From positions 1,798,001-1,862,000 of the forward strand of contig JBLDXI010000024.1 of assembly GCA_047495785.1 (NCBI GenBank): 64,000 bases of DNA, in the 5' to 3' direction. The stretch comes from Lepidodermella squamata. Its lineage: Eukaryota; Animalia; Gastrotricha. The notes below the pieces were generated by a model, which did not search any database, had not been told where the DNA came from, and was given only the letters and a program-made list of their open reading frames with translations. The translations under genes were made by a program, and so were the position numbers. This document shows, in pieces, positions 1 to 64,000 of the stretch (the stretch's first letter is position 1; every line of letters begins with the position of its first letter).

Positions 1-510
1 TTGTTTCCGCTGCGATTTCCAGTAAATCGTGATTTCAGCCCCATTTCGAAGCCGCGTCCCAGTTTCTTTCGCAACCAGAGCATCTTGATGGTTTTTGAAC
101 ACAATCGACGCAGATTGTTGGACCGGCAGCAAATTTATCCGTTTAATTGCGCCAAATTTCTCGAAATGTTCCTGCAACTCTTCACGATTATTCATTTCAT
201 CGGGGATATTCCGGCATATCAAGGTGCAATTAGCCGGAGGAGACTGGGCCTCTGAACTTTCAGTAACCGGTGAGTCGTCGTCCAATTGCGATGAAGTCGA
301 CTGCCGCTGCAATCTTCGAGCATTTGCCGCGCCGCCGAAAATTTTGTCCAGGAACAATTTCGTGGTTCGAGTTGGCCGTTTGGCGGGTTCTGATGGATTC
401 GAAGGGCCAGGTTCATTTCGGGCCAGTTGTTGGCTGGTTGAAGCGGCAGGTTGTTCGACTGGTTTGCCAAATAGCATTTTCACGGGAGGCGGGCCCCCGG
501 AATCAGCCAT
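1..510 (-). CDS. MCM3AP: 5' part of an RRM-containing protein, probably GANP/MCM3AP (xmas-2-like); runs off the window
   Basis: Open frame from ATG at 510 to position 1 (absent from ORF track, no stop): ...CTLICRNIPDEMNNREELQEHFEKFGAIKRINLLPVQQSASIVFKNHQDALVAKETG...ITIYWKSQRK resembles the GANP RRM (CKNIPD..N....L..HF...A....G...IFW); RBM26/27 is the alternative. Confidence 0.6.
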   Translation of the reverse strand, partial: MADSGGPPPVKMLFGKPVEQPAASTSQQLARNEPGPSNPSEPAKRPTRTTKLFLDKIFGGAANARRLQRQSTSSQLDDDSPVTESSEAQSPPANCTLICRNIPDEMNNREELQEHFEKFGAIKRINLLPVQQSASIVFKNHQDALVAKETGTRLRNGAEITIYWKSQRKQ

Positions 511-783
511 TGTTTATTTAAAACAAAAGAAAATAAAACTAGAAAAATCATATGAGAAAATGTTAAATTACCACCACGAATTCTTAAATTTGGATTTTGA
601 AATTTCCCTTATAAAGTCCAGAGTTTCAATTATTTCAATTTTGAAACTATTTTACCTCTTTTATTCTCAGAAACAAACATTTTTATTATTGCTCGGATAT
701 GCGTGGAAATTTTCATCATGGAATCACTAAAATGAAAAAAGAGAAAGAGAACATGAGATGTCATTGAGACGCGTAGTTAAAAT

Positions 784-2117
784 TTAGGCAGATTCATTGG
801 CACCTGCAGCTGGAGATGGACGGCGCTGCCCTTCCGAAGCACGCAGGCGGTCGAGCATATCTTGAAAAGCGATTTCCATAGCACGGTCGTCGGCGATTTC
901 GAGTGCAAGACGAGGACCTTTGACGATAGATTGGAAGCCGCGAACGTCGTCTTCGATAACAAAATACCCGCCATCAACAAGATGTTTCACCATCTGATCG
1001 ATAGTCATGCCAGTTTCTTCGCGAATTCTGAGGATTTAAGAATCAAAATTGAAAGAATAAACCAATAAAACTTCATTTCGCGTTTCGTTTCAAAAATCCC
1101 TTTGAAGAAAATATTTGTAATTCAATTAGGAAAAATGCACCTTAAAAAATAAAAGGGTCAAGCTATTCGTACATAACTATGTACGCGAAAATTGCTATTC
1201 GTACATAGTTTTGCGCGATTTTTCAGAGTTATTCAAATGGGTGTGGAAATTCGAGATTTGACAATGATACCATGGAATTTCACAGGGAGATGCAGCAAGG
1301 TGAGGCCTATCTAGTGGTCAAATTTCGTCAGATTATCTTCCAAAGTATTCACGCTAGGGTCGCGAAAAACAAATCAAATAATGCCATTTTGCGAATCTAC
1401 CTTAGGGGGTCCAATGGTGAATTTTTGAGGGGGGATAGGCCTGATGGTCAGCTATCAGCACGCAAAAAATTAGATTGATGGGATGAAAATTGAGCAAGTC
1501 GTTTATCTTAGAAAAAAGCATATCGAAACTATGTACGAATAGCAATTTCTGCGTACATACCTATGTACGAATAGCAATTTTCGCGTACATACTATGTACG
1601 AATAGACATTCCGAAAATAAAATGCGGCATTTCCCCGAAAAAATTATAATTTTAAAGACGAACTCTTGAATAATTTGACTCTCAGCGGCAGTGGTTTTGA
1701 ATTCGGCCAGGTCGATTTTGCCCATTGAATTGTGATTGTTTAAACACGCCGTCAGCATGGCTATTAGTGGAAATTTCGCGAAATCGCATAGTTGAATGTG
1801 ATTAGCATCGTCTTCGGTAAAAACCGGATGAAATTTCGACACAACAACAAATTCATTAGACGTTTCACTCAGTGGTTGTAACTGCAGACCGAAAATGTCT
1901 TCAAGAGCGTCATTAACACTGGTAAACATATCGTTAAACTGGATGTGGGTCCGCGAAGTCTCGACAAGCCGCTGGATATCTAAAATTCAAAATTAGCCTG
2001 AAAAAAATGAAAACCATTCAGAGAAAACCGACTTGAACGCGTGATTTTCTTGCCCTTCGAGGCTTTTTCCAGGATCATCAGCACGATACGCATTTTTCGA
2101 TCATGATCATCCGCCAT
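784..2117 (-). CDS. NSMCE3: MAGE-domain protein / NSE3 (SMC5/6 subunit), 3 exons (~2117-2033, ~1979-1663, 1027-784)
   Basis: Joined exons give IVLMILEKASKGKKITRSNIQRLV...FNDMFTSVNDALEDIFGLQLQPLSETSNEFVVVSKF (MAGE WH-A pattern) and LVDGGYFV...KGPRLALE (cf. MAGE WGPR..LE); GT-AG junctions keep frame. Confidence 0.7.
1163..1605. mobile_element. Non-autonomous inverted-repeat element (MITE-like) in the MAGE intron
   Basis: Tandem units ctattcgtacata..gcgaaaattg at 1163-1210 are the reverse complement of tatgtacgaatagcaattt units at ~1530-1605. Confidence 0.65.
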
Positions 2118-3082
2118 TTTGTCACCACAAAAATTAAAATCCTTAAAAATTATAACCATAAAAAATTCAAGTTTTACTCTTTTTCCAGTTCCAAATAACA
2201 TATCAGTATATATATAACAATTTTTCGAAGCAAGCATAGTATATTTGCGTCAACTCTAGCACACTCACTCAGGAAAAATATATCAGAAAATCGGTGTTAG
2301 TTCTCTCCTCCCAATATAAGAAAAACCGCAAAAATGTGTGCATAATTACAGCTATTCAAGAAAAGATAATTTCATACTCAATTCAAGCAGATTTTTTGAA
2401 AAATGGAATATTATATTGATGTTTGTACTTCGTCATTTTCCACGGCAAATCAGGCACAACCATTGTGAACTGGAAACAGGTGAGACAAGCAGGTGGTTGT
2501 AAATTTTTCGTCTTGAGTAATACAGTATTTTTCACTCACATTAAGACTGAGATTTTGAATACGATCTAAGCAGCACGAATACTACGATAATATAACACAC
2601 GGAATAAATTCAAGGTGGAGCAGTCTAGGGGACTCGCGTAGAAAACTCGACTAGTAAGCCACCTTAATTTTACGGAAGTTTACATTGCATCAACAGATGT
2701 CCGTCGCCAACAATTATTCAATTCAACTCAGCCCAGATTAATAATATTTCATATTTTAAATAATGATGATGATAACGAAAAAGACGAGAGCAGAGAGAAA
2801 GAAAGAGAAGCATTCGCGGCAGATTGAAAACAACACAACGAGTCAATTTTTGGGATTTCATTCCATCTTGAAAACTTTTCAAATTAATCGATTAAATAAA
2901 CTTTCTCTCATATTTTAATGAGATCCGAATTTTCTGGAATATATTACCATGTTTAATACTAGAGGAATCCAAAATTAGGGATGGATTTAAAATCCCGAAA
3001 ACTGACTACAGCATTACATGCTAGAAATATTCTATCGTTTCTCATTTATTTAGATTATAAATTTGCGCAATATTCATTTTAT

Positions 3083-3967
3083 TCAAATTCTAGACTGTGA
3101 CCCTTGCATGAATGCCGGGTCACCAGGCGGTGCGAATGGTGAACTAGTCGGGTACGACGGAAGGCCAGACCCGGCCATACCAGGCGCGGGCGGGGCTGGT
3201 GGCAGGCCAGTGCCAGGCGCCCCGGCTTGCGGCTGTTCGCGAACTTTAAACCACTTAGTTTCCTTGAATAAGAACCACAGATTGCCGGTCCAAACTGCCA
3301 TGCAGAGGAAACCGAAAATAACGGAAACATTCAATGATGCGTAGTCCATATCGATAAAAGAGCACATCTCCGGCTTTGCGGGTTTTATACATTTCGGCTG
3401 GCGACCGACAATATTTTGCATGTTGGTCTGAGTTTTTATGTCATTCACCCCCTGCGCCCATGCCGATGACGCTATTAAAAACATCACAGCGATAGCCAAT
3501 GAGTGCAGAAAATCGCACTGTGGAATCCAATGCATGACTTGCGATAGCTGCTCGAACGCAACGTAGAGAATTATGGTGCCCAAACAGGTCAAAAACGCCC
3601 AAACGCCGACGAAAACAAAAAACTGGGCCGATCCCTCTGAGCCTAAAACCGCAGTTTTGGTGTTATTAACTGATGGCGGATCGCACAAGTCGGCTGGATA
3701 CGATACTTGATCAATTAACCGGTAAGGGTAACTGATTTTGATGGTCGCAGCCTTCATCCCACCAGCACATGTGACGTTCATAATTCCGGTCCCGGTGTAG
3801 CCGCAACACGTTGCAAAGGCGAAAATAGCGAGTACAAACTCGATGAGGCGGATGAATCCTTTCGGTTCGAGAAGCACTCGAAAATTGTACTCAATCTGCG
3901 AAAATATCAAGGTGGATATTTTGAAAGCTATGATAATGAAAAAGCTTACCGGCACATTTAACGACAT
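3083..3967 (-). CDS. SYP: Synaptophysin/synaptoporin-family MARVEL protein (short exon 1 MSLNVP, then intron)
   Basis: EPKGFIRLIEFVLAIFAFATC, YPYRL, SAQFFVFVGV, SSAWAQG, LNVSVIFGF, NLWFLFKETKW, Pro/Gly-rich tail. Confidence 0.9.
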   Translation of the reverse strand: MSLNVPVSFFIIIAFKISTLIFSQIEYNFRVLLEPKGFIRLIEFVLAIFAFATCCGYTGTGIMNVTCAGGMKAATIKISYPYRLIDQVSYPADLCDPPSVNNTKTAVLGSEGSAQFFVFVGVWAFLTCLGTIILYVAFEQLSQVMHWIPQCDFLHSLAIAVMFLIASSAWAQGVNDIKTQTNMQNIVGRQPKCIKPAKPEMCSFIDMDYASLNVSVIFGFLCMAVWTGNLWFLFKETKWFKVREQPQAGAPGTGLPPAPPAPGMAGSGLPSYPTSSPFAPPGDPAFMQGSQSRI

Positions 3968-4054
3968 TTCTCCAGACAAAAAAAATGGTGTAAAAAATCT
4001 AGAAAATGAGCAAAATATCAATTTTAATCCTAAAAATATTTTAAATATCATCAA

Positions 4055-4811
4055 TTAGCCGATCGAATAAGTATCTGGAGGGGCAGGTTTTCCGTCTTTA
4101 AGCTTGGGGGTCTCTCGCTCGCGAGCCTTTTCAACAGCTAAACGAGCCATTTGAAGAGGAGTACCGGGTAACACAATGTCCTGCTTCTCTGGGTCAAGTT
4201 CAGCAGCGATCATTTGCCGCACCATATTTTCGTGGGCCAACGCATCATGCTCGGCGAAATCTTTCGAAATTTGAGCTGGCGGGATAAACGCTCCAGCGAC
4301 GTATCGGCCATCGGAATTCAAGAAATTAAAGGTCGTTAAAGCTTCACTCTAAAAACAAGAAATTCTCAATAATTGACTGATAAAAACAATTCCTCCCACT
4401 CACAGTCGGCATTGCTTCTAAAGCTATTCCATGCTTTTTCACAAACTGCTGGATTTCGGGTTTAAGACTCTCGCCTTCATTGCCCAAGCCAATGACAAGA
4501 ATTTCGATTTTTGGTTCAAGTAAAACAAAAGGCAATAACGCGCTTTCATCGACATCTTGCGCGTTTTTAACATTCCATTGTAAGACAGTGCGAGGAAAAA
4601 CAGCACATGGTCCGAGAATTCGTAGCGAATTTGATAACTTAAAGCCCCAATTCGAGTAAGAATCGAATACAATCCGATCGCCGATGTCCCGGCTCAAGAT
4701 ATTGACGCTAGTTCGACGGTATTCACCCTGATGAGATTCGTGAATCAAACCACGGCGTATAATTTGCTGACGAGGTTGAATAAAGCGTTGACACAATTTT
4801 ATAAAATTCAT
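4055..4811 (-). CDS. NDUFAF3: Complex I assembly factor 3 (Mth938 domain), 2 exons
   Basis: FDSYSNWGF..GPCAVFPRTVLQWNV..LLEPKIEILVIGLG..GIALEAMPT, intron, then ..TFNFLNSDGRYVAGAFIPP. Confidence 0.88.
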
Positions 4812-5036
4812 CTAAAATGGAAGATGATTTGAAAGTAAGTTAACGATATAACTTTATTCATTCGATTTTTTCCATTCAACGACGCTATACACAGGAAAAG
4901 TGTCGAGGGGCGAAATGCGATCAACTTCTCTCTAGTAGTGATGATTAGACTCTAAATATCTGTTCTTACGCAATTAAAACTCGGGTTTTATTTAGTGTTT
5001 TCATCTAGCCAGTTTTCGAATTTTGAACAGGGCTAT

Positions 5037-6582
5037 TTATATGAAGATGCGGTACATGCCGGAGCGCATGCGAGGATAGTCGTACATCTTATCGAGAGGA
5101 CCGATAGCCGCAACAGCCGGGCATTTGTCATAAACGTAGTTCATCATAACCTTCTTGATGACGTCCGCATTAACAGCCTAAAACCACAAAATTTAGGTCA
5201 TAAAATCTCGCGCAATATGAAAAAAATCATACGTTGATGCGCGCCTCCATTTCAGGCAACGGGATCCTCCGGCCGTAGCAGAGCATTTGGCGGCCGATGT
5301 CCTCGCATATTTGGGTGGTTCCGTCGAGTTGCAGGAACATGTTTGTTTTGAGGAGGTTCTTGGCACGCTCGACTTCGAAGTCAGTCACGTTGTAGCACAG
5401 ACGGATCCACTCGTGCTGCAATTCGTGAAGCATGTCAGGTACCTGGTTCTTATCGCAAACAAAGTAGGTGCCCCACAGACCAGTGTCGGTGTAGAAGGTG
5501 TTGAAGGCCTGGAAGCTGTGGCAATGAGGACCCTCAGCTGCGCGAGAGGCGAGGCGAGAAGCCAAGTGAACACCGCCGCCATGAGTGCGATCCCACGAAC
5601 CGATCAAAGTGTTCGCAATCATAAGAGGGATCGAATCGGCGCTAGCCCATCCGCATGATTCAACAGCCATCGCAACGTGAGCGAGGGGCATATCGTCTTC
5701 ACGATGACGGATCTCAGAACCGGTGAAGCGAGTTGGCGGCAGGAGAGGGATTTCGTTCGGGTAGTTGCAGCTGAGCTTTCCGAAATACTTGTCAACAAGC
5801 TTGGTTAGATTATCGTGGTCAACGCCACCAGCGGCAGCGATGACAAGGCGAGGACCCTTGTAGTGATCGCCGATATAGGCTTGGAGGTCTTTCTTTTGAA
5901 TCTTGCGAATATTTTCCTCCGGGCCCAGAATAGTCAGGCCGAGAGAAGTGCCCTGGAAGGCGGTGGCGTGCAAGTAATCGAAAACAACCTCCTGGAGGTT
6001 TGACTCGACCTCCTCCATTTCACGCAGGATGACTGAGCGCTCACGCTCAATTTCCTCCTCGCCAAGAACCGGGTTCTGCAAAATATCGGCCAGGATTTCG
6101 ACGGACTTCTCCAAGTCTTTGCTGAGACACTTGGCGTAATACACGGTCTGTTCGCGGCTAGTGTAAGCGTTCAAATGAGCGCCCATATTTTCAACCTCAA
6201 GCTCGAGCTGGGTTTGAGACCGATTCTTAGTACCCTTGAATGCCATGTGTTCGAGGAAATGGGCAACGCCGTTATTTTTCTGGCTTTCGTAGCGAGAGCC
6301 AGCATCGATCCAAACGCCGACAGTGCAAGTCTGCAGACCACTGTTCTCCGAAGCAATGCGAACTCCATTGTCCAACTTGGAAACACGAGTCTCAGGAACA
6401 TTCACCAAAACCTCATGAAGGTTAGGTTGCATGCCAGAAGCCATACGACGGCTGCTGTTCTGGTAGCGGAGGATGGGAAGCCGAGGCTTTGAAGTGGGCG
6501 CATTGGAGTAATATTTTTGCAAGGATTGGGAGGTTTTGGCCGATCGGAGAAACTTCGAAAAGCCGCGAACGCTCAGTGCCAT
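5037..6582 (-). CDS. PMPCB: Mitochondrial processing peptidase beta / bc1 core 1 (M16), 2 exons
   Basis: Intact HxxEH ([13 protein letters not shown]), [19 protein letters not shown]; last exon [27 protein letters not shown]...RSGMYRIFI* at 5177-5037. Confidence 0.95.
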
Positions 6583-7413
6583 GTTTAACAAGATACTGGC
6601 TTCCTAAAAAGATTAGTACATGTAAATAGTTATTTCTATTCTACCGCTAATATTGGGAAGGATTCTTTTAGAGTCAGAGCTCCAATTTTCAAGCTCAGGT
6701 CCTGGTGATTGAGGCCAAAGTGGCACACAACGGCCGATGTCCGGAAAAATGAAGAAATTCAAGTAATTTAAGTAATGTAGATAGATGGCTCGAGGCTCAA
6801 GGCAGCTCTTTATTCTGGTATCTGGTAATCCGCAGGCCGTAAGTCTGGTAGCTCCACGATCAAGTAAAGCTGAAAGGTATAGCAGAAAGGTACAGAACAC
6901 AATTTTGACTCAGAAATCAGAAAAAAAACACATTTTTGACAAGCGACACCCCATCGACTGACCCCGCATTCGAAATAATAACTATTTTTAAAATATAAAT
7001 CATGTGATTGCAGAGCTACTTCTCATAATAAGATTATAATTTCGGCATAAACTCTCTAATTTATTTCAGAAAGTCAAATGATTCCAGCACATTTTTTCGC
7101 ACAAGCTCTCTCGAAGTTTGCCGCGGCTTTGGAGGGTTTCGAAGGTTTAGTCAGCGGTTACGGGATGGCTCTGTGCCAACACCCTTGGAGAATAGAGGTT
7201 GTATATTCATTCATAGTCAAACCATTCTGTCAGCCGCTTGTTCCTTATCGTACTGTCTTTCTTAGTTCTTGGCGTCAAGACGTTTATTGTCTATCTTCGC
7301 TTAGTCAGTCTATCCTATCCGAGAGTCAACACCATCCCCGTGTTCCAGTACTTAGCTATTGACTATTGGCTCTTCACGTTTTTCAATTCTTGATTAATAC
7401 TAGGTTGATTAAT

Positions 7414-8791
7414 ATGCGCCTACCCGTATTTTCATACATATGCAGCCGGGAACCGTTTTTGGTGACATGTCGTAGATTTTCTGCCTCTAGTCAAAAGTCT
7501 CCCAATCAATCGATTCAGTTATTGAGTCACAATTATGCTGTCGATAAATCTTTCAATTTGAGCTCTAAAGTGGTATCCTGCATTGGTAAAAATTTGCACC
7601 GGAAAGAGCAGCACCCGCTTTGCCTTATCAAACGCAATATTGAAAACTTCTTCGTGCGGCGATACGTTAACCCGCGCGGTAATGCAATCTTCAGCTTTGT
7701 TGACAATCTTTCTCCCGTGGTGACGACTGAGCAAAACTTTGACTCGCTATTAATACCTCAAGATCATCCGAGTCGTAAGCCTGAGGATACATATTATGTG
7801 AATGAAAACACCGTGCTTCGTTCTCATACCTCGGCGCATCAGGTGGAGCTTATAAAATCTGGACTTGATACTTTCCTTTGCTTTGGAGATACCTATCGAC
7901 GCGATAGCGTTGACAGAACTCACTATCCTGTGTTTCATCAAGTTGAAGGCGTTCGCTTGTTTACCGCTCAAGCTCTTGCTGACATGGCAGAGAGTAAAAA
8001 GAGAAATCGCAATCCCGAGCTTTATCAACCCAAAGATCGAAATGTCTCGAGGCATGCATCTCACCAAGAGCTCCATACCGTTGAAGCTGCACGCATCTTG
8101 GAAGAAAATCTAAAGGGATGTTTAGAGGCATTGTGCAAACACTTATTCGGACCATCTATTCAATTCAGGTTTGCTTTATTGGTTGGGCGTTGAACGAAAG
8201 CTTTCATTACTCCAGTATTCCAGGTGGGCGGAAGAATATTTCCCATTTACACATCCTTCCTGGGAACTGGAAATCTTCTGGCAAGGCTACTGGCTGGAGG
8301 TTCTCGGCTGTGGAATCATCGAGCAGAAAATTTTGCAAAATGCGGGAGCAGGAGATTACCTCGGGTGGGCATTCGGCATGGGCCTTGAGCGCCTGGCTAT
8401 GGCCTTATATGAGATTCCTGATATTCGAATTTTCTGGTCGGAAGACGAACGCTTTCTTAAGCAATTCGCAAATGCGAAACCAGAGACTCGTATTACCTAT
8501 AAACCAGTCTCATCACACCCACCTCTTTACAACGACATGGCCTTTTGGTTACCTGACAATCGCCCGTTTGCTCAAACTGATTTTTACGACATGGTTCGTC
8601 ACATCGGAGGTGATTTAGTCGAAAGTGTCGATTTACGAGATGAATTTGTTAAGAACGGACGTAAGAGTCACTGTTATCGTTTTACTTACCGCAGTCCTGT
8701 TCGAGCTATGACTCAGGATGAGGTCACTAAAATTCATACAGATATTCGCAAGGCAGCCCAGGATCAACTTGGCGTCAATCATCGCATTTGA
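7414..8791 (+). CDS. FARS2: Mitochondrial phenylalanyl-tRNA synthetase, 2 exons (intron ~8169-8223)
   Basis: LRSHTSAHQ, YRRDSVDRTHYPVFHQVEG, YFPFTHPSWELEI, GWAFGMGLERLAM, C-terminal FDX-ACB (GDLVESV...SHCYRFTYRS). Confidence 0.95.
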
Positions 8792-8879
8792 ATAAATATT
8801 TATTAGGACTTCTCGGATCAATTAACGATTTTCATCTCTTAATAGATATGATTTAAGTTGAGAATACCATGAAAACTTG

Positions 8880-10160
8880 ATGGCGGAAGGTGGTTATGCT
8901 CGCGCGAGGGTTTCTCGCAAGAGATGCTTTCATTGTGAAGCGATTTACGAAGAAAAAGACGCACCATCGGCTCCGTTAATATGCGACTTCTGCCACTCGT
9001 TGTTATACGCTGATCTGACTCAATACGACGGCGACTCGGGTGATTCTGGCAACGAGGATGCCGATTCAATCAGCAGTGATTCCGGCTCTAACCAGGACGA
9101 AGCGTGCGATGTTGCTGAATCAGATGCCCCAGCTGGGCCCGAGGTGTTACTACCAGTGCCACCTCAAATTCCGCCAGTTTCTCGTCAAAAACTCGGCCAA
9201 TTAGCCGAGTCTATTCCTCCTGAAGTGCTTCTAGTTATTTTCAGCTACCTGGACGATCTAGGGAAATGGGCGTGCGGCAGAGTGAATAAACGCTGGGCCA
9301 GTGTTATCGATAGTATGATGTCGGAAAACGACTGGCGAGCCTACATTTTCAGACGTTGGCCATTGTTCAGCCCGAAAATCAAGGTTTCATCGTACAAAGA
9401 CCTCTATTCTAGAATCGTGGAGGTAATTTCAACGTTAATTTTGATTAATAAGCCATTTTAGCCAATTTTTTGCGATTTGAGACCCATGTAAAATTCCCGA
9501 TCATAATTACTTGGATAGCTAGCTGATTGATTAAATATTTACTGGCAAAAATTAGTTTCTGAATTTTTTGTTTTACAGTCTTCATTTTGCTTCCGATGCC
9601 TCGGAGTCGATATGTTTACGTCTTCATCGAACACGCGTCGATTGCGTCGAAGATGGCACCATTTAATTCGCCCACTCGGCGCAGAAGTCCGCTGTCTGAG
9701 AAACGACGCTCCCGATGGAATAGCCGCCCTACCTCTCGTCGACAACCGAACGTGGACGGCCTCAATAACTGGCCCGGTCGGTTCGCCATACGAAGGCGGA
9801 ATTTTCTTCCTTTCAATCCGCATCCCTGTGAACTACCCAATTTTAGCACCTCGCGTTCTATTTCTCACTCGCATTTTTCACCCGAATATTTCTCTTCACG
9901 GCGACATCGGCATCGACCTGTTTTCGCGGCAGAAATGGTCGGTGGCGGTCAGTCTATCGAAACTGCTCATTTCAATTCAATCGCTGTTGACCGACCCGTT
10001 TCCGCACATTGCCATGCACCCGTACGCCGCGGCGTTGTACATGACCGATGCGGATGCGTTCAATCAGACGTGTCGCGAGTGGACCTGGCGATATGCTATG
10101 CTCGACTACCTACCCGGCCCGCCTCTCATTTCAACCGATGAAAATTCAGAGGGCGTCTGA
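8880..10160 (+). CDS. morgue: Morgue-type protein: zinc finger + F-box + E2 variant with catalytic Cys replaced by Gly; intron 9423-9578
   Basis: CFHC...CDFC, F-box IPPEVLLVIFSYLD..CGRVNKRW, UBC fold GPVGSPYEGG...FHPNISLHGDIGID (Gly at the catalytic Cys position, as in Drosophila Morgue). Confidence 0.85.
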
Positions 10161-10773
10161 AAAATTTGAATTCTTTCTATCTTTTTTGATAATAATATGA
10201 AATTGCTCAATGTTATTCGTAATAACATAAGTTCTATTTGTTAATGACTCCGCTTCCAATTGTTTGTTTTAATAATATCGCCCTCCTCTTCAGTATATGT
10301 ATACTAATAATGATGAACTTTCGTAGACTGAGGATTAGCAATTTTATGAACTTTATTTAATAAACAGCTCCGAAAATGGATAGGAGAATAAACTGAATTT
10401 TTATGCTTGTTTTTTTGGTTTAGAATTTACAAAATCGCTTCAATTTTGAAGGGGAGTTACAATCCGGGAAGCTCTAATCGGTGGACGCTGATTATCAATC
10501 TGAAATGAAGGATTAAATTTAAGAAGCTGCTGACTTTGATGGGAATTTCAAGTTTATTGTTTCGCAGAGAAGAGTTGATTCCATCTGAAATGTGTGGAAA
10601 TGATCATGCGTCTTGTTGTAACCTTATGAAAAATTGAAAGTTTTGGAGTTACTACCTGAGTGGATTACTTACTCAATGTTACTATTACCGGTCCTGTATA
10701 AGTATTAATATTAGTGAGTGCGTCAACAAAGCTGCGCGCGTATAGCGAGATTAAAACGCGGTTGTGTATAGCA

Positions 10774-10844
10774 GCATCGGTGGTTCAGTGGTAGAATTCT
10801 CGCCTGCCACGCGGGAGGCCCGGGTTCGATTCCCGGCCGATGCA
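10774..10844 (+). tRNA. tRNA-Gly(GCC)
   Basis: GCATCGGTGGTTCAGTGGTAGAATTCTCGCCTGCCACGCGGGAGGCCCGGGTTCGATTCCCGGCCGATGCA; full cloverleaf, T-run terminator at ~10852. Confidence 0.97.
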
Positions 10845-11286
10845 AGCTAACTTTTTTCATTTTTATTTTTATTTTCAAATTATTTTCCACTCAACAATGA
10901 TTTATGGCACTTTTTCTCGGCCTTGTAAATTTTTATTTATGGAAAATCGAGTAGAAAATATTTCACACGAGTTCAACTATTGGATAAAGAATTGAATAAA
11001 TTTGACTATTATTCATTCGTGAACGGTTCTCATGTCGTGTATCGTAAAGAAAATATTAAAGCGTAATAAAGCAAAGTCTTCTCTAATTTAAATATCTTTT
11101 TTAATTGAAAAAATTGGACGCCCATAAATTTAGCTCAATTTATTGAAGTGAAAAGCCATTAAAGATTTATTGAAAATTGATCGGAAAATCGTTTTCCCCT
11201 ATTTGTACGTTTGCAGTACATTTTTGAGCTCACATGATGAAAACCTCGCTATAATGCTTGAATTTCCTCCCCTAGTTTTATTGAAA

Positions 11287-12570
11287 ATGGAAGAATCTCG
11301 CTCTGATTTGCCGTGTTGTGGCGGATGTTCTATTTCACCGAAATCGGTTGTCGAATGCGTTGAAAGTGCCATTTTGAAATTGGCCGATTTCAGCGACTCT
11401 GAAGTGAAGCTTACAGATATTCCTGACTTCGAAATTAGCACGGAGCTGATTCATGTTGTAAACGGCGCTTTCTGCTGCAATAACTACGTTTACGTCGGCC
11501 CTTTTAAAACTGCCGCACAGAAAACGGCATTTTACGAGGCGCTTCACCGCGAATTCGAACTGAAGAGCGAATCTCACTCTAATTTCCTCATTGAAGATGC
11601 TATTTTGCTATTCGAAGCCGCTCAAAAACGAAATTCGAGATTATTATCCCGAATTCTTGGCAAACCGTCCTTGCCGATTTGCAGCCTTCAAAGTTGTTTA
11701 TTGCAGGCGATTTGGAACTATTTTGACGAAGGGGTCGAATTATTGCTAAAACGTGGCGCCTCACCTGCAATTAACATGATGAGAGGCTACGCTGATACTC
11801 GACCGGTTCGTACGGTGATTCAAAATTTCGTCTTTTTGTATTCACAACGGAATCGAGCTAACAATGAGCAATTTCGCGAAAAATCAGCTAGTTTAACGAG
11901 GAGCTTAAAGCTTCTATTGAATCATGACAGCGGCTGCCTATTTTTACCGAATTCGGATGGGAATGACGATTTCAAGGCGCTGCAAGAGTTATATCGAGTT
12001 GCGACTTTCAGTCCTGAAGCTGTTGAAATGATGATTGAAAAGTCGAGTCCCTACTTCAAGTATGAACGAGATTTCGAATCTCCATTATCGTACGCCTTTC
12101 GAAATATTGGTCGAGACATCGAAAATAACCGTATTACGTTCAATATCGTCCGCGAAATTTTCAAACACGCAATATTGCCGTTGATTTTTGCTGGTATGAG
12201 GCAAAAACGAAACGAGGAATTTTGTGAGGATTTTTCGACGCAATACGGAGTTTTGTTTCGATTAGTCGGGGAGCAGTCGAGCGAATTATTCGGTGTGTTT
12301 CAAGAAATTGCGATTGAATCGCGAAGCTATCATTCGTTACCGCTTTTTGTCGAAAAACTTGTCTATGAAAATGAAGATGACTTCAATGCCGAGTTGACGT
12401 CTTTCCTGAGTCGATTTCCGAGGACGCTTGAAAACTCTGCGAGGCACGCGGTGCTAAGTTGTCTACCTTGCGGTCTGAAAAAGCGGCAAGAGGCTATTTC
12501 GAAACTGAATTTACCCACGTCTTTACAGAGTTATCTGAATTGCTCGGAATTCAGCATAATTTTTAACTGA
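11287..12570 (+). CDS. SOCS-box family copy 1 (subfamily A), intronless
   Basis: CCGGCSISP N-terminus, ankyrin-like VELLLKRGASP, C-terminal FPRTLENSARHAVL...ISKLNLPTSLQSYL. Confidence 0.8.
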   Translation: MEESRSDLPCCGGCSISPKSVVECVESAILKLADFSDSEVKLTDIPDFEISTELIHVVNGAFCCNNYVYVGPFKTAAQKTAFYEALHREFELKSESHSNFLIEDAILLFEAAQKRNSRLLSRILGKPSLPICSLQSCLLQAIWNYFDEGVELLLKRGASPAINMMRGYADTRPVRTVIQNFVFLYSQRNRANNEQFREKSASLTRSLKLLLNHDSGCLFLPNSDGNDDFKALQELYRVATFSPEAVEMMIEKSSPYFKYERDFESPLSYAFRNIGRDIENNRITFNIVREIFKHAILPLIFAGMRQKRNEEFCEDFSTQYGVLFRLVGEQSSELFGVFQEIAIESRSYHSLPLFVEKLVYENEDDFNAELTSFLSRFPRTLENSARHAVLSCLPCGLKKRQEAISKLNLPTSLQSYLNCSEFSIIFN

Positions 12571-12856
12571 TAGAATTCATTTTAGCCTGATATTCGCTTT
12601 TGTAATATAAGTGAAATTTATGTAATATTGATCCTTTCGAATACATATTTTTAATTATTCTGTACATGCTCAAACTCTGAATACTTTATTCCCATACTAA
12701 AATTGTTTTAGATTATCTTGAACATATTTTGCTATGTTCATAAAGTTTTAGTTTCTGCTTTTTTCAAGCTAGTAAGATTGCTCCTAAATAAAATGCTGTA
12801 AAGGCGTACTAAAATGTTACAAAATTCTACTTTATCTTTAGACTTTTCGCATTAAA

Positions 12857-14176
12857 ATGGAAGATATTTCTGAATCGCGTTGTTTCGCCAACTGCTCCAC
12901 GTCACCTAATCAACTTGTGGAAGCGATTGACTTAATTATGCGAGATTTTCTAGATCTTGCTGATTACGAAATCACGTTTCGAGATCGAATATTCGACGAG
13001 GAAGAACACGAGACTAACTGCATTTTGCAGGGATCACTATGCTCAGAAAACTACATATATGTTGGCGAATTTTCCGACTCGAATCAAGTTGGTGAGGTAC
13101 ACAAATTTATCCTGGGAAAATGTCGTGAGAAAAGCTTGAAAAGCCAAGAATTTATCATTGAAGATTCGATTTTACTGCATCAGGCTGCTGAAAATCTAGA
13201 TATGAATTCGTTAACTGATCTCATGAGGAAGAAGTCGATACCAAAATGTTGCATTCAAAGCTGTTTACTGGCATGCATTGCGTCGTTATTCGAGCCTGGC
13301 GTTGACCTTCTGCTGAAAAGTGGCGCTTCAGCTGTCATTAGTTTGAAAAAATTCGAGCCGAATACCCGGCCTATTAGACGCTGCATGGAACATTTTTATC
13401 CAGTTTTTAGCGGCGATGAAGCTGGAGTCGAGGAATTTGAGGCGAAACCACGCCAGGCTGTTCGAATATTACGACATTTACTGAGTCAGTCTGGTGACAG
13501 TTCTCCATTCCAACCAACTGACGACGAAAACGACGATTTTCAAGCGTTACGTGAAATTTATCAAATCGCTTATTACGATCACGAGGTTGCCGAATTAATG
13601 ATTGACAAAGCTGGTCCTTTTATAGCTAGTGAATCGCTTGAATTTAACACCCCGATCGGCTACGCTTTCCGCAATATTGGTCGAGATATTAAGGATGGGA
13701 ATAACGCGAGAGTCGATCGAATAATTAAAATTGTTGCCCATGGTGTTATTCCGTTGATTCGAGCGGGTTCGAGGCAAAAATCAAGCGAAGGATTTTCCGA
13801 ATATTTTAAACCTTACGGGTATTTAATTCGCTTTTTTAAGTTGAATTGCAAACATTTGATGTATTCGTTTCTCGATATCGTTATCGAATCTCGAAGTTTT
13901 AACGCTAAATCACTTGGCGTGAAAAGACATGTTATTGCTAATAGTGTCGATTTTAAGGAAGAGATGGCAATTTTCTTAAATCAATTGCCAGGCAGACTTG
14001 GGAATTTTGCCAGGCGTGCTGTTTTAAAACGACTTCCACTCGGCTTGAAAAATCGAGGTGACGCGATTTTGAAGCTGAATTTGCCACTGGAAATATCGAA
14101 GTTTTTGAACTTGGATGACTTTTCTGATGCGATAGCTTCAAAAATCGGTTGTCACCCCGAAGCTATCAGTTTTTGA
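12857..14176 (+). CDS. SOCS-box family copy 2 (A)
   Basis: 439 aa ORF collinear with copy 1; LPGRLGNFARRAVL...LNLPLEISKFL. Confidence 0.8.
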   Translation: MEDISESRCFANCSTSPNQLVEAIDLIMRDFLDLADYEITFRDRIFDEEEHETNCILQGSLCSENYIYVGEFSDSNQVGEVHKFILGKCREKSLKSQEFIIEDSILLHQAAENLDMNSLTDLMRKKSIPKCCIQSCLLACIASLFEPGVDLLLKSGASAVISLKKFEPNTRPIRRCMEHFYPVFSGDEAGVEEFEAKPRQAVRILRHLLSQSGDSSPFQPTDDENDDFQALREIYQIAYYDHEVAELMIDKAGPFIASESLEFNTPIGYAFRNIGRDIKDGNNARVDRIIKIVAHGVIPLIRAGSRQKSSEGFSEYFKPYGYLIRFFKLNCKHLMYSFLDIVIESRSFNAKSLGVKRHVIANSVDFKEEMAIFLNQLPGRLGNFARRAVLKRLPLGLKNRGDAILKLNLPLEISKFLNLDDFSDAIASKIGCHPEAISF

Positions 14177-14356
14177 ACTTCAATGAAATGCAATTTTAAG
14201 TTTTGTCTCCAAATAATTTTTATAAAATTGGCAACACGATAATGTTTAACTATAGCGTGAAGACTTGGAACGTATTAATTGACTTTTTCGCGTTTCGATC
14301 GGTTTATGTTTTTATGAACTTTCTACTGAAAACGTTGATACTAATTCTTATATATA

Positions 14357-15976
14357 TGTCGTATATAATGTGGATTTTTATCTAAAGTAGACATTAGATA
14401 ACTGCTCCCATCTAAAGTAGACATTACATATCTAAAGTATACTTTACATAGCTTATTATTATCTAATGTGGACATTACATATCTAATGTGTTCAAAAAAA
14501 CAGAAATAACAGAAAACATGATTTATTCGTTCGAAATCAATTTTTAGTCATGATTTTCACATTTCGAAGAGCCAGGGTGGCAACGGCTGTTGCACCGAAC
14601 TTCGCCTTTTAGACATATGCAGTTAGCGCCTCTTCCACTAGCAGTGCACGTCCCTTTGCAGTTACAATGGAGGTGTCCCTGGGTCCCAAACAAAAAGGCT
14701 TGACCATTTGCTGTTCTTAGCGATTTGAAGACCACGTCAGGCACCTCCTCAGGGGTCAAGACCCTCGCACTGCTAATTCGATAGCAGTTGGAGAAGTAAT
14801 GTCCTTCCAGCCGTCCTTTGCGAGTTCCTAGCGAGACGCTACCATCTTCGAATTGTTCAAGAACTACACAGACCAGACTTGGTAGATCACTCGGGCCTCG
14901 ATCGACTTTGTCAACTAGCAATGATACAGTGTCACCGACTTTGGCAATAGGCGCTAGCTTGGCTGCATGAGCTAGCATTTCTTCGGCACTTTTCTGTTGA
15001 CCAGTTGTAGCAGCATGATCAGCTTCGCTCCTCCGATTTTAGATTTCGTCGTTGTCAACTGGAACTGCGACTTCGTCATCTTCTTCCAGCAAAGGAGGCA
15101 GATCGGAGGGAGAGAGATCTTCCTCGCTCCAGACAGCCTTCTTCAGCTTGTCAGGCAGAATTTCAGCTGGACAACCGTTCCTGGGCGGGTACGCAAACAT
15201 AACCTCCTGCGGAGTTTTGTGTTCGAGATTGCGATGAGGTCGTGTATTCTTCTGATACTGAACGAATTGACACGCCAAAGGCCAGTTGTTGCTCTTGTTT
15301 TGCAACATCCAGGCTGAGATCATCGGCTTGATGTCTTCGTTGGCTCGTTCAACGCTACCCTGAGACTGGGGATGGCGAGCTCTTCCATTCACGATGATCA
15401 AACCAAGCCAGAGTTCCACCAGTTCGCGAATTATCTCATTAACGAACTCCCTCCCGTTATCGGAATGCAAAATCATCGGAAAGCCAACTACCGCCGCAGG
15501 TACGCCATACCATGTTCTGTCCACCGTGTCCAAGGTCGATGTGTGTTTTCGCGATAACTTCGAAGGCATCCTCGACAGTTCCAATGAACTGATTTTTGTC
15601 CGTCGGCCTCGCTTTCTTCTTGATTAGCCGATCTCGACCGCCAATTTCAATGACGGAGTACCTAGCTAGAAGGCGCCTTTGGTTGGTTGTCTTCGTCTCG
15701 GCCGCTTCGGCTTCCTTGACCGCCTCCATCAGAGCCATCAAGGTTTCTTCAGAGTGCCATAATGAGTTCGACTTTGTCACGCGCTGTGAAAACTCATCCA
15801 CAAAAGCGTTTTTAATTGTCGCCAGGTCGAATTGGTTTTCACCATCTAAAATGACATAAACCATGTAAAGTTAACTTTAGATATGTAATGTCTACTTTAG
15901 ATATGTAATGTCCACTTTAGATAGGTGTGGTCTATCTAATGTCTACTTTAGATAAAAATCCACATTATATACGACA
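14357..15976 (-). mobile_element. Defective Ginger-type (KRBA2/SCAND3-like integrase) DNA transposon
   Basis: TIR TGTCGTATATAATGTGGATTTTTATCTAAAGTAGACATTAGATA at both ends, TATA flanks, subterminal ~19-20 bp repeats; broken ORF with H..LGHGG, LHSDNGREF, RHPQSQGSVERAN and Cys-rich CNCKGTC...CNSRCH tail. Confidence 0.9.
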
Positions 15977-16029
15977 TATATACATTCGTTGTCGATTTAT
16001 ATAGGCGGATTATTTTATATTTCGTAATT

Positions 16030-17307
16030 ATGGATGCCTCAGCATGCTTTCGAAATTGCGGAGTCTACCCAGAGCAGCTTCTCGAAGCTGTCGTCAAGTT
16101 GATGGGTGATAATCCCGAATTCAAGAACATTTCAATCAACCATCACTACGAAGCACCTCGGGTTCTTAAGCCACCGTTTTACAGGATCTCGGGCTCTATG
16201 TGCAAAGATCACTTCATTTTCGCTGAATCTTTTATCGACGAAAATCAAATTGCATCATTCGATAAGTACCTCAGCAACAAATTTGCATTGAAAAGCGAGG
16301 AAAACCACGATTTCATCACCGAAGATTCAGCTTTATTACGTGAGGCCGCGACAAATAAGAACTTGAATTTATTGTCAAAAGTTCTTCAGAAAACGTCTAT
16401 TCCAATCTGTTGCTTGCAAAAATGCCTTTTAATTTGCATTTCCGTTTCATTTGAAGCCGGGGTAGTATTGCTATTGAAAAATGGTGTTTCACCCTCAAAT
16501 AGTCTCAGAAAAAATTGCCCGGAAACTAGGCCTATCCAGTCTTGTATTAACAGATTAACTGCGAAAACAACAGCTTTTCCTTGGGTTGTATTCTTTAAGG
16601 AGCAATCTCAAATTACAGCTAATATTTTACGAATTTTGTTAATCCAAGCTCATGAGAATTCATTTGTGCCCACTTTGGATGGGGACGATGATTTTCAAAC
16701 ATTGCAGAAAATTTACCTGGTCGCCTATTACAGCCCAGAAGTTTCTGAAGTAATGATTGAAAAAGTGAACCGTTCCTTTGATTATTTCGAAAACAGTGCC
16801 CTTGAAAGCCCTTTATATTTAGCTTTCGGAGCGATAAGTGGAGAAATTGAAGCCTGTAAGCATGAGGGATTTTTTCGCCCTGAGTCGGTTATCAAATTTT
16901 TTGTAAATGGCATAATTCCCCTCATACGATCAGGATCCAGGCTGAAAAAGTCGGAACCAATTTTTGAGCGATTTTTTCGAAATTTCGCGCCGATTTTACG
17001 ATTGATTAAAGAGCGCTATAATGAATTTTTGGAAATAGTCACCGAGATTATCATCGAAAGCCGTAGTTACGAATCACCTCCACTGAACGTCAAACAATTT
17101 GTGGTTGAGAATTGTGACGAATTTGAGGATGAAGTCATCGTTTTAGGGCCTAGATTTCCTAGATCACTTCAAAATTGCGCGAGGAGATCGATTTTGAAAC
17201 GACTACCTTATGGTTTAAAAAACAGAGGTGATGCTATTGCTGAGTTGAACTTGCCTACTGCTCTTCAGGATTATTTACGATTTCCCCAATTTGACATGTT
17301 GAAGTGA
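16030..17307 (+). CDS. SOCS-box family copy 3 (A)
   Basis: 425 aa; FPRSLQNCARRSILKRLPYGLKNRGDAIAELNLPTALQDYL. Confidence 0.82.
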   Translation: MDASACFRNCGVYPEQLLEAVVKLMGDNPEFKNISINHHYEAPRVLKPPFYRISGSMCKDHFIFAESFIDENQIASFDKYLSNKFALKSEENHDFITEDSALLREAATNKNLNLLSKVLQKTSIPICCLQKCLLICISVSFEAGVVLLLKNGVSPSNSLRKNCPETRPIQSCINRLTAKTTAFPWVVFFKEQSQITANILRILLIQAHENSFVPTLDGDDDFQTLQKIYLVAYYSPEVSEVMIEKVNRSFDYFENSALESPLYLAFGAISGEIEACKHEGFFRPESVIKFFVNGIIPLIRSGSRLKKSEPIFERFFRNFAPILRLIKERYNEFLEIVTEIIIESRSYESPPLNVKQFVVENCDEFEDEVIVLGPRFPRSLQNCARRSILKRLPYGLKNRGDAIAELNLPTALQDYLRFPQFDMLK

Positions 17308-18355
17308 TGATTGCTTTAATATAATTTTCATAGTGATATTTATTAATAGTTGCTAATATCTTACAGATGCGTGGAACATATTGTTTCTTTAATAAACTAC
17401 TTGGAATACAGTTTAGCATTGTAATGTCACGCTAATTTCGATTCTAGAATACAGGCGTAAACGAAACTATTCGGAAGAATAGGACCGCTTTTGCTATTGC
17501 TGGTAAGGCGAGAAATGTCTAGAAATTGCGGTTTAAATTACAAGTTTTTCGTCTGAGCAACGCGATGTTTCACTAAGTTGGCGAGAACATTAATTCTATG
17601 TCCACTGCCTTATAGATTTCTGTTGGCTTTCTGTTCACACTGAGAATGAGCCTAATAACGTGCTGCAGTTAGAGAACCGTGATGCTTCAGCCCGAGCTGG
17701 AGAGGCCAGATCGGCTGCCGGGACTTGAATCACTCCGCCTGATAGCTTTGCGAATTTTTGATACATAGGCTCATGTTTTTGGCTGGGTTCTATGAAAGTA
17801 TCTTTATTTTGCCATTGTTAGCAGTTAAATCGAAAAATATGTTACACGAGTTTACTTATTGGATAAGGAATTATATGCTTACGCTGACCTTGATTTGTGA
17901 TCATGCCGTGGGTTTAAATCGTAAAACTAGAAGTGAAGCAAAATAATGACATGGAGAATTAATGAAATGGAAAAGTCTTCCGATTGTTTATCCAAATTTT
18001 AATTGAACAAAAGTTAGGCGCCGTTAAATTGAGCTAAATTTATTATCTTGAAAAACCATTAAAAATTTATAGAAAATTGATTGAAAAATCGTTATTTTCC
18101 TTGTGCTTATGCAGCACATGTTTCAGCTCACATGATAAAAACTTCATTCTTTACCTTGCATATTGCTCGAATATTGCTTTGACCCCTGTTTTTATTGAAA
18201 ATGGAAGAATCTCTCGTTACCGTGTTTTGGCAGGTGCTATATGTCACCGAAAAAATACCAGAAAAGTGACAATTTACTATTCTACTACTACTACTACTAC
18301 TTCTACTTTTATAGATGTAATTTATATGAATTGGAAGTAATCAATTAAAGCAGTT

Positions 18356-19636
18356 ATGGACGACTCGGCATGTTTTCGAAATTGCGGAGCAACACCTGAG
18401 AAACTTCTCAAAGCTGCTGTCAAGTTGATAGCTGAAAATTCCGAATTCGAGAACATTTCAATTAACCTTCATTACAAAGTACCTCGAGATCTGACGCCTT
18501 CGTTTTACAGGATCATCGGCTCTATGTGTAAAGATCACTTCATCTTCGCTATAACATTCACCGACCAAAATCAAATTGAATCATTCGAAAAATACCTCAG
18601 CAGTAAATTCGCGTTGAAAAGCGAAGAAAACCACGAGTTTATCATCGAAGATACCGTTTTATTACACGAGGCTACAAAGAATAAGGACTTGAATTTATTG
18701 ACTAGAATTCTGTTAAAAAAATATATCCCGCTGTGTTGCCTACAAAAATGTCTCTTGAACTGCATCAACGTTTCATTCGAAGCCGGGGTGGAATTGCTAT
18801 TGAAAAATGGCGCTTCGCCCTCGATTAGTCTCAGGAGAAATTGCCCGGAAACTAGGCCTATCCGGTATTGTGTTGGCAGATTTTCGACTTCGACTCCAAT
18901 CGCTTTTCCTTATATTGTATACTTCAAGGATGACTCTCAGGTTTTGAACAATATTTTACGATTTTTATTTACCCAAGCTCATAAGAATTCATTTGCTCCC
19001 ACTTTGGATGGGGACGATGATTTCCAAGCATTGCAGAAAATTTACCTTGTAGCCTATTACAGCCGAGAAGTTGCTGAAGTAATGATTGAAATAGCAAGCC
19101 CTTACATGGGTAATTTCGAAACAAGTTCCTTGGAAAGCCCATTGTTTGTAGCTTTCTCGGAGATAAGTCGAGAAGTTGGTGCCGGGATGCGTGAGGGCTT
19201 TTTTCGTCCCGATCTGGTTATACAATTTTTTGTTAATGGCATAATTCCGCTCATACGAGCCGGATCGAGGCTGAAAAAGTCGGAGCCGATTTATACGAAT
19301 TTTCGACGAAAATACGCGCCTATTTTGAGGTTGATTAAAGAGCGCTGTAATGAATATTTGGAGATTTTCACTGAGATTATCATTGAATGTCGTAGTTATG
19401 AATCGCCCCCACTGAATGTCTGGGATTTTGTGGCTGAGAATTGTGACGAATTTGAGGATGAAATGGACGTTTTCGCGCCTAGATTTCCCAGATCACTTCA
19501 AAATTACGCGAGAAGATCGATTTTGAGTCGACTGCCTTATGGTTTGAAAAACAGAGGTGATGCTATTGCTGAGCTGAACCTGCCTACTGCTCTACAGGAT
19601 TATTTACGATTTCCCCAATTTGATCTGCTAAAGTGA
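18356..19636 (+). CDS. SOCS-box family copy 4 (A), recent paralogue of copy 3
   Basis: 426 aa, closely alignable with 16030-17307 including the 3' flank. Confidence 0.82.
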   Translation: MDDSACFRNCGATPEKLLKAAVKLIAENSEFENISINLHYKVPRDLTPSFYRIIGSMCKDHFIFAITFTDQNQIESFEKYLSSKFALKSEENHEFIIEDTVLLHEATKNKDLNLLTRILLKKYIPLCCLQKCLLNCINVSFEAGVELLLKNGASPSISLRRNCPETRPIRYCVGRFSTSTPIAFPYIVYFKDDSQVLNNILRFLFTQAHKNSFAPTLDGDDDFQALQKIYLVAYYSREVAEVMIEIASPYMGNFETSSLESPLFVAFSEISREVGAGMREGFFRPDLVIQFFVNGIIPLIRAGSRLKKSEPIYTNFRRKYAPILRLIKERCNEYLEIFTEIIIECRSYESPPLNVWDFVAENCDEFEDEMDVFAPRFPRSLQNYARRSILSRLPYGLKNRGDAIAELNLPTALQDYLRFPQFDLLK

Positions 19637-20005
19637 GGGTTTGTCGTTTTTTACTGTGATATTTATTACTCTTCATATTATCTTGATAAAATGCATGGAA
19701 CAGTTTGTTTCTTGAATAAATCATTTCGAACAATATTTTGATGTCACGCTTAATTTGATTCTTTTATATAGGCGTAAAAAGAGAGCAGGAATAATCTGCG
19801 TATAGGCGTAAATATAGGCGTAAAATATGACCGATTGCCATCGAAATAACACGGCTAAGGTGGATACTGTCCATTTTGGTTTAATGTAGAAGTCTTTCTT
19901 CTGAATTTCCTCTGAATTTTCGTTTAGTGCGTTTTTACCAAGATTTCATGCATTTCATCAAACGAGCAAGTCATACTGTAACGTGCTACACGAGTGCTCG
20001 AAAAT

Positions 20006-20080
20006 TGTCGTACCCGGGGTTGAACCCGGGCTGCCTTTCTGAGAAGGCACGGCTCTAACCTTCGAGCCACCATGGCCGAC
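20006..20080 (-). pseudogene. Degenerate tRNA-like sequence (tRNA pseudogene or SINE head)
   Basis: Minus strand has A box TGGCTCGAAGG, stem TGCCTT/AAGGCA, B box GGTTCAACCCC; loop sizes and acceptor stem are non-canonical. Confidence 0.5.
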
Positions 20081-20395
20081 ACACACTCAGTGTTCGCTTA
20101 CGCGGCTGTAAGGGGAGCTGGAGGGGAGATTGGAGGGGACTCGCTCCCTATACATAATTTGATTTGCGAGTACATATCAAGTGTTATGACTTGGGTCCTG
20201 AAGGGTTTGCTTTCGCAATTGTACGAACATTTTACGGGATACCTAATATTAATTTTGAATTATTTGCGAATGAGGAGATTGTTTATTGTGAGCTTGATAT
20301 TTTATAAAGTTGGCTTCTATTTTCGACGGGTAGATTTAATTTATCCTCGCTAAATACATTTCTAATACTCACATTGATATCCCGGAGCTAAGTAA

Positions 20396-21557
20396 ATGCC
20401 TTATAAGCCTTGGCAACAAGCTGTTTTGTGCAGTCGCCTGGAAGAATGGCAGAAAAGTGACGCGGTATCACGCGCTGCATTGAATAATATCCTGGCTGCT
20501 GAGATCGACGATCACTCGGAACGTGTTAGAAAGTGGTTCGTGAGAAAGGAGAATCGCGATGTTTGTACCGTCAAACAAAGGATCTCCCACCTGTCTCGAT
20601 TGGAAATTTTACGGTCTGCCTTCAAGTCCGATGCCCTTCCTTCTGCATCACTAGTGGAAGATTTGGCAAGCAAAACAGGTTTGTCACCGCGGCAAGTAAA
20701 GAACTGCTTTTGTCGCTGGAGCAGTAGCCAGGGCTTGTCTAAAAAAGGCTATATCAAGCGCAAAAAGGCTCCCAAGTTGAACGTCACACAAATGTTAAGA
20801 CTGGCTGATGAGTTCAATGCTTCACCCGTGTTGTCAGAGGAAAGGAAGCGTGAGATTGCTGAACGTTACTCATTAGGCTCGGGCCAGGCAGTGAATTTTT
20901 TCAAACTGCATCGCGCTAAGCTTGGAATTTCCAAGATCAGAAAGAAGTTCTTGTTTACTAGCTATCAGCAGAAAGAAATTGCAAAGGTTTGACTATTATG
21001 CTATAATTGCTTCTTGTGTCGAGTCTTTTCTAACAGGTTATGGCAGAATGTGCGAATCCTTCGGAGGAGCAAGTCATCCATCTTGCGAACAGAATTGGTG
21101 TACCTCCAGATAAAATCAATGACTACATAACCGGGCGTAGAAAGAGGCTTGCCGGGAAGGGGAAGATTGGAAAACAGTTCAAATTTAACCTCAAGCAGAT
21201 TGTTTACCTGCGGGAAGTAATATTTTTAAATTTGACCGTGCGAAATGAGACCTACTGATGGAAATTTTAGCAGTTCGACCTCAATAGGTATTTGCCAGTT
21301 GGAAGAGCGGGAGAGCTTGCAAAAACCCTTGAATGTTCTCCCACAAAGGTATCTTATTATGGAGTTGCCATTCCATGTTACATCGATGGAGGTTGAACTT
21401 TTCATTAGCACTGGCCGGGCATTTTGGAATTTTTCAAAAATTGTATCTTCAGGCTTAGACGTGAACATATTTATTGCTTTTGTATTTTTCGCAGGTGGCA
21501 AATTGGTTTATACTAGCACGAAGGCAGAGCAAAGCAAAAAAGCTAGCTTATGCGTAG
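20396..21557 (+). CDS. Five-homeodomain protein copy 1, 4 exons (20396-20986, 21038-21216, 21271-21348, 21495-21557)
   Basis: LEILRSAFKSDALPSASLVEDLASKTGLSPRQVKNCF plus four more divergent ~60 aa repeats; last exon supplies VANWFILARR. Confidence 0.75.
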
Positions 21558-22257
21558 CAGTTTGAATGCGTCGACGTTAGATCTGGGACTACTTGTGACA
21601 TGCAATTCTTTCTTGTTTTCTTACATGCTTGATATTTTACTTTCTTATTTTACTTGACATTTGAGCTTTGTTCTGTAGGTATTCTAATTATACGTTTCCA
21701 CGTTATTGGACGTTGATCTTCCCACTTTTCAGCTATGACCGATGGCTGATTACTGCTGATTGCTAGGAGAGGCCACCCTAAAAGGCATCGCTAATTATCC
21801 AGAAATCTGGACTGTTTGACCGAGGCAGAAATGAATCTGGTTACATGATGGAAAATGAATCTATCGAAAGGGATTTTATTCACTTGGATTGTAAGAGTGG
21901 GGTATTTGAGGATTTTTTAATTGATTTGTCAATTGATTATTAATTCTTATTTTTTATAGATTCTCCGCAAATTCGGACGATAATGCAATCGACGTTCCTT
22001 TGAAAAATCTGATGTGTATCGGGTCGATCAACTACACAAATTGCCGTAGATGATGGCTGAAACAATTGAGTTGAGGTATGTTCTTGATTCCATACATATT
22101 CCACAATAGAGCTTGGTACTATTCGCAAACCATGCGGTTTGGTTACAAAGCTTTAGATGAATTGACAGGATTCAACACCGCTGCCTGAAAGGCTAATGTT
22201 GGCTCGACCCAGACTTGCCTGACCAGCTCTTGTAGTGACTGAACGTAATCAACCGGG

Positions 22258-22429
22258 CAGCGGCGTAACTAGGTCTACCAAACTGGTGGGGCCAGCACAT
22301 CTTTTCTACGTATTTGCGGCCCCGAATTTTTCAGACCACAGGGTCCCCCCTGTTGTACCCTGAGAGTATTTTTCCAGCTGGTGGGGCCGGTGCCCCCCTG
22401 GCCCCCCCCCCCCCTTAGTTACGCCCCTG
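22258..22429. mobile_element. hAT-type MITE, 172 bp
   Basis: TIR CAGCGGCGTAACTAGG / TTAGTTACGCCCCTG, 8 bp TSD CAACCGGG. Confidence 0.85.
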
Positions 22430-22579
22430 CAACCGGGTTAGGGCTAGTCTCCGCTGTGATGGAGCTGGAAAGCCAGTAATTTGGCTGTGGCTGAGACATT
22501 TCAAATATCACAAAAATCTCAATAAATCGATTCCTTATATCTCTCAAAGAAAGAACAAAATTTCTTCAAGAATTTCTTT

Positions 22580-23290
22580 CATGATCGGCGTACCGAAATT
22601 AACAAGAGCGGCACAGACACGTACAATTTTCGAAGATGATGCCCATTCAGCTCTTTCGAAATAATGCTAAATTTTGAAAGACTTCAGACGTTGAATAGCG
22701 CGTTAAACGTGGGCGTGAGTACAAGCAACTCTTTTGATTCTTATAATTTGTAAGTAGCTGAACTGAGAAGTATCGGCAAAAGTCGGAACGGTGTAACTTC
22801 CTTGAAACTTTGTAGTGGTGACCGGATGTTAATTTAGGCTCAAAGGTACATTCTACATTCGACAATTTTTTTATCCGTATTTATACCTGGAAAGCACGGC
22901 GAGATTAAGGTTATAACTACAGCTGGTGAAATAGCAGCGAGAACTTTCGGTGTACAAGAACCACGGTAATTTAAATTTACTACTTTTTTCAGACCTCGGT
23001 TTGTTCTCGGCTGGTCACACACAAAGTCGGTCAAGAATAATGGTAAAGTGGGTCATGTTAAGCTTGAAAGATCCAGGCAAACCGTCATCAGTATTGCATG
23101 GGAAAGGAGGAGGTACTTAATTCAGTTACTAGAGAGCCGAGAGAATCATCAAAAACGGGGGAGAAAATTTTCGAAACGGTGCCACTGGTAGTATCGAACA
23201 AATTAGCTAAATGATCCAAGTGAGGACCGTGATGCATATTCATCGAAAATATGCACATTTGGTCTTGGTTGGGTAGGCTTGCGTCCATTT
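22580..23290 (-). mobile_element. Decayed ISL2EU/Harbinger-like (DDE_Tnp_4) transposase
   Basis: Fragments HLANLFDTTSGTVSKIF (HTH), VITLISPCFPGINTDKKIVE, HV*RAIQRLKSFKI, IVRVCAALVNFGTP in the expected order, with stops and frameshifts. Confidence 0.65.
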
Positions 23291-23310
23291 CGTTTAGTGA
23301 TCAACCACCG

Positions 23311-23410
23311 TTAATATCCACCTATTGCAATGCCGCGTGTTCGGGGTAGCGGTCCAACGAAGTCGATCGTGATCATTTTGAGCGGGAATTTCGCGGTGAT
23401 GATGAGCAGG
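23311..23410 (-). mobile_element. Gypsy-like integrase fragment
   Basis: FPLKMITIDFVGPLPRTRG matches the integrase ..IDFVGPLP.. motif. Confidence 0.55.
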
Positions 23411-24240
23411 TGGAAGGAAAACGACCGGGATTGACGATTCCTCATAATTCTCCTCTTTGAGAATGAGTGTGAGATTGGTGATAAATAATTGAGTGTTGAG
23501 CGAATTCCGTGCTTAATATAGAACAATCAGAAAAATGAGGAAAGTTGTGAAACAATATCTTTGTCTAGAAGACCCATGGCTCTGTACACATACTACTCGC
23601 TTCCAATACTCTAGTTTATTGGGCCATTAAAATTTTCTAATCATATTAACAAATGTTCAAATACATGCCTCTTCAATAATACCACCAATCATATGTCGCC
23701 ATATTTAGCATGAATAACATTTCCACGTAGCCCATTCTTCACGTTCTGTCAAGGTCGACCGCGAAATGATACTCAGTGTTATGGATTTTTTATTTTTTAG
23801 ACCTATCAATCGAACGCTACTCGCGATGGTTTCGAAGATATGGCCCAGCGCTTATGAACGATCAAAGTCGATCCCCGGTCAAAGCGATACTGATCAGTGA
23901 TCAAGATTTTTCTTTCGACCGCGATTGGATGGTTGTTTATCGAACGAACAAGCCCTTGCTTGAATTGTGAATTGCGATCAACCTATTTTGGCATGCTTCC
24001 GTGGCCTTATTTTGGCTCGAATACCTGAGAAAGCTTTAACTGTCGGCTGATGATGGGATCAGAGAAGTGTAGCTCTCATTCATGAATTATCGGTCTCTTC
24101 TAGTAATGTCGCCTAGTAATATTGCGAGACCGTACAACCGCAAATAACTCATAATATAGGCTACATCTTTTCTAACTTTTAAGCTTTAACAATTTTTGAT
24201 AATTATTGCACTTGAAAATAGCAGCTTAAAATTTGCCGAA

Positions 24241-25926
24241 ATGTATGCCCCTTTTGAGCAATGGCAGAAGGATGTTATGTGCCGTCGCCTTGAAGAATGG
24301 CAGAAAAGCAGGGTGGTATCATTCCCGGCGATGATTCAAGCCGTGGCTGCCGAGATCGGGGCTTGCCCGAAACGTGTTTCTGCATGGCTGTCAAGAAACA
24401 AGAACCGTGATGTTCGCACTATCACTCAAAGAGTGTTTGGCGCTAGCCAATCGGAAGTTTTGCGCTCCGCCTTCAAATCTAATTCTATTCCATCCACTTC
24501 ACTATTGGAGGATTTAGCCAGTAAAACTGGTTTGACACCGCAGCAAGTAAAGACCTGGTTCACTCACGAGAGGTGTCGTCAGAAATCGTCCAGGGGAGGC
24601 TATATCGCGCGCAAACGGACTCCCAGGTTGAACACTGCTCAAAGGTTGAGACTGGCTGATGAGGTTGCTGCTTCACCCGTGTTGTCAGAAGAAAGAAAGC
24701 GTGAGATTGCTGAACGTTACTCACTGGGCCCGGTTCAGGCTAGGAATTTTTTCAAACTGCATCGCGCTGAGCTTGGAATTTCCAAGATCAGAAAGAAGTG
24801 CTTGTTTTCTAGATATCAACAGAAAGAAATTGCAAAGGTTTGATATTTGTTAAAATATACTTTTATGCCGATTCCTTTTCTAAAAGGTTTTGACAGAATG
24901 TGCGAATCCTTCGGAGGAGCAAGTCATGCATCTTGCGAACAGAATTGGTGGACCTCCAGATAAAATCAATGACTACATTACCAGGCGTAGAAAGAAGCTT
25001 GCCGGGAAGGGGAAGCATGGAAAACGGTTCAAGTTTAACATCAAGCAGAATATTTACCTGCGAGAAGTAATTTTTGTTAAAATATTGATGCGTTTACTTG
25101 TAACGAAGCCTACTGATAATTCAGCAATTCGAACTCGATGGAAATTTGCTAGTTGGAAGAGCAGAAGAGATTGCGAAAACCCTTGAATGTTCTCCTACAC
25201 AGGTAGTGAATGCTTTAATCTTAGAGAATGCTGTTACCCTTACAATGGCGCGGAACTATATGGGCATTTGCAGGGCCGAGTTAACCCTTTCACGGCGGGA
25301 AGGACGATTTCGGAATTTCGACTTTGCTAATTCACAGTTCCATCAATTTAACGAATTTGTCCATCATAATTGGCAAAATACTACTTTCGGATGTTGCCCA
25401 CAAGTATCCGAAAGTCAAATTTAGTTATCTCTTCCCCTCTTGGAATACGATCAATTTTAAAATTTCAAACCGATGCACGTTTTTCTTATTTTTTTCAATC
25501 GAGTGAAACGATGTCTTGGGTATGTTTCCTGGTCTATCTGACTTCACAGGCGTGCCCGGCAGGGTCTAAGTGACTTCCCATTTCGTTTTTTCGAAATTCC
25601 ATGAAAAACTGACAGCACAATAGCCTGGCTGACGATTTCTATGAATTCATCCGCATGAATTTATATTTGAAAAAATAGCGGGATTGAAAGTTTCATTGAA
25701 ATCAGTAACTGATGGGAAATATGCGCATCAGGCCTTAAAATAGCATGTGGTTGCCGATTTTCCGATTCCTTGCTTAATTTGCTTGGCTGAAAAAAAATTC
25801 CGCCGTGAAAGGGTTAACATTCCGAGGGTCGAGAACATATTTATTTGCGTTTGCATGTTTCAGGTGAAAAGATGGTTTCATCGAGCACGAAACCGAAGCA
25901 AAGAGAAAAAGCTCGTGAGTGCTTAG
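24241..25926 (+). CDS. Five-homeodomain protein copy 2, 4 exons (last exon 25864-25926)
   Basis: LRSAFKSNSIPSTSLLEDLASKTGLTPQQVKTWFTHERCRQK; same intron positions as copy 1; last exon VKRWFHRARNRSKEKKLVSA*. Confidence 0.78.
25285..25813. mobile_element. piggyBac-type MITE in intron 3 of homeobox copy 2
   Basis: TTAA TSD on both sides; TIR CCCTTTCACGGCGG / CCGCCGTGAAAGGG. Confidence 0.88.
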
Positions 25927-26425
25927 CTGTATGAATGCGAACCTCGCCTTGGTCTGAGGCAACCTGAGCCATAAACCTTTCTTTTTTTGTATCAAGCTTG
26001 ATATTTTTATTTTGAATTGTTCTTGCTTCACGCCTTGATATTTTATATTTTTTTCTGTAGGGATAATCGTTGTACCTATGATAATGGTGTCCAATTTTCA
26101 ATTGTGACAGATGGCTGATTAATGCTTAGCGATATCTTCCTTCTCCTGTTCACTCAATCCTTTTCAATCACTCCAAATTTTCCAATCATTTATCCTTGTG
26201 TTCATAAATGATTCATCACTTATAGGATCATGCCCGCCGTCTGAATTAGCGGCCGGCTGAAGCGGGCAGCCAGCCGCTAGGCGCTAGGCCGGAAAATATG
26301 CCCGCTGAAGCCATGAGTTAAACAGTTGGCCTCATTTTTTTACAGATAGATTTTATTTATCTTTGCTAAATTATAAATACTACCGTTGATTTCCTAGTAC
26401 CCTTTGATATCCCGGAGCTAAGTGA

Positions 26426-28147
26426 ATGCCTTTTGAGCATTGGCAGCAAGTTGTTCTGTGTAATCGCCTTGAAGAATGGCAGAAAAGTGACGCGGTATCA
26501 CGCTTAGCGTTGTATAAAATCTTGGCTACCGAGATCGGTGATAGCTCGAAACGCGTTAGTGATTGGTTTTCGACAAGGAAGAACCATGATGTTGGTACCG
26601 TCAAACAAAGGATCTCCAGCCTGTCGCGATTGGAAATATTACGCTCTGCCTTTCTACCTAATCCCTTTCCGCCTGCTACATTGGTGGAAGATTTGGTAAG
26701 CAAAACTGGTTTGACACCGTTGCAAGTGAAGAAGTGGTTCATTGAAGCGAGGAGGCGTCAGAAATTGTCCAGGGATGGCTATATCGTACGCAAAGTGGCT
26801 CCCAAATTCCAAATTGAACACCACGCAAATGTTAAGACTGGCTGATGAGTTCAATGCTTCACCCGTGTTGTCAGAAGAAAGGATCCGTGCGCTTACCGAG
26901 CGTTATTCGTTAAGCCCCAACCAGGCTGAATACTTTTTCAAGCTGCAACGCGCTGAGCTTGGAATTACCAAGATCAGAAAAAAGTGCCTTTTCACTTGCT
27001 ATCAGCTGAAAGAAATTGCAAAGGTTTCATCTTTATGTTAAGAATTGCTTCTTGGGCAGAATTGTTTTTCTGAAAGGTTATGGCAGAATGTGCGAATCCT
27101 TCGGAGGAGCAAGTAAACCATCTTGCGAACAGAATTGGTGGACCTCCAGATAAAATCAATGACTACATTACCAGGCGTAGAAAGAAGCGTGCCGGAAAGG
27201 GGAAGCGTGGAAAACGTCGCTGGTAACCCTACTGTAACGCGGTCCTTTTTCGGACGGGGTAATTTCGGACATTTTTGACTTTGAGCGCGCGTTTCTCCTC
27301 AACCCTGGTGGATAAAAATACCGTCAAAATGTAGAAGATAGTCCAATGTCCTGCCTTTCAAATGACATCTGAAATATGAGAAACGGATTTTTTTTACGAA
27401 TAATGGTTGCACTTCTTCGCAGGTGTGCGCCGAGGTAAAAAATTGCCAACTTTTTTATTCGGCAGTATTTTTCGCCGGAAAGAAGCGCAAAAGAAAGAGC
27501 GCATCGACTTCAGTTAGATGGGCATGTTTAGAACAAATTTAAATTGCTCATTTGTCCTGAAATTCAGCCAGAAAAAATCCCCTGGCTTATTTCGGACAGC
27601 CACAAACTACAGAGAATTCAATCGACCTTGACGTTTTTAAACTTTAATATTTTAGTGAGAATAACACTGAGCTGCGTTGAGAGCTCAATTCACTATCGGG
27701 GGTTCAAATCCCTCAACATGCAATTTATTTGTTTTCTTTTAAAATCTGCTCACAAATATTATCTCGCTTTAATGTGAACTTTGGCCCTAATCTAAATATT
27801 CACACTGAGCTGTCCGAAATTACCCCAGTTGTGTCCGAAATCAGCCGAGTCAGTTGAATACCTGTGAATACCTGTGTCAGTTTAGGTACATTTTTACTGC
27901 GATTAACACTAGGATATGCAGTTTTTCAAGGCGCATCTTTTGGCGTAAATCGCGTAAAAAAATTCGCTCACCTTAAAAAACAAAGCCCGAAAAACAGGTT
28001 TTTGTCCGAAATAAGACCACGTTATAGTATTCTCTATGGCGTCAAGCTTCGATATGAAAATACCATAGCATTTGTATTTTTCAGGTGATGAGATGGTTTC
28101 AACGAGCACGAAAACAAAGCAAAGTGAAAAAGCTTGTGTGTGCATAG
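26426..28147 (+). pseudogene. Five-homeodomain copy 3, disrupted
   Basis: 7 bp duplication ccaaatt near 26802-26815 shifts frame; exon 3 absent where a MITE sits; last exon VMRWFQRARKQ...* retained at 28085-28147. Confidence 0.75.
27232..28027. mobile_element. TA-flanked MITE (Tc1/mariner/pogo-like)
   Basis: Imperfect TIR CTGTAACGCGGTCCTTTTTCGGAC / GTCCGAAATAAGACCACGTTATAG, TA each side, internal ttcggaca/tgtccgaa motifs. Confidence 0.7.
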
Positions 28148-28385
28148 CTGTACGAATGCGAACCTCGCCTTTGATGTGAGACAACCTGAGAGATTAACTT
28201 TTCTTTTTTGTATCAAGCTTAATATTTCTATTTTGAATTTTTCTCATTAAACGCCTTGGCCGATGGCTGATTACTGCTAAGCGATATCTTCCTCCTCCTG
28301 TTCACTCAGAATTTCACTCCAAATATTCCACTCATCTATCCTCGTGCCCATTCATTACCTTAATTTGTACTTCTATAGGTTTTAA

Positions 28386-29702
28386 ATGGCTAAAATTTCA
28401 AATGTAGAGCATGAAAATTTGTGTTGCGAAGGAACGTGTTCAATCTCATGCGAGTCGATTATCGATTGCCTCAACTCGGCCTTGGACAGCCTGCCAACTC
28501 GCGATGGCATTCAAGTTTGGATGAGCGATTTTCCAGAGGCCGACCCGAATTCCGAACTAATTAGCATAATAAGCGGACCGCTCTGCTCAAGCAACTACAT
28601 TTACTTGGCTCAATTTACGGACCAAACGAAGAAGCAATTAATCACTGACGCAATTTTCGTAAAAATGCAGCTGAAAAGCGAAAAATTATCGCAATTTCTG
28701 GCGGAAGACGCGATTTTATTGTCCAAAGCTGTGAATGATCGTGACTTTTCGGAATTATCGAAAATATTACTGCGGAAAAAATCGATACCAATTTGTTGCC
28801 TTCAAAGTTGTTTATTGGAGGCGATTTGGAAATACTTCGACCAAGCTGTGGAATTATTGCTGAAAAATGGCGCTTCAGCCTCGATTTGCTTGAGAAAGGG
28901 CTACCCAGACACCCGGCCTATCCAGCTATGCCTTCAAAATTACTGCGAGCCTTATTTAAATTCGATTATTGGTCGATTGAATAATAATGAAATTTTCGGT
29001 AAAGCCGAAAGTTTAACGACTAGTTTGAAGCATTTACTCGGCCAAAAGTCGGCGATTTCTCCATTTTCGCCAAATTCGAGTAATGACGACGATTTTCAGG
29101 CGCTTCACGAACTGTACCAAGTCGCAGTTTTCAGCCGGGAAGCTGTTGAATTAATGCTTGAGAAATCGAGCCCTTATTTCGGAATTGAACGTGATTATGA
29201 GTCACCCCTGGCCTATGCTTTCGAATATCTAGGCTACGACATTGATAACGGCCGGTTAAGAGACGGATTTCCGTTTGATGTCGTTATGAAAATTTTTATC
29301 AATGGCATTTTACCGATGCTTCGAGCTGGATTACGGCAGAAGTCGAGCGAGAAATTATCGGATGATTTCTCGACAAAATTTGGCCATTTATTTCGGCTCA
29401 TTTCTGACCAGTCAATCGATTTATTGCCGATTATTCAGGAAGTTGTGATCGAATCGCGAAGTTACAACGCGAAGCCGCTGGATATTTGCCGGCTGAAATT
29501 CGAAAATCAGGAAGAATTCAGCAAAGAACTGACCTCGTTTTTGACCTATTTTCCTCGAAAATTGCAGAATTTCGCGAGAAAATCTGTACTAAGTTGTTTG
29601 CCGTGTGGTTTGAAAAAGCGGCGCGAAGCAATTTCAACTTTGAATTTACCCGCTTGTTTGGAGGATTATTTAAATTTCAGCGAATTCGATTCGCTTTGTT
29701 GA
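28386..29702 (+). CDS. SOCS-box family copy 5 (A, closest to copy 1)
   Basis: 438 aa; CCEGTCSIS, VELLLKNGASA, FPRKLQNFARKSVL...LNLPACLEDYL. Confidence 0.82.
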   Translation: MAKISNVEHENLCCEGTCSISCESIIDCLNSALDSLPTRDGIQVWMSDFPEADPNSELISIISGPLCSSNYIYLAQFTDQTKKQLITDAIFVKMQLKSEKLSQFLAEDAILLSKAVNDRDFSELSKILLRKKSIPICCLQSCLLEAIWKYFDQAVELLLKNGASASICLRKGYPDTRPIQLCLQNYCEPYLNSIIGRLNNNEIFGKAESLTTSLKHLLGQKSAISPFSPNSSNDDDFQALHELYQVAVFSREAVELMLEKSSPYFGIERDYESPLAYAFEYLGYDIDNGRLRDGFPFDVVMKIFINGILPMLRAGLRQKSSEKLSDDFSTKFGHLFRLISDQSIDLLPIIQEVVIESRSYNAKPLDICRLKFENQEEFSKELTSFLTYFPRKLQNFARKSVLSCLPCGLKKRREAISTLNLPACLEDYLNFSEFDSLC

Positions 29703-30080
29703 TCTGACTTCATTTTTCACAATAAAGTTTTTCTAGCGTTTACTGGCCCCATTTCCATATTTCGTTTCATGAATTTGAAATGGATTCATTTTATATTTCA
29801 GATTTTAACAATCGGGGAGTATCTAGTGTATTGACCTGGCTTCAAGAATTTCCTTTTACACTATTTTATTCGTAATTTTCGAAGGCAACCACGGGACCCA
29901 AGTAGAAATGAATCCATTTTATCGCCTCTTGGCATCTTGAGAATTTAAAAAATTGGTTTTTCTCTTCGTAATTTCGATCTGGAAAAATACTGAAATAATC
30001 AGTCAAAATTGCGAACAAATTTCAGTAATTTTCTAAAAAATCAATTAAAATATTATTTTATTAGGATTTTTAAATCTGAA

Positions 30081-31532
30081 ATGGAAACGCAGCTGTTTTC
30101 GTGTTACGACGATCCTAATTTAGCGTGCCCGTTGGGCAAGTCGAATTTTTTCCCGCTCTTGAACGCAATTATCGATCCTCTGCTTCAAGATTCGATGCGA
30201 ATTCTACGAATCAACTCAGACCATTGGCGGATAACTCGATGGAATTCAATTTCAGACGAAGAATTCGAGCGAATTGCAGATGGTTACATCCATGTTGAAT
30301 TACTAGATAAACGGCTCCACAACGGCGGGTTCGATTTGGCTCTCGGATTCCGCGACAAAGCAGCTGATGCAATCTCGACAATTTTTCAGCAAATTTTCAA
30401 CAAAATCTCCGAATTCGAAAAAAATCGGCGAAAATATTTTAGCGAATTTTCACCAATCGATTTGATGCGGCTACAGTTTGCGATAAAACTGAAAAATGGT
30501 CAACAATTGCGATCAATTTTCGAAGAAATCGGCGAAAAATCGGTAAAAATCCCCAAATGCGTTCTTCAGTGTTTATTAATTCAATCGATTGAACTGCAAT
30601 TTGTTGACGGCGTTGCGATTTTACTCGAAAATGGCGCGTCTCCTGCTGAAAAATTCAAAAAGTTTGACCGGGAAGTTGCGACCGTCCCTTTGGCTCTATG
30701 CATAATGTTGTATCGAAGAAATATCGCGGCTGATATGTCGGTATTTGGATGCCAATCAAGTTTGTATTCGGTGTCAGAGCTCGACTCAATTTTGACAATT
30801 TTGATTGCGAAATCGAGGGACAAGTTTCTGCATGAATTGACTTGGACATTCGATTTGACCGGCCTGGCAATACTAAGCCCAGAAATGGCGAAAATACTGA
30901 TCGATATTGCATGCTCAAACTACGACAAATCGGGCCGGAAGATTTTGAGTGAAACCTTTTACGAAATTTGGTGCTGGCTACGGGATCCATCAACCCGGTT
31001 CGATTTACCGAAAACATCAGTGACTTTCGCGAAGATGTTTGAAAATCTCGTTATGCCCCTTATGCAAGCGGGCTTTCGTTTCCAAAATGGAATTTTCAGC
31101 GAAGATTTGAAGACTTTGGGCAATATTTTCGCGACCATGGTTCGTCATGGGTATCTTAAACGATTTTGGGGCGATAAATCGATATTTTCGGATTTGTTAC
31201 TCGAATCGGCTGGGCAATCTAGCGTGCCAAAACTTGTGAATGCTTGGCGGAATAACAGAATAATGGATGACTTGATTGACAATTTAGTCGACCGATTTCC
31301 GCGATCGCTTCAGGCTAATTGTCGAACTGTCATCTTAAGCCGGCTGCCTATTGGGCTAAAAGTGCGAGCTGAGGCGATAACTGCCCTCGGATTGCCGAAG
31401 TTGTTGGATGATTACCTGAATTTTAGTGACTTTCGGGTGTCACCTCATTCTCTTGTTGTAGATGACTGCTCAAATACATGTGATATTGGTGATTTAAATA
31501 CCGGTGATGATGATTTTTGGACATCTTTTTAA
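30081..31532 (+). CDS. SOCS-box family copy 6 (divergent)
   Basis: IPKCVLQCLL..GVAILLENGASPA, VMPLMQAGFR, FPRSLQANCRTVILSRLPIGLK..LGLPKLLDDYLNF. Confidence 0.8.
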   Translation: METQLFSCYDDPNLACPLGKSNFFPLLNAIIDPLLQDSMRILRINSDHWRITRWNSISDEEFERIADGYIHVELLDKRLHNGGFDLALGFRDKAADAISTIFQQIFNKISEFEKNRRKYFSEFSPIDLMRLQFAIKLKNGQQLRSIFEEIGEKSVKIPKCVLQCLLIQSIELQFVDGVAILLENGASPAEKFKKFDREVATVPLALCIMLYRRNIAADMSVFGCQSSLYSVSELDSILTILIAKSRDKFLHELTWTFDLTGLAILSPEMAKILIDIACSNYDKSGRKILSETFYEIWCWLRDPSTRFDLPKTSVTFAKMFENLVMPLMQAGFRFQNGIFSEDLKTLGNIFATMVRHGYLKRFWGDKSIFSDLLLESAGQSSVPKLVNAWRNNRIMDDLIDNLVDRFPRSLQANCRTVILSRLPIGLKVRAEAITALGLPKLLDDYLNFSDFRVSPHSLVVDDCSNTCDIGDLNTGDDDFWTSF

Positions 31533-31771
31533 AATAAATAATATTTACCTAGCAATATGATTTGTTTTATTTTAGGTTCCTCAAATTCGTTCTATCGACT
31601 AAAATTAGATGCAGTAATTCGAATATCTACTTTTCGCCTTGAGCATCGGGTCCAAGCGGAAATAGGAGCCGTAGAGCGTAGTTTCTCTAATTTTCCAAGT
31701 TTTATATCGAAAATTTTTGAGTTCTTGTTCAAATTCTTCGTTTTAGTTTTTAAAACTTGACATTTTCGAGA

Positions 31772-33061
31772 ATGTGATGTGGCACTGATAGGAAGAAGTG
31801 TCCGGTCCATTGCAACGACGCTCCTCTGGCTGCTCGCGAAATTGCTTCGAAATGCTTGGAAAAAGCATTATTCGCCCTCAACTGTGACTTCAGATATTGT
31901 ACCGACAAGAAAAAAGAATTCAACTCGTTCGAATTTCTACCAATACTGCACCTGGCACCTCATCCTGATTGCCTTCAAACCCGCCCTGATGTTGCTATCG
32001 ATCGAATCAGGGCGCAGTTTGTGCAAGAATGCATTGAAGTCTACAGAAATAGCCTGAAATTAGATGTTTTTCAACCTATTGATGGCTTGATAATATTCAA
32101 CGCTGGACTCATTTACGACGTTGAGGCCTTGAAGCTGGTTGCCGATAGGGTCAAGAATCTCCCGCCCTGCATTGGCGCTCATCTTGTTATGAAGCTATTT
32201 TCTGACTGTGATGATTTCGACGAAAATACAGTCGCGAATTGCTTCAAGTTGCTGCTTGAAATGGGTGCTATGAAAAATTGGCAGCCGGCTTGGCACCCGT
32301 TAACAGGGTCAATATCCCTATTTAAGCTGAAAGTCAATTTACAGCGATTAAAATGTCTTAAGGTCGATTAAAATGGCGATGTTGTTTTCTTATCTAAATA
32401 AGAATCCAGAGCCACAAAGTTTCAGGATGAGCCCAGGAAGCATGGAACTTTTGAACCTTGCTTATTACCTGCCTTACAATTTACGATTTGCCCGGAAATA
32501 GCAGGCGGTTTCATTGACCACGCTCTTATAGCGAATGGCTATGATTACAGAGCTTTTTCGGGAGATTTTGACTTTTTAATGTGCAGTCCGACTTTGAAAT
32601 TGGCCAGGTTTGGTAGATTTTCAGTCTTGCCGCTGATGAATGCTGGTTTTCGGCTAAATTATTGGGAAAACCAGGCGCATCGTATTGACACTTCTTATCG
32701 GATTCGGAAAAGAAAACATGCCGATTTGGCTTTGAAGATTGCCTATGCTGCCAGAAACTCTGTCGTGACGCTGAAATCGAGAACATATGAATTTGTTGGT
32801 GATGAGAAATGGCCAAGAAAATCGAATTTGCCCAAATTCGCTGCACAGTCTTTACCGGGTTCCTTGCAGTCATTTTGTCGGCACGTGATTTTGCGGACTC
32901 TGCCAATGGGTAGTTACCGAAGACGCGTTGCGATTGTTAGTCTCGGCCTGCCAAAGCCTTTGAACAATTTTCTGATGTTTAGCGATATTGAATCGCAAAT
33001 TGACTTGACTTACGATCTTGATGAACGAAAAATATTTAATTTATCCGGGTGCGTTCTATAA
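31772..33061 (+). pseudogene. SOCS-box family copy 7 (subfamily B), pseudogene
   Basis: ATG TGA (Trp codon 2 of the paralogue is a stop here), cgattaaaatg duplication and frameshift near 32345-32375; SOCS box LPGSLQSFCRHVIL retained. Confidence 0.8.
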
Positions 33062-33399
33062 AATTATTTGTAACACTCCGTATTTCTTTTATATTTTTAG
33101 ACCGTTAACTAATTAATTAGGTAATTAATTACGGAGCTGAGGAAAAACTTGAGCTCGCGATGAAATGAAGAGAATCTGACTCAATTCGATTTTTCGAACT
33201 TGGTTAAAAGGGTTGTATCGTTTGGATTTCTTCCAGCAGGGTCATAAAGTCGCCCCGAAATCGCCGCCAAGAAATCGTAAAGGCAACTTTTGTCGAAGGG
33301 TCTTTTGCTCGGCGACTTTCGTGTATTCAGGAATAACGTCGGAATTTTAATTAGTTTTGAAAATGGGAGAATGTTTTAGCCGTCTAGGAAAATTTGAGA

Positions 33400-35340
33400 C
33401 GTCGCTGCGGCTGTAAAGTTGAGAACAAGACAGTGATGAATTCACTTGCTCTTCTTAGCCCTCGGCGGCAGTCGACGCGTCGGACCTTTTAGTTTAAAAA
33501 GCAAGCGTCGTAGCCTTCACGGACGCAACCTTTCTCGAGATCTCGACGAAGGTCCAGACAAGCCGGAGCCAAATGATTAGCATGGCCACAGTATGAGCAA
33601 CTCTGGGCATGTTTGCAGTCTACGGATCGGTGTCCCTGTTGACACCACAGGCATCGTGGCGTGGTACGCTGACGCTTGCGCTACGGTGATTGCCGTTGTT
33701 GTTGCGGTCGGGAAACCCGGCGCCGCTGGCGCAACTAGTTGCTGACTCTTGAGGCTGCCGTTGCTGATAGGGCGGATGCTGGCCGGAGGCATTTGAAGCA
33801 CGGTCGCGGAGCTGTCGCTCTATGTTCGTAATTCGGGCGGCGATGCCGTCGAATGCTTTCTCCATGGCGGACTTGGCCGTCTTCACTTCTGAAATGGGGG
33901 AAACAATATTTTTTAATTTGCTCGATTCTTTGTACGCTGACAATGCCAGAGATACTTTGCAGTCAAACGTGGACTTAGCGGCTGTTGTGAGGGCTAGGCG
34001 GACTTTGTCGTCAGCTAGGCCTTCATGAAAGGTATTTATCAGAGTATCGACTTCTACGCCAAGGCGCGCTGCGAGTACGCGAAGGGCCGAAGCATATGCC
34101 TCGATCGACTCGCCTGCTTGCTGCGTCCTGGCGTACAAGTCCTTCATGGATGAGGATGAACTTCTTGGTTCGCGGAAAATTTGTACGAATTTGGTAATTG
34201 TCTGTGCGAAAGTTAGGGTATTTTTTCCTTAAAAATGTCTTCCGCATTTGTATCAAATTTGGAGTAGAAATAATCCTCAATGTTTGTGAGTGGTATTTGT
34301 AATAACTTGACGTTAGTCGTGAAACGGCGATAAAATGGTGGGAAAGGGGTCCCTGCCAAATAATAAATATCGTTACCTTTCATCGCAGCTCCAAGGGCTA
34401 CCACGATGCTTGGCGTTGGCTCTGGTGGCGGTGGTGGTGGTGCTGGGCGAGCTGCCGACGCCCAGTGAACGGCCATTGCTTCGAGTTCAGTTGCGGAATA
34501 CCGAAGCGCGGTGCCCGATAGCGCTTTGCTTCCGGCGGCGATTTGTTCGATGCCGTCGTCTTGAATCTAAGTCAGAACTGCGCCGAGAGCGGTTCCGCTG
34601 GCGTCGCAGTGAATGCGCTAGGGCAGAGCTGGATTTGGCAGGCCAGTTGGTTCTTGGAAGATTGCCTTGATGTTGTCGAAAGGGGCTTGGCACTCGTCGG
34701 TCTAGATGAAGGGAACACTTTCACTGGTGAGCCGGTAAAGTGGAGAGGCAGTTTCAGCAAACTTGAGCGTGCATTTTTTCAAGAAGTTGGCAAAGGCATG
34801 GAACGAGGTTAGCTGTTTCGAGGAACGAGGTTATAGGCGGTGGTTGCTCTCAGTTTAGCCGGGTCGGCTTCGATGCCGTACGGCGAAAAGATGTGGCCCT
34901 GAAACTTGAGCTTTATTTGGAAGAGCTCGGACTTCTCGAAGACCGGCTTGGCGAATGAGGCCTAGGAATTCGCGGATGTGGGCTATATGTTCCTCCACTG
35001 TTCTGTAGAAGATGTCGTCGTGAAAGACCACGCACCACTTCCATTGTCCAGGCTTGAGCACATGTGATGTTTCGTTTGATCAGTCATAGCTGTTCTATGG
35101 CAAGATTTAGTAGGCGTCTCTGTCGGGATCGGTCTTTTCCGATAAGTTGAGGTTAGCCAAGTTAGCCAAGTTGCCATCGCATTCGAGTACGTCGATCGTT
35201 TTACCTTGACGCCTTTGGGATTAAATGGGTAACGAGTTGAAGAGCACCAGCCCTCGATCGCTGAGGCGAGATAGGCCGTCGTCGATTCGTGATGCAGGCA
35301 CTTCGAGGACGAGCCGAGAGCTGGGTAATTGCCTAACAGA
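33400..35340 (-). mobile_element. Rearranged Gypsy/Ty3 LTR retrotransposon remnants (gag and RT fragments)
   Basis: gag motif RTQQAGESIEAYASALRVLA..FHEGL (33620-34147); RT-like WKWCVVFHDDI..VEEHIAHIREFLGLIRQAGL (34855-35061); boundaries approximate. Confidence 0.7.
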
Positions 35341-35472
35341 CTGTTTATTCAGTTGCCTAGCCAGTAGAATTTTCCTAGCTTCTTAGACGATAAAAATAGG
35401 AAAGCCAGTTGGATGAAAAAATATTATCCCAAATTTACTCTTTTTAGTTTGTTAAAACTTGAACCTTTACAA

Positions 35473-36690
35473 ATGTGGTGTGGTACTGACCGGAACAAGT
35501 GTCCGGTCCATTGCAACGACGCTTCTATGGCGGCTCGCGAAATTGCTTCGAAATGCATGGAAAAAGCATTAGTCGCCCTCAACTGTGACTTCAGATATTG
35601 TACCGACAAGAAAAAGGAATCCAACTCGTTCGAATTTCTACCAATACTGTACCTGGCACCTCATCCTGATTGCTTTCAAACCCGCCCTGATGTTGCTATC
35701 GATCGAATCAGGGCGCAGTTTGTGCAAGAATGCATTGAAGTCTACAGAAATAGCCTGAAATTCGATGATTTTCAAATTATTGATGGCTTGATAATTTTCA
35801 ACGCTGGACTCATTTACGACGTTGAGGCCTTGAAGCTGGTTGCCGATAGAGTCAAGAATCTCCCGCCCTGCATTGGCGCTCATCTTGTTATGAAGCTATT
35901 TTCTGACTGTGATGATTTCGACGAAAATACAGTCGCGAATTGCTTCAAGTTGCTGCTTAAAATGGGTGCTATGAATAACTGGCAACCGGCTCAGGACCCG
36001 ATAAGATTTAGGCGGAAAGACAATTTACCGCGATTTAAATGTCTCATGGCGACGTTATTTTCGCATCTTAACGAGAATCCCGGATCACCAATTTTCCGGT
36101 TGCGCGATGGTTCGAATCTTAACACAGATTATATCATACCTGATCTTGCGATGATCGACCCAGAAATTGCTGCTGGTTATATTGACCACGTTCTTTTACC
36201 GAATAAGAACGGTTGCAGCATCAATTGTAACCTTAACGCGGCGGTCTGTTGCTCCATGTCAAGATTTGTCGAGAATGTAAAATTTCTAATCCTACCTCTT
36301 TTACGAACTGGCTGCCGCTGGAATGACTGGGATGCATTCATGTCCACTATTGACATACATTTTCGAACTTATGGTGGAGAGCACGCAAAATTAGCATTTC
36401 GAATCGTATTTGAGGCCAGAGGTAATAGTGATAAGTCAGTTGAAACACTCAGGTCGACGAAATTAGTAATAGCTGACGATCCGACATTGCGCAAGTCCCA
36501 GTTAGCCGAGTTCGCTGCTCAGTCGTTACCGGTTTCGCTGCAGTCGTTTTGCCGGCACGTGATTCTGCGGGCTCTACCTTTAGGTAACTACCGACGACAG
36601 GCTGCGATTGCTAGTTTTGGCCTACCAAAGTGTTTGAATGATTTTCTGATGTTCAGTGATATTGAATCTGAAGTCGACTCAATGCGATGA
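35473..36690 (+). CDS. SOCS-box family copy 8 (B)
   Basis: MWCGTDRNKCPVHC..., ILPLLRTGCR, LPVSLQSFCRHVILRALPLG..FGLPKCLNDFLMF. Confidence 0.8.
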   Translation: MWCGTDRNKCPVHCNDASMAAREIASKCMEKALVALNCDFRYCTDKKKESNSFEFLPILYLAPHPDCFQTRPDVAIDRIRAQFVQECIEVYRNSLKFDDFQIIDGLIIFNAGLIYDVEALKLVADRVKNLPPCIGAHLVMKLFSDCDDFDENTVANCFKLLLKMGAMNNWQPAQDPIRFRRKDNLPRFKCLMATLFSHLNENPGSPIFRLRDGSNLNTDYIIPDLAMIDPEIAAGYIDHVLLPNKNGCSINCNLNAAVCCSMSRFVENVKFLILPLLRTGCRWNDWDAFMSTIDIHFRTYGGEHAKLAFRIVFEARGNSDKSVETLRSTKLVIADDPTLRKSQLAEFAAQSLPVSLQSFCRHVILRALPLGNYRRQAAIASFGLPKCLNDFLMFSDIESEVDSMR

Positions 36691-36848
36691 ATTTTTCAGG
36701 ATTTTATTAACGCTAAAAATGACCCTCAGTAGCTTTATTTCTTTGTACGAGGCCACCAAATCATCTTCATTCATTATTTGGAACCCCCAAGTGCCTAGAT
36801 CTTACAATCCTTGTTTTATGCTTCCCTTATTAGAGTTCTTGCTGATTA

Positions 36849-39800
36849 ATGAACGTCGATGGCGATTACAAGACCTGCGACGACTGCCATTTATCGCCTT
36901 TGACGCTGCTCGAACGTCTGCAGGCTGTTGTTGCCGGCCATAAAGAGTTCGCTGGAATCCGAATCTTCTTATCGGACAACTTCAACTCCGTGTTAACGTT
37001 GGACTACGAACCAGGCAGCGTGTTGAGCGGACTTCTATGTCAGGAGAGCATTTTCTTCTCCGGTCCTTTCTATAATGAAGATGAGAAGAAGTCGTTCGTA
37101 GATTCGGTTTTTAGCGAATTCAAAGCTAAAAGTGATCTAAATCCAGCTTTTATCATTGAAGATGCCATTCTACTACATCGCGCAATTAATCAGAATGAAT
37201 TAAGTGTTATTAAACAGATAATCAGCAAACAATCAACACCTAGCTGCTGCATTCAAGCGTGTCTTAATCGATGCATTGACCGGTACTCTGAGGATGCTGT
37301 CGAAATGTTGTTGCAGAACGGTGCCTCAGCCACGAAAAGCCTCCGGAAAGGCCACCCGTACACGAGGCCCATTCAAGTTTGCACGCGAAAATTTGTTGAG
37401 GTTTGTGAATTTCAAGTTAATTTCAACTTTTTCTCAAAATGTGACAAAATTGTCTCCCAACTTCTCTACACGATATCCGTCATTCTGAGGTATTCGTCGA
37501 ACAGTTTTCACCAATCGACTCGGGATATCATGGCCAACAACCCTATGTACTCATCTCGAAATGTGAACAAATTCGCCAAGGAACACTTTTCACCAGTGTC
37601 GGAAGTAGGCTTTCTATTCACCTAGGGATGAAGAAAATAATTGAAAAAAATCCGCTCGCTCGCCATTGTTTGTATTATTCAATTTTAAATTTATCATCAA
37701 TAAACTCAACACGTGTTTCAACTATCATCCTTTTATTATCCGTGCATAATTTTCAAAATTTCAAAATTCACCGAGCTGTCACCAAACCATGTCCGCTTTT
37801 TCGAGCTCCATTTCGGAATATACTGGAACATCGAGCCACTTTTGAGACCGGGCAGAACGGCGATTGTTTGACAACCAAGATTTTAGGTACTTCGCGGTAT
37901 GAAACTTGGTCAGTGGCGGACCATTGATTTTGAGGAACATCAGAGCTGGAATAATAATTTTTAGCACAATTGACTTTTCTAAAAATAAATTTCTACCATA
38001 CCTGCGACAGTTTTTGCCTCAAGATGATTTCTCTCAGGAGACCAAATTTGATTGAATACAGAAAACCCTCGCTCTGCCTCAGCGCTAGAAACCGCCACGG
38101 TAGATGATTTTTCTAGGATTTTAACCAGCTGGCCTGACAGAGCTTGCCCAAGTTTCGCTTTTCTGAAGTCGAGTACGGCCTGATGACAGTCGTCATCTGA
38201 TAGCTGAACGAGCTGGCCCAAAGCCAGCAACTCGCCGTGACGGAGCCGATCAACGCCGCTTTCAACTGGCCTTTGATCTGCAGGTAAACGACTAGCGTAT
38301 TTCAAAAGCTTGTCGCTCGTATCGAATCGTTGACTCAGCTTGTCGAGAAGCGAATCGATCAGCTTGCACTTTGATTTTTCAAAGGCGGCCTTGGCATCGG
38401 CACTGTTGTTTGAAATCGGAATATCCTTAAAAGTGCCATCATCTTGCTCTTGATCTAATAGCTTTTGCAGCGATTCGCCGGGTTTCGACTTGAAAGAGGT
38501 GATGATTAAACAAGCAGCATCGATAGCCGGCCATACGTTCATCGGCGAAGCCTCGACCGCTTGAAAGGCTTTTGATAATAACATCAGTTCACGTAGACAA
38601 TCGTGAACTAGGCAAAGCTCGGTCAGGGTGCTGAAACTCGTAATATTAGCTAAAATCTGCTTAATTTCGCCATCCTTTTCAGCATCTTTCTTGGCTTTTC
38701 TACCCGCCTTTGGTTTCTAGCAATCAAAGTAAACGTACAGCGCAGAAATGTTGTTTAACAGGGAAGATAACGCGTTGAATGACGAAAACGCCCAGCGAAC
38801 ATCAAAAAATTTGCCGATTGATTTGATGACTACCCCAAGTGGTTCTGCAACTTTCTTCAAATCGCGTAAACGCGTAAACACCTCGACGCACAGATTTTCA
38901 TCGAGCACATCGCCTATCGCCTAATTTTCATCCCGACATGCCTCGGAGGCTAGGATGGATCCCTACCATCCCTAGCGTACTTCCGACACTGCTTTTCACT
39001 TTGCAGCGGTAAATTCATTCTAAAATTATGGAACTTATCAGTCACGAGAAGTTAAAACATAAGGGGCTACAACCCTGGCGGTTACGCAATTCTGCTTAAC
39101 AGCCAGGGTTGCCTCTTTTATCGGCTCAAGAATAGCTCAACGAGGTTATTCATCTTGCTCCGTTCGATTAAGGTTGGGTCAAGCTCGGTTCCTTTCACCG
39201 ACTTCATTCCGTTTTCCAACACCTGTGCATCGACTTTCAACAAAACTTGAAAAGTCTCTTTGGCTATTCCAGCTTGGCCTTCGGAAGTTAAACATTTTTA
39301 TGTCGCCTTGCTTGAAAGTATCTTTGCAAAGTTCAGTCAGATTATGCACCGCTGCGGTGAAGGAGTCAATTGCACAAGTATTTACCCGAAGTTTTTTGCT
39401 GGTGTGATCCATTCATTGTGAGCTTTTAGTGAGCTTATAAGCTTACAGAGACTGGAAATTGGGCGTTTTCAGTAAGTTTGCTTGGTTGACGTTTTCAAAA
39501 TCAGGCAGGTCACTATCGCAGTGTCCTCAAACTCTTTGTCGAATACATATCCTCTTGCTAGGTGAGCCTCATCCGAAGTAAATCCGTAGACTACTCCAAG
39601 TAACACCACTTGTCACCTCGTGTGAAGTTTGCGCCGTTACCGTTATTATGCTCCTTGAGACGCTTCTCCGCTGAACGTTGTGTTTGTCCAATGTACGAAG
39701 CATACGGCTGCGTTTCTGATATCAGTTGGTAAACGATACCCCAGTCAACGATCGGCTCGATAGAATTTGTCACATAGAAGACTGGGTCGGTGATGTTGAC

Positions 39801-42800
39801 CTTAGGCTGCCGGACGGGGAGAATGTTGAGTTGAGCCAATCGAGACACGATGGCACGATCATACGAATTGTCTTTAGTCAAGATGGACTCGATAGCATTG
39901 ACCGTAGCTTGTAGACTCGATGTAACAAACCCGACCTGTAGTGATGAAGAGTTGGAAAGGAAGTTGGCCCAAATAAGATAACAGAACAGTAAATAACAAG
40001 CCCCTTGCTACTTCTCCTGTGGCAGTCTAATATTGAGATACGATAAGTGTGTACAAGAGTCGATCACGCAAGTATTTATTAAAGGTTTTTGCTGGTATGA
40101 TTTTCCGCCATTTCGCAGGAAACACTTTTTAGGACGTCGAATTGGACTACCTGTTTCACCAACAAGGCCATACGAATGGTCTGGCGTTACGTTCAATGAA
40201 GAAGCAGCCGTTGTCACTTCGGGAATGTTGAAGCATGCATTGACAAACTTTCGTGTTTTCGTTTAGCAGTGTCCTCAAACTCTTTATCGCGAAACTGCGA
40301 GTAGGGTGACTCATAAAGCAGCTTCAGGCAAAGGCGAGAACAAAGGTAGAACTATGACTGAATAGCCGGCTCCGATGGCACAAGCTTGAAAGGTCGCCGC
40401 GCAATCTCCGCAATCTCCATATAGCAAGGCATATTGCAAGGCCCACCCTTTTATTCTTACAACTCTTGCCATAGATTCAAGCTTTATGAAATGAAAAATG
40501 AAGAACTATTTGCTGGCATTTGCACGCCTAGAGGACCTTAGAATTTGCGACTCGGCCTTCGAGTTCCCGAGCGTAACAGGGTTTGACCGTTTTGCAATTG
40601 TCGATTTCGGCAATGGCATAACGTTAGGAACTGGAGTGCATGGAGTGCACCCTATGCAACATACTCTTGCCGATCTCTCACGTATTAAGGAGACGTCAAC
40701 AACCGTAGAAGCAAAAAGAAGCCAAGAATTAGCCCAGAATGCCGGGGGAACCCCCGTACTGTCGCCATTCGTGTCGTGGACATCTTTGTTTCTTTGTTTG
40801 TTTGTTTGTATGCACCAATGTGTGTGCGAGGCTTGACTACACGCCTACATAACGCAATGTGCATACCATGACTACCCTCCTACATCACTCCACAGCCAAA
40901 AAAGAAGTCATTCCAACCACTAGCCACTGGAACCTTAATACAGTAATAATGTATTACAGTTTTGCAGTTTTACAGTAGCAGAAGTGGTGCAGGACAGCTC
41001 GTTGAGAACCCATGTGTTTTACTGCAGCTTTTCTTGCCGCTTGTCGAATTTTTACGAAGTCTTACAAACGTTTGCCGTGAAAGCCTCGTAAAACTGCGGC
41101 AAAATTAGCATTAAATACGTGCGGGGCAGTAGCTCGTTCAAAAACCGTATGCTTCGATTCTCCGGAGTCAACGATTTCCACTTTCATTGCTCTGAGGCAA
41201 CCATGGCGTTGCCAGGAGACGTTTCTGCATCAAACTCGGTCCCAACCAATTAGGCTTTAACGGTGTTTTCCTCGACAGTCGTGGCCGAAATCAGACGCGT
41301 GGAAGTCGGCTTGTTGCGTTGCTGCTGCCGTTTCTGATGGTTGTCTCTCAGAGCAACGGAAGTCGAAATCGTTGACTCCGGAGAATCGAAGCATACGGTT
41401 TTTGAACGAGCTACTGCCCCGCACGTATTTAATGCTAATTTTGCCGCAGTTTTACGAGGCTTTCACGGCGAACGTTCACGGCAAACGTTTCTAAGACTTC
41501 GTAAAAATGTCTCCATCTCTAGTGGACGATCAACAAGTGTCCGAATCGATGTCTAAGTAGTCTTAGATCCGAGTCTAATGAATTGCAATTTTCCCATAGA
41601 CGAAAAGCAGGAATAGCTGAATCCTGTTTGTCAAGAAATCCCTTCAGGTCTCTGAAACTATTACGGAGCAACAACGAAAGCTGCGAATAGAGCTCTAGTT
41701 TATCAGCGTCTGAATCAAAGGAACGATAATCTGGAAGTCGAGGGCCGTAAATCTTAGCGACATGTATTTCTCGCCGCATTCTCAAATCAATTACGTCCTT
41801 GTAGATGTAAGAACTCAATGACATTTTTTGATACGCTCAAATCGACGAACGAATTCGGTCCGATAGGGCCCTGTATGGAGAAAAACGAGAGTGTATTATC
41901 GTTGACTCGTTGTATCGTCGACACACGGTTTGCGCACACGGTTTCTGAACGAGCTGCCCCGCGCAACTTCACTGCCTATGATCTCAACGAGGGTGTTGCG
42001 GCGACTTGAGCTCTTTTTCACCGCATATTTGCCGGCTATTACCGAGCATTTCCCGTGCTCTCATATAAAAACCAAATCTGCCGTGATTTTCATTTGTCGA
42101 TTTTACGATGTTGCTAAAAACACATTACTAGGTACTAGGTGATCGGAAGCATCTGATACTTTCCGTCTCGTCTTTCAGTCTGACAATGGGGCGAAAGTTT
42201 TATACTTGTTTTAGACGCCGCTGTTGGTTTGAGAAATAATGCTAGTTTTGGGCTGACTTCCATGCATCAAGTGCATCGACGAAGTCTCATTTTTGGACCC
42301 GGGACCGAAATACGGACCCTTCTCCTCTCGGCGACGGCGCCATAGTTGTCGACTCGTCAAGCTGCTTGTCGACTACAGCCTATTAACTATTAACGGAATT
42401 TACGGAAAGGTGTACAATGGGTTCCCCCGGCGCTACTGCAGCAGCTACGCTGCTGCTGTTGCCAATGATTAGAACGACAAAATGTTTAATTTGTCTTCGA
42501 AAATTTGTGAGAGGATGTCGAAAATTTATTGTTTATTCTCTTTTTAGTCGTTCCCGCACATGGCTCGCGGTCATTTTCTTCTCGATTTTGTCAGCTTGTT
42601 GCAAAGTTTGAGCAATATCATGAGGAAACTGCTTTCTCAGGCTGACGAGAACAACACTGGCTGTTCACCTTTCAAGCCGACGCCCGATTTCGATGACGAC
42701 TTTCGCGTCATTTACGACATTCACGTCATTGCCTTCTATGACGCCGAGTTGGCCCAACTTTTGATCGAAAAATGCAGTGCTTATTTTGCGATTCAGTCCG

Positions 42801-43297
42801 AATTGGACAGCCCGCTGTGTCATTTGCTGAAAGTTGTCGGTAACCGACAGGAAAACGATTTTATCCTCCGGACGATCACTATAATATTTGCGAACGCCGT
42901 TGTACCGCTAATTCGAGCTGGCTCAAGATTGAAACAAAGCGAAGCATTCTCCGACGGATTCTCGCTGAAATGCGGAAATCTGCTACATTTCATCTTGGAC
43001 CAAAGCCCAAAGCATGCAGACATCATCCTGGAATCTATTATCGAGTCTCGAAGCTATACTCCCGAAGGATTGAATGTTGCAAAGCTGATGGATGAAAATC
43101 TCGCTCATCATGATGCTGAGGTTTCCATGTTCCTGAAGAAGTTCCCCCGTCCGCTTCAGAAATTGGCAAGGGGCGCGATTTTAAGCCGGCTGCCGTATGG
43201 GGTGAAGAGGCGCCATGATGCCATTTCTACGTTGAATATACCACCATGTTTGATGGAGCATTTGATGTTTTGTGAGCTCGGCTCTTTACATGAATAA
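36849..43297 (+). CDS. SOCS-box family copy 9 (A), two exons 36849-37400 and 42548-43297 around a 5.15 kb phase-0 intron
   Basis: GAG|GTTTGT...TCTTTTTAG|TCG joins in frame to a 433 aa protein collinear with the intronless paralogues; SOCS box FPRPLQKLARGAIL..LNIPPCLMEHL. Confidence 0.7.
37594..38991 (-). mobile_element. Internally deleted hAT transposon
   Basis: TIR CAGTGTCGGAAGTA / TACTTCCGACACTG, 8 bp TSD CTTTTCAC; DVRWAFSS and hAT dimerisation motif VAVSSAEAERGFSVFNQIWSPERNHL. Confidence 0.92.
39540..39881 (-). pseudogene. GIY-YIG endonuclease fragment
   Basis: GIVYQLIS...SYIGQTQRSAEKRLKEHNNGNGANFTRGDKW, continuing out of frame as VVYGFTS. Confidence 0.65.
41049..41508. repeat. Inverted repeat, ~155-170 bp arms with ~130 bp spacer
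   Basis: 41049-41204 is near-identical to the reverse complement of 41337-41508. Confidence 0.85.
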
Positions 43298-43556
43298 GCG
43301 TTGAATTGTTTTCATCTTTTTTTGATATACATTTGTTCTTCTCCGCTGGTTTTGATACTAATTGCTACTGCTCTGAAATTCGACTTTTATTCTCCACCGT
43401 TTGAATGCAGAAAACGCATAAGAACTGTCCAAAGTAAAACTGCTAAATATTGGTTTCACGTTGGATAATTTATCCCCTCTCTTGAATATTTTTCACGATA
43501 TTTATTAACGACTATTAGATTTTTACATCGCATCTGGATTTTGGCACGTGTGAAAA

Positions 43557-44718
43557 ATGTGTAGGGACAATTGCATCGTTTTCGACGAATATTTTCAAGC
43601 AAGGCTCCGTATTATTGCAGCTAAATGTCGAGAAAAAGCGGAAAATGCTGCCCTGGTTGGATGGAGGCGAATCGTTGGCTGGAGGTGGTTGGTTAAATGG
43701 ATTTGTTGGAAAAAACGACCGGTTTCATACCGACGTGTTCATACCGACCGGTTTATTTATCTACCGGTGACAGATTTTTGGGCATCGCTGATGTACATTA
43801 ATGAAGCTAAACCCTCGAAAGAATTGCGTCAACGATTTATCAAAGTTTTAACTGAAAAATACTTTACCGTTGCGAGAAATTATGATGAGTTGTTTGAGGC
43901 TGGCACTTTGCTAGTATACAATGCAGGGCTCATTTTCGACGACGCGACGTTAGCCTTAGTCTCGGATAAACTAGCCGGATTTCTACCAGAATGTATGGGA
44001 GAAGTCTTGCTGGGCAAGATTTTCCGCGCGCCCTATGATGAGGACATTGAATGCCTATTATCATGCTTGAAATCGCTGTTGAAACTGGGAACTTTAAAAA
44101 GTTGGCTTCAACCATTCTTTCATCTTCGCGTGCATTTGGAAAATGAAGAAAAGTCAACTCGAGCCGGAAGACTGTCACAAGTTATGTTCGAACATCTGAA
44201 TTCGGACCCGCAGATTTCTTTGATTCTTCTTTCGTGGACTCCTACTTCTGTCCAACGAACAGACTCAGAATTAGTTAAAGAACGACTGCAGAACATGCAA
44301 AAATGGAGAACGTTGCTCCCTGGACATTTTCACTGGAAAGCACTCCTAATTCCCAAGCAGGAATTACGAATGTAAAATTTGCGCTACCGTTATCACAATC
44401 CCGTCATTCGAATGGATAACTCGCTGCAACAAGAACCATCAACATGTGAAAACATGGTTGGTAAGAATGGCTTTTCCAATCCGCTCGGAGCGACCCTCGG
44501 GAAGTGCAAAATTCAAGTTTGATATTAGTTCGGATTCTCCGATTATCAATCGAGCTTTGGCCGATTTCAGAGACTATTTGCCGGGCTCTGTGCAGTCATT
44601 TGCGGTCGATTCTGTCAGTTTTCCTCTTGGTTGCTCTACCATCAAGTCTCGCCGAATTTTAGCTCCCCTGCGATCTTCAATACATGAGAGAACAGCTGTA
44701 AAGCCGATTACCCCCTGA
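43557..44718 (+). pseudogene. SOCS-box family copy 10 (B), decayed
   Basis: LLVYNAGLIFD..LPECMG..LKSLLKLGTLKSW aligns with copy 8; broken 3' half; degenerate LPGSVQSFA. Confidence 0.65.
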
Positions 44719-45005
44719 AGCACACGTGAAGCCCAAGCGTCCCCAAATGTCCATCTCTTAGGCCATTATTTTATTGAGTAGATTACTTTTGGAAAGTTCG
44801 AGTTGAAATCGCGCAGTTCTCTCAATTAGGATCGCACATGCTACACCACGCAGTCATCTATCGAAATTCGAAATTTCCTTAAAATTTAATCTGCTGGTGG
44901 ATTTATAATGCATATATTTGATATAAGTATAAAAAATCGCCGAAATATTTATTCTCGAATTCGTCTGTTTCGATAATCTAGATTTTTTCTTTTTCCAATA
45001 ATAAA

Positions 45006-46277
45006 ATGGTGTGTTCCGATGGAAATGATAACTGCGCTGTTCACAATTCTGATTTCGAACGGGAAGCTCGCCGAATCGCATTCGAGTGTTTCGAGAAAGC
45101 ATCTAAGCAGCTAGATGTCAAGATGAAAATATACGAATATGAATACCGGGGAAGCAACATTTTCGAGTTTTTGCCAGATCGTTACTTTTCCGGACATGCT
45201 CCCTACGGCAGCCCACCTGAAGATTATCCAGTCGAATCAATCCGGAAACTGATGGTTGAAATGTTACTTCGTTTATTCAGCGGAGATCCGCATACTGATT
45301 GCTTAAAACCCGTCGATATTTTACTGAGTTTCAATTCCTTGTTAACCCATGATTCTGTAGCTTTTGGTACTGTTACACGCCAAATCTTTTACGAATTCCC
45401 GTCATGCATCAATACGGCGTTTCTCATGGCTCTTTTCAGGAATTCTGGTGACAATGGTGTGTCTACTCACGCGTGTCTCTGCAGCTTACTCGAGAAGGGT
45501 GTTCTGAAGAATTGGTCCCTAAGTTGGAACCCAATTACAGCTCTTCTCTCCTACATCAAATCTGGCATTAATGTGGCGTGGACCAAAGAAATGTTGAAAG
45601 CAGTTTTCGACAATCTTGACCGCACTTCTGTCGTACTCAAGTTTAGAGAAAAGGATTACGCTTCGATGTGGAGTGACTTCGAAAACGGAACTTATGTTGA
45701 TCAAAGAATTTCCGACGGTTTGGTTGATAACGTTTTGTTATCGCCCGGATGTGGACCGTTTGCGCTAAGCATCCCAATAAAGCGCATGATTGAGAGCAAA
45801 ATCCACGACAGCCAAGATTTTGTGAAATATGTGAAAAATGTCATGCTACCGTTGATCCGAGCTGGTTTCCGTATCAAGTACTGGGATTTCGCCATAATGG
45901 CTGACCGTCATACTATTCCGGCTGCTCCTAGTGCGGCTTGGAAACAACGCCAGTGTTTTGCTCGCCGGCTCATCTATGAAGCTCGAAGCAATGAGGAAAC
46001 ACCGGTTAAAAAGGGTTTGGCACAGTGCTTTCGCAAGGAAGCTCAATGGGATGCAGAAACGGCGGTATTTGCTGAGCACTTGCGAGAAATCGTCGAATTT
46101 GTTGAGAATCCACCGATAACGCTTCAATCGCTAGCTCGCAGGGTTATTCTGTCGACATTGCCTCTCGGATTGACTAAGAGAAGAAAAGCGATTGTTAGCT
46201 TTTATCTACCGCAATGTGTTGCCGATTACTTGAATTTTATCGATTACGAACTGGGCGTTGAATTGCTTTGCGTGTGA
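45006..46277 (+). CDS. SOCS-box family copy 11 (B, divergent)
   Basis: MVCSDGNDNCAVH.., VMLPLIRAGFR, PITLQSLARRVILSTLPLGL..FYLPQCVADYLNF. Confidence 0.8.
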   Translation: MVCSDGNDNCAVHNSDFEREARRIAFECFEKASKQLDVKMKIYEYEYRGSNIFEFLPDRYFSGHAPYGSPPEDYPVESIRKLMVEMLLRLFSGDPHTDCLKPVDILLSFNSLLTHDSVAFGTVTRQIFYEFPSCINTAFLMALFRNSGDNGVSTHACLCSLLEKGVLKNWSLSWNPITALLSYIKSGINVAWTKEMLKAVFDNLDRTSVVLKFREKDYASMWSDFENGTYVDQRISDGLVDNVLLSPGCGPFALSIPIKRMIESKIHDSQDFVKYVKNVMLPLIRAGFRIKYWDFAIMADRHTIPAAPSAAWKQRQCFARRLIYEARSNEETPVKKGLAQCFRKEAQWDAETAVFAEHLREIVEFVENPPITLQSLARRVILSTLPLGLTKRRKAIVSFYLPQCVADYLNFIDYELGVELLCV

Positions 46278-48668
46278 AAAAGCAATCGCTTCGCTGTTCT
46301 TCTTTGATGTGATCTGACTGTTTGAGGTTGTTTTTTTGGACGAAACGATAAAAACTGTCGTACTTTTTGTTCATGCAAATTTGTCTACGACATGAAGCTA
46401 GATATCGGATTCAATTCAAGCTGATATTGCGAATTCTGACATCGTTCACACAGAAACTCAATGTAAACTCATTTGAATTCCTTTGCCATTTCTGTTTTTA
46501 CACCCTTGTCCTTATTGCAGTGTATTGGGCTGAAGATTTTGATGGCGATTTTGATAATTTGATAATTCCGAAATTCTGCAGTTACGAACGGTCAGGCTGG
46601 ACATGGGTGCTTGAAATGGAACTTAATAACAGGGTCATTACTGCGTTCCAAAGAAATGACTGTAGTCAAATCGCTATTTGCTGTAGTGCTTTCGTATCTG
46701 GATGAACAATGATATTCCAGAGCGCATATCAAAGATTCTTTGGCTCACGCAATGATGGGCCCTTGAATAGCCCTTGAATGTTCAGTTTTTTAAGGTATGT
46801 AAATCGTGTTACGCGTGAATAATTTTAATCTTGTCATTTTCTGCAAAATAAATATTTCGAGTCTCGAAGATAATGATAGCGTTGAATAAACAGGCCGGTT
46901 GCAATTTTCGCGGATCGATGTTGTCGAATAATTGAATATTTATAGCTCTTTTCGGCTAAATTGAAGACAAAAGGTTGATTAGCTATGAGGAAAATGACTC
47001 GATTATCGGAGTCTTAGGAAAAAGATAAATTAGCTGAGGAAAATGTGCTTCTGCTTTCAAGTTTGTTGACAATGGCTAGAAATACTTATTGCCTGAGCAC
47101 CAAAGGAAGCACATTAATCTATTCTTTCGCCGCTCAGTTGAATTTGCTATAAATTAGTAATTGAAACCAGGTCATGCACGCCTTCGAGCGTGAATGGCTG
47201 TATTGATAAAATCCTGACGCCTCATCTCAACCTACGCTAAACGACATGCTAGCAAACTTGCAAAAAATGAAGCATCATGAATAATGGAACAAAGAACAAA
47301 TAAAAAATCGCAATACCTAAATATTTTAATTTCCGCTTTTGTGCTCATTGTTTTCTTAAGGACAAAGGATAGAGCTCTTATAAGGACACAAACAGCATTG
47401 ATTACCTATCGAGCAAAACGTGGTTTCATATTGGCCATGTCCATTCATACAGTTCAGGAGCGAAATCTTTATTGCGCAAGCCATGTCGGATTCCTTTCCT
47501 TTCCTTTCGGTTATGTAAGGTGAAAATAAGGTGGAAATTGAGTTATTTAGTATTTAGATAGTTTTACTAGTGCGAATCAATTGACGCAACCGCACCGACC
47601 TATTTCTCGCAGCCATGAATCCAGACACGGCGTTGAACAGCGCGATCAACCAGTTTCAGCAAGTTTTGATGAACAGCCCAGCAACTGCATATGTGACCCA
47701 CTTGCAAGTAATTGCAAGGCTACGGGATTTTGTCTAACCTGCTAATCAATAAAAGCGAAGGGCTGCCTAAACTGACAAAAAGACGCTATTTCCTGTCGAT
47801 TTTGAACTGGAAAAAAATTGCATCTCACTGACAATCATTCGCTCACTCAGGCTTGGCGCTTGGCGGGGGCAGAATTGATTGACCGCAAATTTTATCAATA
47901 AAGCTAAGAACGGCTAGCATCGAATAAGTGTTGCAACATCAATTATATAATAGATACGCGATTGTTAATAAAAAATGCTACTGATTGTGTAAGAGTCTGT
48001 CATTGTTAAACAAGGCGTACCCGGCGGACAAAACAGCACATTATTGAACATATTAGCAAAATAGAGCACCTTCCTGAAGCCATCGATTCAAATTCAAACA
48101 GTCGGGTTGATGAAAGGGTAGAATCTCTCGCTCATGTTAAGCGAGCCGCAGGCTGCATTGATATTGCTACCTGGTTAAAGACTCGATTACCTTATTTCCC
48201 ATATTGGTTAGTTTTGAAAGCCATGCGGTGGTGTGATTTCTCCTTCAATAAATAGCTTATGGCTTAGTTGCTCATTTATGATATCATTAATATATGAGAA
48301 CCGATAAGCAATTACTTTTTCTGTACCTGAAGTTACCGATTTTTCAGAATGTTCTTCCCATAGTCGTGCCGTATGGAGACAATATAGCACTCCTATACGG
48401 TATCTCAAAACAACTTGCTCTTCACCGTCACTTGAATATACAGCAGTTAATCCATAGTCATTATTACGAAATTCTTTGTTTACAAGACACGGAAGTTAAG
48501 GCCATATAGTTAATTTTCGGATCCCGAAGTGCAATCTAGTGGCACCCTGATGCGACTATTCATTTATTTGCTACTAATTTCATTCTTCATCCAACAACAA
48601 GTTCACGCACGTTAGTTCCGATTCCAAAGGTAATAGATTTAGCACAAATTCTATATTTTTGTGAGCAG

Positions 48669-51600
48669 AGTCATGCAGCCCAGCTTGCCAAAACGGCAAC
48701 TGTACGGCTACAAACACTTGTGAGTGCAATATTGGATGGGGAGGTTCGCTATGTGACCAAGCAGCGCCAACAAGTATTTAAATCATATCAGTTATCTTTG
48801 TGAGAGACTAAGGATACACATCTTCGAACAGTATGCACAAGCAGTGTCCAGTGCAACAATGGAGGAACATGCAAAGAAAGAAATTGTTACTGTCCGGGAT
48901 CTTACACTGGAGTAACCTGTGCAACGACCGGTAAGTAATGAACTCGCTCTCAAATGTGCAGTTGAACGCGTGAACCACTTCCTTAGCTAATTACAAACTG
49001 AAAGAGTTGTGAATTCGTTCATTTCAGGAACGGTTATGTGTCATCCGACAGGCTATGAGTATCCCTACTGCTACAACGGCGGCAATTGTACGTGGAGCAG
49101 TGGCCCAACCAGTGCGTGTTATTGCAGATCGGGTTATACCGGGAAGTATTGCGAGATAGGTAATCATATTTGAATTTGAATGTTCCTTGCTAAATTGGCG
49201 ATTCATTATTGTTCAGTGCTGTGCAGCCAGCCGTGCCAAAATGGTGGTACATGTGTCGCCACAGAGACATGTCAGTGCGCAACCGGTTACTCCGGAACAT
49301 ACTGTACGGTTTTCTCGTGTTCTAATCCATGTCTCAACGGAGGTAGCTGTACGGCTCCTGATACGTGCACGTGCGTGGATGATTGGATTGGGCCTACTTG
49401 CGATCAATGTAAGTCGACAATTAGTAGATATGCTACCAATCGACGACTTTGATCGAACAGCAACGGCTTGCCAGAATATCGAGCTGATATCTCAGATTGC
49501 GCAGTGGGGTGGCTCGATAACTCCTTCATCCGGAACTGCAGCGAATGTCAATGGAAATCTTCCTTCGGGATCCTATTGGAGCCCAGCTGGATCTGAACCT
49601 AACATGTACTTGGAATTGAACTTCGGAAGAGAAGTATCCGTTCGCACGATAAGAACCGCAGCCGGAACGGTTGGATATGGTTACCTGGTATCGTTTGTTC
49701 TATCTTTCCTCGCAAAGACCGGCATGGGAGAGTTGTTCATGCCAGTATTGACTAATCAGTCAAATCAAGCAAGCACAGCTGTGCTTTACAACACATCGCT
49801 TAACGGCTCATCTACAACTTATTTTTTCCCGACCGTCCTGTGTCCTGTCATTAGGACCCAGAAATTACGAATTCATCCTAGGAGCAGTTCTACATCTATG
49901 TCATCAATGCGAATTAGGATTTTGATAGACGGCTGCCTAGCCCATGCAGGCTGTACCGTGTGCTCATCATCTGGTTGCCTATGCCCTATTGGATACTCAA
50001 GCCAAGACACAACCTTGAATCCTTGGCCCCACTGCGGTACACATACTTATATAAATCTGAACTTAACTTGATAGTTTTCATTCTAGATCAATTGACGCTA
50101 CCGCCGATGGATTGTGAAGACATAGCCATGAGGCAGCCATCGGCTCCGAGCGGAATGTATACCATCTATACATACGGATCAAGCTCGAGGCAGGTCTACT
50201 GCGATATGAAAGCTCTAGGGGGTGGCTGGACGGTATTTCAACGGCGCTCGTCACCATTAGTAGATTTCAACCGCGACTGGAGTGATTACCAGCTGTTTTT
50301 TGGCTCATCTACGGACAGCTTTTGGCTGGGTCTGCACAATTTGCAAGCGGTAGTAGCAACGCCGTATAATTACTATCAGATGGCAATATATATAGCTGAT
50401 TTAGAGAACAATCTAAACGGTTTTCGAATTTGGAGAGGCTTTAGAATAACTAGCGCCTCATCTAATCATACGCTATCATATCTTCAGATCGGAATTGGCA
50501 ACTTGGGCATCAACGAAATGAACTTGACTCTAGGACAGAAGTTCAGCACCAGGGATCGGGATAACGAAAACGTCACTGGAGTAAATTGCGCTGCTGCTAA
50601 CATGGGTGGTTGGTGGTATGGAAACACATGCCAAGCGTCAAGTCTGAATGGGTAGGTTAATTTCAGCCGATTGAGCCGATGTTAATGTTAGCCTTATCCA
50701 CGCAGAGTATATAATTCAACTACTCCCTATCAGGGAGTAAACTGGGCTTCCTTCCGGCCAGCATCAGAGTCAATCAAAAAAGTTCAGATGATGGTCAGGC
50801 GGCAGCCAAATGATTACTATGGAACGCCAGGTATGTGTTCCAGGTCGATATAATTCTGAAAGTTCGGAGAGATGATTATTCTAGGTGTCGCTCTGACTTA
50901 CACACACCCTGTGGACTGTTCTGATATTGCTGTGAACTCGCCACATGCACCAAGCGGAGAGTATACAATTTATCCACCTGGTGGTAGCGCTGTCAAAGCC
51001 TACTGCGAAATGTCGGCTCTCGGCGGCGGCTGGACTATTATTCAGAGGAATTATGCTACAGCTAACCAAAATTTCAATCAAAGCTTCTCAGTCTATGAGA
51101 GCGGCTTTGGTGATGCAAACCTGGCTTTCTACCTGGGTAACGCCGCTATTAATCAAATTACAGCCGCTGGGCCGATATATCAGCTCGCAATCTCCCTCGA
51201 ATTCAGCAACGGGAATTTTCGAACTGCAAGGTATCGGAAGTTTTTCATCGGAGATTCCAGCACGAACTATAGGCTGAACGTTTCTGACTACAACTGGCTA
51301 AACGATTCCGAAACACCTGGAGACTCCCTGTCAGCCCATAATGGGCAAGAATTTCGCGTCTACTCTAATAGGTCGGGAGCTTGGTGGTTTAAGGACTGGG
51401 TATCCGGTTCCTGCCTCGATTCAAACCTGAATGGCGTTCCACTGAATGACGCTTTCGAGCAAGGCATCGTATGGTCGTCTTGGAAAGGCAAAGTCAACTC
51501 GATTAAAAGTAGTGTGATGATGATAAAGCCACTTGCTCAAAAGCCTTACGATTGCTACGACATATTCACGATTGACAAGAGCTCTACTAATGGCGTCTAT

Positions 51601-54600
51601 TGGATTTACCCGATAGGAATGAAGCCTTTGAGAGTGTATTGCCTCTTCGACAAGTTGCCTTATATATCGAATACGACCGATTATCGCGGAATCACGGTGG
51701 GGTTTATATTTTCCGAATATGCGAAAGTTTCAATACACTTTCTACGCAGTTAATTCAGAAGAGGACTAATGGGAACGTCAATTTTTCCAGAGGCTGGCAA
51801 GACTATAAATGGGGGTTTGCAGCACAACCTTTCACTGAATCAAGCGACTATTGGCTAGGTGAGTGTATCACAGCTGATATTAGCTATATTATTCTTTTAT
51901 ATCTGTTTATCACAGGGCTGGAATACATCTATCAACTGGGACGTAGGACGTGTTTGGATTTCTTCACAATAACAACCGATCCAATTTCTAACGCAACCAA
52001 TGTTGACCATTGGCGAGACTTCAGAGTTCAGTCAGAGGATACTGGTTACAAAATATATATCGATACGAGTAATTATGACCCTTCGTCCAGCAATAACCCA
52101 GGTGAGTGATAACTTTCACCCTACGCTAGTGGCTAACTCTATATTTGACGGTAACTTCCTCTCACCATTGTTCTCATGAGCGCGGTAGAAATAGTTTGCG
52201 GATGTTTTCCACAATGTGGTAATAGTTGCCGCCAAATGGTATTACCTTGACCGAAACGCTAGCGACCTAAGAGATGGCAATAGAGCAATTTTCCGCCCCG
52301 ATTTAAGAAAGATGCCGTACTGCTCTCTCTCGTTACACTTAGAACACAGTTAAATCGAATAAGTGTATTGGAGTCTCGAAAAGAACATAGGCAGAGAAAA
52401 CTATGAACATGTTGAATAGAGGAAATTTTTTTAGTAAATGTTACATGCGAGTCTTCTTCACTACGTTTTAGTCGTTGCGTTCGATGTTCACCAAGGTCAG
52501 CCATTTTCGACCTTCGACAACGGATCTGCGTCTTCCTGCTTTGGCCCGGCTGCTTCTAAGCTTGAAGGTGGATGGTGGGTTGCTAGTAACTGTGCGTACA
52601 AAATAAACTTAAACAACGTTTGGGGCGCATCCAAAACCCCAAAAGCCGTAGCATACTTGGGCTATTATCCTTTGAACACTTCAATGGCTACTACAATGAT
52701 GGGCATACGACGACGAGGTAATTGCTTGTTACGTAATTTTTCTCCGTGTTTGCATCGTGTTTTGAAAGTGTCCAACGGGATGTACTGCAAGTTACCACCG
52801 TTAAATACAGTGAACGCTGTACTTCCTGGCTATGATGCGGTGAGCTACTTCAGAGACCCTCCATATCGATGGCTGTCAGGCGAACATTTTCGCATTCGAC
52901 TTGCCAACTACGGATATATGTATTCTAACGAGGATCCCATTGTCACAAGTATTTAATTCCCGTTAAAGTGCCCCGAGATGTTGATCACATGTTTTCCTAG
53001 CTTGGAGCGTGCCTAGAGACTGTACATATTTCCAGCAACAACAGCCCTATAATTTGAAATTTATGTCAGCGATTTACAATAATTTCTCGGCTGGGGAATT
53101 GAATGGAACTGTTTTTTGCGATCAAGAAACCTGGGGTAAGTTACTGGCGCATAATTGTCCAGTTTTGGTCACGTTTTCTCTCAAGGTGGAGGATGGATGG
53201 TTTTCCAGCGGAGAATCGATGATACTGTTTCATTCAACCAAGACTACGATACCTACGTATCGGGCTTTGGCTCGATGGCCGGCAATTACTGGCTGGGGCT
53301 CGAGGCCCTACGAAAAATTACCGCTTCATTCATTCATGAAGTATTATTTGAGATGCGAGGCCCTGATGGATACGCTTTCGCTTATGCTACGAACTTTTAC
53401 CCGTCTGGTCCTTCCTACGGGATGACGACAAGCGGATCTCAGGCCTGCTCAACTGGTGGACAGCTCGCCATTGAGAAACGGGCCTTTCAAATTGATCCTT
53501 GTGGCACTGGAGGTTGGTGGTTTCCACAAACTTGCAATACAGCAACTGCCGGCTATCAGAACTTCAACGGTCCTTACAATGGAATAGGTTCCAGCGGAAT
53601 ATTCGCCCAAACATACAGCGCTATCCCTATAAGCTTACAATGGACTGAGATAAAGATAAGACAACGTTATGCTGTAAGAGGGAGATTCGTCCGAGCGAGA
53701 GGCTTTCGCTGTTCGGCTGGCACTGTGACCTCAAAGACGGTCAGCTCTGCCCAAGCATGCGTCGATTCATGCACCCCAGTGACAACTTGCGTCACGGCGG
53801 CTATATCCGGCTCAACCTGCGATATGAGTGACACGTTTTGTGGCGTTGGCATGGGTACGAGTGATCCTTTATACGACACTTACTTCAGAATGGATAAGTG
53901 CGACATGTTCAGTGCATGCGGTCCTCCGCCAGCCATGGGATGGACTGAACTCGAGATCCTTGGCATGCCAGATGTCATGTCTGTAAACTATACCTGTCTA
54001 CCGGGATACATTAACTCCTTATCAAACAGCATTTGGACCGTTCTCACGTGCAATGCGACAAACAAGTATTGGCAAGGACAGTGGCTGAGGTGTAAATCGT
54101 CCTGCGGTCTTGCCCCAAATTTCACGTCTACAAACGTATACCGGTTACCGAATGTTGAAGTCAGCGGCGATGTGGCTAAGATTTTTTATCAATGCAACCC
54201 TGGCCTAAGTCTGGTGAACGGAAGTTTGACCCAAATCTGCTCTCCTTCTAGTGCAAAATGGCAGGGTGGGACTCCTGTTTGTCAAAATGTTACCTGCCCT
54301 CAGCCGCCGACATATACTGGAACAACTAACAACTTTACTGTACCCGTGTCGATTCCTTTGAATGAGAGAATCATTGGAGACGCTGTCTGGCAGTATAATT
54401 GCTCAATGGATGGATATGTTTTCAACGACACCAGCCTTCCTTATGCGTATTTGAGATGCAATATCACAACTAGGAGATGGTCGGGATCAGTCGGCACTTG
54501 TGTATCGGACTGCTCAGGTTTGGGCGGGTGTTTGAATGGAGGAACCTGTTCGGCGCCGAGCCACTGTACCTGCGCTGTGGGCTGGACAGGGGCGAATTGC

Positions 54601-57600
54601 AGCTATGGTATGCTACACAAATCATCCATCTTGCTTCTTTACGGTTATTTTATTGCAGTTGATTGTCGACCGTGGGCTAACTGCACGGAACAAGGTAACA
54701 GCAATTTTATCACCTTGCCATGCTTTGGCCTTTATTCATCTATTTTTAAATAGCGAATTGTCTTGCTGTTGCAAATTGCTCTGGGCATGGGCTTTGCATT
54801 CGAAAAAGCGTTTGTTATTGCGACTCAGGATGGTCTGGCTCGAACTGCTCAATACCTGACTGTTCATCGATCGGTGGCTGTCTTAACGGGGGTACCTGTT
54901 CGGAAGCGAACAATTGCAGTTGCACACCATTCTGGACTGGTGATAATTGTGATATAGGTAATAGAGCCATCAGCTGCGATATAAGTCATCAGCCATTTTG
55001 TTGGGCATTTTTGTTTGTATTTTACCAGCGGTCACTACAACATCAATTATGACAACAACATCTAACCAGCCATCTACGACTGCTAAACCCAGCCAAGTAA
55101 TTACGGAGCTTGCAGCTGCGGCCAAGCTTCCTGATCAAGCTCTCGTTAACAACGTTACATCAATCAATTCGCAAGTGCAAGATAGCGCGAGTGCAATTTC
55201 GAGCAGTTCCAGCCCGACCAATGTAATCGTCGATTCGGTAGATTTCTTTTTATAATTAGCGTTGGATTTAGCTTTTATTTCTTGCCTAGCAAATTTTCAT
55301 GTCGCTTTCGGCAGAACTACTTAGTCGATACCAGAAAATGGCTTCGAATCTCTCAACAGAAACGATTTTATCTGTTTCTCAAGGTTGTTAAAGAGTCAAA
55401 AGTCATACTCTGAACTATAAAATTCAATTTATCAGCTTACACTGAATCTGTTAGCTCCGTGTTAACGGCAGTCCTCGAGAAAGAACTTTTACCAAAGACT
55501 GAATCGCCGGCCATCATTTTGCCAACGACCGCAGTTCGCTGTGAAGCCGATACCTTCGATTCTGAGTCACTAGTAGTAAAACCAACAAAAATCGAGATGA
55601 CAACAGCTCAGACGCAGAAGTTACTCGATGACTTCAGATCGATGATGGAGTCTACGGCTGCAATGGTGAAAAGTGCGCTCGCCATTGGTAAAGACTTCAG
55701 CTTCAATGGAACCTTCTTTGCCGTCGTAATACGCAATACCATAGACAACACTGTAACAGATAGGAAACTAACGATCTTTCCATAGTGAATTTATTCGAGC
55801 TGTTATTGCAAAAAGGGCGGCACGCGACCAATTTTTATGCCACCCAACGCCCTATCCGCCCATTATAATTTTAATTAATTTCAAAAATAAAAAAAGCCGC
55901 AGGTACCTCTTTCGAAAATTTTGATTTTCTGCTCGTAAATACTAGAAGTGGCCCTCTATCAAATGATACCAGGCACACCTAGTGTTCCCCCATGAATAAT
56001 TTACTAAAATTCGCCGAAAAGTGCTATATTCGATGTTTTTGGGCAAAATTGCCACTCTTCTGCAACGGTTGGCTCTTTCGGAAATTTTTTGAAAAATCTG
56101 AAAAAATTGGTTTATCCATATTGAGAATTTTCCCTATCCGACGATATAAAATTTGTAGGGTAATTAATTTATTTTGATTTTCCGATATTTTCCGAGCTCG
56201 AAAAATTATTATTTGCTAGAATATTTCTGAACAAAGCAACGCTGTGAGAGAATTCAAAGTCCAATATGCACAGCCGGAAAATATCGGAAAATCAAAATAA
56301 ATTAATTACCCTACAAATTTTATATCGTCGGATAGAGAAAATTCTCAATATGGATAAACCAATTTTTTCAGATTTTTCAAAAAATTTCCGAAAGAGCCAA
56401 CCGTTGCAGAAGAGTGGCAATTTTGCCCAAAAACATCGAATATAGCACTTTTCGGCGAATTTTAGTAAATTATTCATGGGGGAACACTAGGTGTGCCTGG
56501 TATCATTTGATAGAGGGCCACTTCTAGTATTTACGAGCAGAAAATCAAAATTTTCGAAAGAGGTACCTGCGGCTTTTTTTATTTTTGAAATTAATTAAAA
56601 TTATAATGGGCGGATAGGGCGTTGGGTGGCATAAAAATTGGTCGCGTGCCGCCCTTATTGCAATAACAGCTCGAATAAATTCACTATGGAAAGATCGTTA
56701 GTTTCCTATCTGTTACAGTGTTGTCTATGCGCAATACTATACCCGGAAAACTACCTGGATTGGGAATCGCCTCAAATTTGGCTGCCACCGAAATTCCTTC
56801 AGTTGAAAATTGGAAAGAACTCTTAGCCGATTCACCTCAGGGTTTGGATGAATCAAGCAAAGTTTCAGTAGTGCTAACCGCCTATATTTCTAATGTTTTC
56901 GACATAAAGGGCAAGGCAATTTTCGTCGGAAAAAGTTGATTCGCAGTGCGATATCAGTAAGGTGAAATGCGACATTACGACTAATGCAGACAAGCTGGGT
57001 TCACTCGCAACATTTCCTGTTTCACTGGACGCGGGGGATTTCATTCTCATATTTCCAGCCATACAGTATGACTACTCCGTTTTTGTATCCCTGAATGCAA
57101 CTCCAACTGCAGCCAAGAACTCTTGGTCTATCAATGTTACTGGGAATAGCGTGGCTGCTAGTGTAAATTCATACTACGGTGCCTTGAAAACAAATTTCAT
57201 CCCGAAAATCGAATTTCGAGTGATCATTCCTCGATCTGCCCTGGTCGCATTCAGCAATCAGAGGTCGCAGAATAGTGGCTCTTATGCGAACCGTTCATTC
57301 ACCTTGAGTGCTTTTGTGAAGAAAAACCTCACGCGCTTCTCTCCGAATGACGATTTGCCGCCTTCTGTTTGTGAAATGCAAAGATGTTATGGCTATCACC
57401 TGCGCATTGGTTTCGCATCCGATGATCGCATTATAGGAACGAGGTTAAAACGTGACGTTAGCTCTAATTCAACATCACCAGAAGACTTTGATCTGGAGGC
57501 GGATTCCACTGAATCGAAGGTCACATTTAAAAGTTCTTATTTTGGGGATTTTGGTGCTGATCTTCTCATTTCGCCCAATACAATACAGCTCACAGAGATT

Positions 57601-60600
57601 TTGGCGAATTTTACCACTCTCGTGGCAGAGAATGCGTCCGTCTTCTCGTTGATGACGATTTGCGTGGTAGCATACCTAGCTACGATCTGGTTCGCATTTA
57701 CTTCTGATAAAGAGGATCTGAAGAACTGGGCTTTCATGCCAATCCTAAGCAACGCGCCTCACCAACAATTCACCTATTTGATATCTGTTGACTATTATGG
57801 TGTCAAAAGATACGAGCTCGAGCCTCAAGTGTTCATCCGCCTTATAGGCGATGGGTGTGAAACGTCTTTTCGAAATTTGCATGATGGGGTCAGGAAAAAT
57901 TTCGCCGGCAAGGTACCTGGGAATTTCACCCTAACCACGGTTTATCCTATCGAATTTATTGATTCAATCGAACTTGAAGTGATAAGCAAGATTTGGGAAT
58001 TTGACAGCAAGCCTTTCCAGATTTACATGGACAAGGTCGTAATTGTCGATGTGAATGGTGGCAAAAAGTACATTTTCCCAGTTCAGCAGAGGATGCAATC
58101 AGGTGAAAAAATCAGGGCTGCGCTGGCGACAGAAGACGTCATCAAAAGCTTCAAATACCTAGTCACTAGCCATTCGCGACTCGGCATTACTGATGGCCAC
58201 CCTTGGCTTTCAATCATAAGAAGGCCCCTGCCCAGCAACTGGACGCGAGTTGAAAGGCTGTCTTGTGTTGTGTCGGCACTGTTCATGGCCATGATGGTCA
58301 ATTGTTTGTTTTATGGGCAAGAGAGCACCGCGCCGAGAATCGGGATCAATATTGGCAGCTTCTTTCGCATTTCCTGGTTTACGTTATACACGAGTTTGGC
58401 CAGTTGCTTGATAATCATCCCACCTACCGCAGCGATAGCATTCATTTTCAAAAGGGTGAAGCGACGTTCGGCTGAGAAAAGCAACTGGATCACTATTTTT
58501 AACGCTGCCGTGAAAGATCCCGATGCTGAAAACGATTCCGGTAAGAAAAAGAAGCAGATACAGTTGCCATTCTGGACTGTTGGGATTGCGTGGGCATGTA
58601 GGTTCCGCTTGATTAAGTAGATCATTCATGAAATATTTAATTTCAGTGGTTGCGATTTCGATCATAGTTTCCGTCTCGGTCGTTGTAATTTACAGCCTCC
58701 AATGGGGAAGCGAGAAGTCCCTGCAGTGGTTGTCAAGCATGGCAATGAACATCGTCCAAGATATAATCGTTGTCCAGTCCGTGAAAGTTCTCCTGATCTC
58801 CATGTTCACATCATCTCTTCTGAAACTCCCGGATGATGGCATGGCAATGGGAAAGCTGGTTTACTCGAGAAGTATTTAAACTTCACCTATAATTACTATA
58901 TAATATGAGGACCTTTTTCAGACAATACCTCAGAAAAAACGACTGTATTCAAGCGAACGCGGAACACTCTGGCTGGAATCGCCCATCAAATCGCTTATGT
59001 CATCACTTTTGCGCTAGTGATTGCGACCACTCAAAACACCTACCGGTTCAAATTTGTCGATGATATTCGACCACTTGTTGCATTCGGTGGGGTTCAGCAA
59101 GTATTGGAGCCAATAACCGATCACGGGCTTATTTTCGACTGGCTCAGTCAGAAAGTTATACCAAATTTTCTGAACGGCAACCAGCTGAATTATGGCGGAA
59201 TTTTTAACGTAAAAAACATTTACGACGTGCCAAATCATGATGTTATCTTGGTTGGGCCAATTCGAATCAAGCAACAGCGAGTAGCTAGCAGCTCTTGCCC
59301 TGTTTCGACAATTGGCGGGTACCCGGAAAATCTTGGCGGCATTACTTGTCAAGATTCTTACTCGAACAATTACGGCTTTGGTTCAAACTCCGAAAATCGC
59401 GACTTCTCCTACGGTTGGGGCTTTTTACCACCCTATTCGATTGACAAATCCAATATTTCAACATACGACGCTCCCTGGCTTTATCGCGAAGATCCTAGTG
59501 GATTGCCTTACAATGGATGGTCTGCGATTTACAAGAGTGATGGCTACTACGTCGACCTGCCAACAAGAATGTGGAAAGCCCAGCAACTTGTTTCTTACCT
59601 GAAAGCAGGCAGATGGCTCGATAACTCAACTTCTGTACTTTTTGTCGATTTCAACTTGTACAATAGCCAAATCAACCTATTCCTCAGCGTCAAGGTTGCT
59701 TTCGAAGCTATGCCAGCTGGTGGCATGAATTACCATACTCGAGTGTACCCATTGCAGCTCTACCAGTATTCAGGCGCCAGCAGTGCTGCTATATACGTCA
59801 TCCAGGGATTGTGGATCATCTTACTCATCAGTGAAGCAATCAAGGTTGCTTATCTCATGAGGAAAAACGGGGCAATGCAGCATTTGAAAGACGGCTGGAA
59901 TACGCTGGAGCTTATCTCGATAATCGTAGCATTCGGCATTGTTGGACTCTTCGCTGCCCGTATAACAGCTATCATCAAAGTAATCACAAAGATGCAAACA
60001 GACCGCTCATCATTTACTGACCTTGACCTGCTGGTTAATTGGGACGAGTTGATGGCAAATCTTTACGGGCTGACATTTTTCGCGACTATGGTCTTGTTCT
60101 TCCGCCATTTCAAGTTCAACAAGTATTGGTGCGTGTTTTTGGCTACCTTGTCAAAGGGCAGGAATGACATCGCGACTTTCATCGTTGTATTCATAATGAT
60201 AACCTGTATGTTTGCGGGTCTTGGATACCTAACCCTTGGTTCAAGCCAGAGCGAATTCAGATCAATGACTGCTTCTGTGATGACACTCATTCAAAATGTG
60301 ATAGGAGTCACTGGGAATTTGATCGCTCTCGGATCTGAGTCTCGGTTTATCATGGTTTACTGCGTTGCCTATTCATCAATTGTCATGTTTCTAGCCGTAC
60401 AGATCTTCATGACCATCATTACTGTAACTTACGATAAGATCTCTGATAACGCTGAAGAGAGTACTGACTGGGATAAAGAAGTTGCCGATTATATGGCTGA
60501 TGAACTGAAGAAGCTTATATCCTATGGAAAAAGGGCCAATACTGATGTGAACTTTCAGGGCAAAAATGAAACGAGCAGCCATTCTAATCGTGAGTTCTTT

Positions 60601-60913
60601 CATTCTTTCAGTTCTCTTTTTAAATAAGTCGAATTTAGTTGATCTGTCGCTTGAACGATTATCAAGGCATATCGATTTGATGGCTAAGGATTCACCGCTG
60701 TTCCAAGAGGATAGACGGACGACTTGTAACATCAGATGGGCAGAGGAATATTTGAAACAAGCCCGGTCGACGGTTGGCAGTCGGCGACCGAAGAAACTAC
60801 CCTCCGTTGAACCACTCATTCCAGCTGTGAAACAAACCAACAGCCGGGTTCACTATGATTTTATGAGGAGATTCAGTCAGCATGATGTTTCGAAGAATAT
60901 TCATTTTGATTGA
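48669..60913 (+). CDS. Polycystin-1-like (PKD1L-type) multi-exon gene: EGF repeats, discoidin-like, 4 fibrinogen C-terminal domains, PAN-like, 3 sushi, EGF, stalk, TM, PLAT, polycystin channel; true 5' end not located
   Basis: CQNGGTC EGF units; YCDM..GGGWTVFQRR, FSTRDRDN, GGWW FReD motifs; PLAT FTYLISV...VFIRLIG; DGHPWLSI.RP..SNWTRVERLSC; GPIRIKQQRV, YKSDGYYVDL, WLDNSTSVLFVDFNLYN, DGWNTLEL; one continuous gene is inferred from compatible short GT-AG introns. Confidence 0.8.
55740..56729. mobile_element. 990 bp foldback (palindromic) non-autonomous DNA transposon inside a coding exon
   Basis: Near-perfect ~455 bp arms (55740-56194 / 56275-56729), CATAGAC..GTCTATG ends, 8 bp TSD CGCAATAC (hAT or P superfamily-like). 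Confidence 0.95.
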
Positions 60914-61491
60914 GACAGATAATAAGTCGATTCATAAGTTTTATTTCCTGTGCCTAATGAAGTTGAATAAATCATTAACCTGAAATTACATGGTACCCGA
61001 CACGAAAAGACCGTATGCTAACTGCGGCATCTGAGATTGCAAACCTGGCTACGCGTTTACTGATCCCTGGAACGGCATTGCCAAGGTGCAGACTTCTTTG
61101 TTCTGCTTTGCGCTATTTGTTTTTATTCAAGGCGACTCGTTATTTGACCACCCCGCGATGCGGAGATGCCGTCACAGATGGAGGCGGGTCTACACGGAAT
61201 GCGTGTATTTTTACGATTTGTTGTCTTGGGTCTTGGGATTGTGAATTTCGGCATCATTGTTCGAAATTTTATTGCTTCGTTTGCGAACGGTCTCATTTAA
61301 TTGAAATTTGATCAACAACGACAAAGGAAAAGCATATTGATCTATATTGTTAGAGTATAAGGTATTATAATATGTTAATGAATTATTTATTAAAAATATA
61401 ATAAAATATAGCATGATTAACACTTGAGTAGAAATACCTATTGCAATAATAAATAATCGTCATTGAGAAAAATAAGTTTGCAAGTCATCGT

Positions 61492-62974
61492 TCAGAAGTA
61501 TACAACTGGTGCGTCGCTGAGAATGGGATAGTAAATGATATTTGCAGCCAGTTCTTTCGAGCGTTCCAGTCGCTCCTCGCTTCCGAACTTGGGGAAATTA
61601 TCTCGCACGTATCGGCGAAAACTTTGTTTCATCTGTTCGATTGAATCGCAGACAAAGTAGACCGCCTGGTATTCGGCGTCTTGATACTTTTGAACTGCGA
61701 CTTTAGAAGGCTCGAATTCTCGAATCTCAGGCTTGCCAGATAACGCATGCTGCAACTCGCCAAAGGCAGACAGCAGCCCGGCGCCAAAGGCCTTGACATT
61801 GCCATCGTCGGCTTCATCTCGGCATAGACCAAATTCCACCGTAAACCAGTAGAGCTGATGAATGAATCAATGAAACAATTTAGAGCATAATTAATCTTAA
61901 TAATTAAATTATTACCGTTGACAGCTTCTCGATTTCGTCATCTGATGCACCGAGGGAAGCTATTCCGATTTCTTGCGAGAAATCAGCAAAATCAGCATCG
62001 GCAAGCATTGGAACATGGCCCAGGAGTTCGTGGATGCAATCTCTGGGAACAAAATTATTTGTTCAGGTCAATCGGAATTAACGAGACACTCACGGTTCCG
62101 GGCTGTGATGTGGCGAAGATGGATGCCGAATATACTGGGTACACATGAATACGCGGTAGGCCAAGCTATAAAGAAAATGCCGTGATGACAGCAACCCAGA
62201 GACAGGTCGTAGTTGAAACCCAGTCTGCCTTTTCAGAAAACTCGAGACGTCTTCGAGCTGCGGAATGAACGCAGGCGCGTAGATTCCTTCGTCCTCCATT
62301 AGGTTGAAGACACGGATGAATCCGGAGTAAGCATGCGTCTTGTGTAGCTCTTTCAGCTTAGAATATACCGCACGCCAGGTTGACACCTCATCGCTGGTGA
62401 ATTCAACTCGTGGAATCGGAGATCCCCTGAAAATGAAGAGTGTGTATAATTCTGTAGGTTAAGAGGAAAATTAAGGTTACGTTTTATGGTTGTAAGCGAC
62501 GTTGGCGATCGCATTTCTGCGGGCACGGTAATTGCTGTCATGGAATCCCTGAAATTTGAAAAATTCACCATTAATTTGAATTTCTATCAAGCCGTGACTT
62601 ACTGGATGACCAGAATCTTCCGTCGGGTCGAATTTCGTTATGCATTCGAGACATTTATCCAGCTCAGTAATGTCTTTCGGATACCAATACTCGCTTGCAG
62701 TTGAATTGTTCGACGATATTATTAGCTCAATATGTGAATCGATCTTGCAGTTCCTCAAAGCATCCAGTAATTCTCGGCCATCGCACGATTCTGTGCTATA
62801 GAGTTTAGTTTCCACCAGAAAATCGCGCTTGCTTTGGTTGAATTTGTTGTTTCGAATTTCGAGTCGCTCTACTTCGGCACCATTTATCTCCTTGATGGCG
62901 CTGTATATACAGCTGAGGGCTTTTGCTGGTTGTTCAACGCCTTCGATAAGAAAAACGCATCTGTTTTCGCACAT
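61492..62974 (-). CDS. TH: Tyrosine hydroxylase-like aromatic amino acid hydroxylase, 5 exons
   Basis: [45 protein letters not shown]|[28 protein letters not shown]-type YQD; N-terminal ACT-like region. Confidence 0.85.
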
Positions 62975-64000
62975 TGAGCTGAGGATTGAGCTTCTTTACC
63001 AAATTACAAAGATATATTCGGGGAAATTTCCGTTGAGACTGAGAAATTGACAAAGATCGCGCTGCTTATATTTGCGTGAAGTGCATACGTGACGAAGTTC
63101 TTCGTGCACCTAATTAGCGGCTCTGGGTATTGTCATCATGTCATGATACAATGGCGCGTCTGTTAAAAAAAACTCGGAATCGGCGGCGAAAGTGTATGTC
63201 TGGATAATTAGTAGGAAAAGTAGAAAAAAATTAACGCGAGCGCCGACAGCTTATTACAGATCCCTTATCTTTTGATGATAATTATAGTCAATGCAAAAAA
63301 TGAATTCGCTTCCAATTATAAGCAACTAGTCTAGAAAAGTTCAAAGATGGCGCAGACGCCTCCCTCACTTTAACCAACAATAAAGCATGTAGTGGAGTGA
63401 GTGCCGTAACGACTTGCCTGGAATAGAAACATGCGCTTCATGCTTTTTGTGAGCTGAAAAAACTGGCGTTCAGTTCTGTCTTTTGATCATCAAGGCAGCA
63501 GACAGCACGTAGCGGTGATATTAGAAAATACTAGAAGTTGTCGTTTCCATTGTCTGTGCTTCGAATGCGCATTTTTGTATATCATCATCAACTTCAGGCG
63601 TGGTACAGTGGAACCATCCGAAATGACTTCTAATTATAATTTTATTGAAGGCTTATTTTATTTGAACCTATGCAAAGGAGTCCATCAATATGAATAAGGA
63701 AATTCTCTAATTAAAGTTGTTGTTGCGGGAAATAAACCAGTGTTAGGCTGTGAGAAACTTTGAGGCCGATTCTTTGATCAAACTCCAAGCGTATTCTATG
63801 TCCTGTTCGGTGGTTTTCGCCGCACAAATCGCTGAGTAGTTCGGCAGATTTGCAACATCAGCCGGCGTAGGGCGAGGCGAACGGCGAACGGAATAACCTA
63901 TTTCATTAACGTAACTGCGCCCCCCCCTCCTCCATGGGAACTTGAGATTCCAATGATTTCCTCACACCTTGATCGCTATATAATCATGCATCGTGCCCCT

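Follow-up and report, generated by a model that had tools for sequence, protein, structure and literature searches.

What do the proteins encoded by a head-to-tail series of paralogous genes in the gastrotrich Lepidodermella squamata do, and why have they multiplied? A first-pass annotation of the window (the whole stretch of DNA analysed, 64,000 nucleotides) had described them as SOCS-box proteins and as candidates for a diversifying Cullin-RING receptor repertoire used in intracellular surveillance. The results below indicate that these lineage-restricted single-exon genes probably encode ASB-like proteins which select substrates for a RING ubiquitin ligase built on Elongin B/C and a cullin of the Cul5 or Cul2 type.

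The array spans positions 11287 to 46277, from the ATG of g1 to the stop codon of g8, with all members on the forward strand, in agreement with the bounds and common orientation first given for it. It contains 12 family segments, and a tblastn search of the whole window with the family detects none outside it (Table 1). The array itself was correctly recognised, while the count of nine intact and two broken genes is replaced by eight intact single-exon ORFs of 405 to 483 amino acids and four defective pieces. The array is discontinuous: a triplicated homeobox gene and transposon remnants split the copies. In the phylogenetic tree g1 to g5 form one clade (support 100/99), g7 and g8 form another (100/99) and g6 stands alone as a single long branch. 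The proposed two subfamilies are therefore retained as A (g1-g5) and B (g7 and g8), with g6 outside both.

Table 1. Family members and inserted elements of the array (positions in the window; SOCS_box scores from Pfam)
Feature	Position	Strand	Description
g1	11287-12570	+	subfamily A, 427 aa from listed ATG; SOCS_box 29.7 bits; in A clade with g5
g2	12857-14176	+	subfamily A, 439 aa; degenerate SOCS box, BC-box R-L for S/T-L; no Pfam SOCS_box match
1.63-kb element	14351-15982		perfect 50-nt terminal inverted repeats; between g2 and g3
g3	16030-17307	+	subfamily A, 425 aa; SOCS_box 35.1 bits; recent duplicate of g4
g4	18356-19636	+	subfamily A, 426 aa; SOCS_box 37.0 bits; protein used for structure model
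homeobox gene, triplicated	20.4-28.1 kb		inside array
g5	28386-29702	+	subfamily A, 438 aa; SOCS_box 27.0 bits; cDNA-type contigs over ORF
g6	30081-31532	+	divergent, own lineage, 483 aa from listed ATG; SOCS_box 28.6 bits
broken B copy	31772-33061	+	TGA at codon 2 (31775-31777), 13-nt insertion near 32359, 1-nt deletion near 32478; SOCS_box 25.5 bits
gag-like ORF	33620-34147		transposon remnant (about 33.6-34.1 kb)
g7	35473-36690	+	subfamily B, 405 aa from M-W-C start, ORF open further upstream to 35413; SOCS_box 25.7 bits
f1	36849-37625	+	N-terminal half-copy, A-related; aligns to g5 residues 6-263; homology stops at about 37515
hAT-like ORF	37979-38584		in transposon-remnant stretch (about 37.6-42.5 kb)
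f2	42560-43297	+	C-terminal half-copy, A-related; 245-aa ORF with own ATG; aligns to g5 residues 208-437; intact SOCS box, 33.0 bits
broken B-like copy	43557-44718	+	272-aa N-terminal ORF, frameshift, degenerate SOCS-like remnant 44578-44718; no match in Pfam search
g8	45006-46277	+	subfamily B, 423 aa; SOCS_box 20.1 bits, below cut-off; tail aligns with family

The class of the proteins is given by their tail. The Pfam model PF07525 (SOCS_box, curated gathering cut-off 23.5 bits) matches end to end and above the cut-off in six of the eight intact copies (25.7-37 bits) and in two fragments. With metagenome relatives added to the set, 16 of 17 family members are hit. The tail is therefore a true SOCS box, as had been proposed. 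The unmatched g2 aligns to the family over its full length, tail included. The BC-box, which is the contact with Elongin C, is conserved as [S/T/K/R]-L-x3-[A/C]-R-x2-[I/V]-L, with x-L-x3-[A/C]-R-x2-[I/V] in all intact copies, and agrees with the pattern against which it was tested, [S/T/P]-L-x3-[C/S/A]-x3-[L/I/V]; five copies begin it with S or T, g2 and g5 with R or K. A Cul-box of the form L-[N/G/Y]-L-P-x2-[L/V/I]-x2-[Y/F]-L is found in all copies. Measured against the Cul5-box reference phi-x2-L-P-phi-P-x2-phi-x2-[Y/F]-[L/I], the copies retain the second proline and the Y/F-L, and have N, G or Y throughout in place of the first proline of the canonical L-P-x-P; because of this replacement the choice between Cul5 and Cul2, and even cullin binding, is uncertain. 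Ten positions of the C-terminal box are invariant in the array alignment, and P378, L381, R386, P394, G396, R400 and P410 are invariant in 17 of 17 sequences. A profile search against PDB gave a marginal match to the SOCS box of human ASB8 (E 0.026), and the Atlas clusters nearest by features to subfamily B are SOCS-box proteins and ASB17 (for g7, SOCS-box proteins).

The remainder of the protein was assigned from predicted structure. The whole predicted protein superposes on ASB9 and ASB8, both solved bound to Elongin B/C, and has its SOCS box lying against an ankyrin-type solenoid, the arrangement seen in the ASB9-EloB/C complex. The modelled solenoid has about six helical hairpins, the first two being recognisable ankyrin repeats and the others degenerate with much longer later helices; by eye, g4 residues 97-156 contain two ankyrin-like motifs, one clear and the other weaker. 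The Pfam models Ank and Ank_2 give weak matches below threshold in 2-3 of 17 members, the best at E 0.006-0.01, and the ankyrin assignment therefore rests on one predicted structure, built from eight sequences. According to this model the body is a degenerate ankyrin-repeat solenoid, which gives the proteins a predicted ASB-like architecture. It is preceded by about 95 N-terminal residues with a predicted alpha-beta3-alpha fold and a C-x3-C motif, for which no known relative was found. Thus the statement that the body belongs to no described family stands for this N-terminal domain, and gives way to the predicted ankyrin-type solenoid for the rest.

All sequence motifs originally listed are present with invariant core residues: C6 and C10 in the N-terminal Cys cluster, P125, C127, L148-L149 and G152 in the ankyrin-like motif, and P298, G303 and R305 in the PLIRAG.R motif. 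Pairwise identity averages 0.55 over the SOCS box, falls to 0.36 over ankyrin repeats 1-2 and is 0.20-0.29 in the remaining parts, the N-terminal domain and the mid-repeats being the most variable parts; this is the conserved tail and divergent middle expected from the initial description.

The family is confined to one animal lineage, as was supposed. Searching 1.84 billion proteins with a profile yielded 49 matches, all at or below 185 bits, with no canonical ASB protein at E 0.001 and no orthology to the named ASB1-18 groups; the ten matches looked up, among them seven of the eight best, are all unnamed metagenome-assembly proteins. A word-based protein search with g4 returned no match, not even g4 itself, so that its collection does not contain the proteins of this genome, and a g4 pattern search in the JGI metagenomes gave 150 pattern matches and no relatives. 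In the tree the paralogues cluster by species, and in a relative's contig carrying the same flanking genes the array is missing at the syntenic site. No report of an invertebrate SOCS-box expansion of this type was found in the literature, and a paper on the L. squamata genome mentions neither SOCS nor ankyrin. The animal's MPPB protein has its best named matches, 70-72% identical, in molluscs, annelids and hemichordates.

Transcription of the array was assessed by comparing reads of two runs, X1 and X2, over positions 28300-34299 as Logan contigs, which carry neither transcript ends nor levels. Run X1, inferred to be RNA-derived, contains a SMART-type cDNA adaptor and covers g5, g6 and the broken copy at 31772-33061, its coverage falling to about 0-3 where the spacers and the transposon region lie; coverage by the DNA run X2 is even over the same positions at about 90-140. 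Contigs of X1 span the g5 ORF and stop before the next spacer, g6 is covered over about 30183-31370, and one contig is specific to the 3' half of the broken copy (583 nt with 8 mismatches). Transcription is thus probable for two intact genes and for one broken copy.

This broken copy carries, through its insertion and its deletion, two in-frame stops. Its codons 1-150 are 93% identical to g7 (dS 0.08 for the shared 5' part) and its 3' half is diverged, which makes it a mosaic. The 13 nt are missing from run X2, and both runs carry an extra base at 32478-32481. The ORF of f1 continues into unrelated sequence before its stop. That f1 and f2 are a single gene cleanly split by a transposon was rejected, since their alignments to g5 overlap; they may possibly come from one rearranged ancestor.

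Selection on the intact copies looks purifying. For most paralogue pairs, which are old, dS is saturated and dN/dS is for this reason unusable; the only unsaturated intact pair is g3/g4 (80% nucleotide identity across 1442 nt, dS 0.54), with a dN/dS of 0.28 and no 40-codon window above 0.80, the highest local values (0.66-0.80) being at g4 residues 161-220 and 241-280. Of the 20 differences listed between strains, 16 are synonymous and the other 4 non-synonymous (for g5 the figures are 15 and 4), and indels are listed only for the pseudogene and the spacers, with none in intact ORFs. Of the combination that would have argued for ordinary ASB genes, one-to-one orthology under purifying selection, the second element is what the data suggest and the first was not found. 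The cluster probably expanded through tandem duplications, joined now and then by a recent duplication or a gene conversion, as in g3/g4 and in g7 with the broken copy; mutation and transposon insertion remove copies from it.

A substrate receptor of a cullin-RING ligase is the best reading of the family because of the SOCS box, the conserved BC-box and Cul-box positions and the superposition on ASB9 and ASB8; binding to Elongin B/C and a cullin, ligase activity and any substrate we infer from these. Each protein would consist of three parts, the N-terminal domain headed by C-x3-C, the solenoid and the SOCS box; the last would dock Elongin C and a cullin, while the variable N-terminal domain and repeat surface would bind a substrate and bring about its ubiquitination. 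It is very unlikely that the SOCS box has lost ligase docking and that the proteins serve only as ankyrin-type binders or as decoys, which would sequester partners or Elongin B/C and cause no ubiquitination. The missing first proline of the Cul5-box in all copies and the position of g2 and g8 under the Pfam cut-off would fit such decoys, but the tail is the most conserved segment, and every intact copy retains Leu and Cys/Ala in the BC-box and L-P...Y-L in the Cul-box, as would be expected of a family whose shared and selected function is docking.

A rival reading, which follows the initial description, is that the copies belong to an intracellular immune or surveillance repertoire, in which a constant ligase-docking tail is joined to a fast-diversifying surface that targets proteins of pathogens, viruses or transposons, in analogy to the F-box and MATH-BTB expansions of nematodes. 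Birth-and-death in tandem, which has left 4 of the 12 pieces defective, the recent mosaic or gene-conversion event of g7 and the broken copy, the concentration of variability in the N-terminal domain and mid-repeats, the locally raised dN/dS, the absence of the array from the relative's syntenic site and the clustering by species are all compatible with this. We nevertheless regard it as rather unlikely, given that no window reaches a dN/dS of 1, strain differences are mostly synonymous, most duplicates are ancient, and the large vertebrate ASB and SOCS-box families have mainly housekeeping, developmental and signalling roles. Transposon remnants at three places in the array might instead suggest that mobile elements carried the copies as cargo or left them as by-products, or that the copies are selfish genes of the toxin-antidote type, their number reflecting element activity. 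This is extremely improbable: the 1.63-kb element contains no SOCS-box gene, the paralogues share only coding sequence and about 150 nt without element-like flanks, and intact copies are under apparent purifying selection; the idea of transposon cargo was rejected, as terminal inverted repeats do not enclose any of the family copies.

As probable substrate receptors the array proteins can be compared with three known systems. The ASB proteins (human ASB9, ASB8, ASB6 and ASB17), which are substrate receptors of EloB/C-Cul5-Rbx2 ligases, are the closest, and the array family is ASB-like. It differs from them in a body without sequence similarity (the PDB profile match came from the tail only, and the Pfam ankyrin models fail), in the extra N-terminal alpha/beta domain, in having only two canonical-looking ankyrin hairpins with much longer helices after them, and in lacking the first proline of the Cul5-box L-P-x-P. 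The genes are moreover intronless, tandemly amplified and not one-to-one orthologues of vertebrate ASB genes, whereas vertebrate SOCS-box receptors form modest, mostly one-to-one families. Poxvirus ankyrin/PRANC and Legionella ankyrin/F-box proteins likewise are multigene families that combine ankyrin repeats with a C-terminal cullin-docking box. Those, however, use an F-box-like box (Skp1-Cul1) and are pathogen genes, while the neighbours of the array are ordinary animal genes in conserved synteny.

The F-box and MATH-BTB families of nematodes and plants likewise show lineage-specific tandem amplification, have pseudogenes in their arrays and couple a variable binding domain to a module that docks on a cullin. 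In the array the docking module is instead a SOCS box (Elongin B/C with Cul5 or Cul2), and positive selection, the hallmark of those families, is undetected in the g3/g4 dN/dS and in the strain differences. The array provides, in a phylum that has hardly been studied, an ASB-like family that is intronless, lineage-restricted and tandemly amplified and has a new N-terminal domain; such a family would show that adaptor expansions, so far described for F-box and BTB proteins, are open to the Elongin B/C-cullin arm as well. It is a defined gene set, some members probably expressed and constrained and some decaying, in which the purpose of such expansions can be asked. A bolder and unlikely extension is that it belongs to a phylum-specific and very large repertoire of ligase receptors with a SOCS box, which might act in genetic conflict by recognising virus or transposon proteins or as selfish genes of a toxin-antidote-like kind. 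Were this so, the N-terminal C-x3-C domain would be a new recognition or regulatory module, and the repertoire would be an independently evolved counterpart, on Elongin B/C-cullin ligases, of the nematode F-box and MATH-BTB families.

A tblastn search of the whole 64-kb window with the family, together with the ORF listing, located 12 homologous segments, all on the plus strand between 11170 and 46277, and none outside this interval. Eight are uninterrupted ORFs of 405-483 amino acids, measured from the ATG adjoining the conserved N-terminus, and four are defective. The tandem array seen by the first-pass annotation is thus real, while its count of nine intact and two broken genes has to be revised slightly. 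In the broken copy the insertion and the deletion shift about 106 nt out of frame, resulting in two stops. The array is discontinuous, being interrupted by a homeobox gene triplication (20.4-28.1 kb) and by transposon remnants at three sites. Inside the element between g2 and g3 is an integrase- or transposase-like ORF (15039-15584, minus strand) without a Pfam match. A near-perfect 460-nt palindrome (41048-41508) lies within the insert of about 5 kb separating f1 from f2; its 130-nt arms are 97% complementary, 150 nt apart and nested in 34-nt outer arms.

Array genes and intervening elements, with positions in the window.
Feature	Position	Strand	Description
g1	11287-12570	+	intact ORF
g2	12857-14176	+	intact ORF
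element between g2 and g3	14351-15982		1.63 kb; perfect 50-nt terminal inverted repeats, internal sub-repeats
g3	16030-17307	+	intact ORF
g4	18356-19636	+	intact ORF
triplicated gene with multiple homeodomains	20396-28147		copies 77-79% identical in nucleotides
g5	28386-29702	+	intact ORF
g6	30081-31532	+	intact ORF
broken copy	31772-33061	+	TGA replaces Trp codon 2; 13-nt insertion near 32359; 1-nt deletion near 32478
transposon remnant	~33.6-34.1 kb		gag-like ORF
g7	35473-36690	+	intact ORF
f1	36849-37625	+	N-terminal half alone
transposon remnant	~37.6-42.5 kb		hAT-like ORF
f2	42560-43297	+	C-terminal half alone, own ATG
defective copy	43557-44718	+	N-terminal ORF, then frameshift, decayed tail 44578-44718
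g8	45006-46277	+	intact ORF

The Pfam SOCS_box model is matched end to end (1-39 of 39) and above the curated cut-off by g1, g3, g4, g5, g6, g7, f2 and the broken copy; g8 is slightly under the cut-off and g2 is missed. With six of the eight intact copies above cut-off, the SOCS-box tail proposed by the first-pass annotation is confirmed, and the motifs it listed are all present in the 8-sequence alignment. Invariant positions of this alignment are C6, C10, P125, C127, L148, L149, G152, P298, G303 and R305, plus ten more in the tail. The tail follows the pattern [S/T/K/R]-L-x3-[A/C]-R-x2-[I/V]-L, about 15 residues, and L-[N/G/Y]-L-P-x2-[L/V/I]-x2-[Y/F]-L. The first part is a canonical BC-box and the last a Cul-box, in which the first proline of the Cul5 L-P-x-P signature is missing. 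A conserved tail with a divergent middle, as first noticed, is also borne out by mean pairwise identity, which is highest in the SOCS box (0.55), 0.36 in ankyrin repeats 1-2 and lowest in the third repeat (0.22) and the N-domain (0.20).

SOCS_box aside, no Pfam family reaches threshold in the array proteins. The ankyrin signal is nearly absent in sequence, with weak Ank matches in two or three of 17 family members, and the sole match of a PDB profile search is the tail of ASB8 (E 0.026). The AlphaFold2 model of g4, with the 8-sequence alignment as its input, is confident (mean pLDDT 78.4, pTM 0.81) and is composed of an alpha-beta3-alpha unit (residues 14-90), about six helical hairpins (97-376) and three short helices that make up the SOCS box (381-418). 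By language-model features g7, representing subfamily B (intact members g7 and g8), is closest to Atlas clusters of uncharacterised SOCS-box proteins and of ASB17. C6, C10 and C127 (g4 codons 18371-18373, 18383-18385 and 18734-18736) show no or almost no variation among the window copies and distant metagenome relatives; C6 and C10 are spaced as C-x3-C, or further apart in subfamily B. These cysteines might form a metal or lipidation site. Residues 1-10 are modelled with low confidence in g4.

No match came from a word-based search across 5.8 billion clusters, and an exhaustive HMMER profile search, covering 1.84 billion representatives, retrieved no more than 49 proteins at E <= 0.001 (best 1.8e-49). 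Ten of these were looked up, and all are unnamed proteins from ENA metagenome assemblies. Neighbours on their contigs include haspin kinase, RabGAP, saposin and NARF-like genes, which points to an intron-poor animal, and on one contig there is a tandem run of three or four members of the family. The metagenome relatives share 18-29% identity with g4 and keep the same landmarks end to end. The maximum-likelihood tree places g1-g5 in one clade (100/99) and g7 and g8 in another (100/99), leaves g6 by itself, and groups the metagenome sequences in separate clades. Neither SOCS nor ankyrin is mentioned in the L. squamata genome paper.

A 25-kb metagenome contig (L004) contains a homologue of the neighbouring housekeeping gene MPPB, at 87% identity, and shares with window positions 1-10200 the gene order MARVEL, DUF498, MPPB, mitochondrial PheRS, F-box, E2-like. 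On both contigs most genes in this series consist of one long ORF, so both animals are very intron-poor. On L004 the E2-like gene is followed by trypsin genes and no family member is present; the array at this site is therefore either particular to the lineage to which the window's genome belongs or lost in the relative. The E2-like gene, directly upstream of the array (9612-10160, plus strand; Pfam UQ_con 117.8 bits) and adjoined by the F-box gene (8877-9461), reads H-P-N-I-S-L-H-G-D-I-G-[I/V]-D-L-F, with glycine at the catalytic cysteine position of E2 enzymes. As the syntenic L004 gene (6776-7270, minus strand) has the same Cys to Gly change, this is a conserved, probably inactive E2 variant.

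Only two pairs are young, g3/g4 and the broken copy/g7; synonymous sites are saturated in every remaining paralogue pair. g3 and g4 are 80% identical across 1442 nt (dS 0.54, dN 0.15, dN/dS 0.28), and their dN/dS per 40-codon window ranges from 0.09 to 0.80, peaking at residues 161-220 and 241-280. The first 150 codons of the broken copy share 93% amino-acid identity with g7 (dS 0.08), against a much greater divergence in the 3' half; the copy is thus a mosaic that arose through recent gene conversion or unequal exchange.

Two public sequencing runs hold the stretch, differing from the window by about 1-5%. One (X2) is DNA-like, with an even depth of about 90-140 over genes and spacers. The other (X1, 2015) carries SMART-type cDNA adaptor sequence at a loose end; its contigs, uninformative on transcript ends, strand or level, cover g5, g6 and the broken copy, and depth drops to 0-3 over the spacers 29700-30100 and 31500-31700 and in the transposon region past 33100. 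In our reading at least g5 and g6 are transcribed. The same appears to hold for the broken copy's 3' half, since one X1 contig is specific to it (8 mismatches in 583 nt). Among the 20 best-supported single-base differences in g5 and g6, 16 are synonymous, and the listed indels all fall within the broken copy or non-coding DNA. The 13-nt insertion is absent in X2, and both runs have an extra base at the site of the 1-nt deletion, so at least two of the three lesions are private to the window's genome or assembly errors. The ATG of g2, g4, g5, g6, g7 and f2 is preceded, 7-40 nt upstream, by a pyrimidine-rich stretch with a terminal AG (in g2 ...tttatctttag), which would fit spliced-leader trans-splicing or a 5'-UTR intron.

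The array proteins are probably substrate receptors of an Elongin B/C-cullin-RING ligase, in which the conserved tail would dock on the ligase and the N-domain and repeat surface would bind substrates. The first-pass annotation had gone further and proposed an intracellular surveillance repertoire. Birth-and-death of copies, absence of the array from the relative's syntenic site and variable surfaces are in keeping with this, but the selection signals at hand, namely the g3/g4 ratio and the largely synonymous strain differences, lend it no support, and we consider it improbable. Nor are the copies likely to have originated as transposon cargo, because none is flanked by terminal repeats. A decoy role without cullin binding is conceivable because the Cul5-box is altered, although a tail so strongly conserved speaks for docking having been kept. 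The array genes are not a novel kind of system: the family adds to the known ankyrin and SOCS-box proteins a new form that is amplified and highly divergent, with an unassigned N-terminal domain in addition.
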